DNA of 64,000 nt from Azolla caroliniana (lineage: Eukaryota; Plantae; Polypodiophyta), in assembly GCA_043228905.1 (NCBI GenBank), contig JBHGNT010000004.1:16802001-16866000 (forward strand), written 5' to 3'. Positions 1-64,000 of this stretch are shown here, piece after piece (the first letter of the stretch is position 1; each line of letters starts with the position of its first letter). A program made the translations under genes and the position numbers. Under the pieces are notes generated by a model that was not told the DNA's origin, ran no database searches, and saw nothing but the letters and a program-made list of their open reading frames with translations.

Positions 1-100
1 TATTTGCCAAATTCGATTATCAATGGTTAGGACCTTTTGTCATTAATAGAAAAATCAAGGATGTAACCTTTCTCCTTGATTTACGTTCACAATTACAGAT

Positions 101-463
101 ACATCTAATATCTCATAGTTCTCTCTTAGTGTCATGAACGAGTAGAATAGAGCAAAACCAAGATGAGACTAAATACTAAGAGAGACAAGAGACAAGAGAC
201 AAGAGAACAAAAACTCAACTTATGCTTTCGTAACTGATGTTGTCCACCTTGATTGGAATCAAGGTCTACCCAAGTATTTATACATGAAGGTGGAGGTATG
301 TTGCAAGCTAGGAAACTTCTAGAGAATACATCTAATATCTCATAGTTCTCTCTTAGTACCATGAATGAGTAGAATAGAGCAAAACCAAGATGAGACTAAA
401 TACTTAGAGAGACAAGAGACAAGAGAAAGAGAACAAAAACTCAACTTATGCTTTCGTAACTAA
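101..463. repeat. Local tandem duplication (~226-bp period)
   Basis: The block ATACATCTAATATCTCATAGTT...CTTTCGTAACT at ~101-234 recurs at ~327-461. Confidence 0.8.
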
Positions 464-514
464 GAGAGAGCAGAGACAAGAGAAAGAGACATTTAGTGAA
501 TTTAAGGTCCTCAT

Positions 515-1072
515 ATACAGGTCAACGTTGTGACACTTAGAACCATATCGATTAAGTTCTAGTCCCAATCGTATTGCACCACCTGCACCTGTTGTCAAAT
601 TTGAACATGGACCAAAGTACGACGTTGCTAATGTTGCACATGCTCAAGCCCTTGTGGAGGAATTTCATTGACTATACCTAGATAAACCAAGTCATGAACT
701 AAAGACGACTCGTAATACTTCTCATTGGAAGAGGGGGATAATGTCATGATATGGCCTCAAATAAGAATTGAACCTGTGACCTTATGGTACATAATGTATT
801 ATTTTCATTTGCTATTTCACATGGGTTGTAGAGCTGTCCAAAATAATCTAGAAAATTCATGAACATTCTAGAATACTTTGGAACATTTGAGAAACTTTAG
901 GAATACTCCTGAAGGCCCTATAAATAGAGCCATATATATTGTACTATTCACAACTAATTCGGCTCAATGTTGGTCTTAAGCCTCTAAGTTGTTCCTATTC
1001 TTCTAAGTTCTACTCCTTTTCTTATAATATACTTCAATTTATCATACTTCTCTCTCACTCTCTCCCTTGTGA

Positions 1073-1077
<5 letters not shown>
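515..1077 (+). mobile_element. 3' remnant of a chromodomain-type Ty3/gypsy element (integrase/chromodomain end, PPT, 3' LTR ~742-1077)
   Basis: Degenerate translation AQALVEEFH*LYLDKP at ~640-690 resembles a chromodomain C-terminus. PPT GGAAGAGGGGGATAA (727-741) is followed by TGTCA; there is a TATAAATA at ~918 and the LTR ends GATTCACA, running into (CA)n. Confidence 0.6.

Positions 1078-1101
<24 letters not shown>
1074..1101. repeat. (CA)n microsatellite
   Basis: Seen directly. Confidence 0.95.
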
Positions 1102-1103
<2 letters not shown>

Positions 1104-2685
1104 CGGACTGTCTCGAAATCCAAACAAAAAGAAAATGTTGGAGTATGGTCAAGATCAAGATATACAACACACAACTATTTATGAGTAAGACAACAATATG
1201 ATGAATGTAAGACAAAATGAACATAAATATTAACAGAGGCAACTCAAGGTTAAATGAGAGAGAGAGGGAGAGAGAGAGAAAGGCACACAAAGTAACTCTA
1301 TATATTATTCAAAAGTGAATTACAAAGAAATAGCGACATCATCGTACAAACTAGTTTACAAACTGATTATATACTTAACCAAACTAGGGAAACTACCGTT
1401 TATGCTAATTACAGATATAGCCTAACTAGTTTGTCCAATGGGGTAATGTGAATACGTCCATTATATTATTGTATTCGACAAAAAGTGTTGAGGTAGAGGA
1501 CGGAGGATCTTTAAGTTTCGACATGGCGAGTTTGTGATCAATGACAACATCGCGTTGGCATTAGCCTCCAACATGCCCTCTTGATTCATATACCTAGGAT
1601 TACATCAACCATGGAAGCTTGGGCATTTGAATCTTCAAAATATTGAACCCAACAATGAGCTCTATTGCTAATTATATAGCTTTCAAGAGTGCTTGATTTC
1701 AACAAAATGCACCTTTAACACATTCACATTTATCACAGGCTTCCTTGTCATTACTTGTGCATTATAGGTCAATTTTTTCTCCTCAAATGCCTTCAATGGG
1801 TTTTGAATGCTCTAACCCCTTTTGATTGTTTTTAGTGTCTTTCTTTCACGTTTCATCTAGTGATGAATTCAACCTGAATCTTGACCTTTTGTAAAACTTG
1901 ATTTTTTCACGCGTTCCTTTCTTTAGACAAGCTACATTATGATGGTCGCATTGAAGACTATGTGTGGAGTAACAAGGAGGTGGTTGTCATGGATTCATTG
2001 TCTTTGAGCAATGTCTACCGGCCATGTAGTAGTTGGTCATCGTGGTTGCCAAGTGTTGTCATGGTCATCAATGGCATTCTCAGTTGGCCAATCTCCAAGT
2101 ATTTATTGCTATGATTATTAGGTTCATGAGAACATTGGTCGACATAGCAATTGAACTTCATTCAATGTTGAAAGTTTTTGTATTCCTCACAATGGAAGCA
2201 CATTGTAGATATGAATGTCCAAACAAATCTAGACACTAGAAATGTGATATAACTATATGTACAATGTTCTAGTGGCATTATGCAAAACAAACACAATCCA
2301 AAAGCAATATTCCTCTCCCTAAGGGCATCTCCAATAGGTAAATCCTCCAAATAACTCTCCAAATGAAAACTTGAACTCTAAAAGGGAGACGAGAATGCCA
2401 ACCCATTTCCAACACTGCAGATTGCCACCACATCATGGACTTTGAAATTCCCCATTGTCCTTCAAATGCTAATCAATCTCAGATGAAGAATCAAGAAAAC
2501 GAGTGATTGGACTTAGGAATCCAAACAAGTTTATAACATTTAGGAATCTCATACCCAGTTCTAGTTGTTCATAAAGCCATTATCCTTCTTGGCTAACCAC
2601 CGTAGCATCTTGCATTGAAATAATTCCATCCCTTGCCATTAGATGAAATTGAATTAAAAATGAGTGTTTACCCTCCCAATCTAAT

Positions 2686-3159
2686 GTCCTCGATTGTAAA
2701 GTTGCCATCTCTCTCTCTCTCTCTCTCTCTCAAAGTTGCCATCCTCGATGTTAGAGCCCATACCATTATCTGCCATTCGAACCATTGCTTCCATGCGACT
2801 TAGCTCACATGCATTGCGATGTGAAACAGGGCGATGGGGCACAAGTGATGAGAGTGGTTGGCTATGCACACTTTGCACTAAACAAGTTCGCGAGTCTGAG
2901 TATCACACTTTGATACAATGCTCTGCCTTTGATCATATTCAACCATGCTTTCCACTTCTCTTCGACCGAGCCCAATCTTTGCATGAATTCCTCTCACAAC
3001 TAGAATGTGCACTCTCGATTGCAACATTCATTGGTAAAGTTCTTGAACATCGAGAGTTACTACTCACTTTCACACATATCACGTGAAATGTAATATTTTT
3101 GGTCTCATAGGTCATATTTGACCTCCGAAGACGATAATATAATCTATCTCTTTATCTCT
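2686..3159 (+). mobile_element. 5'-truncated non-LTR retrotransposon (LINE) 3' end with C-terminal zinc finger, RTE-X/L2-like
   Basis: ORF 2736-3086 contains MRLSSHALRCETGRW...CTLC...ESEYHTLIQC. A 3' stem-loop (3102-3132) precedes a TATCTC-type tail. A putative TAAT TSD (2682-2685 / 3160-3163) interrupts a minus-strand HPQLDW gypsy-protease-like remnant. Confidence 0.7.
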
Positions 3160-4010
3160 TAATTGAGGATGCCATAGTATGTAATCCAATATCCTAGGTC
3201 AAGAAGCCAATGATGTTTGGCTATCATTGATCCATAACATGTTTCATGTTGTTCACTATTCACTACATTCTAGCACATGACTATTGTCTTTGTTTTGCCA
3301 AATTTCATCCTAGCATTCACAATAAATATAAGATACCAACTCTATCCACGATTGGTATCCCTCAAACATACCTCAGAGGAATGAGATCTCCTTGCCACCC
3401 TTATATTCAAATATATTTAAAATTCTTGTCTTGCCAAGTCTTTTTGGAGTACAAACATGCTTCCATGCCATTAAATCAAAGTCAAACTTTTTCCTTCCCT
3501 TGCCAAAACAAACAATATGCTGAAAGTCAACAACTTGTCAATAAATAGCCTTCACAAACAATCATAATCGTGACAACATGATGCCATAGGGGATATTTAT
3601 TTTGCAACTTTAGTTCGCTAAATTTATCTCCTTGTTCATGGTGTAATGCAGACAAAAGATATGGGTTTAACGGGAAAACACTAAAACAATTCCTCCCCCA
3701 CCCCCCTAACCCAACATTTAGTAACATATTATTGCAACTTATTACACCGAAGTTAACTATGATCGTATTTTACCGAAAGGCCCATACTTTAAGTTTGCAC
3801 CATGAGCTCTTTTAACAAACTCTCATGACACCTTTATGGGGTCATTTAAATATGCTGGAACTAATAATTACCGGAATGCCCCCCTCCCCCACCTCATGCT
3901 ATTTTAAATTACCGGAATACCCCCTAACGTTTCCTCAACAAGCGCTTTTGCAGAGTTAGAGCGAGCGAGCCATGGAACCTTGACCTCTGTTCTCCTTCAG
4001 GTTTTGAATC

Positions 4011-7000
4011 ATGGATGCGAAAAAGACGGATGAGCACGATTTCTCTTTCTTTCTTCGCGTTCTCGCACAGTCTTCTCGAGATGGCTCTGCTTCATCAAAT
4101 ACTGCTCAGGAAAACGCTGTCTTAGATGCGGTAAGTTTTTTCTACGTAAAGAAAAACTCGTATACACCCGTGGGTTTTTCCTTATTTCTTCAAATGCTCC
4201 TAGTTTTTCTTGTTTCCAATAAGGTCCTTGTTAAACTCCCGAAAGAGAGTAATAAGGAGTTGGGGGGTTGGATTGGCCATATAGTTGAGAAAAAGAGGAT
4301 GAATTGACGTATAAATGATCCTGATGTGTGAATTGATCATATAATTGTGAAAAAGAGAATGAATTGATATTGTAATTGAAAGGAGGATGAATTGAACATA
4401 TATTTGCTCAAATAGCTCATATAATTGGTCTCTCTGGGATTGACCTAGCGCATCTGGGAAAGTAGTGAAAGCTTAAGAGCATTTGGGGATGTATAGAAAA
4501 ACTCAGAGGTGTTCTGGTGCTTTTTCATTTATTCATACATAGATCTTTTGTTATTTTCCTTTCTTTCTCAATTTATTTCACCCTTATGGAAGGTTTTAGG
4601 ATTTTCTTAAATTCACAGATGCATGTAATTTCATTTGGTCAACACATATATTCCCACCTATGTCATATGCTTGCTATATTTCACATTATATCAAGGAGAA
4701 TGTTATATATATAGTTATATATATATTTATGCATGTATATATGTATGTATGTATTTATATAAGCCCGTTGACATCATGTGGAATATAGCAAAGATTATTG
4801 ATCGTTGAATAAGGCCATATTCATAATGTCAAACAATCATTGCATGCTTCTTTGCTGTATTTTACATAATATCAGGGAACACATCTACACACATATATTC
4901 CCTTCTCATATTATAAATATATATATGTATGTATGTATTTATGTAAGCCCCTTGACATCACGTGGAATATAGCAAAGATTATTGATTGTTGAATAAGGCC
5001 ATATTCATAATGTCAAAAAATCATTACATGCTTACTTGCTGTATTTTACATAATATCAGGGAACACATACACACACATATATTCCCTTCTCAAAGACTTA
5101 AGTAATCCACATACGTTTGCTATATTTCACATGTATTGAGGAACATTTATGTGTGCCATATTCGAAATTTCAGAGTCTGAAGGAGTCTTTACATGGTACG
5201 GAGCACAGGTGTATATGCACTAGTCAAAGATATGAGAGATATTTACAGAGTACATGATTTCTTGCTATATATCACGTGATTTTGAGGAGCATATATATCG
5301 ATATATGTGCACAAAGAGTTGAGCGATCGTTACAATTGTGCTTGTGATGTTTACATGATATCAATGAACATACACATGCCATAGTCAACGACTCAAAGAA
5401 CTTTTATATTCTATCTCACTGTTTGACATGATATTTTACAACATACTGGGGAGCATATATACACACTCTTCCTCTATTGTTTCTAGCCATTTCCTTGAAG
5501 GTTTTCACCTTAAATGAGGTTCCCACTAGCTCACATGATATTTCACACCATAAGCCCCTTCTTTAGTTGTTTCTAATTTCTGTGTAATAGATGTTTTGTG
5601 GTTTCTCACTTTACATTGAGGTTTTCCACCAGCAATATAAGTTCACAAGTGCTACCTGTATTTTGCAGATCACGAAACTTCATACGATGTGTGAGGGCCA
5701 TATTGATCTTGTTGGCACTGTTAATAACTCTGTCAATAAGCTTTTCCAGCGGTCGACTGCATCTGTTACCCAATATCGCTCAAGTACAGGACTTCTGATG
5801 CTGGTATGTCTCAGTATATGCCATTGTGAGCTATAAAAGTGCAAGATCACGCCCCCAAATCAGTAGCTTAATGATCATGTGTTTGATTATGTTTATTGTT
5901 ACCGAAGGATGGTAAACATCATCAAAACTTTATGGAACTAGAGATTGATTTAATAACAGATTACCCACGTATTTGTAGGTTTTGATTCTAAAACATCACA
6001 AATTCTTTAAAGGTGATTGTCTAATATTGCTAGTGCAAATGGCAGTAAGCTTGGTTTGTTTCTTCATCCAACTCTGGTTTAATCCATGATTATTGATACT
6101 AATCCAATTGAGAGGTCTAGCTTGATTTGGGGCAACCAATATATCCATTTTCTACTTTGCTGCAGCCAGGCCTAGCTATGAATTGCACAATGGATCACGT
6201 TCTAGACAGCTTTCTTTGTAGAATTTCTGGGCAAAAAGATTACCCTATTCTGGATCTCCACCATATTTATGATCTCCAAAGTCCTCTTCGATGACTCAAT
6301 ACTGAACCATCCCAAAAACTCACGAAGTTCTGAATGCTCATGGCAATGTATGTCTAGAAGTCTTATATTTTTCCAAGAATGGAAGATGCATTTTGCTTGT
6401 CATATTCTGCTAAGATTGGACACATTTTGCTATATAGAGCTTAGGAAATATGATACCTTTGGAGCTACCTACAAGTTACTTTTTGATATCATCTTGTTGG
6501 GCTCGCAATTGGTATGTGGGTCTTGGGCTTACATCTCTTTCTTGGTAATTTCATGGGATTTGAATGTGGGATTAATAACGTTGATATCAGGTCAGCTTTT
6601 TAAAGTAAATGTTCTTAAAGCAATATTACTTTTTGATGGAACAGAGGCAGCTGGAAGGCAGAGTATCTGAAACTGCCCTATGCATTTTCCAAAGAGTGAT
6701 AAAACACCAATTGAACCAGCGATTTACTTAAGCTCACCACCAGAGAGGTTCTATGTAAATGAACAAATCTGCTTAAGATTTTCACTCATTTTGACTTAAT
6801 TTCACATCTTAGAGCTAGCTCGCTCCTGAACAAAGAATTTGACACCTTGTTGGCCACAAAGACCGACACCCTTTCAGTATTTCATTGATTAATAATTAAC
6901 TGAAGATAATATAATAAGATATAATGCAAAACCTTGAAACAAAGCTAGTTGTTTTAAGCTTATTTCAGCCATTAAACCTAGACACAAAATGGGCGAACTA

Positions 7001-10000
7001 TGATCTTGCATGAAACCTAGCTTCTGTAGTTCAAAGAGGGGACATGTTTTGTCCTTCAGCCTGTTGGATTTAATTATTATGGTGGGTATGAGAAACAATG
7101 CCTTCTAGGTCTACGAAATGATTTTCTTTGCCCAATCATCACGGTTCAGCATGTGTGCATGGTATTTCTGAGAACACTGTTGATGATTAATAAATTGGGG
7201 GTTTAGGGTTTAGGGTATCACACCATTTCTGGCAAACTAAGTAATTCATTACAATAGTGCTTACTAATCCTTAGCGGGAAACTATCAATTGATTGGAAGA
7301 CTGATGTTCCTATATTATTATTATTCTGCATATTGAATGATATCCCATGTATTTGAATGCAACTGTTTTTGGTTTGTATCACAGGCCATACTTCAATTTT
7401 TCCTTGACTTCGGAGAATATGTTTTGCATGATGCAGATCCAAGTTTAAACATTTTTTTCAAGTCTTGCTTGAGTCGGTATATACCGTTAAATTATTAAGC
7501 ATATTTCTCTTTTATATTTAGTCTATGATGAATTTATTAGTATGCTTTTATTGTTGAGTGTCTTAGAAATTTTGCTCAAAATACAGGCTGTATGCGGATC
7601 CAGTTGTAGCTGGTGCAACAGTCAATTTTTTGAATCGGAACAAGAAGAAACTTTTGCTGTCACATCCTGCATTGCTTCCACAGGCAACATATTTAATATA
7701 CTTTGTGACTGACCATTTTATTAACCCTACAAACAATTCTATTGCTTAATTTCACTTTTTTGTCCATGCAGTACTTTCCTTTGTTGCTAAAGGTGATTGC
7801 ATGGAATGGGAAAATGTAAGTAACATTATGTTTAGGAGCATGGAATGAATTTTCCTATGCAAAAAGACATTCCAGAAAGCATATTACGAGTCACTCAGTG
7901 TCCTAGAGGACATTTTTGCATGGAAATGATTTACTGATAATAAGATGAGACATGAGTGGGTCTTTCTTATTATTGAAGAGCTCCTTTTATACAAGATGAG
8001 AAATATCAAAACTTCTTCTACTTGATCAACAAGCTGCATTTTTCATTCTTATATTCTCAGTAAAACACTTAAAGTGCAGTTGAAAGGTATATATGTATAT
8101 GTAACATGTATTCCATTCAATGTTGAAATCTTAGCATACATATCTTGGCTGCAGTAGTTTCGTGTTTGGTTTGGTTGGCTGTGAAGGGATGACAGCAGAA
8201 GAAAGAATATACATTATACATAATATGATTCATGATACTTTGACTACAGTCAGAATGTTTAATCTGTTGGGATCCAAATTATGATTGATGGTTATTATCT
8301 CAATAATTAGTGAGTAGTATATGACTTTCTAACTAGTATACAATTATTTTCATTATTGCATTAAAAATGTTGTTTTTCAAATTGGATTGTTCAAACTGTG
8401 TTTATGATCTCTCAAGATGGAATTTTATAGTCCATTTGACCTAACTCTATTCATTCTACCAGTTTGGATGCAGATTTCTTGCAACTGTTTCCTGCACTCA
8501 TGGGGCCCACATCATTTCTACCATTATTTCCAGCACTACTTGATCTTCCTAGTGAGTTTACTGTCACCTGGTTGTGTTTTTCTCTCTTCTCTGCTAAAAG
8601 GTGGCTCTTCTTTGCATGTTGTACTTTGTACTCTTTATTTCCTGTATGGAAAATCATGTATAAGTATGGAAACTATCTTTCATGGGTTCCCACAATATGG
8701 TCTTGGTGCTATGGTATGTGGATGGCTCACATCCAGTGACCTGGAGTCTAATAATATTAAGTAGTTGGATCCATGATGATCTCTATAGTATGAGTCCTTT
8801 GGATAGCATTAGAAGTAGAGGGTCATGGAATCCATCAGTGAGCTTTAATATGGGAAAAAGTTTCTCGATTGTCAATTAAATTCACAAGAAACTGCCCCTT
8901 TGAGTCTGTTGAGAAGATTCCACTAGATTCTAAGTTATCCAAATGGTCCAGACTCCAGAGTGCCCAAACTCTCCTATTTACTGTTATTTCAAAAAAGTCC
9001 AGAGTTCTTGCATAAATTATGCAAGTTTAAGTTCTATGAATGCCATTAACTCAAAATAAGATTTGCAATTGAGTTTTGGCCTGCAGCTTTGGTACTAGCC
9101 CTGGAGGACCTTGAGCGCCGTTCAGGCTCCTTACTGAGTGAGAATGTTGCGGCAGTTCAAAAAAGTCCAGCTGCAGAGGTACTACGTAAAAAAATGATGC
9201 ATTTCTTCATACAAAATAAAGAAAAGAAAATCATATGTATATCCATTGAACGACTTTTAAGGTACATGAGACCAAAATTTGACACATCAGAATCATGACA
9301 ATCTACTTGTGGGTGCAGTTCAGAAATGTTCAACTAAGGTTAGGATTATGAAAGATTCTTAATGAGGGCATTGCACTATTTTGCAGGCCTTGCTTGCATT
9401 AATGGATGAAGCTTACACAGGATCAAGTACACCAGATCCTGGTGGGGACTCTGATGATGAAGAATCAACATCAAAGGACGAAGCAAATGCGTTATTTGCA
9501 GACCTTTTAAAAGACGAAAATGATGGCCTTGCAGTAAGCTACTTCCACCAGGAAAATAACATTATTCTGTGTTTTTTTAATGAAATTGTGCACCCAATAA
9601 GTAAAAAACGCAAGGACTGAGTTGCTATATAATTGCAGCCACTTAAGTTTTTTTTCAGATTTTTTCTGAAGTAAGTTCTCTATATAATAAATTAATGTTG
9701 CACAATTTCTGAAAATGATACATTTCATGACTGAAGTTTATCTTTCAAGATTTCTAGTACGCTATGAACTGTAATATCACACACCATAAAATGAAGGAAA
9801 AGGAATAACTTGTACTTTGTGCTAAAATCTCACTCTATACTTTTGTTAGAATTGAAAATATTGATATATCTTGGCATGTTTATTCAATGAAGAAGTAATA
9901 TGTTGTGTATCTGAAATAGGAAAGACACTGGAAGTCTCCAGAAATGGCTCAAGCTATAAAAGCTGTTATGGGATCTGCACAGTCAGAAAGGCTTCAGCAT

Positions 10001-12238
10001 GCCACAAAGCTTGTTCCCACACTACTAAAATTATACTTTGGTGTTGCAATCAGAGATGTCAATGACTGTATGTTTTGAACTTACATTGTCATTTAACCTA
10101 CTCATTCCTGCCATAGTTCAATGCTACAAAAATTCTAGTTCCTGCCATATTCCATATTTCAGTGAACTGTTCACCTGGAAATACAATATTATAGTTTTAT
10201 GTATAGATAAATAAATAATTACCTACATACAATTAAGTCTGAAACAAATGCACATTAGAAAACTGAAATTAACATGAACACAAAGTACTCTAATATTTAT
10301 TTTCTATTGAGGAACCTTAAGGATTAGAAACAGAGCTTAAACTGCACAACAGCTGTTGAATACACAAATTATTGTAGAACTAGATTCTAGTTCTGAAGAG
10401 GTTGCATAAAAGAGATGGCATAGAACATAGAAAACAAACACTTGCATATCAAAATGCTGAAATTATCATTATCAATGAAAACAAAAATTTGAAATAATTG
10501 ATTGCCATCTGAATTTCTTTTAACCCTTTCCAGCCTTGCTGTGTGCGCTATTACCAATTTTGTTCCAAAGGTTTGATGCAATGTTTCCTGATGAGAAATT
10601 CTGCCTAGAGGTGTGTTGAGGTATACTCTACTAAAGAATCTTGATCTGATTCACAATTTTGATCAAGAGCTTTTAAAAGGAACTGATACCTGTTGACATA
10701 GGTTCAAAAGGAGTGCCTGGGATTCATTCTTACAGCATTCCAAAGGTTCCCAGAACTTATATGTGTACTTAAGGTATGTTAAAATATCTATCTATAAGAG
10801 ACAATCTTCTCCTCATTGATGATCAACATGCAAATTTTTCGAGTTCGTGTGACAGAAACCAATTGTTGACAAAATTTGCCAACCTTATTTAAGTGATGCC
10901 AAGGTACACATTTCTTTATTCCTTTTACACTGGAAATAGATAAAAACAAAATCTCTTCTGAAAGTTTCTGTTGCAGGCTGAGCTGGCTCTACAGCTTTGT
11001 TGGGCAATAGGAGAGCATGGAGGTTGTGATCCATCTTATAAGGGTGTAGCAAGAGAGCTTTTTGAATGCCTAGAGCTTCTCTTGTTTGAAAACATTTCAT
11101 CAAGGTAAAAATCCCATCTGTAGTTAATCATATAAATTTGAAAACATTGATAGGAGATCCATCTCTCACTTTATTAGTGAATGTGTTTTAGAGGAATAAG
11201 GACATTGGATTCCTCTGGGACAGTAACAGACGCAGATATTCTTGTGAGGGCTACCCAATCTCGGTTACTTTGTGTTGTTGTGACTGCGATCACCAAGCTT
11301 GCGACCTGCCATCGAGAACTACGTCCAAGGGCACATGTTTGTTTGACCAAGGTTGGTGTTCTTTCTGACGGCGCAGCTTTTATGACCATATCTATGACCC
11401 TCTAATGAATGTACTTCCCCACAACCTAAGAACGGAAGTATCAAACTTTCCTAGATAGGTTCATGTTTTGATACTCCCTGGACAACTAGGTTTGTACTGT
11501 TCAACAAGCCTAGATGGTCCTAGCTTCATTAATATTGCATCAAAACGATACCTATGGTTTTATTTAAAACCTTGAAAGTTTTTGTTAATGTTTACATGCA
11601 CCTTAGTATACCACAGATCAATGCATCCTTACTTCATTAGTATCTGCATCAAAGCCATATAACTATAGATTACTTGCTTCACTTATGTTTGCAAATGCCA
11701 AAGTACACCCTATTGGAAGGTAATTCTATTGATTGGGAGATATCGACCTTTCTCTATTTCATATGCATTCAGGCATTCCATGGATGTAAATATAGCTTTA
11801 CTTGATCCTTTCTCTTGTAACCAATGCATGTGAGTCTCTTCAGGTTGCAAGGTCTCAGCAGGTCTTGGATAGAGTTGTGTGGAGGCGGGCATGTGACTAC
11901 CTTGGTCTCATGAATGAGCCTGCAATTTGCTCCTCTATCCTCGGGTCATCTGCTGGATATGAAGACCGCCCTGGAAATATTCGGTGGATCAATGCTCCTC
12001 GAAAGGCGATTGCCCACATACCATTCCATTTGCTTCAAGGAACTCAAGGTATATTAGTTTTATTCCCCAGGCATTCTAGCATTTTTACTAGCCCTCAAAT
12101 AATCATATTTTTCAAATATAGTTGCAATGTTTCTGTGTTTTGAATGGATATGCTGACACTGCATGTTGTTGTGGGGGTGGGCACGTAGGTCCTCCCTTTC
12201 ATGATTTCTCTCTTTCAGATCTGTTGGGTCAGAGCTGA
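4011..12238 (+). CDS. AP5Z1: AP-5 adaptor complex subunit zeta-1 (SPG48 homologue), 16 exons, ~567 aa
   Basis: Exons deduced from splice sites and frame: 4011-4130, 5669-5803, 7385-7476, 7587-7683, 7772-7815, 8463-8551, 9087-9178, 9387-9533, 9920-10067, 10534-10610, 10702-10773, 10856-10903, 10977-11104, 11192-11351, 11844-12048, 12189-12238 (1704 nt, in frame). Motifs recognised from plant AP-5 zeta: AILQFFLDFGEYVLHDADPSL, LLALMDEAYTGS, ELALQLCWAIGEHGG, VVWRRACDYLGLMNEPAIC, GPPFHDFSLSD. Confidence 0.92.
4737..5110. repeat. ~186-bp tandem duplication within a degenerate AT-rich repeat in AP5Z1 intron 1
   Basis: TATGTATGTATTTAT..TAAGCCC.TTGACATCA.GTGGAATATAGCAAAG occurs at ~4740 and ~4925. 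Weaker TTGCTATATTTCAC units continue to ~5460. Confidence 0.75.
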
Positions 12239-13653
12239 ACGTTATCATCTGAGGCATGCGTAAGGAATTCAACAGATCAAAATATGTTGTTGGTTTGTCG
12301 TTGCTGATAATCTGTTACTTATGATTGTTAGTTACTGAAAGAATTCGAGGAAATTATAATATGTACCCAGACAGTGGGTGATGATCATACTCATACGAGG
12401 AAATAAAGCAATTCAGAGAATTGTTGTGGGATTCATAACAACCTTTCGTTAGGGCATTTGTTTGAATAAAATTTATAATGTTGTTACCATATATCCATTC
12501 CTTTGGGGATTAACTATGAATATACATGAGGAATTTTGTTGACAGCATGGCCTTCAATTGGAAGTATTTGGCTTAATTTTTTAAAAATGTGATCATTTAA
12601 ATAGATGCATAGCTTAACAGAACTGATCCAAGAAATTGATTTGTAGAAAACATTTATAAATTCTTATTGTAACATCCATAGGATGCCGTTTTAGATTATA
12701 AATGTATTTATGAGTGATGATTAAAATAATATTGTTCATAATACATATGGTGCCCTAGTGGAATAATCGTCTGAATAAAAATTTGACTTGTTCCTTGAAA
12801 TTGAGACCAATATTATGTATGGTTGATGACTATTCCTGTACTTCGATACGCCTAGCCTATTATAACAAGGTTGCATGAGTCTTTTGAGGTTGACCAAACC
12901 ATGAGCTGTGAATATTTTGTGAATCGATGATAGTATTTAAGATAGATCTATATAAAACAAATGTGTAAAGGAATCTCATTATCATTTCTTCACAAAATCA
13001 ATCTCATTCATTGTGAGGGATCTATTATCTCAATACCAAGTAATCTATTATGAGGGATCTATTATCTCCCATGTAATCTATAGTGTGGCAAGATGAAGGC
13101 ATTAACGGGTTTATATTCTGAAATACTGAAGATCTTCACTCCAAAACTTTACCATTCCATTTAAATGTTTACACTTGCATAGCTTTTGTTGGACAATTAT
13201 TTATGGTAGTTCTTGGTTAGTTATGGATGGTTCTTGGTCTTGTTCTAACTGCCTAGCTAGACCACGGTTGGTTCTATTGACTATGACTCATGCTATCTTA
13301 AATAGAGTTCCTTAGGATGGATTGTGGTAATACCACACTATATTGAAATGTGATTATTAGCCATGCAAATCTAGGTAAATATAAGGAGGCTTTTGTTGCA
13401 TGATGTACATTGTAGGATGAATCACAATGCTACTTATTACCATTAGTACTTAATCACAATACAATTAACTCCTAATGAGCATTGTGGATTGCTCAATATC
13501 ATTTATTGAGTTTATGGAGAAATGTTTTTGCATGATATAGAAAGTTTGTTCCCCATAATTATATCTACTTGTTGAGCAAGGGTAGGGGAAGTGATATTAT
13601 TTTAGAAATATAAACAGTTGGACCAATTTTAGCCCTATTACTTGAAGGGGTAA

Positions 13654-16600
13654 TGTTATGGGCATGACCATATATTATCATGTGGTGAGAATTTTCCGTA
13701 GTATTCTATACACGTGGATAAGTGTGAGTAAATGAGAGTGTAAAGAAGGGGAGGATTACTTTTAATCCTCGGGATTGAGACAACCCATTAGGCCAAGTGT
13801 GAACTTCCTTGGGGGCCTTGGGTATTGCTATAAATAAGAGGCCTAACTACCCTCATTTCAGCATCTTGTTGAGTACGTCGAGACTCTGTCTTGTGGTGGG
13901 TCAACTCTTGTAGCGAGCGCGCCAGCACTAGGTACGACTCGACGCCACGACAGTGGTATGAGATGCCGATCGAGGCTTGAATCCGTCTCGATCCCTTCGC
14001 TCGGGGGTGGTCTGGTGGATCGACACCCTTCTTTCTCTCTCTCCTTTCTATTTATCTATCTATTTATCTATATTCTATCCTTATTTTTTGCTTCCATTAG
14101 TTCATGTCTCTAATAGTTGGTATCAGAGCCTATGTTCTAATGTTTCTTTTGTTGTCTTTTGTCTTGTTGATTGATGGTGATCGATCGATGTGCGATCGAC
14201 CTTGATCCAGACAATGATCAACAAAGGAACTTCGGTAACTCTTTCCTTCTTTTTTTTCTATTTTTTCTTCTTCCATCTAATCATGTGTATAGTCTATACA
14301 TAATTGTTTTCATTAATTTAATGATGTTGTAGTGGTAATTAATTGGTTGTATAAAACGTTTACATATGTGTATGAGGTCAATACCTCATTTGAAATATAT
14401 TGAATATGTGATTAGTGTCATATGCGCACGAAGTTAATACCTCAATTGCATATTACGCTCACATACATATGTCTCGTATGCGTAAGAGGCCAATACCTCA
14501 ATTGCGTATTACGATGAACCCTTATTTTTGGATGTTTCGTTTTCGTAGAGGTATATGCCTCGATTACATATCTCGATTATATCATTTATGGCTATTTGAT
14601 GTAACGATTTGTTTAATATACACATATGTGGTCACGTGTATACGTATTTGATTGTATATATGTGATAATATATATATGTGTGTATAAGTTATTACGTGAT
14701 TTTAATATCAAATGTTTTCCTTTTCGGGGAAAGGATCTTGGTGGCCGTCCTCACATTTTTGTGAGAATGGTGTTGTCACCATCCCTTTTTTCAACAATTT
14801 TTTATTGTTGACATTCCTGTTGGTGACTTCGATTTTATTACGTAAAGAAATGCCTATAGCCACAATGATGTTGAGAACGTAGGGCTTGACCCACTTCATG
14901 TGAGGTCGCTTCTATGACATACATATCCAACATCCCTCCCTTGTTACATGGATACGATGCCACCATGAGATCATTCTTATGAGAGGCATTCGTAATGACG
15001 TAACCATGTGATGGGCCATGTGGGCCTACTACGAAAAGAGGGCTCATTTGGCTTGACCATTAGGTTGCACTTTGGCGTATGCCATCATAATTACGAGACT
15101 TGAGGTTAGGTAACATACCAACATATTTTGTAGTAAACGAGGGGGAAATAAGGACTCTTGACATATATGTTTCTTTTAAAATATATGGGCAAATGCCTCA
15201 CATATCTCTTATATGCATGAAGTATTAAACATTCAAGAAGAGCAACCTACTTGGTTGGCTCAAGTGTTTAATGCATTTGTTCTTGAGGTCTTGAGTTCAA
15301 ATATAACTAAGACCATACAACATCATTGATACATATGACTATAACACATGTTTAGACTTGAGGTCTAAATGCACTTCGGGGTCCTCGTATTAGGACTTGA
15401 AGAGCCGAAACCACATATGTGGGCACTGAAACATAGTTTATTGTTAACATTTTTTTTCGTGTATAAACTACTCATGACGCGGATATACATGGTTGAGCCT
15501 CGGGGAGCCGCCATGAAAAAATCGATATAGAGATCAGGGAAAGACATTTATTTGTCACCCCCATGGTTTTTAAAACACGTTTGTGTTACCATAGTAACCT
15601 GATCTTGAACCTCATCTCATACGTCTAGAGGGGTATTGACGTGAGATCATGATATCGATTAATGTTTGCCCATGATATGTTTACATCACAACATGATGTT
15701 ATGACTATTTGTCTGACCTTATCCTATTTCTTTGCCAAAAATAATCATTCAATGGCTCAAAATAACGGCCCGATGTCATCCGCTCAAGCGGAAGGAACTC
15801 AAGGAAATCCTCCTGGACAAATGTCCATTGAGATGTATTTTTCACAAATAACCCAATACCTTAGTTTCACCACTCAACAGATGACCGAACTTCGGCAATC
15901 TCAAAGTGCTCTCGAGGCATGTGTCATTAGTTTACAATGTGAGACTAATAGACCTGATGAGCAACATGGTGAGCCATCGTTTGTCGTTAAGCCATTTACG
16001 AGAGAAAAAAAGGAAATAACCGAAGAAGCAATCTGTATGTGGCTGGGCCGATGGGAGTCTCATTTTGAGCTCTATCCCACGCCAGATAGTACGAAGATTG
16101 CATATGTCGGCCGAGAACTAGGGGGTAAGGCCGCCACCTGGTGGCGTGGGCTCCGAACTTTAGGGAAATTGCCCGATACCTGGACAGATTTTGTCACAGT
16201 TTTCAAGGGCCAATTTCTGCAACCTCCCTCTCAAACCGAGGCAGCACAAGCTTTAATGAACCTCTATAGTAGGAAGTTTTCCTCGCTAGAAGACTATGTT
16301 CACCATGCTAGAACCCAAATCCAAAAATCGGGACTAGAAGGGGACAACTGGTTAATAGCTTGTTTTGTGAATGGCATCCCCAATTCGGACTATCACTAGA
16401 TGGTGCACGATAAGGATCCAAAATCCTTCGAAGAGGGCATTGAAATAGTTCTTCACTATCAACGCACTTCGAAGAAGGACCACAACAATCCCAACGACGC
16501 GCCGGGGACTAAGCAGTTGCAATTCGCTGGGAAACGCAAGACACCCAACAAATTCATGGATTGCGGTTGTAAGCGACACCATCCTTTTTGCGTATTCTCC

Positions 16601-19600
16601 AAAATCCTTCGAAGAGGGCATTGAAATAGTTCTTCACTATCAACGCACTTCGAAGAAGGACCACAACAATCCCAACGACGCGCCGGGGACTAAGCAGTTG
16701 CAATTCGTTGGGAAACGCAAGACACCCAACGAATTCATGGATTGCGGTTGTAAGCGACACCATCCTTTTTGCGTATTCTCCAAAAAGAAGGGTCATACAA
16801 AACAACAATGTCGAAAGCTCCAACGGAAAGAGCACGACAACAAAGCTAAAGCTGTAGACCATAAAGGTCAGATTCCTAATGTCCTTCAGGTCTATACACA
16901 TCATTTAAGTAATTGTCAATGTTCTCTCCCTCACTATGTATTGGGTCCCAATGATTTACTACGTGCAAACGGGTATATCAATGGATCTCTTGTACAATTT
17001 TTGTTTGATTCGGGAAGTTCACACAACTTTGTGAATGATCGTTTGGTTCAGATATGGGGAATCCAACCCACCGTAAGTGATCACACCTATACGGTGCACT
17101 TGGCTGATGGAAGAGTACAATATATCAACAGGGCGATTCATTCATTAGGAATTTCTATTAATACTTTTATAGAGGAAGTAGACTTCCATTTAATGAATCT
17201 TTGTACCACTGATGTAATACTTGGTTATCCCTGGTTCTATAATAAAAACTCTTCTTTATTTATAGATTGGGTTCATCATTCAATAACATTTGTACTGAAC
17301 CATTGTACTCATTTTATTCAATGCGTAAAAAAACAATCCCCCTCGATTGTTTCCTCTCCATCAATATCCGAGTTGTCTTGTTCTACTCTATTTTATTGTG
17401 TACTTGATCTGGACATTCACGTTTACAATATCGATAATGTCTCGGTTCAATTAACATATTTTGAACTACAACAACTTGATGAAATCTTAAATGATTTTCA
17501 TGATGTTTTTCCGAGTGAACTACCAGATAGGTTACCTCCTAAACGTAATATAGACCATCGTATAGATATTGTACCTGGCGTTGCACCAATAATTATACCT
17601 CCTTATCGCTTAAGTCGATCCGAAGAGAATGAGGTATCGAAGCAACTCAAGGACTATTTACGAATGGGTTATATACGTTATAGTAAATCTCCATGGGGTG
17701 CACTAGTTCTCTTAGTTAAAAAGAAAGAGGGCACATGGCGTATGTGTATTAATTACCGATGCTTGAATAAAGTGACGATCAAGAATTCGTATCCATTGCC
17801 CTGGGCTGACAATCTAATTGACTGTCTCTAGGGAGCTCGGTATTTTACAAAACTTGATCTCCGTACTAGCTACCATCAAATTCGTATAAGTGAGGATGAT
17901 GTTCCTAAAATGACATTTCCTACGCGCTATGGCCATTATGAGTTTTTGGTTATGCCTTTTGGTTTGACCAATGCTTCGGCTACATTTCAACAAGAAATGA
18001 ATGACATTTTCCGAGAACAACTTGGAATTTTTTTCGTTATTTTCTTGGATGATATTTTAGTTTATAGCCATACATTACAAGAACATGCTAAACATGTCCG
18101 CTTTGTTTTACAAACATTGTGTGACAAACAATTTTATGCGAAGATTTTAAAATGTGAGTTCTTTAAGAAATCAATTACTTATCTTGGACATCTCATAACC
18201 GAACGAGGAGTTGAAATTGATCCTTCTTGCATCGAGAAAATCAAGCTTTGGCCCACTCTTCGGAATATTCAAGAAGTTCGATCATTCCTTGGTTTTGTCG
18301 GGTTCTTGCGAAAATCCCTTCGTAATTACTCCCCATTGACGACACCGTGTACTAATCTTCTAAAAGGTCAAACGCATAAGTCTACAAAACCTATTGTCTG
18401 GAATGCTACATTAGCCCTCGCCTTTAAGGAACTCAAGGACCTGGTGTGCAAGGCTCCTTCTCTTCTTTTACCCGATCCTTCGAAACCTTTTGATTTATGG
18501 CCATTGAAGCCATGGTAACAACTCCTGAATTGGCTTACCAATTTGTTGACGATTTGTTTCGTTTTTATGGGTTACCGATGGATATCATGAGTGATCAAGA
18601 TCAAAAATTTACTAGTGACTTCTGGACGCAAGTCTTTAAGAAGTTAGAAACTACGTTGAGCATGAGCTCCAAAGATCATCCTCAATCCGATGGACAAACA
18701 GAACGAGTAAACCAAATTATTGAGGACATGCTTTGAGCATACGTTGGTGCAAAACCAACAAAATGGGAACATTATCTCCCAATTTTGGAGTTTGCTTATA
18801 ACAACTCCAAGCATATGTCGACGGGATATAGTCCTTTTATGTTGATGTATGGTTTTCAGCCACAAGCCCCGATTGATGTTAATATATACATCATGATGAG
18901 TTGCGAAGTAAAACACGCTCTATCTTGAGCTGTTTTAATATTATCTCGTACAATATGCAACATATCTTGCATATCCTAAAGAAAGTTTTATAATATAAAA
19001 ACACGCTCTATCTTGAGTTGTTTTTATATTATCTCGTGCAATATGCAACATATCTTGCATATCCTGATGAAAGTTTTGCTGATCATCATAGGCAACCTCG
19101 TGTATTCCACCTTGGACAGAAGGTATTTTTACGTGTACCTCACAATTCTAAAACATTGTCTAAGGGTAAGTGCGCTAAGTTAGCCCCACGGTTTTGTGGA
19201 CCTTTTACAGTCCTCAAACGCATTGGGTCATCAACCTATCATTTCGCTCTTCCCGATGGTGTTGAAATTCATCCAATTTTTCAAGTGAGTCGTCTAAAAG
19301 AACTTCTAGGTTCTGGCGACAATACATTTACAACAGAAACTCTGGTTACTTCTGTAGAATTATCTTCTAAACCACATGTACCAGAAAAAATTCTCGATGT
19401 TAAAACAAAAAAATTACGTACTAAAGAAATCCGAGAATTTAAAATAAAATGGATGGATAAATCAATAAAAGATGCCATATGGGAACGCAAAAATACTCTC
19501 AGAACTAACTTCCCTAACTTTCCATTGCAAGAGTGCAATGTTTTAAAGAGGGGGAGTATGTTACGGGCATGACCATATAATATCCCGTGGTGAGAATTTA

Positions 19601-20015
19601 CCGTAGTATTCTATACATGTGGATAAGTGTGAGGGTTAAATGAGAGTGTAAAGAAGGGGAGGATTACTTTTAATCCTCGGGATTGAGACAACCCATTAGG
19701 CCAATTGTGAACTTCCCTAGGGGCCTTGGGTATCGCTATAAATAAGAGGCCTAGCTACTCTCATTTCAGCATCTTGTTGACTACATCGAGGCTCTGTCGT
19801 GTGGTGGGTCAACTCTTGTAGCAAGCGCACCAGCACCAGGTACGACTCGACGCCATGGCGGTGGTATGGGATGCCGATCGAGGCTCGAGTCCGTCTCGAT
19901 CCCTTCGCTCGGGGGTGGTTTGGTGGATCAACACCCTTCTTTCTCTCTCTCCTTTCTATCTATTGATCTATATTCTATCCTTATCTAATGCTTACATTAG
20001 TTCATGTCTCTAATA
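13654..20015 (+). mobile_element. Decayed Ty3/gypsy chromovirus-type LTR retrotransposon
   Basis: LTRs 13654-14115 and 19559-20015. PBS TGGTATCAGAGCC (tRNA-iMet) at 14118-14130, PPT AAAGAGGGGGAGTA at 19545-19558, TSD GGTAA/GATAA. Contains gag, protease [16 protein letters not shown], an integrase remnant and chromodomain PEKILDVK..KIKW..DAIWE. Confidence 0.93.
15752..19572 (+). pseudogene. Disrupted gag-pol of the chromovirus
   Basis: In-frame stops at 16397, 17829 and 18734, a frameshifting 181-bp tandem duplication (16417-16597 / 16598-~16784), and loss of RNase H plus the integrase N-terminus at ~18495. Confidence 0.88.
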
Positions 20016-22937
20016 GATAAGATGCCAAATAAACCAGTCCATAGGTATTATGGGCACTTCTAAGAAAAGTTCACATATATTCTAGTCGGTTCCAAGAAAA
20101 CATTCGAGAACATGAGGGACACCAAAAGAGATGTCCGGTTGGACATGGTGGTAGATATCCCGAAGGAGAGATTATATATGTATAGCATATGTTGTGAAGA
20201 CTTAAGGGAATGACGAAAATGGTTGGAAGAGATGTGTAGGTGCGGTTCCTTGATGATGATGATCATGCATGCATGCATGCCTACTGCTCGCTTGCCCGAC
20301 CATCATTTTACAGTATGAGCGTACCACTAAAGCTACGTTTCTATTTGCTACCAAATAATAAAGAGGCTTGGTGATGAAATCGCGGTCACCGACGATGCAT
20401 AAAGCGTTTTGAAAGGCGCGTACAATTCGCACCAATAGATCTTTATCCACAAAAAGCGCGCGCCTAAAAACCAACCTGGCTCTTACAAGCCTCTCACGTC
20501 TACCTCAGGCAATGCGATTCACCAACCAGGGCATTGTAATTTCTAAGCCAAGCACATCCTGCCATTTCATTACCTAACCTGGGCGGTGTAATTCTCTATA
20601 CCTAACCCAAGCAAATCATGTCATTACATTACTTAACTTGGACTATGTTAACCTAAACCAGGCAGTGTAATTCTCTACACCTAACCCAGACTCTACAAAC
20701 CTAACATGGTTCTTGTAATTCCATAAACCTAACTTGGACCTACTTACCTAACCTAGCATCGTGGTGCATCTAACTCGGGCACAATTTCAACATTGGTAAA
20801 CCAAGCATATTTACATTTTTTTGCCAATTTTTGAATTTTTAAAACCTTTTGCAACTTGCACCTACGTTCAACCAACAACTCCCACACCCGCACCTACAGT
20901 TGCACCTATACTTGAACCTAAACCTCCACCTCCACCTGGTAAGTACTTTCTTTGTTTGCTTATATGTGTTTAGGGTTTAATGTTGCCAACATCAAATCAT
21001 CAAGATGTAGACTTTGACTTGAATGTGGGATTGAGTCTTGAGGGAGTAAAGTTTAGGATTTAAAACTTTGTTCTTAAATTCTAGGATTTAAAACTCTGTT
21101 CTTTCCTTCCTTTTTCTACTTTAGCATCTTGACATGGATGAAGATTAGGTTAAAAGAAAACCAAGTAAAGAGAGGTACTATTCAGATTCATTTATAAAAA
21201 ATGTGATAGTTTCTCAACTGCTAATGAATGTGTTATGTTTTCTCTCATGGCAACCAGGTTTTTGTACGAAGGAGTATGAAATGCAACTATTCAAGAGAGA
21301 TGGTGGCCCAAAACCAAATGGAGGGGGCAACAACAGAGGATTTAGAAGGCGCATGCCAGATGAGCCAACAGATCCATTGAGAGGCAACAAAAACGTCAAA
21401 TTGTGATGTGACTCCAATAGGTAAGGATTTAGATATTGGTATTATGGGTGCTAATAGATACAAAATGTTTTGTTGTAATGAATATTACACATGACCAACA
21501 TTTTCAAATCAAGTGGAGTTGACCACCTTTCAGTCTTCAAGTGTGTTCAAGATCTGAAAGGGACCAAATCTCGAGTATACACAATGGTAAAGTCGTGCCG
21601 GAAAAATCCACAATGGTTTCATAAGAAACTAGACATAGAGGCACATTTAATGAAGGAACATGACATTAGGACCGTGTTTCCAACATGGTTGAAGATAGTG
21701 GAAGAGGAGCAGGTGTCAGAAGGGAAATACTATAGTCCAAAATACTTCAACAACTACGAAAGGGAAAGATCAATCAAGCGTTATTTTAATGTTGATTTCA
21801 AATACATTAGAGCTCACCAATCCCACTTGAGCACACTCAAGAAAAAAATGCTTGACATATTCTTAGTAATACTCATTGAAGGTTGTAAACTAATCAGTAT
21901 GTTTCCAGTCTGAGCAATTGTAATGTAGGGCTCACCGATTGTAGATGGACAAAGAAGATGGGAACATCTCAAATGTTGGTAGCCAGAAGACAACACAGTT
22001 AGACTCCATGCCAAAGCAACCAGTTAGGGGAAAAATCAAAGTGAGAAGACCAAAGGTGAATATGGGTTTATGTGCAAGTATTCAATCTAATAAAGAGGAA
22101 GATCTTGAGATTGTGGGCTATGTTCAAATTATGTATGGGAAAGCCATCAAATCCCTGGACGTGACAAATGGAAAGGCATTCACCAATTATGGTAGGATAG
22201 TTAGGGTTTAGTGGTGGTTATGGTCAATATTTCAAGGGTATTTTGATGTTGTAATTTTGGTTGGCAAAATAGGTTCCAATTTGTTTGTAGAAGGTTGGAT
22301 TTTGTACATCAAGGAAGCAAAATTTTGATTGATGTGCGAAACTGAAGAGATGGCATTGACATGGATCATGAATGTATTCCATGTTGGCATAAAAGGCCGA
22401 CTCCTTCCACTTTGTATCCATAGTGTGAACATGTCCTCTAGCTAGGGCTTGAGTATATAAGCTCTAACCTAACACTGTAAAGACATCTTGGAGTGTAAGA
22501 ATTACAAAGTGAGAGAATAAGAACTTCCATTGAAGCTCTAAAGTTGTGTCCATCTTCTCTTTTTCTTCTTGTTTCATATGTGTGTTGTTTGCTACACATC
22601 TTACTACAAGTCCTCTTCATCATCATCTGCTGCCAACCATCATATCACCAACAAGTGGAATCAGAGCGACCTCGCTATCCAGCGGCAACGAAAAGAAGAA
22701 AAGACTAAGAAGAGAAGCTATCCGGTTGAGAGAAAAGACAAGGTCAACAACATCTACTTCCAATAAAAGAATGACAACACAGTCTAACATGAGTGTGGAA
22801 AACCGAAAGTTCAATGGGAAAAATTTCGCCCTCTGGAAGGTGTTAAGAATTAGGAGATTAATTAAGCAAGGGTTAATTAGTACCTAATTATGTGATTAGT
22901 TGATAAGCGGAAGATTAAGTGATATATGTGTGTGAGA

Positions 22938-22977
<40 letters not shown>

Positions 22978-25043
22978 ACACAAGATGGGGGATGAGTAAG
23001 TATATTAAATTAGCATTATCGTCGTCATCATACAAAAATACCCACAATGAGGTATATATACATCTCATGTGCAAAGGTGCACATGTGTGAGTAGAATATA
23101 GGTACTAATGTGTAAGTCCTATATTAAATGTACTTAGGAGTGGAGGATCTAGAATATCCCACTTAAGTACAAGGTCCTATTTAAGGCGTTATAGTCAACA
23201 CTTCTAACTTGATTCTATCGAGGTAACTACGAAGTTACATTGTTGACTAACTAACTAAACTAAATTGAGCTTGATCTCTCAACATGCCCCCTCAAGCTCA
23301 AGTGTGAGGTGTTCGACATCCGCTTTGGCTTTTGTCGGCTTCGTGTGCTTCCGTACGGCCTTCGGCTTTCTTCGTCGTGGCAATCTCGGTTCCTCCCCCT
23401 CAAGCCGGTGACAAAGGCTTGTAGTGTGTGGGCGAAGGTTGACTACTTCCACCCATCGTGGGTTACGAGCTCGTAGGGAGTTAGCTCATGGACTCCATTA
23501 GTGGTGCACTGGTTCATGAGATAAACGGTCGTGGATGCCGCTTCGGCCCAATAGAAGTTCGACATGTGCTTCTCATGCATCATGGCGCGTGCTACCTCGA
23601 GTATTTGCCGATTCTTCCTTTCAGCTACTCCATTTTGTTGGGGTGTGTGTCGACACGAGAAATCTCTACGAATGCCTTCACTTTGGAGGTATGAGGTGAA
23701 TTCATCGGAGAAGTACTCCTTGCCTCGATCCGATCGTAGGCATCAAATGTGTCGACCGGTTTCTTTTTCGACTTGCCCCTTGAGCTTTTGGAAGTGGGAG
23801 AGCACTTCGCTTTTCTTCTTCATCGGGTAGATCCACGCGTAGCGCGAGTAGTCGTCGATAAAGGTTACGTAGTATCGACATCCGCTGATCGTCGGCGTTT
23901 GAGCCGGTATCGTGGAGAAAACCGCCCCCTAGGAGGAATCAAGAGGAACCGTGTATGAACCGGCCCTTACATGAGTGGGTGTGTGAATAGATCACTTGTA
24001 TATAATTATGAATAGGTCGGCTGATGTAAATATACTAGGTATGACATATTTATTAGGAAATATATGCGTATCTCTGTCCGAAGGGACAGAGAATAAAGTG
24101 ACATGACTGAGGGAGAACGCTCTCTCCTCGACGACCTATATAAGGGAAGGGAGAAGAGGACATAGGGTATCCTGGTTCTGCGAGGACGAAGTGCTGACGG
24201 ACTGGGTACCGAGCGGTCACTATTCCTCCTCCCATCATCCTCTGCGGGTTTCGGAGTTCGTTGCCTCTGCTTCGTGGATAGCTAGTGTGCTTCCGGCAGA
24301 GGCCCTCCCCCTTGCCCCCCCCCCCCCCCCCCCTTTTTCTTTTTGTGTTTTAGTGTTGGCGAGAGTCGTCGCCTATGTGTGTGCGGGGAACCCCGAGCTG
24401 GGTCTGTCACCACCTTGCCGGTTGTAATCATTATTGGCATTATAATCAAATCCTCTGTTTGTCTCTCTCCCTTTTTTTGTGTTTCAGCAAACGCTCTTTC
24501 TTCTCTCTCTCACGTTCCTTGGTTCAGGGCCCCCGTGGTTCCGTCTCTTTTCACGCACGAAAGCAAAGCAACACAACATAATTTGGTGAACCCGACGTGA
24601 AAGAGACGGCAAAGGTGTTGAAGATGAGGGGATTTGAGCTTGTTGAAGCTATGGCAGTAGCCGTTGACCGGCTAGTGAGCGCTCGTGAGGGAATAGGTAC
24701 CCTCGACAGAGCCATAGAATCGATCGTCAGCACCGTAGGCCGATTCGGTGGTAAGAACACCATGAGCTATTTGGAGGCCTATCGGGCCAAGATGATCATG
24801 AGGGACATCCCTGAAGACAAACGCCTGTCCGAATTCCCTCGAGTGGTGATGCCGAGAATCCATGCAGAGGTGCTCGAGGTGCTGGCCGGATGCCAGACAT
24901 GGGAGGTTTTCGGGGAGCGGCTCCTCGAAAGGTATGGGTTCGATGACTCGCTTCGACTGACGAAGCGGGACTTCATGGCATGGGTTGAAAACCATGGGAA
25001 GGGGAGGAGCACATTGGCGCTCCTCCAGGAATTCGAAACGCGG

Positions 25044-28000
25044 TATCGCGTAGTTACGCGCGTGCGTGTAGAAGGGCGGGACCACGTGGGTCTTGGACTA
25101 GGGAGTGGAGGAGAAAGATTAGCTCAAGGGGAGAAGAGAACGCCTATGACATTATGATAGAAGAAGAAGATGCAATCGAGATACTCAACAAGAAGTTCTA
25201 TTAAGAAATGAATGATTACAACAAATGGTGGCCGCCATGGCCGCACCAAACGACTACTCGAAACCCTAACCCTAACCCTAACGCTCGACCTACGTGGTAT
25301 ACCTCGCACACTCAAAATAGGCAACCCCCTCAATGGTGCCTTCTCTCTCCTTTTATAGCACAAGGAGGGAAGACCGCTTACAAAAGTGAGACTCAAATAT
25401 CCCCTTTCATTCAAAGGGGATATTTGCCTTGATTTGGGGGAGGGTGAGATTGATGGCCCCTTAACTCCCACCTCCTCACAAACAACTAGGTACCTATGTA
25501 CCGCATAGTACCTCTCTCTCTCTCTCTCTCGCGTGGATGTGCGTACAACCACATCACCTTTATACCTTTATTACTATTACAAATACGTTATTTATGTGTG
25601 CAACGTTGCACATCGCTCTTTGGCTCTCGTTGCTCGGGTTTCCGCTTGTGGACAAAAATCTTCACGACATTCGCCCCCACCTAACCGCACATCCTCCGGT
25701 ATGTGCCAAAACATAGGGGAGAGAACACGAGATTTTCGGCCACGACAACCGACCGAGTCCTTAGCGTCCTCGTGGGCCCGCCCGACTTTGTCTTCCACTT
25801 CGAGCAAGACCACCCCGTCCACACGAACCACCGCCGCCTTCCGGCCCACCATCCTCGCCGAATGGTCTCGAACCGTCGGCGCCATCCGATCCGCCACACT
25901 CGACGATGTTCGCCAAGTCGTTGCCTCCACCCGATCCGCCATGTCCACCATGGGTCCTTGAACCACCGAATACATCCGACCCGCCGTATTCGATGCCCGT
26001 GCTTTCCTCCCCATTCGGTCCTCCCGAACGACGTCGCCGACCCGGTTGCTCTTCCTTTGTCCGCCTCTTATATCCTCCGGATGCGCTCTCGGTTGCATGC
26101 TGGATTCCGCCCTCTGCGTGCCGCACACCTCGGCGTGCCGACTCTCTCCGCTCCACGCTTGCCTTCCGTAGGCTTTTCCCGTATGTCGATGTTGCCCTCC
26201 AAATGCGTGCTCGTGCTTTGGTCGTTCGATGACCCCATCACGCGTTTTTCGCTTTCCCCTTTTTCGCCGTGCTCTCTCGTAGTAGAGCGTATCGTCATCC
26301 CGACCTCCGTGTCGGTGTCCCTCGAGGCTCTCGTTATCGCCTCGCCTCGCCTTGCGCCCTCTTGGCCCGCTTGGCCTTGTATGCCCTCCGGGAAGCCGCC
26401 GCGCTTTCTCTTCCCGGTGTGTACCCCGTTGTTCTCCACGCATCTCCTCCGTTTCCCTAGATACGACTCTCCGCTCATGCCGATCGCGCTCGGCCCATGT
26501 CGTCGATCTTGGTGTTTCGCCGCACCGTCCTTCGTCCCGCGCTTGCCTCTCGAAGGTTTGACCCGACCGTCATCGTCGGTCAATCGTTGTCGCCCATCCG
26601 CCGTATGCATGCTTGTGTCTTGGCCCTCCACCGGCCGTATTGCATGCGTCTCACGTCGCCCTTCATCCGCCGTAGACCCGACCTCCGCGTCGGCCACTTA
26701 TTCCTTTGTCACCGTAGCCTGTTCCGACCCGAGCTCGCCATCTTGGACCCGCTCGTCCATCATCTCATACCGGATACCCGCTCCGATAACTTTGTCCGCT
26801 TCGGCCTCTGACTTCTCGCCGCCACCCGCCGTCTCTCCGGTCTCACGTTGATCCGCAACCGCCGAAGTCTCTAGAATGGGTGTGGAAGGTCCCTCTCGCT
26901 CTTGGTCTTCTAGCAAGCTGTGATCACCGTGCCCACTAGGCCTCCTTCTCGCTCTCACCGGCTCCCACCGTAACCGTACCAGGCCGGTTACGAATCGATC
27001 AAACAATCCCGGTCTTGCCGGCTTCCTTCGGCTCGTGCCCGGTTGACCGGTTCCCGCTTCACTCTTCTTCCGCTCAGCCTCCCGGTCGGGTTGGATTACC
27101 GACTGGCTCATCTTTCGGTTGGGTCGGTTCCCGACTCGCTCCTCGATGCCGCTCCGGATCTCTCCTTCGGTCTTTTCGCACGTGCCCACTACGGGCCTCT
27201 TATCCTCACGGCCACCGCCCATCTCCCCGGTCTTATGTCCGCGCTCGGGCGCAACCGCCGAAGTCTCCGGCCCCGGTGTTGAGGGATCTTGGCTCCGTCC
27301 GCTACAAACCTCCTCTTTGTCATTTCGGTTGCCCGCCTTGCCGCCGCCACTGTCCGTCTCTCTAGGTCTCACACCGGCTCTCGGGCCGGTTGCCGGAGTC
27401 TCTAGGTCCGGTGTGTGGAAGGTCGCGGCACCGCCGCTCGTCACCTTTTCTTCCTCGATTTCGCAAGCCTCGAGTATGCTCGCGAAATCCTCGTAGAACG
27501 TTTCGGGCAACCGCGTCCCGAAACTTTCGCCCACTCTCGAAGTGGCGTCCATTGCTCCGTAGATATCGGCCTCATCCATGGCCGTCCTCTTTCCACAAGT
27601 CGAGAGGGTCGCTTGCTTCGCACCCTCTCCCACATCGTCGCCGTGGTCGTCCGCCTTGCAGCCGCCACCGTTCATTACCCTAGGTCTTACGCGGGCACTC
27701 GGGCCGGCCGCTGGGGTCTCTTGAACCGGTGCGTGAAAGGTAGCAACGCCGCCGCTCGTCGATGCTATGCTCGTAGCCACCTCCATTCGGACATTGTCGT
27801 CCGTGGCTACCCCGCCTCCGTATATGCAAGCATCAATTATGCTTGCCGCCTCCTCTTCCACGGTCTCCTTACCGTTGTCTCGGTTGCCCGCCTTGCCGCC
27901 GCCACCGTCCGTCACTCCACGTCTCACACCGGCTCTCGGGTCGGTTGCCGGAGTCTCTAGGCCCGGTGTGCTTAAGGTCGCGGCACCGCCGCTTGTCTCC

Positions 28001-29437
28001 TCCCTGCTCGATGTTTCGAGCCTCCATGCCCGAACTCCCTCATGTCCGCTCGAATCGGCGATCGCCGCCTCACTGTCCCCGACCTCGTCCTCGGTCGATC
28101 TTTCTCCGCATGTCGAGAGGGTGGCTCGCTCCGCACCCTCTCCTGTGGTACCGATGTACCATTCTCTTTCGGCCTCCTCAACCTCCGATCGCCTCCGGCC
28201 CGACTCCATAATAAGCCCTTCTTCGGCTTCGATTTTCCCCTTTACAAGCTCGCATGCCTCCCGTATTAGCGCTTCTAGGTCGAGCTCCTCTGAACCGTTT
28301 TGTGTTGAGCTCTCTTCCGGCGGTAGTGCGTACCCACTCACCGCTCTCTCTTCTCCGCCGCTCGCGGGCCGTGTTGTGGCCGACCGCCTCGCATCATGTT
28401 GCCGGCACACCCACCGATCGAACTCATGTCGACCTCTTCCTTCTGGTTTCGTGTACCCGTACGCCTCCAATAGGGCTCCCTCAAAGGACTCCCATGACTC
28501 GTGAGCTTCTCGTAGCTCCTTGACGTCCTTGTGCACTGATACGGCCGCCACTCGCGGAAAATACTCTAGTCGCATCGCCTCGTCCACGCCCCCTTTCGCC
28601 ATCTCGGCCTTGTAGGCTCCCAAAAATTTTGGGACCTCACTCCCATTGAACCGGCCGACTCGATCGACCTCCGTTTCGACGGCTTGTTGAGCCGCATCTC
28701 GCTTCGCCATCTTCCGTCTGGCTTCTATCACGATTTTTGCCATCATCTCCTCGAAGTCGAAGTCTTCTTCCATCTCCATGCTCCCTTGCCGCCCTTCACG
28801 TCGGTTCACCAAAGATGTCGCGTAGTTACGCGCATGCGTGTAGAAGGGTTGGACCACGGGGGTCTTGGACTAGGGAGTGGAGGAGAAAGATTAGCTCAAG
28901 GGGAGAAGAGAACGCCTATGACATTATGATAGAAGAAGAAGATGCAATCGAGATACTCAACAAGAAGTTCTATTAAGAAGTGAATGATTACAACAAATGG
29001 TGGCTGCCATGGCCGCACCAAACGACTACTCGAAACCCTAACCCTAACCCTAATGCTCGACCTACGTGGTATACCTCGCACACTCAAAATAGGCAACCCC
29101 CTCAATGGCGCCTTCTCTTTCCTTCTCGCACAAGGAGGGAAGACCGCTTACAAAAGTGAGACTCAAATATCCCCTTTCATTCAAAGGTGATATTTGCCTT
29201 GATTTGGGGGAGGGTGAGATTGATGGCCCCTTAACTCCCACCTCCTCACAAACAACTAGGTACCTATGTACCGCATAGTACCTCTCTCTCTCTCTCTCTC
29301 GTGGATGTGCGTACAACCACATCACCTTTATACCTTTATTACTATTACAAATACGTTATGTACGTGTGCAACGTTGCACATCGCTCTTTGGCTCTCGTTG
29401 CTCGGGTTTCCGCTTGTGGACGAAAATCTTCACGACA
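25044..29437 (-). mobile_element. Non-autonomous LTR element D (Trp PBS, gag fragment plus long novel ORF, no pol)
   Basis: LTRs 25044-25669 and 28816-29437. PBS reverse complement TCACGTCGGTTCACCA at ~28796-28811, PPT 25670-25686, TSD GCGG/ACGG within the gag of C. Confidence 0.9.
26068..28779 (-). CDS. Gag-N-terminus fused to a long acidic, internally repetitive protein of unknown function (one in-frame stop at 26698-26700)
   Basis: ORFs 26698-28857 and 26068-26697 are in the same frame and abut. The N-terminus RVGRFNGSEVPKFLGAYKAEM resembles the gag of C, F and G. Repeats of the type TSGGAAT..TPxLETPATxPRAGVR follow. Confidence 0.55.
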
Positions 29438-30853
29438 ACGGTTCGCGCGGTTGTCGGCGTTGGATCGAACCGTGCTCGATACGAGCCGGGTATTGCTGTT
29501 CGTCAAAGCGGTTGATGCATTGGAAAGAGAGAAGGTAGGTCTCTTGTTGGAGACCGATGAAGGGCTCACAACTAACTAGGCCGTGGTTAAAGGAGTCTGC
29601 AGCCGTTTCGACAAACGGCGAGAATGGAGTGACGAAGGGCCATCGACAGCGAGGCCCGTCTCGGCAAGGCAGTTCGAGGAGCCTTCGCCGGCATGAAAAG
29701 AAGAAAACCGAAACTGGCTTGAGACGGGGTCGGCGTCAAGCGGTGCGGTCAAAGGTCCCTCCGGAGGAGCAGCGCTGGAGGAGTTGACGCAAATGGTACG
29801 CGACCTCCAGATCGCGCAAGCACGACGGGACAACGGTGACCAACCTCGCGACTGAAGACCACCGGCAAGATAGCAATGCATATGGTGCGACGCAGTCGGC
29901 CATGCCCGGGGAGACTGCACGGATTTCGCAAATGCGCTCAGAACTAACACATTGTACCTCTGGAATGGGCGGGTGCACGCTAGGAAGACTCGGAGAGCCC
30001 TAGAATTGAATACCGGGCGTGGAGGAATGAAGAGGCTGATGGAAGAGGCCGCCGCGCGTCACACTGACGCCGTGAATTATGTGGCATCGGTAGGAATCCG
30101 GGTCGGGGGCAACGAAGAACAGAGGGCAAGCCACGCCGGGTTCTGGCTATTAGCGTTGGAAGGCCTCTTCGGAGTCCGGATAAAGAAGGAAGAAACGGAC
30201 CGCGCGGAGCAGCGGATTCGAGAGGTCACCGGGTGGGCCGACCCAGTCGAAGAAAAGTCTGGCTTCGTAGAACTATGAGGTTCTGGTAGAAGACAAGCGC
30301 GTGGGAAAGGCTGGAGGGGCCGGTCCCCCGCAATGGTACGACACCCGGTTTGGCCCGAAAAAGAGTTGTTACCGGCCGACAAAGGAGTCCAGAGTGGGAA
30401 ACGGAGAGCTAATTAAGTAGTAGGAATGTGGTTGTAATTAAGCTATGAGTGTGGACGGACGGACCGGAAACGGTATGCCGTTCCGGATCCGGACCGATCC
30501 CGAACAGGTGCGGATGGCACCGTTTTGTAATACTGACCGGAAACCTATTTAAAGGCCCGGATACAATGTAATAGTTAGCGGTTAATTAATGAAAGCTTAA
30601 GCGTTGTTATCTCTCTGTGTTAATTGTCGTTCTGTCTTAATTGTTATATCTTACGCGTGTTATGAAAGACGATCCTAATAAGTAACTTAATTAAGTCGGA
30701 TTAAGCGTTGAAGTCTAATCCGGTTGCCGTAACACCCTTTGGTGAAGTGTCTCCCGTAGACACCCTGTGTTAGGCCATTGTCTGGCCCGAAGAGTTAACA
30801 CAGTTTTTGGCGACCACGATTCCTGTTTTTGCAACGAACGACGGCACGGATGG

Positions 30854-33800
30854 ATGTCTAGATCAACGCACGACCTGGTTACATATCGAACTCGACGCCT
30901 TGCCGAAAGGCAAAGCAGACGCGAGGCTTTCCAGCAAACGGCGCAGGAAATTAGAGCGGATCGCTCGTTTTCCAACGTAATCCGGAGAGTAGCGGAGGAC
31001 TCCCTCTGGTTACAGCAAACATCGCACTCGGACGACGGCAGCAGCCTAAGCAGCCTCCGGGAAACCGAATCCCTTCTCCACGCGTTGGCAAACGGAGAAG
31101 GCGAAGCAAAGGCCTTTTCAGCATATGAATCGAACTCCGAAGGGGAATACAACGTGCACACGAACTACCGTAGCAGCAACGAAACCCCGGGCGGACCGGA
31201 GGACGAAGGATCGGATACCTTACCGACATCGGAACCGGAACCGGAAGTGCTAACGCTGGAACCCCCGGAACCAGCAGAGGAAGAACGACCTCCGATACCG
31301 GAAGTCGAAGAGGAGAGGCCTCCGTCACCAAAGGAAGAGAAACAACCGACACCGGAATCAAATCGGGAAAAACCACCGACACCGGAGAAAATTCCGGAAC
31401 GAGCACCAACACTACCAGCCCGCGCACCGATACCGGACGACGACATACCGTTCCAGTACTCCAAGTATAAAGATGATCCGGACGCGGAAGCTCATGTGCA
31501 CGTCTTTGAACAGACATGGGAAGCCAATCATGTGTCCCAGCGATTGACACCGGAGGAAGAAGAACGCTCTAAGATAGCAGAGTTTGGCGTCACATTGGAG
31601 GGACTGGCAGCAAGATGGCGCCGGACGCAGGACCCGTCTACCATCAACACCTTTGCAGATTTAAAAGCTAAATTCTTGCATTTTTTTCAAAAGGAGGTGG
31701 ACTAGACCGTAATGGTAGGCTAATTTTATACCATCCGGCAAGAGGCAGGGGAGAGCATTCTCCAATTTGTCATCCGGTTTCAACGGATGCATAGTCAGCT
31801 TGCCCGCGCACCCCCGGGGGAGGAATTACGGATGATATTCCTAAACGCGCTCCGGGAACCCCTACGCACGGTTTGCACGGTAATCGACTTCCGCACAAGT
31901 ACCATCGACCAGGTCATTGACCGGGTGAGAGAGATGGAAAAGACAAGCTCCTGGCTCACACTGGGAGCACTTCAACGGGCGTTACCGTCCGATGAAGACC
32001 TCCGGTTTCGACAAGCAATACAGTGCACAACCTGCTTGAATTCCGAACACTCGGCTCTAGAATGCACTATGAGGACGCAATGTGTAATCTGTCAATCCAA
32101 GAGCCATATGACGGATAGGTGCGAGTATAATCTGTTGAATCGGCAAGCACCGCCCGTCCGACAAATTGAGCCACGCAGCAGCCGGGATGAAGAAGACGAA
32201 CGCTGGCGGCGAATGGACCGTGACCGACCGGCACAGGATGTCCGGTATGGCGATCGACGGGAAAATGATGTCCAGTGTGGTGATCGAAGGGATAACTATG
32301 ACCAGCATGATCGGTACCAGGATTACAATAGACGATACGAACAGTACGACCGGGAGCACTCCCCTGGATATCGTCAGCAACGGGAGGAATACGGCAGATA
32401 TAACGGGCAACCCCGTGAAGAGTACCCCCGGGATTTAAAAAAACGGCATTTTAAAAAAGTCGGCTACCCCCGGGATCCGGAACAAGGAGCTCCAAGTAGC
32501 CAACAGGTACAAAACCCCACGCGTGCCGTAGGACCTGCCCCGGGTACAACAGACAATGCCGAATCTAGCAATACCCGGAAGGCCTACTGCTACTACTGCC
32601 GACAGGAAGGCCATTATAGTAACCAATGCCCGGTGAAGAGCTATGAAAAACGACCGGCGGTAAATATGGTAGTCCCTGAGGTGGCAGACCTGCAGCAGGT
32701 GACCACAAGGTCGAAGGGCATGACCAAAGAATGGGAGACACAGGAGACCATCTGGAAACAAGCAACAGAATGGGTAAAGAAAGCAAACGAGCAGAATGTC
32801 ACAGACTTAACGCAGCAAAAGGAGAACACCGCAGGGCTTGCCGGCGGCAGTCACTCCGAGAACGAGACATGGCAAGTGTTGCAAGAATGCCAGATTACGT
32901 TACCACTAGGAAGACTCCTACAACTCGTGCCAAGATTCACGGAAGGACTGAAGACGGCCATGACGGCAGGAGAACCATCACCGACACCGGTACTCTTCTC
33001 GAATCCGGAGGAGGGACCAACAGTGGTAGACACCAGCAGTCCGGTAATCACTGCCATTGTAAAAGGGAAAGAACTCCCCGGCACAGTTATAGACGGAGGC
33101 TCTGGGGTAAATGTTATAAGCCTCCGGACGTGTGATGACCTAGGAATCCACGAGTGGGAGCCGTGTCCGTTCTGGTTGCGGATGGCCGATACAAGCTCAG
33201 TGCGGCCGACAGGATTAATACGGAAATTAGAAGTCACCGTAGGCGGGCATACATTTCACATCTCGGTCGTAGTGCTACAATTACAGGCACAAGGCGCATA
33301 CCCGCTATTGCTGGGGCGGCCATGGTTGAAAACAGCACATATCAAACAGAATTGGCGAAAAAATATAATTACCTTCCAGCGAGGAAAAGCCAAGGTACGG
33401 GTACCAACACAACCAAGGACGAGCACTGGCATGGAATGTACACCGTTGTATGCGGAATGCGTCAACATGCTAGAAGGGTTAGCGGACGAAGAAGAAGCTC
33501 AATACCTGCAGGAAAACCCGAAGATCATACCCCTCTTTGAAATTGACATTGCCGAAGCCGTAGCACCATACTTACTGCAACCGGAAGAGGCGGAAGCAGA
33601 ACCGGATAAAGACACAATCCGGGAGTTACGGCAAGCGCAGGAAGCGTTGGAACAGGAAATGGCCGTTTCACAGCGCGTAAAAGCATCGCAACTGGAAGAG
33701 GTGAATTTAGGCACCACGGACGAAGCAAAACCGGTGCACATCGCCAAGGAGATGAAGTCCGGAGACAAAACGGCGATGATAACACTTCTCACGGAATTTC

Positions 33801-36730
33801 GCGACGTATTCGCCTGGTCATACGAAGACATGCGAGGACTCGACCCTCAGTTATACCAGCATCAAGTGCACTTGAGCAAGGACGCAAAACCAGTGGCACA
33901 AAGACGGTACCGGATGAATCCCAATTATGCCGCCAAGGTCAAGGAAGAAATCGACAAACTGCTAAGAGTTGGCTTTATCCGTCCGGTAAAGAAAGCGACA
34001 TGGCTGAGCCCGATCGTAGTCGTACCGAAGAAGAACGGGAAAATTCGAGTTTGCGTGAACTACCGGAAACTCAATGCAGCTACGGTAACAGATGCGTTTC
34101 CACTTCCGTTCACAGATGGAGTGTTGGATGCCATCGCCGGCCATGAGGTCTATAGCTTCTTAGACGGATTCAGCGGGTATAATCAGATCCGGATGCACCC
34201 CGACGACCAAGAGAAAACGGCATTCGTCACCGAATGGGGGGTCTTTGTCGCCGTGGTGATGATGTTCGGACTCAAAACGGCACCGACAACATTTCAACGG
34301 ATCATCATGGAAATCTTTGGTGAATATATACCGGCTTTTATGCAGGTTTTCCTTGACGATTTCGCCGTCTATAGCCGGGAGGAGGACCATTTTCAGCACC
34401 TCTGTCTTTGTCTAGAAAAGTGTAGAGCGTACCGGCTAAGCTTGAATCCGGCAAAGTGTGTATTTGGCGTGTCCAGTGGAACTTTATTAGGACATATTGT
34501 GAGCCAGGAAGGTATTGCAGTCGACCCGGACAAAGTGAAAGCCATATTAGAAGCACCGGCGCCGGCAACGGCAAAGGCATTAAGCCGATTCTTAGGCCAG
34601 ATCCGGTGGCACAGCCGGATGCTCCGGTACTTGGCTGACCTGGCTACACCGTTGCATGCCGCCGTACATCGGACACCATTCCAGTGGATCGACACTAAGG
34701 ATAGGGCGCATAAGGCCCTCAAGGTACTATTGTCACAGGCACCGGTAGTACAACCTCCGGATTGGAGTAAAGAATTTCATGTGTTCGTGGACGCCTCCGA
34801 CATCACAATCGGAAGCATACTTATGCAGCTTACGGAGCCAAAGTGGTACCGGCCAGTGTACTATGCCAGCCGAAAGCTATCCCAAGCAGAACGAAACTAC
34901 TCTACCACGGAATGGGAAGCTCTAGGGATGATCTACAGTGTGACAAAGTTTCGGCACTATTTATTGGGAAGGAAGTTTTCCTTCCATGTAGATCATTCGG
35001 CACTCCTTTACCTGGTGTCCAAGGCGTCACTCACCGGCAAATTGGCCCGGTGGACCTTATTGTTATAGGAGTTCGAGTTTGAAATATTCCACCGACCCAG
35101 TATACAGCATGCCGTAGCGGATTACTTAAGCCGATTGGAGTCCGGAGAGACGGGTGACGGAGTACCGGATGAGTTTTCGGATGCGGAGCTGTTTCGAGTC
35201 ACTACGGAGACGGCAACAGATGAGACAGTGGCCCAGGAAGACAAGTGGCTCACAAATATGCACCAGTTTCTGAGCACAGGACTGCCTCCGGAAGAGCTGA
35301 ACCGGGACAAACGGAAACGCCTGGCGGTGCAAACCCGACATTTCTGCTTACTGCAAGACACACTGTACCACAAGGGCGCGAACGGCATAGGGAGACGGGC
35401 GGTGCGCAGTGATGAAAAGGAACTGATACTGAGGGAAGCCCACTGTGGAGTTGCCGGAGGTCACTATGTCGGAGATGTGACGGCCAGAAAAATATGGCAA
35501 AGTGGTCTATGGTGGCCAACGACATTAAGAGATGCGGTACGGTACGCAAAAGAATGTGACCTATGCCAGAGAATGGGCCAGCCAACGGAGCAGGCTCGTA
35601 TGCCACACCAGCCGGTACTACCACTCGAGCCATTCCAAAAGTGGGGGCTGGACTTTGTAGGACCGTTCAAGCCACCGACAATGAGAACAGGTAATCGGTA
35701 CGTTATCGTTGCTACAGATTACTGCATGAAATGGGTGGAGGCCAAAGCTTTACGGGATAACACCGCTGCGTCAACGACAAAGTTTCTATATGAGTACATC
35801 TGGTGCCGTTACGGATGCCCCATCGAATTGATAAGTGACCATGGGGGGCACTTTCTCGGATAAGTAGTGGAAAGCCTAATGACCTTCTATGCCGTGGTCC
35901 ACAAACGAAGCACAACTTACTATCCACAGGCGAACGGATTAGCGGAATCAACAAACAAGACGCTCCAGAATATCCTTCGGAAGATCGTCAACGAGAACCG
36001 GATGGATTGGGACACAAAGCTACATAGCGCGCTTTGGGCATACCGGACGGCATACAAAACGAGCATCCAAACAACACCGTTCCGGTTGGCGTTCGGACTC
36101 GAGGCGGTCATACCGGTAGAATTCCAAGTACTTAGCTTACGGATCCAGCTACGAGAACGGCTGAACGAGAAGGAGTCGGAGACAATAAGGTTGACAGCGC
36201 TGTGTGAGCTCGAGGAACAACGGTTGGCCAACATCCTACATTTAGAATTGGAGCAACGGCGACGGAAAGCATTCGTAGACCGGCACAGGAAAGGTAACGA
36301 AAAAACGTTCGCAATCGGCAAACCGGTGTTAGTATTCCAAACCCGGATGGGCAAGATGCCGGGTAAACTAAGGTTTAGATGGACCGGACCGTATTGGCTA
36401 ACACGGGAGTATAATGGGTCCTACCAGTTAGGGACACTTGCCGGCGAAGTGCTAGGCAAATGGGTCAACGGATTCCGGTTAAAGGCATATAGAGGACCGA
36501 TGCCTAAGAACCCGTTTGAGCAAAGGACCGACGGAAACCACCAAGACGTCGGAAGCCGCCAAGACATGGCTGAAGCAACATGGGCTCGAGGGCTTCTTGA
36601 TGATGATGGAAGTACCGCCACACAAAGAAGCCGACAAAGTGATCAAGGAAATCGATACAGAGGTCATAACGGTAGAGGCGATTCGAGCGTTAACAGGCCT
36701 GCCGGAGGGAGGCATACTCACGATCGATAA
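30854..36730 (+). pseudogene. Single-frame gag-pol of E with premature stops
   Basis: ORFs starting 30767, 31787, 35135 and 35867 share one frame, with stops at 31703, 31721, 35066 and 35861. Contains CCHC knuckles, protease VIDGGSGVN, RT FLDD, RNase H VDAS..YASRKL and integrase HHCC/WGLDFVGP. Confidence 0.9.
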
Positions 36731-39214
36731 TCCAACCCCGGAGCAACTCATCAGGTATTTTGGTGAGTACTCTCTAGCTAGCAAGGGCTACCGGACACAA
36801 GGCGGCGGAGATATGTTGTTCCGCGAAATTACTCGTGTGCTCCATGAATACGGCCACGTGTACCCTAGACCCCTTGTCATGCCGCAGAACCGGACAGGGA
36901 TGATCATCGCCACCTATGAAGGGATCAAGGTGGATTGGCCGGTATTGATCGCAGACGGGTTGTGTGTGGCGATCGAGATCATCAGAGGCAAAGACGGCAA
37001 AGAAGGCCGAGACGGACGAAGGATATGGCACGCCGTAACGCAGTGGCTCACCTTGTTGGTGCCACCCGTTCAGACCGTCCAGCCCAAGAAGTGAGGAAGA
37101 GTGCCGGACGGCACCCCAAGGACGACTTTCAAACGGCAACAGTTGTTGGCCTCGAAGGCCACTAAGGGAAAGGCGGCGGATGCAGAACAGGAGGCAGCAG
37201 GAAGCGGCAGCCAGAAGCGCCCAACGGAGGCGCAGGAGGAACCATCGGCACGGCCCGTAAAGGTCACACTCCGCCGACCGGTGAATCGAGAAGCGGATCC
37301 CAGGAGGAGGAAATAGAGGAGGAGCCTACGGAGCACCTCCAGCGACGGTCGTCGGCAAGGACCGTTGAGACAGCCGGGAAACGTTCGGACCCTCAGACGG
37401 AGGGAACACCGGCTCCCCATATTGAGACTCCCACGCCAAGGAAGGAACCGGAACCGGTGCAGATGGCACCGGAAACAGAAGCCCTGGCACCACCGGCAAC
37501 ACCCGCAAGTCCCATCCCGCGAGAGTCGGAAAGGTCAATGCAGCCTCCCTCGGTCAGCCAAGAAGAAGCGCAAGGGGAAGCAGTACAGGAGGATGGTCCA
37601 CAGGCAGAAACGGAACTGCAACTCGGCGCAACCAGGCGGGACCACCCCTCTACAAGTGAGCCCATCGGTCAAATCTCCGTGCAAGCACAACAAGGCACCG
37701 GTAGCCTGTGGCTCCGGTGGATAGGCGAACAGATAGCCGGAGCAGTGGGGTATATAGAGGCGGAAGAAAGAGCGCAAAGCGAACGGTTGCTCGTCACAAC
37801 CGAACAACTAGAGACGGCCCGGTCCAGAATCCGGTGCCTTGAAAAAGTCTTGGATGAGGTCACGACAGAGATGGCCAAAATACGGATCCAATCACCGGTG
37901 ACTTCGGTAAGTGTATAGAATAAAGAAACGGAACGACCTGTACATAGCAATAAAACCCCGGCAACGAAAACCGTTCCGGCGAGAGATGCGGCGCAAGCTC
38001 AGGAGCTTGCGGAATTGAGAGAGGAACTTGCCGCACAAGAAGCGCTAAGGAGCCGTGAACGAGAATTGAAGACAGCGGCCGAAGACGAATTAAAGAAGAC
38101 TGCTGAGAACCTACGTCGGGCAGAGGAGAGCCTCCGGAAAGGCCATCAAGTGTACGACCGGCTAAAGGAGGAGAAAGACAAAGTGCTGCAGGAAAAGGAC
38201 AAGCTACGGAAAACGGCGGAAATAGAGATTGAACAGCTAAAGGAAGAGCTCCGCCAGCAGAAGGAACGCGAGGACCGGGCCCGTCGTCAGATCAATGCAC
38301 GGCTCAAGCAAAAGACGGATGATTTTGAGCACCTGCACTGGGACTACAAACGGTTGGAAACGGAGCATAAAGAACGGATGGCCGAGCTCCAGCAGGCAGT
38401 TGACCGGGCCGCGACGGCGATCGCCGACGAACGGGCGGAAAATACAAGACGCTTGGACGAGGCGGAGAAGGTCCGGATGGAACTCCAGAGGCAGCAGCAG
38501 GAAGACAAAGAGAGAGCGTCAACAGTATTGCAGAAATTACAAAGCACATATCAAAGGCAATTGATGCATTACCAGGCGCAGGCGAAGGACAACATCAAAA
38601 TCATCAAACAACTGAAGGAGGAACAGCAAGCGGCGGAAACCAAATCGCAATTGGGAACGAGCTGGATTCAATCCATCCTCCGGGCATGGCTGAATCAGAC
38701 AAAACACTTGATTGATGAAAGCTCCGTAAAATGGTGGACAAAGTGGGCACAAAACGCGGCGGAACTCGAGTTGCTACGGGCGGATGTGGCAAACCGGCGG
38801 AAGGAAGGAGATGACTGTTATACGTTGACTTCCGAGGACTTCACCGCCATACGGGACGAGCTGGCCGACGACTTCCAAGTCCTAGCAGATGAACAACTGG
38901 CGCAGGTCAGGCAGCTCGTAGTTCAGCTGGACGATGATAGGCTGGACGCTCAAATCCAGTTTGAAAGCTACGAGCGGTCCCGGGTACGGGAGGCGGCAAC
39001 GGTTAACCTTAGTGATGAGGAACCGTCGTCGGCTGAGGGCCAGCCGGGAACCAGTCAACCGGAGACCACTACGACGCAGGGAGCAACGACGGAGACACCG
39101 GTGTCAGAGCCACAATCAGAGGAGCAGCCACAGCAGCCGATCCCGAACAGGTGCGGATGGCACCGTTTTGTAATACAGACCGGAAACCTATTTAAAGGCC
39201 CGGATACAATGTAA
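36516..39214 (+). pseudogene. Extra ORF of E: globular N-terminal domain, disordered linker and long coiled coil
   Basis: Fragments 36516-37094, 37101-37316, 37457-37918 and 38015-39214. The last is E/K/Q/R-rich and heptad-like; no obvious transmembrane segment. Confidence 0.7.
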
Positions 39215-40271
39215 TAGTTAGCGGTTAATTAATGAAAGCTTAAGCGTTGTTATCTCTCTGTGTTAATTGCCGTTCTGTCTTAATTGTTATATCTTACGCG
39301 TGTTATGAAAAACGATCCTAATAAGTAACTTAATTAAGTCGGATTAAGCGTTGAAGTCTAATCTGGTTGCCGTAACACCCTTTGCTGAAGTGTCTCCCGT
39401 AGACACCCTGTGTTAGGCCATTGTTCGGCCCAAAGAGTTAACAAGACTGACGCCGGCAATTATGGCATACCGGACAAGGCCAAGCCTACTGGGTACCAAC
39501 TGAGCACCAAGATAGAAAGAACGACGAACCTACGAAAGGTCCTCGAAGAGCGGATCCTCGATAGCAAGGTGGAGTTGTCGTTGAGGGAGGTGCTTGGAAT
39601 CGCCAAGAAGGAGTTCCACTACTCCAGTCTGGACTTGGTGAAGCGCAAACGGCTCTCCACGGAACCGGAGCCGGAGAAGCCCGTGGACGTGTGGACTATG
39701 CACTTAGAGGATGTGGCCCTGGAGGACGAGTTGGCGGAAAGCCATTGTTCTAAATTACACTAGGCTAGAGCCACTACTGAGACTCTTGTCCGGATCGGGG
39801 ATGTGCAAGAGCCGGTAGTGGCGCTTATAGACCATGGATCCGAGATCAATCTGATGTCCATGGACTTTTACAAAAAGGGGAAATGGCCGATCAACACCAA
39901 ACAGGCTGGAAGATACGCACGACGACCCGCGCAATGCAGGAGCTGCACGGGGCGTGCCCGAACGTATGCGTGAAGATCGGCGACGTTGAGATAGACCAAC
40001 ACTTTTTTGTCCAAGAAACGTCCTCACACCTAGTGATACTCGACGAACTATACATCACGGCAACACGCATGGAGACAAAGGTGCTCGACAACGGCTCGGC
40101 ATACGCGCGCGTGAAGAGTCAAAACGGTAAGGCCGAATTTCTGACCGTAAGGCCGAATCATGAGCGTAACCGCGAGACTCTCGGCGGCGACAACTGAGGG
40201 GATTTTTAAAGAGGGCTATCAAGGCGTGGGGCCGCGATAGTCCGGAAGCGCTGGAGAAACCCCACACCTAT

Positions 40272-43200
40272 ACCATAGGACGTTTCGGAGGGAAAGACGC
40301 CACAAGTTATTTGGAGGCTTACCGGGCCGAAATGATCATGAGGGATATCCCGGTGGACAGGCGGCTGTCCGGATTCCCTCGGGTGGTGACGTTGGGCATC
40401 CATGTGGAGGTGCTCGAGGTGCTGGCCAGATGCCAGACTTGGGAGGAGTTTGAGCTGCAACTCCTCGAGAAGTACGGGTTTGACGACTTGCTTCGGCTGT
40501 CGAGGCGGGACTTCATGGCGTTGGTGGAAAGCCCCGGAAAAGTGAGGAACACGTCGGTGCTCCTCCAGGAGTTCGAAAAACGGTTCGCGCGGCTGTCAAC
40601 GCTAGACCGGACGGTGCTCGAAACAAGTCGAGTACTGCTGTTTGTCAAGTCGGTGGATGCGCTCGATAGGGAAAAGGTAGGGCCCCTATTGGAAACGGAC
40701 GAAGGGCTCACGACGGACTGGGCCGTGGTAAAATGGGTCTGCAGCCGTTTCGACAAACGGTCGTGATTGGAGTGATGGAAGCACTTCGGGGTCGGGGCCG
40801 GTCCCGGGGAGGAGGCTCGAGGAGCCGGTTCCGGTGCCGACTGGGAGGAAGGAAGAGACCCGAATCTGGCCGGAGTCGGGGTCAGCATCGAACGACGTGG
40901 TCAGAGGCCCATCCGGAGGAGCTAACACAGATAGTGCGTGAACCTGCAGATCGCACACGCCCGAAGAGACAGCGGTGAACAACCTCAAGACCGGAGTTCG
41001 CCGGCTGGGCAGCGGTGCATGTGGTGTGATGTGATTGGTCACATTCGGAAGGATTGCGCAGATTTCGCCGACGCGCTCAGGACCAACGTGGTGTACCTCT
41101 TGAACGGGCGGGTGCACGCGAGCGAGACCCGAAGAGCCCTGGAACTTAATACAGGGCGTGGTGGAATGAAGAGGTTGATGGAAGAGGCCGCGGCACGGCA
41201 CGTCGAAGCCGTTAACTACTCAGTGTCGGCGGGAATTCGGGTCGGGGGTGATGAGACCTGGAAGGCGAAGGACTCCGGATTTTGGCCGCTAGTGCTAGAA
41301 GGCCTCTCCGGAGTTCGGCTGAGGAAGGAAGAGGCGGACCACGCGGAACAACGGGTTCAGGAGGTCACCGGTTGGGACGATCCGTTCGAAGAGAAAACGG
41401 GCTTCGTAGAAGCCGCTTGCCAGAACTACGAGGTTCTAGTGGAGGACAAACGGGCAGGAAAGGCCGGAGGGGTTGGCCCCCCGAGGTATGAAACCCGGTT
41501 CGGATCGAAACCGACCGGTGCCGGCAACCCGGGTGTGCCGGATGGGAAGAAGCAGTCGGGGTTTCGGTTGAGCACCGAAATCGAGAGAGCAACGGACCTA
41601 CGGAAGGTCCTTGAAGAGCGAATCCTCGACAGTAAAGTGGAGATGTCGTTGCGGGAGGTGTTGGGAATCGCCAAGAGGGAGTTCCACGACTCTATCGTAG
41701 ACTTGGTGAAGCGGAAGAGGCTCTCGACGGAGCCGGAACCGGAGAAGCCGGTGGAAGTGCGGACCATGCACCTGGAAGATGGAGCCCTGGAAGATGAGCT
41801 GGCAGGAAGCCACTACACGAAGCCGCATTGGGCCAGGGCGACTACGGAAACCCCTGTACGGATCGGCAACATTCTAGAACCGGTGGTGGCGTTGGTAGAC
41901 CATGGATCCGAAATCAACCTGATGTCCATGGATTTCTACAAGAAGGGTAAATGGCCGATCAACACCAAGCATGGCCGGAAGATACGGGCAGCGACGCGCG
42001 CCACGGAAGAACTACATGGGGCCTGTCTGAATGTACGGGTGAAAATCGGTGATGTCGAGATCGACCATCACTTCTTCGTGCAGGAGACGTCCTCGCATCC
42101 GGTTATACTAGGAGAGCCATATATCACGGTTGCACGGATGGAGACCAAGGTGCTGGACAACGGTTCAGCCTATGCAAGAGTCAAGAGCCAGGACGAGCTT
42201 CACTCGGTCCAGTTCCTAACGGTGCGACCAAACCACGAGCGTAACCGCGAGGCCCTCGGCAGTGAAACACGAGGGGATTTTTAGAGAGGGCTATCAAGGC
42301 GTGGGGCCGCGATAGTCCGGACACCCAGGAAGAACCCCACAAAGGTACAGTACAGAAGAAGACCTGTACCATAGGTAGGAAATTTTGGTTCTCCGACAAC
42401 GGAGGTTGTACTATAACCAGCGTCAGCGGCAGGGAGAGGAAGCGAGCGGAGGAGCGGCTCAGGGGATGCGGAGTCCTCTTCCCCGATGAGGGCATCAGCG
42501 GCGCCGTGGAGGTGGTCTCTTTTGACGACACCTTGGGCGAACTACGAAAGGTGATCGGTGAAGACCTTAGAGAAGACTGGACCGTTCCAGTGGGGTCAAT
42601 GGGAATGTACGAAGTCATCGCAGACTTCGGGGAAAGGATCGGGTCGGATCGGACGGCCCACGTGGATATGAAATACAAGACTGTGGACCAGAAGGTGAGG
42701 CCAGTCGCGGCACCCTTGCCTGAGGGCAGCGAGGAGCGGATAAAAGGGGTCGCGTCGGACCCAAGTTTACGAAATCCGGCTGGCATAGGGCACCGGTTCA
42801 TCGACATAACGCTACGGGAGCTCAAGGTCGGTGGGGGCGGCTTCCTACTGCCGGCAGAGGAGGACCGGTTTCAGAGAATGCTCAGGAGGCACTGGAAGGC
42901 TTTCGCATTCTTACTGGAGGAGATCGGGTGCGTAGACCCGATAGTTGTCGAACCGATGGTGATCTTCACGGTACCGCATGTACCGTGGAATCTCAAGCCG
43001 ATTCCGGTGCCAAGAGTTCACATCCCAAAGTTGATGGAGCTCCTAAAGCAAAAGGTGGAGATGGGCATCCTCGAACCGTCGAGTGCCCCGTACTCGAATC
43101 GGTGGTTTACGGTGCCGAAGAAGAACGGCACGCTGCGCTTCATCCAAGACCTACAACCGGTCAACAAGGTGACCATCCGTAATGCAGGGATCGGACCGAC

Positions 43201-46200
43201 CATAGACGAGTTCGCGGAGGCCTTCGTTGAAAGGTCGATGTCTTCTGTCGGTGATCTGTACTCGGGGTACGATCAGTTCCAACTAGCCGTGGAGAGCAGA
43301 GACATTACGACGATGCGGACTCCTCTCGGCCTAGTGCGGATGTGTACCCTGCCACCAGGAGGGACGAACTCAGTGGCTCACATGGTGAACGCGATGAACA
43401 AAGTGCTCAGGGATTGTATCCCAGACATCACCATGCCGTTCTAAGACGACATCCCGATCAAGGGATGCCCGGTGGAGAAAAGGGATGAGGCAATCGGGCC
43501 GGACGGATGTCGGAATTTCGTGGTGTCCCACATCGATGATTGCGAGAAGGTGCTGTAGAGACTAGAGCGTGCGAGGCTCACCTTCTCTGGGGAAAAATCG
43601 GCCTTCGGACATTCGGAGATCTTGGTGGTCAGACACCTATGCAGGCCTTACGGTAGGAAACCGTCTCCGGCAAAGGTAGAGGCCATCTCCGCGATGAGGA
43701 ACGTTTGCGGGTCGGTCACGGAGGTCCGCAAATTCTTGGGGGCATGCGCGTTCTACCACATCTGGATCCCGCACTACGCACATGTCGCGGAACCCCTCTA
43801 CGGACTATTGAAAAAGGGGCGTAGCTTTGAGTGGAGGACGGAGCACACGGAGTCAGTTCGAAGACTAAAGGAGGCGCTTACGGCAGCGCGGGCTCTCCGT
43901 AAAGCGGTTTGCGGCAAGGATGTTCCCATCTGCGTAACGGTGGACACCAACCCGACCGGGATCGGGTGGGTAATCAGTCAGGAGGACAAGGGCGGCGTAC
44001 GATTCCCGATCTGGTTCGGGGCGAAGGTATTGAGCGAGCGGCAGTGAGGGTACGCCCAAGTTAAGCGCGAACTTTGGGATGTCATTTCGGCAGTCAAGGC
44101 CGACAAGGATTATCTGATCGAGACGGAGGTGATTATCGAGAAGGACTGCCTGCCGGATGCGCGACACCGGACCTAGCAATGCTCCGGTAGATAGCGTACA
44201 TTAAGTCCCTGAACCCGGAGATACGGCACATCTCCAGAAAGGACAATGCCATGGCCGACATGCTTTCGAGGGCAAGGTTCAACGACAAAGACGGCATGGT
44301 TTCGGAAGACGAAGAAGTCGGCGAGGACTTCTTCGGGTCGGCTAACGTAACGACGAGGAAATGGAACACTCCGGCGCTTAACGAATTTGACGAAAGCAGG
44401 TACGACGGGGAGTGGCTCCAAATCGGGAGGTTCCTACGGACGCTGACGCCGGACGCAGCATGGGCGAGAGAGGAGGCGAGCAGGATATGGAGGAAGGCGT
44501 ATCGATTCTTCCTGCGGCACGGGTGCATATGGAAGCACCCAAAGAAGAGAAGCGGCATCCCACTCCGAGTAGTGGCAAAGAAAGAAGAACAGGGGAGACT
44601 ATTGGCGGCATTCCACGAGAGCCCATGGGCCGGACACCGCGGAACGTGGGCCACGTTCGAGAAGCTGAAGGAGAAGTACTAGTGGCCGAGGCTATACCAG
44701 GACGTGCATCGGTTCGTAACGACTTGCGAAAGCTGTCAGATACACTCCGTAGTCTGACACCGGGACGAGCTACACCCGACCTTCCCGCCTACGGTCCATT
44801 TCAAGTGGATGGTGGACTTGGTGACGATGCCTATGGGGGTAGGATAGATGTGATACCTGGTGCTTGCACGGGAAGACTTAACGAACCAGGTGGAAGGCCG
44901 TGCACTGCAAAGCAAGACAACCGCGGCGGTATGCCGGTTCCTGATCGAAGAAGTAGTGTGTCGGTACGGGTGCGTCGGGAGGATCGTGGTGGACCGGGGA
45001 GAGCTGGATGCACGGGAGGCCGAGGAGTTGTTCGACCAACTAGGCGTCAAACTCTCCCTCACCACGGCGTACAATCCGGAGGCGAACAGAAAGGTGGAAC
45101 GTGGGCACGGACCGATTGTAAAGGCGTTGGAGCGTGCATGCGGTGGGCAGGTCGGGAATTGGCCTCGACTCCTTCCTTACGCGCTATGGGCGGACCGGAC
45201 TACGCACAGTTCGGTGACAGGGTTTATGCTGGCGGAGCTAATGTACGGACAAAAGCCGATCATGCCGGTGGAACGGACGATTTCTTCGTGGGCGGCGGTA
45301 GATTGGAAGGACGAAATGAGCCGGGAGGAGTTGCTGGCGGCGCAGATTCGGCAACTCGAGCGGAGGCCGGAGGACGTGATACAGGCGAAGGAAAAGCTGC
45401 GAGCGGCAAGGGAGCGGAACAAGACCCGGTTCAACTGGACGCATTGGTTGCGACCAAAGAAGATCGAGGAAGGCGACTGGGTCTTGGTATACGACAGCAA
45501 CCTCGACAATCAGCACAAGGCGGTGTGAAAGTTTGCTAGGAGATGGTTCGGGCCATACATGGTGACGAGCACGAACGACAACGGCACGTACCACCTCGCG
45601 GAACTCGACGGGACACGGTTAGTGGTGATGGTGGCCGGAAAGCGGATCAAAGCTTTCAAAAAGCAGTTCGAAGATGAGTCGGAGCCTGCGAGCGGGAGCG
45701 ACAACAACGATCAGTTCGGGTTCGGCGGAGAATCGGAGAGCAACGAGTGAGGCCAGGTTTCTTCGATATCTACTCATCTCTGGCGCATACCGGTGGATGC
45801 GCGGTTTGGTGGGGGTGGATGTCGTGAAGAAAACCGGCCATAGGAGGAATCAGAGAGAAAGCGCGTAAACGGGCCCTTATATGGATGGACGCGTGACTTG
45901 TTATTTGTACACGAACCGGTGGATGTAAATACTAAGCCGCACGCATTTATTAGGGGAGGGAATTGTGCGTATCCCGGTCAGAGGGACAGGGAATAAAGGG
46001 AAGAGGACAAGGGAAAACGGGTATCTCGTGTTGGGAAAGGAAAAGGGGTTGCTGCAGAAGGGAAGGAGGGAGCTCTCTCTCTTCGACTCGAATCGTTGCT
46101 CTCTGCGGGTGTCGGGAGGTCGCTGCCTCTGCTTCGTGGACAGCCCGTGTGCTTCCAGCAGAGTCGCTCCCTTTCCCCTTTTGTTTCTTTGAGTCGTGTG

Positions 46201-46421
46201 ACTATTGTCGGTGTGCGTGAGTAGGGTCCCCGTGTCGGGTCCGTCGCCGCTTTGTCGGTTGTAACTGTCGGAGTTTGTAATCTCTTGTCATTATAATTAA
46301 GTGTTACGTTCTATATCTCTCTTTCTTGCTTTGACGGGTCGGTGAATCTCTCTCTCTCTCCTCGGTCCAAGACCCCCGTGGTCCCGCCCCTTTCTACACG
46401 TACGCGCGTAACAACGTGACA
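40272..46421 (+). mobile_element. Ty3/gypsy element F (same family as C/G; 5' LTR and PBS deleted), inserted in the integrase of C
   Basis: Gag restarts at ~40272; gag-PR ends 42284 and a decayed pol runs to ~45750. PPT then 3' LTR 45820-46421 (TGTCGT..GTGACA). The right flank ACGC resumes the integrase of C (DAQEAELFDRLG). Confidence 0.85.
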
Positions 46422-49214
46422 ACGCGCAGGAAGCTGAGTTATTTGACCGACTAGGGGTCAAACTCTCCCTCACTACGACGTAAAATCCGGAGGCAAACGA
46501 GAAAGTGGAACGTGGCCACGGGCCCATTGTGAAGGCATTAGTACGTGCATGCGAAGGACAGGTCGGGAATTGGTCGCGGCTCCTTCCTTACACGTTATGG
46601 GTGGATCAGACTACGCAAAGTTCGGTGACGGGGTTCATGCTAGCGAAGCTGATGTATGGGCAAAAACCGATCATGCCGATGGAGAAAACAATCACTTCGT
46701 GGGTCGCGATGGATTGGGGGGACGAGATGAGCCGGGAGGAGCTATTGGTGGTGCGAATCCGGCAACTTGAGCGAAGACCGGAAGACGTGGAGCGGGCGAA
46801 GAAGAAGCTGCGTACATCACGAGAAAGAAACAAAGGTCGGTTCAACCATACGCATCGACTGAGGCCGAGGAAGATCGAGGAGGGTGACTAGGTGCTGGCA
46901 TACGGCAACAGCCTCGACAATCAGCACAAGGCAGTGTGTAAGTTTGCGAGGAGATGGTTCGGGCCCTATACGGTAACGAGCACGAACGACAACGGCACAT
47001 ATCATCTCGCGGAGCTCGACGAGACACGAATGGCGGTGCCTGTAGCAGGAAAAAGGGTCAAGGTATTCAAGAAGCGGCAAGAGGAAGAGCCAGACCCGGA
47101 ATGCGCCATTGACGACGATGACCGGCTTGAAATGAATGATGATTCGGGCAGCGACGGGTGATGGCGGGCCGGTTTTCTCCGGCAAGCGTTGTATCTGGCG
47201 CGTACCGGTGGACGCATGGTTTAGTGGGGGTGGATGTTGTGGAGAAACCGCCCCCTAGGAGGAATCAAGAGGAACCGTGTATGAACCGGCCCTTACATGA
47301 GTGGGCGTGTGAATAGATCACTTGTATATAATTATGAATAGGTTGGTTGATGTAAATATACTAGGTATGACATATTTATTAGGAAATCTATGTGTATCTC
47401 TGTCCGAAGGGACAGAGAATAAAGTGACATGACTGAGGGAGAACGCTCTCTCCTCGACGACCTATATAAGGGAAGGGAGAAGAGGACATAGGGTATCGTG
47501 GTTCTGTGAGGACGAAGTGCTAACAGACTGGGTACCGAGCGGTCACTATTCCTCCTCCCATCATCCTCTGCGGGTTTCGGAGTTCGTTGCCTCTGCTTCG
47601 TGGATAGCCCGTGTGCTTCTAGCAGAGGCCCTCCCCTTGCCTCCCCCCCCTTTTTCTTTTTGCGTTTCAATATTGGCATGGTTTGCCTATGTGTGTGCGT
47701 GGAACCCCGAGCTAGGTCTGTCACTGGCTTGCCAGTTGTAATCGTTATTGGCATTATAATCGAATCTTCTGTTTGTCTCTCTCCCTTTTTCTGTGTTTCA
47801 GCAAACGCTCTTTCTTCTCTCTCTCACGTTCCTTGGTTCAGGGCCCCCGCGGTCCTGTCTCTTTTCACGTGCGAAAGTGAAGCAACACGACACTGGTCCC
47901 CATACATCCGAGTGTATGACGTCGAGGAGGCATTTGCTCGTGTGGCTCTCCTTCGGGAATGGGAGTCGATGTTGTTTGCCGAGTTGACATGCTTCGCATA
48001 CTCGGTTGACTCGTTTCGACTCAAATGCCGGAAGTCCGATGACGACTCCCTTCGTTTGCATCGCTCGAAGTTGTTGGAGGTTTATGTGGCCGATTCTCTT
48101 GTGCCACAACTCGATGCTTGTCTCGGTTTTGAGACCGTTAGCGTACATTGCCGATTTCACCTCGTTCGAATCAAGGATGAACATTCGGCCGTCTCTCTTA
48201 CATTCTTGATGCAAGTTTGCTCGCCTTCTTTCCTGAATGGGACATTGCCGATGTGCCGAATGGGGTGTGTGGTGTCATCTCCCGTCTCTATGAAGCGAGG
48301 TCGATCTGGCATTCGTAAATCACGAAACCACTCTTCGCGAGATGTCATGTGATGTGAGGCGCTGGAGTTGACGAACTACACGTCTCCCGAGTTGAAGGTG
48401 CTTGCAGAGTTGGAGGTCATCATAGAGTTCACTCTATGCCTCATTACGAACATTCCGCCATGGTCTCCGTAGTTGGAATTTGATGCGTGATTCGTGAACA
48501 TTACGCTACGATTGTCGTAGTCGGAGTTCGATGTGTAGTTTGTGAGTTGTCGACTTGTTGATGACGACTCACTTCTCTTTTTCCGACACTCCGCTCATAA
48601 TGGCCGATTTTGCCACAATAATTGCAAGTTGCGGGCCTCGTTTGCCGACCATGTTCGGCGTGGAAGCTCCCCCTAGTTCCGAAGGTTCCTTGATGGCTTC
48701 CGTGAAGGTTTGAGTTCCCTTCGTGTGATGGGTCAAATTGACCTCTTCTACCGCCGTGACCTTGTCCTTGGCCACCATCCGAGCTTGAGAAGAACATTTG
48801 GTCTTCCGACTTCTTCATCTTGGTTTGGACATGTTTCTCTTCGACCAATAGCATTGATTGGAGGTCGAAGAATGAAGGAGGGTTTTCTCTTGCCAAGATT
48901 GCCGTCTGTAATGGATCAAATCGTTGTGCGAGGCCGCCTAAGCATACTTGAACCATCTCGTCTTCATCGACATTTATGTTGATGGAGCCAAGTGAGTCGC
49001 AAATGTTCTTGATCTTGGTGGTGTAGTCCGACACGGACATGTCTTTTTGTCGAATGTTATTCAACCCTTGTCGGAGTCGAAGCTTTCGGGCGGTTGTGTT
49101 GGTGGCGAACATTTTCTTTAAGTTCGCCCACGCTGTCGTAGTGTAGGTTGCACACTATGTGGAAATTATATTTTTGTCCCTCCGGATAGAGAATGGAGTG
49201 CTCGGTGAGAACCG

Positions 49215-49365
49215 GAAGAAAACGGCATACCGGCAAGAAGGAAGAAAACGGCATACCGGCAAGGAGGGAAAACGGCATACCGGCAAGAAGGAGGGAAAAC
49301 GGCATACCGGCAAGGAGGAAAAACGGCATACCGGCAAGGAAGAAAACGGCATACCGGCAAGGAAG
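49215..49365 (+). repeat. Six tandem 25-28-bp units (GAAAACGGCATACCGGCAAG...) in the U3 of the G LTR (copy at ~55761-55911)
   Basis: Seen directly in both LTRs. Confidence 0.92.
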
Positions 49366-50050
49366 AGCCGGATAAAGAGACATAAATGTAAAAAGAAAGG
49401 AAATACTCACTACTGCGCAGGGCGTGATTCGAACTCTGCACCTCCACGTTGACAAACCCCAACCTTACCATTACATTAACTTATCTTAAGTGTTTTAAAT
49501 ATAGATTTAATACGTATAAGACCTTTATTTATGCATACCTTTATTAAAAGGTAAATCGTGTATTTTTTTAATATATGAAAAAGAAAAACGCGAGACACTA
49601 AAAATAACTCATGCACATCTAGCGTGCATGAGCCCTATACTTAGGAAATAAAAAAGCATCACATGCACATTTTAGTGGACATGAACACTAAAAAAAAAGC
49701 ATGAAGCCATGCTTAGCTCTTCCTTCCTTATATAAGGAGGAGAGAAATATGTAAAGGGTTGTTGATTATTTGGATTAAGTATTAATTAATACAAAAATTA
49801 TTCGTGGGATTCACGATTTATACGTCTACTTCTCTCTTAACACCCTAAGTACCAATTAATATAGTATACTCGTGTGATTCACGAGTTTCTTATATTTCTC
49901 TTCGTTATTTATTCATAATTAATCTCTATCTCACGAACTTCTTTCTCCTAGTCCAAGACCTCTGTGGTTCCCACCCGACTCACGCAACGATCCGGAGCCG
50001 AAAGGCACGACACAGTTGGTGAACCCGACGTGAAGACGGGTGGCAAGGAG

Positions 50051-52090
50051 ATGGAGGCTCAACAAGCTCACAATATGATGGCGATGTTCGAACGGATGCT
50101 TCAAGAACAACGCACGATGTCGGAGATTTCGGCATCAGTAGAGCGGCTCGTGCAACGCAACGGGCAATTTAATGGTAAGGATGTGTCGCGATATTTGCAG
50201 GACTACAAGGCGGAGATGCTCCGGTGCCGGGCTTCGGAAGGACTGCAAGTGACATCCTTTAACCGGGTGGCGACCGACGGGCTTCAAGGGAGTATCCACG
50301 GGTTGCAACAACAAAATCCGACGTGGGAAGCATTCGAAGGGGCGTTAAAGACCACGTTTGCCATCGAGGACTCCTCCAAGGCAACGCGGAGGGGATTCGA
50401 GGATTGGGTGGAAACGTCAGGTAAGGGGCTGAAGGTCCTCGAAGTGTTTTCGACATTCGAAAGTCGGTTCGGGAGGTTGTCCACGAGAGATCAAACTATT
50501 CTTGCACCGGACAAAGTCATCATGTTTTTGCGAGCTGTGGACGTCCGGGACCGGAAAGATCTCGGAGTGCTTCTTGAGGACACGACCACCGAAAGCGGCC
50601 TCACCGAAACATGGGAAAGCGTGCGGGATATCGTCGCGCGGTACACGAAGAGGGGGCAATGGCTTGCCAACGAAGAAAAGAGGGTTTCGGAACCGATTCC
50701 GAAACCGAGAACGGGACTGGAAGACCATCAACCGAGGGCTCGGGAGATTACGGCCGAGAAGGGAGTCGACGCGTCTACGGTGGAGCAGCTGCTGAAGGAG
50801 ATGGAGAATCTAAAGATCGCGATGGTGAAGAAGTCGGATGATCGCCCCACAAGCTCCAAATATACGGATCGACGGTGCATATGGTGCGATAGCGCCGAAC
50901 ACGATCGGAGGGATTGCGACGACCATAAGGAGGCGCTACGACGGGATCTCATCTACTACGAGGGAAACCGGATTCATTCGATGGACTCTCGAAAGCCACT
51001 CCGACCGAACTTCCGGAAAGGCGGCATGAAGAAGGTGCTCGAGGAGGAGTTAGCGGCAAGAAGCAACTATGCGACAACCGCGGGAATATGTGTCGGGGAG
51101 TCAACGGGAGCGAAGGCGTCTTTCTGGCCGGAGGTGCTAGGAAACACCGAGAAAACCGACTCCAACGATATCCGAAACACCGCGGAAGGCGTCCGGGAAG
51201 CTACGGGATGGGAGTGCCCTGTCGACAAGAATAGCATATACGCCCTGTGTCAATTACATGAGGTGTATGTGGACGAGAAACGACGGCGCACGGAGGATGC
51301 GGCCGGACCATCGAAGATACCGGAAAGTTGGAACTCCGGAGGTAAGGGAAAAGAAAAGGCGACTCCGGCATTCAAGCTCGCCTCGGACATAGAACAACAA
51401 ACCGACTTGAAAAGAGTGTTCGAGGAAAGAATCTTGGATAGCCGGGTCGATTTTTCGCTGCGGGAACTACTCGGAATAGCGAAGAAGGAGTTTCACGATC
51501 TTCTCGTGGATCTCGTGAAAAGGAAGAGACAAAGTACGGAGGAAAATGCTCCAAGGGTGAATGCAAATACCGTTTCAATGAACGACACCGAAGTGGAAGG
51601 CGAAATTCCGAACTCCCACTATACAAGGCCACACTGGGCACGTGCGACTACGGAGACTCCGGTCCGAATCGGCAACATCAAAGAACCCGTGCTAGCATTG
51701 ATTGATCACGGATCGGAGATCAACTTGATGTCCAAGGAGTTCTACCGAAAGGGGAAGTGGCCTATAAACACCAACCATGGATGGAAGATTCGGGCAGCCA
51801 CGAAAACGACAGAAGACCTATTTGCGGCTTGTCCGGATGTGACGGTAAAGATCGGGGATGTAGAAATTGACCAAAATTTCTTTGTGCAGGATGAGGTTTC
51901 ACATGCTGTCATCCTCGGCCAACCCTTTATCACGGCTTCACGGATGGAGACGAAGGTGCTCGATAGTGGTGCGGCTTTTGCGCGAATTCGGAGCCAAAAC
52001 GGAGGGAAATCCGTCCAATTCCTAACGGTGCCGGCAAATCACGAAAGGAACAAGAGGGAACTCTTGTCCCAAGTGAGAATGGATTTTTAA
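50051..52090 (+). CDS. gag: Gag-protease of G
   Basis: Uninterrupted ORF with zinc knuckle CIWCDSAEHDRRDC and aspartic protease ALIDHGSEINLM. Confidence 0.9.
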   Translation: MEAQQAHNMMAMFERMLQEQRTMSEISASVERLVQRNGQFNGKDVSRYLQDYKAEMLRCRASEGLQVTSFNRVATDGLQGSIHGLQQQNPTWEAFEGALKTTFAIEDSSKATRRGFEDWVETSGKGLKVLEVFSTFESRFGRLSTRDQTILAPDKVIMFLRAVDVRDRKDLGVLLEDTTTESGLTETWESVRDIVARYTKRGQWLANEEKRVSEPIPKPRTGLEDHQPRAREITAEKGVDASTVEQLLKEMENLKIAMVKKSDDRPTSSKYTDRRCIWCDSAEHDRRDCDDHKEALRRDLIYYEGNRIHSMDSRKPLRPNFRKGGMKKVLEEELAARSNYATTAGICVGESTGAKASFWPEVLGNTEKTDSNDIRNTAEGVREATGWECPVDKNSIYALCQLHEVYVDEKRRRTEDAAGPSKIPESWNSGGKGKEKATPAFKLASDIEQQTDLKRVFEERILDSRVDFSLRELLGIAKKEFHDLLVDLVKRKRQSTEENAPRVNANTVSMNDTEVEGEIPNSHYTRPHWARATTETPVRIGNIKEPVLALIDHGSEINLMSKEFYRKGKWPINTNHGWKIRAATKTTEDLFAACPDVTVKIGDVEIDQNFFVQDEVSHAVILGQPFITASRMETKVLDSGAAFARIRSQNGGKSVQFLTVPANHERNKRELLSQVRMDF

Positions 52091-55000
52091 AGCGGACTGT
52101 TGCGGAGTGGGGAAGTGATAGTCCGAGAAGCCCTGATACCCCACACAGGAAGAAAACTCTCGGAGCAAAACAAGTACGAATCGGGCCGGATGGGGCATCT
52201 ACGTACACGGTCGTAACCGGAGGAATGAAGAAACAATACCGACAAGTGGAGGATAAGTTACGGTCGGCATCAATAATAAAAGAAGACGAAGAAATCGTGG
52301 GAGTGATCGAGGAAGTGTTCTATGGGAATACACTACAACGGCTTGAAGAGCTTGCGGAAGATAAAAGCCAAGGGAACCGGGTAGTCCCGGTGGAATCGGT
52401 CGAGATGTACGAGATCGTTGCGAAAATGGGGCCGGATGCGCTCCGCAAAGAAGAAGCAATGGTAAGTACGAAATACAAGACCGTGGAGAAGAAGGTAAAA
52501 CCGGCCGCGGGACCACTACCCGCCGATAGCGAACAAAAGAGGAAAGAAGTCTCGGGAGATCCGACACTTCGGAAGACCGTGGATATCGGACATGCCTTCA
52601 CAGATGAGACCCGGAAGAAACTTCGGATCGGTGGAGGTGGGTTCCTCTTACAAGAAGAAGAAAAACGGTTTCGAGAGATGTTGGAGCAACATGGCAAAGC
52701 ATTCGCGTTCACATCGAGGGAGATCGGATGCATTGATCCAAAGATAGTGGAGCCGATGGTGATTTTCACGATTGATCATGTACCGTGGAACCTGAAGCCG
52801 ATTCCGGTGCCACGGGCGCATATTCCGAAAGTCATCGACTTGCTCAAGGAGAAGGTGGCGATGGGGATTCTAGAGCCATCAAGTGCTCCGTACTCAAATC
52901 GATGGTTTACGGTTCCGAAGAAGAATGGGTCACTCCGATTCATCCAAGACTTGCAACCGGTGAACAAGGTCACGATCCGGAACTCGGGAGTCGGTCCGAT
53001 AGTGGACGAATTCGCGGAAGCTTTTGCCGGACGTGCGATATACTCCATCGGGGACCTATACTCGGGGTATGACCAATTCCAACTAGCCGTGGAGAGCCGA
53101 GACATCACTACCATGCGGACACCGATAGGACTAGTTCGAATGTGCACACTACCACAAGGAGCGACAAACTCGGTTGCACATATGATGAACGCGATGAACA
53201 AGGTGCTTCGAGATTGCATCCCGGAGATAACGATGCCGTTTCTAGATGACATTCCGATGAAAGGATGCGCGGTGGAAGAAAAAGATGAGACTATGGATGA
53301 TCGGGGATGCCGAAAGTTCGTGGTCGACCATATTCATGATTGCGAGAAAGTGTTGCGAAAGCTAGAAGATGTGCACCTAACACTTTCCGGGGAGAAATCG
53401 GCATTCGGGCAAGAAGAAATATTGGTGGTCGGACATCTATGTGGACCCTACGGCCGAAGACCGTCACCAACAAAGATCGATGCGATTCAAGCTATGAAGG
53501 AAGTATGTGAGTCAACATCGGAAGTCCGAAGGTTTCTGGGTGCGTGTGCATTCTATCACATATGGATTCCGCACTATGCACATATAGCGGACCCGCTCTA
53601 TCACTTGTTGCGGAAAGGTAAGAAATTCGAGTGGAAACCGGAACACACTAAAGCCATGAGGAAGCTCAAGAAGACACTATGGAGGGCGGAATCACTTAAG
53701 AAGCCAAGCTACGAGCGGCCAATCATAGTAACGGTTGATACAAGTCCAACCGGTATCGGGTGGGTCATCAATCAAGCCGACTCGGATGGTTCGCGGTATC
53801 CGATCCGATTTGGAGCAAAGGTCCTCAACGAAAGGCAACGCGGATATGCACAAGTCAAAAGAGAGTTGTGGGGAGTCGTGTCGGCGATAAAATCGGATCG
53901 GGATTATTTGATCGGAGCTGAAGTGGTGATCGAGACGGATTGTCTTCCGATACTCGGGATGATGCGGTGTTGTACGATACCGGATGTGGCTATGCTAAGG
54001 TGGATTGCATATGTCAAGTCACTTAATCCGGAGGTTCGACACATCTCGGGGAAGGACAACGCGGTAGCGGACATGTTATCGAGGGCGCGGTTTGAAGACG
54101 ACATAACCGAATCAGATAATGAAGAAGTTTCCGAAGACTACTTCACGTCAGAACACATATGCCGAGTGAACGTGATCCGAGAATTCCGGGAAGAAGAATA
54201 CGAGGGGGAAACCTTGATGATCGGGAAGATGCTACAAGAGGTCGAGGATTCATCCAATGATAAAGAAAGGAGAGCCGAGATCCGAAGGAAGAAGAGGCAA
54301 GTCCAAAAGTTCTTCTTGGAAAACGGTTTAATATGGAGGACGCCGAAAAGACCGGATGGGATACCACTTCGAGTAGTCGGGACGAACGAGCAACGAAACC
54401 GGATAATGTCCGAGTTCCACGAATCCGATTGGGCTGGACATCGAGGAACATGGGCAACTTTTGTGAAAATCAAGCAAAGGTATTGGTGGAAGAACATGTA
54501 TAAAGATGTCGCGGAGTTCACAGAAAGCTGCGAGAAATGCCAAGTCTACTCCGGGGTCCGACACCGAGATGAGCTGCATCCAACATTCTCACCGACAATC
54601 AACTTCAAGTGGATGGTCGACATTGTAGCTATGCCAACCGGGATTGGACAAAAGAAATACTTGGTGTTAGCTCGAGAAGATCTCACAAACCAAGTTGAAG
54701 GTCGAGCGCTTCGGAGGAAAACGTGTGCCGCGGTGTGCCAATTTCTTTTGGAAGAAGTGTTTTGTAGGTACGGCTGCGTAGGACAAGTGATTGCGGACCG
54801 GGGAGAACTCGACTCGGACAAAGCTAGGGGATTCTTCGCCAAACATGGAGTTCGGTTAACGTTGACAACGGCCTACAATCCGGAGGCCAACGGGAAGATC
54901 GAACGAGGACATAGTCCGATCGTGAAAGCACTTGCGAAGGCATGCGACGGAAGGGTGAAGGATTGGCCACAAATGCTTCCGTATGCACTATGGGCGGATC

Positions 55001-55692
55001 GGACGACGCATAGCTCCGTGACCGGTTACATGCCGGCAGAACTCATGACCGGACAAGCACCGGTAATGCCAACGGAAACCGCAATCGCGACATGGACAAT
55101 ACTACCGTGGAAGGAAGAGATGAGCCGGGAAGAACTACTAGCGGTCCGGATACGACAACTGGAGGGAAGACCGAAAGATGTAGCGGAAGCGTCACGCCGA
55201 CAACAAGAAGCACGGTTCCGGAACAAAAGCCGGTTCGACACAAAGCACCGACTACGACCGAGGAGGATTGAAGAAGGAGATTGGGTGATCGTCTATGATA
55301 GTAGCTTGGACCATCAACATACAACGATGCGGAAATTCGCGAAAAGGTGGTTCGGGCCGTACGAGGTTCGGAAGGTCTTCGACAACGGGACGTACCGACT
55401 GTCCGAGTTGGATGGAACAATACTACGAGTGCCTATAGCCGGGAAGCGGGTGAAGATTTTCAAGAAGCGGACCGACGACAAACCTTATGTGATCCAAGTC
55501 GAGGTCGACAACGAGGAGCAATCGGACGAAGACCACAATGATGCGGGAAGCGAAGAAAGTGGATTACAACTCATAGTCGACATAAGGGGAGATTCGGAGG
55601 AAGCTTCGGATGAAGACGGATACGAAGAATCAAGAACTTCGGCACATACCGGAGGATGTGCGGGTTTGGAGGGGGCGAGTGTCGTAGTGTAG
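52081..55692 (+). CDS. pol: Pol (RT-RNase H-integrase) of G, in the -1 frame
   Basis: Open frame from 52081. Motifs DLYSGYDQFQL, LPQGATNS, FLDD, VDTS, an HHCC region, WMVDIV, YNPEANGKIER and WFGPY; no chromodomain. Confidence 0.92.
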   Translation, partial: GFLKRTVAEWGSDSPRSPDTPHRKKTLGAKQVRIGPDGASTYTVVTGGMKKQYRQVEDKLRSASIIKEDEEIVGVIEEVFYGNTLQRLEELAEDKSQGNRVVPVESVEMYEIVAKMGPDALRKEEAMVSTKYKTVEKKVKPAAGPLPADSEQKRKEVSGDPTLRKTVDIGHAFTDETRKKLRIGGGGFLLQEEEKRFREMLEQHGKAFAFTSREIGCIDPKIVEPMVIFTIDHVPWNLKPIPVPRAHIPKVIDLLKEKVAMGILEPSSAPYSNRWFTVPKKNGSLRFIQDLQPVNKVTIRNSGVGPIVDEFAEAFAGRAIYSIGDLYSGYDQFQLAVESRDITTMRTPIGLVRMCTLPQGATNSVAHMMNAMNKVLRDCIPEITMPFLDDIPMKGCAVEEKDETMDDRGCRKFVVDHIHDCEKVLRKLEDVHLTLSGEKSAFGQEEILVVGHLCGPYGRRPSPTKIDAIQAMKEVCESTSEVRRFLGACAFYHIWIPHYAHIADPLYHLLRKGKKFEWKPEHTKAMRKLKKTLWRAESLKKPSYERPIIVTVDTSPTGIGWVINQADSDGSRYPIRFGAKVLNERQRGYAQVKRELWGVVSAIKSDRDYLIGAEVVIETDCLPILGMMRCCTIPDVAMLRWIAYVKSLNPEVRHISGKDNAVADMLSRARFEDDITESDNEEVSEDYFTSEHICRVNVIREFREEEYEGETLMIGKMLQEVEDSSNDKERRAEIRRKKRQVQKFFLENGLIWRTPKRPDGIPLRVVGTNEQRNRIMSEFHESDWAGHRGTWATFVKIKQRYWWKNMYKDVAEFTESCEKCQVYSGVRHRDELHPTFSPTINFKWMVDIVAMPTGIGQKKYLVLAREDLTNQVEGRALRRKTCAAVCQFLLEEVFCRYGCVGQVIADRGELDSDKARGFFAKHGVRLTLTTAYNPEANGKIERGHSPIVKALAKACDGRVKDWPQMLPYALWADRTTHSSVTGYMPAELMTGQAPVMPTETAIATWTILPWKEEMSREELLAVRIRQLEGRPKDVAEASRRQQEARFRNKSRFDTKHRLRPRRIEEGDWVIVYDSSLDHQHTTMRKFAKRWFGPYEVRKVFDNGTYRLSELDGTILRVPIAGKRVKIFKKRTDDKPYVIQVEVDNEEQSDEDHNDAGSEESGLQLIVDIRGDSEEASDEDGYEESRTSAHTGGCAGLEGASVVV

Positions 55693-57110
55693 GTTGCACA
55701 CTATGTGGAAATTATATTTTTGTCCCTCCGGATAGAGAATGGAGTGCTCGGTGAGAACCGGAAGAAAACGGCATACCGGCAAGAAGGAAGAAAACGGCAT
55801 ACCGGCAAGGAGGGAAAACGGCATACCGGCAAGAAGGAGGGAAAACGGCATACCGGCAAGGAGGAAAAACGGCATACCGGCAAGGAAGAAAACGGCATAC
55901 CGGCAAGGAAGAGCCGGATAAAGAGACATAAATGTAAAAAGAAAGGAAATACTCACTACTGCGCAGGGCGTGATTCGAACTCTGCACCTCCACGTTGACA
56001 AACCCCAACCTTACCATTACATTAACTTATCTTAAGTGTTTTAAATATAGATTTAATACGTATAAGACCTTTATTTATGCATACCTTTATTAAAAGGTAA
56101 ATCGTGTATTTTTTTAATATATGAAAAAGAAAAACGCGAGACACTAAAAATAACTCATGCACATCTAGCGTGCATGAGCCCTATACTTAGGAAATAAAAA
56201 AGCATCACATGCACATTTTAGTGGACATGAACACTAAAAAAAAAGCATGAAGCCATGCTTAGCTCTTCCTTCCTTATATAAGGAGGAGAGAAATATGTAA
56301 AGGGTTGTTGATTATTTGGATTAAGTATTAATTAATACAAAAATTATTCGTGGGATTCACGATTTATACGTCTACTTCTCTCTTAACACCCTAAGTACCA
56401 ATTAATATAGTATACTCGTGTGATTCACGAGTTTCTTATCTTTCTCTTCGTTATTTATTCATAATTAATCTCTATCTCACGAACTTCTTTCTCCTAGTCC
56501 AAGACCTCTGTGGTTCCCACCCGACTCACGCAACGATCCGGAGCCGAAAGGCACGACAACGCCTCTTTGGGCATCTTGGCGTCTCGAATGTGGCTAAGCA
56601 TGCGATCGTGGACACATGTTGCCAAGCAATACATGACTCGACTAGCCGCTTGCTCCCATGTTGCGTAGTCGGCGTTATTTGAGTCGGGTCAATTTTCTTG
56701 AGCGTCGTTGATGTAGCTCCAATACCCTTGGCCGACGAAGTATTGGGTCATCTTGTACTCCCAAGATGAATAATTGCTCCGGTCTAGGTTTTCACTAGGG
56801 AGCGAGCTACCCATTTGTGTATTCATGTTGATTGTAATGTCTTCTCTTCTTTTGCTTTTCTTCCTTCGATCACGTACACGTGCTACGTAGCGGCACTACG
56901 GTAGCCGATAGCCGGATTTTGTCGTCGGCATCTCGAACACACAATCACGGAGTCGGGTGGGCTTAGTGGATTTTCTAAACCACACGCTCTGATACCATGT
57001 TAAGAATTAGGAGATTAATTAAGCAAGGGTTAATTAGTACCTAATTATGTGATTAGTTTATAAGCGGAAGATTAAGTGATATATGTGTGTATGTGTGTGA
57101 GAGGAAGAGA

Positions 57111-58278
57111 GAAAGAGAGAAAGAAAGAAAGAAAGATATATTAACATCTTCTAAGGCCAAATTTGGCCCATGAGACAATTGGTTTACAACAAAATGAGTA
57201 TTTATCCAGTCATCATAACTAAAATAAAATAAAGTAAACATAGAACTTAAGCTAAAAGAGTTCTAGTAGTGTACAATATGTGGTATACTCTATAAAGGAA
57301 GTGACTTACACTAATCCTAATTTTATTTCCACCCAAGCCTCTCGAAAAGAAGTGGGGGGTCAAAGGGTTTTGAGGTGGGTGTGACCCGTGGTTCCAATGT
57401 AGAGAGTGCCCTAGCCATGGCTTCTAGGCGGTGTAGCTCACGTTCCCTTATTTTCATTATTGCTTCCACACCACGTCAAGTTGCTTTGAAACCCGACACC
57501 CGAGGATGTCTAGTTCTTCTTTGGTTTTTTGCCTCATCAAGGGAAAGGCCGAGTGGTGCAAGTGTGTCGACATTTGTTGGCTCCCCATGTTCCTAAAAAA
57601 CTCCATTTGTTACATGTTGGTGAACATTAGCAACATTATTGTCAACATTTTGTAACTTATTCTCTCTGTGTTGTTTTAGCTCTAGAATGTATTTGCCTAA
57701 TTTCTTTATATCTAGAGTATCTAATAGTTTGGGGAGGGTGGGAGAGGAACCAAGTATGTCTTGGTATTTTGCCCTTATCTCGGCGTAGATTGGGCACTTG
57801 CATGTAAAGTGATACTCATCCTCTATCTCTATGTGACATAACCTACATATCCTTTCCTCCCTAGGGACTCCATTAGTACGACCATTCTCAATCTCAAGTT
57901 GGTGAGATGATATTCTAAGTTGTCCAATGGCAACCCTTAGTGCATGTGGTAAGAATACATCTAGATATTTTGGCCGCGTGATAAAACCTAACTTAGAGAA
58001 GTGCATGAAGTGTTCCTTATAGTACAACATTTTAGATGGGAGTGGCTCTCGTGGGGTGATCCGTTTATACCGAGTGTAAATTTGCCATATGTCTTGGCGT
58101 ATTACTTTATTGCGGTCCTCGTGAGAGATTGAAGTGTTATCAATCGTGTGGTTATACCTAAGGGGAGGTAGGTTATTAATGTCTAGACCATTCACAAGAA
58201 GCCAACTCACCATCATGCCATACCATGAGCTAGTATAGTCGGACTCATACAATGATCGAGAGGCCTTAAAGGTTTGAT
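57111..58278 (-). mobile_element. 5'-truncated LINE inserted in the (GA)n tract of the 5' LTR of B
   Basis: Absent from the other LTR of B. The ORF has LRISSHQLEIENGR..CRLC..EDEYHFTCKC, followed by a 3' stem-loop and a (TTTC)n/TC tail. Confidence 0.85.
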
Positions 58279-60199
58279 GAGAGAGAGAGAGAGACAACAC
58301 AAGATGGGGGATGAGTAAGTATATTAAATTAGCATTATCATCATCATCATACAAAAATACCCACAATGAGGTATATATACATCTCATGTGCAAAGGTGCA
58401 CATGTGTGAGTAGAATATATGTACTACTGTGTAAGTCCTATATTAAATGTACTTAGGAGTGGAGGATCTAGAATATCCCACTTAAGTACAAGGTCCTATT
58501 TAAGGCGTTATGGTCAACACTTTTGACTAGATTCTATCTAGGTAACTACGAAGTTACATTGTTGACTAACTAACTAAACTAAATTGAGCTTGATCTCTCA
58601 ACAGATGGAAATGATGTAGGATGTACTCATCATCCGATGACAAGTTGAAGCTATTGGGCACACTACCAAGCCAGATTCAATGTTTGCAGAAGAATGACGA
58701 TCTGTGGACGAAATAGCTAAGGTGTTGAAGCGCTTCAACATGGAGAATGCGAACCCAACATCAACTCCACTATCGACGTTGATTTGACTATTGGACAAAG
58801 AATCTCCTTCAATGGATGAGGAAAGAGAGCTCAATAGGAAGATGCGTTATGCGTCGGCCGTAGGAAGTATCATGTATACGATGGTGGCGACCCGACTTGA
58901 CCTTGCCTATGCCGTAGGAGTCATCAACGACTACATGTCAAACCCAAGATAGAAGCATTGGGAGGCCGTCAAGCACATCTTCAAGTATCTAAGAGGAACC
59001 AAAGATGTACAGCAGACGTTCGGATCGACAAAACCGACCGAAGTTGAAGGTTATACCGACTCCGACTATGCCAGAAATACGGACAATTGGAAGTCAACAT
59101 TAGGCTATGTCTTCACCTATGGCGGTGGCACCATATCATGGAGGTCGAAGCTGCAAGAGTGCACGACATTGTCTACCACCGAGGCCGAGTACATAGATGC
59201 ATCAGAGGCAGCGTAGGAAGCAATCTGGCTGCCTTGACTGTCAACCGACTTCTCAGCAACAAGTCGAATCAACCACCCACCATCGATCATCTATTATGAC
59301 TCATAGAGCGCAGTACACCTCATTTGGAACCTAGTCTATCACGCGAAGATGAAACACATTGAGGTGCGGTTTCATCATATCCGGAAACTCGTAATAGAGA
59401 AGAAGCTCGAAGTCCAGAAGATTGACACCGAGGTGAACATCGTCGATTGCCTGACGAAGCCACTCCTAGAACAAATCTTCGGAACACTAAGGATGAAGAT
59501 GGGACTACGACAAACGACATAGCAAAAGAGTGCCAAACAAGGATCATAAGGTAAGTCGAAGACCAACCTGATCAAACGAGCCGACAAGGCAAAGTCAAAA
59601 GAATCAGAATACCAAGAAGCTGAAGACGCAACATTGAGCGAGGACACCGACTGGAAAGGAAATGATCGAGAGGCGAATGAACTCTGATACAAATCGAGGA
59701 TCCAGCGAGGAGCACAGGAGCAGAAACGAGTGGGACGGCAAACAGTCAACACAAGGCCGAAATCGAGAATCGAACATAAGCCGACTCCGACAAACGAGCC
59801 AATTCGAACGAAAAACGCTTTGAACAAGTCAATTCGACCGACTCAAATCAGTCGAACCTTGAGACTAGCCGAACTATGCTAGACATCGACTTCACCTTTG
59901 CCGAGTCGGCTATATGCCGACTGACTTGTAACATAAATTTAGATTAATTTTGTAATCTAGGTTTATGGGGGAGATAACCCCAAATCACTTGTATACATAG
60001 GAAAGAGTAGTCCTTTTACGAGGGAGTTTGTTGGCATAAAAGGCCGACTCCTTCCACTTTGTATCCTAAGTGTGAACGCGTCCTTGAGCTAGCACTTGAG
60101 TATGTAAGCTCAACCCTAACATTGTAACAAATACCTTATTCTTGTATCTTGAGTCTCAAAGGGTGTAAGAGTTACAAAATAATGACAACTTCCATTAGA

Positions 60200-60712
60200 G
60201 CTCTAATACCATGTAAAAAGTTACGTGCCGAAGCGTGAAAGACAAACACAACCGGTTGAGCCAAACAACACAATACATGAGACAGTTAGGAAAACACAAA
60301 GGTTGGAAATAGAGACAAAGTACATAGAGAGAGATTGAGTAAGCAGACAACAACAACTTCTATTCAAAACAATAATTCTCAATACTTACAATGTGCTCAC
60401 AAAGCACTTTATATACAAGCCTTTGACAATAGGCTGATACAAGTACTGGCACAAGTACTAAATGCTCACTTATGAGCTCTGACAACTAATTAGCCTATAA
60501 TATTCCTATTACTAAAATAGGAATATAGGTCCTAATAGCCATACGACCATGTCAGACTATGGTCGTACGACCCAGTTGTCTTGTCGGCCCTTATGGCCCA
60601 CAGTCAGATCGTCTTCAGTCGGATGATTGTTGAGAGACATATGTCATCACTATGTTGATCATTACCATTTATAGATCATGCGGCCCAAATGCGAATGCAT
60701 GATGCCACAACA
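60200..60712 (-). mobile_element. Orphan 5' LTR plus PBS of another LTR element (X)
   Basis: GCTCTAATACCA (reverse complement of an iMet-like PBS) at 60200-60211 abuts TGT...ACA at 60212-60712. The right end is tentative. Confidence 0.55.
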
Positions 60713-62160
60713 AATATAGAACTAGAGTCGGCACAAGAAACAGAAGTCGAGATGAATGTAGAAGTTGATGAAAGGGAACAAATGAAGTTAGAAGCACATT
60801 AAACTATAGAAGCACTTCAACTGCTCGAGCAAGGATCAAGAGCAATGAACTAGGCAGTTGTTGAGTGTTGCGGCAACTCATGGCAAATTTGTGAAAAGAG
60901 TTGCTCTAATCTATGGGCGCATCGACAACAACCAATATGGCATCCGGAGGTTCAATAAGTTAGAAGCAACAAATTGGTGTGAAAAGACGAGCCACATCCA
61001 ACATTTTGCAAGAACTTATTGGCAGCTCCCCAAACATGACCAAAACACACAACGGAACACTGCAAAGAGGTGCTCGTTGTGCTAAGAGGCAATTGCCAAT
61101 ATCTGAGATAGAGAAGGTCTAGTGTTTGCATTGTGATGGCTTTACACTAACTTCAAGAGACTCTAATGCAAATTATTGCAAAAACTATGGGGTGTATCTT
61201 GCCCTCCTCTGAACAAGAGCCATGATCTCCGAGTTCTTGTTTACATTAGATCTTGTGAATTTTTATGTTTGTAGTGTTTGTAGTTGGTATGTGTACAACT
61301 CTGAGATTTTGATCTTTGAACACGTATGGCCTAATTGGTGGCTAAAATTGTTGACAATTTGTTTACATTCAATGTTGGACCAAGGTTTTGGTGAGTTTTT
61401 ATATGGAAAACTCAGAAATTTTGTTTTTCGAAAATGTTTTTGATATTTGTGGGTAATCTTAGAATTGTTTTTAGAAAATAGTCTTTTCAACCAAATTAGC
61501 TGGGTTAGGTGAAGTAGTCGGATTGTAAATTCGGTCCCGGTTCAGAGAAAAAGCATTCGGTTTAGAACTTGAAGAGAGAAGGTTAGGCGTGATAGAGGCT
61601 CGTTAGAGCCGAGTTGGTTTTTAGGCGTGCGCTTTTTGTGAATAGAGAGATTTGGAAACGTGTCCTGCAGTGTCGATGACCGTGATGTCCTCACCAAGCG
61701 TCTTTATTATTTGGTAGCAAATAGAAACACAAACAAAAATCCCCACGTTGATTATTGGTCAAATACCAACATTAAAAAGATCTATTGATAGAAATATTTG
61801 TCCATTCTTTTGTCTTTGTCTTTTCCATTTTCCCTCGAATCCTCCAAAGTGTCTTCTTAAAACCTTGTGATGATCAACCCACCGAATTTGCGTCTAGCTT
61901 CAAACCAATATGTATGTTAGAGACGTAAATTTATCCTCGTCAACTCTTGACCCCTTGATGGTATAATTCTATGGATCATTGGTATTAAGAATCTTTTCAC
62001 CGCCATTGAAGGAGTCTATCGAAAGATAGAGTAACATCAAAATATGTGATTCTAACGAGATTGACGAGCCTATGGATTTTATTTATTTATCAACAATCAA
62101 AGATGTAGACTCAAAGAGTAAACCATTTTTTTGTCCCTTGAGAGAATCCTTGTGTTGAGG

Positions 62161-62212
62161 AAGGATACATACATACATACATACATACATACATTATTAC
62201 ATACATACATGT
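62161..62212. repeat. (ATAC)n microsatellite
   Basis: Seen directly. Confidence 0.9.
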
Positions 62213-62521
62213 GCTGCCTTAGTTTAAAATTGAACACCAAGGAAATTGGATAAGCGATTTAAAAGCCTCGATGTGCATACGTACATATACTGTATACATA
62301 CATACATACATGCATGCAATTTGATTGACGGACGAAAGGAATCCGGCCGCAAAACATCGCCGTCAAACCTAACGCCGTCAAACCTAACGCCGTCAAATTT
62401 GTACTGTCCTTCTGCACACACATGGCACCCTTAGCCCTCTCTGCTCTGCTCTGCTCTCCAGTTTCTCTCTGCCTATAATACACATGTTGAATCGAAGGAA
62501 GTTGTCAGCGAAAGGAAGAGA

Positions 62522-64000
62522 ATGATCCCTAGAACAAGAAGAAGAGGAATCCTCCAGCCTCTGAACAGAGTTTTCCATCGTCCAGCTTTTCTTTCAAATC
62601 CTCATGAGCACGAGGCTTCGTTCCTTCAGAATGCGGACCAAGAAAGAACTGTTCTGAATCATCGTTATAAACATCTTCCCTCAGAGTTTGAACAACGCCA
62701 AGTTTTACCCGATTTGCTTAGACAGCAAACTGATCCCGAAGAAGCATATCGCGTTTTCGATCATTTCCGAAAAAATAGTGGTTCTAATAAGCATAATGAC
62801 GGATCTTATAGTGCAATGTTGAGGTACCTTTGTGAAATGAAGCAATTCAGTTTGTTAGAGAAGCTCTTGGAAGAAATGAAAGATGGAAAGCATTCTATCC
62901 GAGCTTCTGATTTCACGTTCTTGCTAAGAGCTATGAGTGAAGAAGGATTAATACATGAAACATTATGTCTTTTTTATCAAATGAATGACTTTGGTTGTCA
63001 ACCAGTCTCTTTCACATACACATGTGTGTTGAGCACTCTTGTTAAAGCTGGGTATGTGGATGAAGCTATGAAAGTATATAACGAAATGCGAGATTCTGGC
63101 GTTTATATAGATAGCATCACAATTGGTATGTATACTAATTTTCTATGCAAAAAAGATAAGGTGAATGAAGCCTTGAAAGTAGTCGAAAATGTAGCAAGAG
63201 ATTCAGGAAGTGTTGATACTCTGACACTTAATGGACTTGTTGGATTTCTATGCAAAACCAGGAGACCTTATGATGCTTCTAGATATGTAGATAAGATGAA
63301 AAGTTTTAAGATATCAGCAGATGTTGTCACATACAACAAACTAATGAGTGGATATTGCAAAATAGCAAAAGTGGACGAAGCAGTGAGACTTCTTGAGAAG
63401 ATGTCAGAGGAGTCCATCGAACCTAATATTGTTACTTTCAATACTTTGCTCGATGGCTTGTCTAAGCAAGTAAAACCTGATGAGTCTTTGATACTCTTTG
63501 AGAATATGTCGGAACGAGATGTGACAACATATAATATCATATTGAATTGTCTTTGCAAAAGTGGGAAGGTAGAAGAAGCGCAAAAACTTGTGTTTCAGAT
63601 GATTGGGGAAGGTTTTATGCCTACAGTTCACACGTATTCAGCTATCATTCATGGTCTTTTCAAGCTGGGAAATGTGAAAGGAGCTTGTGATCTAACACTT
63701 GCTTTGAAAGAAAAGGATGTTGTTCCTGATACAATACTGTATAATGAAGTGATTGATGGACTATGCAAGATAGGAAGGACGGAAGATGCGTATGTTATGC
63801 TGCAAGATATGACAGAAAATGGCCGTTTTCCAGACAAATACACCTTCAGCTCATTTGTTAATGGATTTTGTAAATTAGGTAGAGTCTTTGATGCAATAGA
63901 CTTTATCAATAATGATATGTCAAAGAGTGGTTGTGTTGCAGATATAATAATATGGACTCCTATCCTCGAGGGTCTTTGCAGAGAAGAGAAAGTTGATCAT
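62522..64000 (+). CDS. P-type pentatricopeptide repeat (PPR) protein, 3'-partial
   Basis: Open frame from ATG 62522 off the window end, with tandem ~35-aa motifs such as VTYNKLMSGYCKIAKVDEAVRLLEKM, TTYNIILNCLCKSGKVEEA and ILYNEVIDGLCKIGRTEDA. The Arg-rich N-terminus suggests organelle targeting. Confidence 0.93.
   Translation, partial: MIPRTRRRGILQPLNRVFHRPAFLSNPHEHEASFLQNADQERTVLNHRYKHLPSEFEQRQVLPDLLRQQTDPEEAYRVFDHFRKNSGSNKHNDGSYSAMLRYLCEMKQFSLLEKLLEEMKDGKHSIRASDFTFLLRAMSEEGLIHETLCLFYQMNDFGCQPVSFTYTCVLSTLVKAGYVDEAMKVYNEMRDSGVYIDSITIGMYTNFLCKKDKVNEALKVVENVARDSGSVDTLTLNGLVGFLCKTRRPYDASRYVDKMKSFKISADVVTYNKLMSGYCKIAKVDEAVRLLEKMSEESIEPNIVTFNTLLDGLSKQVKPDESLILFENMSERDVTTYNIILNCLCKSGKVEEAQKLVFQMIGEGFMPTVHTYSAIIHGLFKLGNVKGACDLTLALKEKDVVPDTILYNEVIDGLCKIGRTEDAYVMLQDMTENGRFPDKYTFSSFVNGFCKLGRVFDAIDFINNDMSKSGCVADIIIWTPILEGLCREEKVDH

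What the first reader, a model, noticed from the sequence alone, without database searches (positions are those of the whole stretch)
23904..56562. tRNA-Trp-primed gypsy family with 4-bp TSDs always centred on CpG (possible CpG-directed integrase)
Seen: C has TSD CCGG/CTGG, D has GCGG/ACGG, G has ACGC/ACGC, and the surviving flank of F is ACGC, so all four are NCGN. The 4-bp length is confirmed for C, D and G because removing one copy restores the host reading frame (VWGPAQ, EFETRFAR, KEAWAN). C, D and G have a PBS complementary to the tRNA-Trp 3' end; termini are TGTCG..CGACA-like and the integrase has no chromodomain. The other LTR elements here make 5-bp TSDs without CpG. Established: most plant LTR elements make 5-bp TSDs with weak sequence preference. 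Inference: this integrase may select CpG (perhaps methylated) sites, a chromodomain-free way to land in other transposons and avoid genes. n=4 in CpG-rich hosts is only suggestive.
Basis: partly seen in the sequence, partly recalled or inferred. Interest (0 to 1): 0.78.

Follow-up and report, generated by a model that had tools for sequence, protein, structure and literature searches.

The report
Phygy-type retrotransposons inserting at CG sites
These plant jumping genes really do insert at four-base sites with CG in the middle, but that habit is already published for the moss lineage Phygy, to which they likely belong; only the mechanism (likely direct reading of CG by the integrase, with no test yet of DNA methylation) remains open.

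Summary
C, D and G have 4-bp target duplications (CCGG/CTGG, GCGG/ACGG, ACGC/ACGC), F's one surviving flank is ACGC, and only a 4-bp removal restores each host frame. The preference also holds beyond n=4. In public runs, G-type LTR ends whose flank begins AC continue with G in 77 of 89, 74 of 85 and 92 of 104 contigs. In metagenome contigs, 15 of 16 primer-linked LTR starts are NCGN, against 4.8% local CpG.

Neumann et al. 2019 (REXdb) define Phygy as 4-bp TSD (100%, NCGN), tRNA-Trp primer (81%), no extra domain. The window's elements match these features, and TatI is disfavoured because no aRH domain was found. No tree against labelled Phygy sequences was possible. The four elements are separate families of one lineage, with relatives in Riccia, Calypogeia and Adiantum; the host is likely a fern.

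Likely mechanism: a PFV/Ty3-fold integrase cuts 4 bp apart across a bendable CG step and reads it. Methyl-CpG reading and gene avoidance are untested.

The parts
23904..23907 (+). C left TSD CCGG
23908..24578 (+). C 5' LTR (671 bp; 93.8% identical to its 3' LTR)
24584..24600 (+). C primer-binding site (tRNA-Trp type, identity recalled)
25040..25043 (+). D left TSD GCGG
25044..29437 (-). Element D, nested in C gag: LTRs 25044-25669 and 28816-29437 (97.4% identical), primer site ending at 28811, one 723-codon frame whose first ~110 aa are 32% like G gag, no pol found; likely non-autonomous
29438..29441 (+). D right TSD ACGG
40267..46421 (+). Element F: decayed gag-pol, purine tract and 3' LTR 45820-46421; 5' LTR absent
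46422..46425 (+). F surviving flank ACGC, inside C's integrase
47235..47892 (+). C 3' LTR
47893..47896 (+). C right TSD CTGG
49130..49133 (+). G left TSD ACGC
49134..50012 (+). G 5' LTR (879 bp, 1 mismatch to the 3' LTR), ends TGTCG..CGACA
50017..50033 (+). G primer-binding site
50051..52090 (+). G gag-protease frame (DUF4100; weak aspartyl protease hits), overlapping pol at a GGATTTTTA run also seen in C and F (frameshift site, inferred)
51967..55692 (+). G pol frame, 1241 codons without a stop: RT, RNase H, integrase; no aRH or chromodomain match
54334..55500 (+). G integrase: H2C2, core, SH3-like C-terminal part; model pLDDT 86.6, folds like PFV and Ty3 integrases
55680..56558 (+). G 3' LTR, preceded by a purine tract
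56559..56562 (+). G right TSD ACGC

Best explanation
C, D, F and G are four families of one tRNA-primed, chromodomain-free Ty3/gypsy lineage that inserts at 4-bp NCGN sites, likely REXdb's Phygy, and the integrase itself likely picks the CG as plain sequence. Shown: 4-bp stagger, central CG in and beyond the window, shared primer site and ends, PFV/Ty3-like integrase fold, no chromodomain or aRH match. Inferred: as in other 4-bp integrases the target is kinked at its central step, which favours a bendable pyrimidine-purine step, and extra base contacts narrow this to CG. Candidate contacts are the conserved core motif at the PFV Ala188 position (Glu158, 80% conserved among the relatives aligned there) and the conserved C-terminal loop (Gln328-His329, Lys334-Phe335). 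Nesting in other elements would follow passively, because element interiors here hold 7-9% CpG against 1.2% in the first 13.6 kb.
For: Window TSDs and frames. G-type 3' ends in three runs of three studies: flanks starting AC go on with G in 77 of 89, 74 of 85 and 92 of 104 contigs, against P(G|C) of 0.07-0.37 in window DNA. Mixed-flank consensus starts ACGT in 86 and 63 contigs of one sample. Metagenome contigs: 15 of 16 primer-linked LTR starts not preceded by a purine tract are NCGN, 16 of 19 before the distance filter, background 4.8%. CG is chosen even in flanks with 1.2% CpG: 2 of 3 such flanks are NCGN, the third ATGG. REXdb Phygy row: 186 elements, 4 bp 100% NCGN, tRNA-Trp 81%, no extra domain. 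Central YR preference of 4-bp integrases and the Ala188/Arg329 contacts (PMC4422553). The Drosophila ZAM integrase binds its CGCGCg site directly in vitro (PMC2527525). Fold match to PFV (E 2e-22) and Ty3 (TM 0.77).
Against: No labelled Phygy sequence was available, so clade membership was not tested by tree. G (7,425 bp) is just below Phygy's 7,656-9,968 bp range. YR bending gives only about 63% enrichment in retroviruses, far weaker than here, and the extra contacts are only guessed from alignment. ZAM's site alone is not enough for cleavage in vitro. About 12-13% of AC-starting flanks are not followed by G; their commonest letter is A in all three runs, which fits later CpG decay but was not proven. 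Contigs are not insertions, and the row for flanks with A followed by a letter other than C was not shown.
Confidence: 0.8

Rival explanations
1. The integrase or a partner prefers methylated CpG, which steers insertions into silenced repeats.
For: All 4 window insertions lie in other LTR elements. Outside flanks average 4.8% CpG against 1.2% in window 1-13,600. Target CGs decay in a way that fits methylation (CTGG, ATGG, ACA). Phygy is reported enriched at liverwort centromeres (PMC12885004 passages) and often nested in Tcn1 in moss (PMC6911290 passages).
Against: Decay could follow insertion. No methyl-binding or chromodomain family matched. A CG-containing target is recognised by the ZAM integrase on synthetic oligonucleotides. 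Only 6 of 21 outside flanks were recognisably LTR-element DNA and one had a weak PPR-like frame. The window is a transposon nest, so its 4 of 4 nesting is biased.
Confidence: 0.12
2. The elements belong to a different lineage (TatI, or an unnamed sister of Phygy) that shares the primer and the 4-bp TSD.
For: TatI also has 4-bp TSDs and tRNA-Trp (4 elements). Phygy was defined from Physcomitrella alone, and no hit named as a moss appeared in three protein searches.
Against: TatI carries aRH in 100% of elements; none matched in G's pol, in its N-terminal 311 codons or in the RH-INT linker. NCGN is listed only for Phygy. The window's other non-chromovirus, E, is only 26% identical in RT and sits on a long separate branch.
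Confidence: 0.07
3. Chance in CpG-rich hosts.
For: Hosts hold 7-9% CpG and n=4 in the window.
Against: P about 8e-4 after allowing any dinucleotide; outside data give P below 1e-14.
Confidence: 0.01

Closest known systems
Phygy, non-chromovirus Ty3/gypsy lineage (REXdb; Neumann et al. 2019, PMC6317226; passages and the whole of supplementary file 3 seen)
   Same: 4-bp TSD with NCGN, tRNA-Trp-type primer site, no chromodomain, no aRH, no extra ORF, coding region filling the interior.
   Different: Described as specific to Physcomitrella. The host here is likely a fern or another non-seed plant. G is about 230 bp below the size range. G shows two overlapping frames (REXdb: not determined). D is a likely non-autonomous form.
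TatI (REXdb)
   Same: 4-bp TSD, tRNA-Trp primer.
   Different: TatI has aRH and no NCGN note; no aRH matched here.
ZAM subgroup errantiviruses of Drosophila (PMC2527525, PMC5408687; passages seen)
   Same: Gypsy integrase with a CG-containing palindromic target (CGCG, CGCGCg) that the integrase binds directly.
   Different: Longer motif, animal host, three ORFs and AGT-type ends; here two fixed bases and TG..CA ends.
PFV and other 4-bp-TSD intasomes (PMC4422553; abstract, section 6, passages seen); Ty3 intasome 7Q5B
   Same: Integrase fold, 4-bp stagger with central YR in PFV.
   Different: Their YR preference is weak and not limited to CG.

Membership tests
Phygy | Ty3/gypsy order GAG-PR-RT-RH-INT between LTRs | tested here: met
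Phygy | 4-bp TSD | tested here: met
Phygy | NCGN target motif | tested here: met
Phygy | tRNA-Trp primer-binding site | tested here: inconclusive
   Site present in C, G and (minus one base) D; assignment to tRNA-Trp is recalled, and no tRNA-Trp gene was found
Phygy | No chromodomain, aRH or extra ORF | tested here: met
   (G)
Phygy | Length 7,656-9,968 bp (range of 186 moss elements) | tested here: inconclusive
   G is 7,425 bp, 3% under the range; the paper calls size a weak classifier
Phygy | RT/RH/INT fall in the Phygy clade | not testable with these tools
   No labelled REXdb sequence held; the RT tree shows only grouping with Riccia and Adiantum proteins
TatI | aRH domain | tested here: not met
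   No RNase H match besides the Ty3-type one
Chromoviruses (Tcn1, Galadriel and others) | Chromodomain at the integrase C-terminus | tested here: not met
Selgy | tRNA-Ala primer, 4.4-6.7 kb | tested here: not met
   G 7.4 kb with a different (Trp-type, recalled) primer site

The most novel reading that the evidence does not exclude
Phygy-type integrases read methylated CpG directly, a chromodomain-free way for a plant retrotransposon to target silenced DNA, conserved across mosses, liverworts and ferns.
Probability: 0.12. Interest if true: 0.75.

Novelty: new member of a known kind. Interest (0 to 1): 0.2.

Why it matters
The headline is in print as one sentence and one table row (one search found NCGN with LTR retrotransposon in that paper only). 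What this adds is modest: the same strict CG choice in several families of a likely fern host and its relatives, a lineage wider than one moss, and named candidate residues. I found no study of the mechanism or of methylation dependence in searches (open-access library only). A methyl-CpG-reading integrase would be a new targeting route, but nothing here shows it.

Tried and rejected
No genome is held, so no genome-wide TSD logo; read contigs and metagenome loci stood in.

Inverted-repeat calling of LTR starts was noisy. Five further starts picked by eye from it (L034, L055, L066, L071, L078; all NCGN) are left out of the 15 of 16 count.

In one search, of 24 motif matches 5 were dropped as following a purine tract, leaving 19 (16 NCGN). 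Three of these had no primer site 400-1300 bases downstream: L025 TGAC (116-kb contig with no match to the window), L085 TAGA (an LTR end read backwards), L045 ACGC. L051 may be a rearranged 3' region; without it the count is 14 of 15. Only 80 of 120 loci had long flanks, from 26 of 64 parts of the collection, and most are 65-90% like the window, so they are likely related species. LTR 3' ends in those loci were few: 4 without a primer site, 2 NCGN and 2 that look like 5' LTRs with a decayed primer site.

Three protein searches and a cluster look-up gave no labelled moss sequence. The single-sequence fold failed (pLDDT 32.8); the alignment-based fold worked. The C-terminal part alone matched no solved structure by sequence. 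Rfam, ARAGORN and a viral-contig scan gave no tRNA-Trp to confirm the primer. No Pfam match above its cut-off among 19 frames of window 1-13,600, so no host gene to name the organism. PMC7466625 and PMC3276498 passages added nothing on NCGN. Read depth was not used as copy number.

Full report
Anatomy. A self-comparison of the window and Pfam scans resolve a nest of LTR elements. A minus-strand copia element (B, 22841-58603) holds C (23908-47892) and G (49134-56558). C holds D (25044-29437, minus strand), E (30367-39443) and the 3' part of F (about 40267-46421). G has unbroken gag and pol frames: 879-bp LTRs with one mismatch, a gag-protease frame with DUF4100, and a 1241-codon pol frame with RT, RNase H and integrase. 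No whole genome is held.

Observation. Among removals of 3-6 bases only 4 keeps each host frame. A, B and E have 5-bp flanks without CG, each with one mismatch. With host CpG at 7.3% and 8.6%, four of four has a chance of 4e-5, or about 8e-4 allowing any dinucleotide at any of three places. The four elements share the primer site, G-rich purine tracts and TGTCG..CGACA-like ends, but they are distinct families (55-61% identity in pol between G and F or C).

Beyond the window. Twenty public runs hold G; one of them may be the window's source. On G's 5' LTR end, contigs that leave the reference give a mixed consensus starting ACGT (86 and 63 contigs, two runs of one sample). On the 3' end, where the reference continues ACGC, contigs that follow through AC go on with G in 77 of 89, 74 of 85 and 92 of 104 cases in three runs of three studies; the rest mostly go on with A, as CpG decay would give. 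In window DNA, G follows C in 7% (first 13.6 kb) to 37% (element interiors) of cases. These are contigs, not counted insertions, and 77 rows were not shown. A scan of metagenome contigs for the primer site gave 120 loci, mostly related families. Of 16 family-type LTR starts lying 400-1300 bases upstream of a primer site and not after a purine tract, 15 are preceded by NCGN and one by ATGG, against 4.8% CpG in the flanks (16 of 19 without the distance filter). The outer two bases vary.

What is known. Neumann et al. [quoted passage not shown] Their table gives Phygy 186 elements, 4 bp (100%, NCGN), 7,656-9,968 bp, tRNA-Trp 81%, no extra domain. TatI shares the 4-bp TSD and tRNA-Trp but carries aRH, which G does not match. 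Jedlicka et al. also report GC-rich centres in 4-bp TSDs and Phygy nested in Tcn1 in moss (PMC6911290, passages). Phygy is reported in the liverwort Apopellia, enriched at centromeres (PMC12885004, passages). Named relatives of G's pol come from Riccia (up to about 60% over most of the length), Adiantum and Calypogeia. In an RT tree of 65 rows, G and F fall in a 12-row group with two Adiantum proteins and one Riccia protein (support 90/85, below the tool's strong mark); element A was left out for too short a match. The host is therefore likely a fern or another non-seed plant; unchecked notes of this scan also say fern. No labelled Phygy sequence was available, so clade membership rests on features and not on a tree.

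Mechanism. An alignment-based model of the integrase (pLDDT 86.6) matches PFV (E 2e-22) and Ty3 (TM 0.77) intasome chains. In retroviruses with 4-bp TSDs the target is bent at its central step, YR steps are favoured by about 63%, and PFV Ala188 and Arg329 touch bases near the site (PMC4422553, abstract, section 6 and passages). CG is a YR step, but the preference here is far stricter, so extra contacts are inferred. By alignment Glu158 of G's integrase sits at the Ala188 position, in a D-R-G-E motif kept at 99/95/96/80% among those of the 120 top relatives that align there; a C-terminal loop with Gln328, His329, Lys334 and Phe335 is 95-99% kept. That this loop matches the PFV Arg329 loop is my recollection, not a call result. 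ZAM shows that a gypsy integrase can bind a CG-containing target directly (PMC2527525, PMC5408687, passages). I put direct reading at about 0.8 and methyl-CpG reading at about 0.12.

Targeting of transposons. Of 21 outside flanks examined, 6 were recognisably LTR-element DNA, 2 more possibly repeats, 1 had a weak PPR-like frame, and the rest were unassigned; 3 had only 1.2% CpG. A plain CG requirement would already favour element interiors about six- to sevenfold over DNA like window 1-13,600. Gene avoidance was not testable.

Verdict. A real and correctly described feature, now supported well beyond four cases, but already published for Phygy. New members in a likely new host group; the mechanism remains open. 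Interest 0.2.

Noticed in passing
window 23908-24578 / 47235-47892 versus 22960-23284 / 58279-58603: C's LTRs differ by 6.2% (41 of 658; 14 at CpG), while the compared part of its host B's LTRs differs by 2.8% (9 of 325): the inner element looks older than the outer one. Faster decay of a CpG-richer LTR, conversion or a chimera are possible.
   Followed up: partly
window 25044-29437 (-): D looks non-autonomous: LTRs, primer site, a gag-like start and a long low-complexity 723-codon frame with internal repeats and no Pfam match; its LTR holds CCCTAA-type telomere-like repeats. Similar elements occur in the metagenome loci.
   Followed up: partly
window 39444-40300: C's protease region runs straight into F's gag; F's 5' LTR and most of C's pol are missing, likely a deletion or recombination.
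   Followed up: no
window 52081-52089, 42275-42283, 40200-40208: The same GGATTTTTA run sits at the gag-pol overlap in G, F and C: a likely programmed frameshift site (REXdb lists Phygy's organisation as not determined).
   Followed up: partly
window 30367-39443: Element E, a distant non-chromovirus gypsy (RT 26% identical to G) with long frames after the integrase that match no Pfam family; its 3' LTR lacks about 130 bases at the start and has no purine tract before it. Its primer site looks like tRNA-Arg (recalled). It may relate to the tract-less families in this scan's earlier notes.
   Followed up: no
window 13654-20015: Chromodomain-bearing gypsy element A with a Met-type primer site; its left flank resembles a purine tract, so it may be part of a tandem.
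   Followed up: no
window 49218-49367: G's LTR holds an array of short repeats built on AAAACGGCATACCGGCAAG.
   Followed up: no
L008, L018, L023, L047, L052, L062, L074: AT-rich contigs carry the same primer-site sequence, six after TGTAAACA-type ends and L074 after CCTACA, with no DNA match to the window: likely an unrelated LTR group using the same tRNA.
   Followed up: no
L015:1-12351, L045, L070: LTRs flanked by both a purine tract and a primer site: tandem elements sharing an LTR, or collapsed assemblies.
   Followed up: no
P0486: One gag relative with DUF4100 is labelled as from the chytrid Quaeritorhiza (24% identity, 1.4-kb contig): a fungal link or contamination.
   Followed up: no
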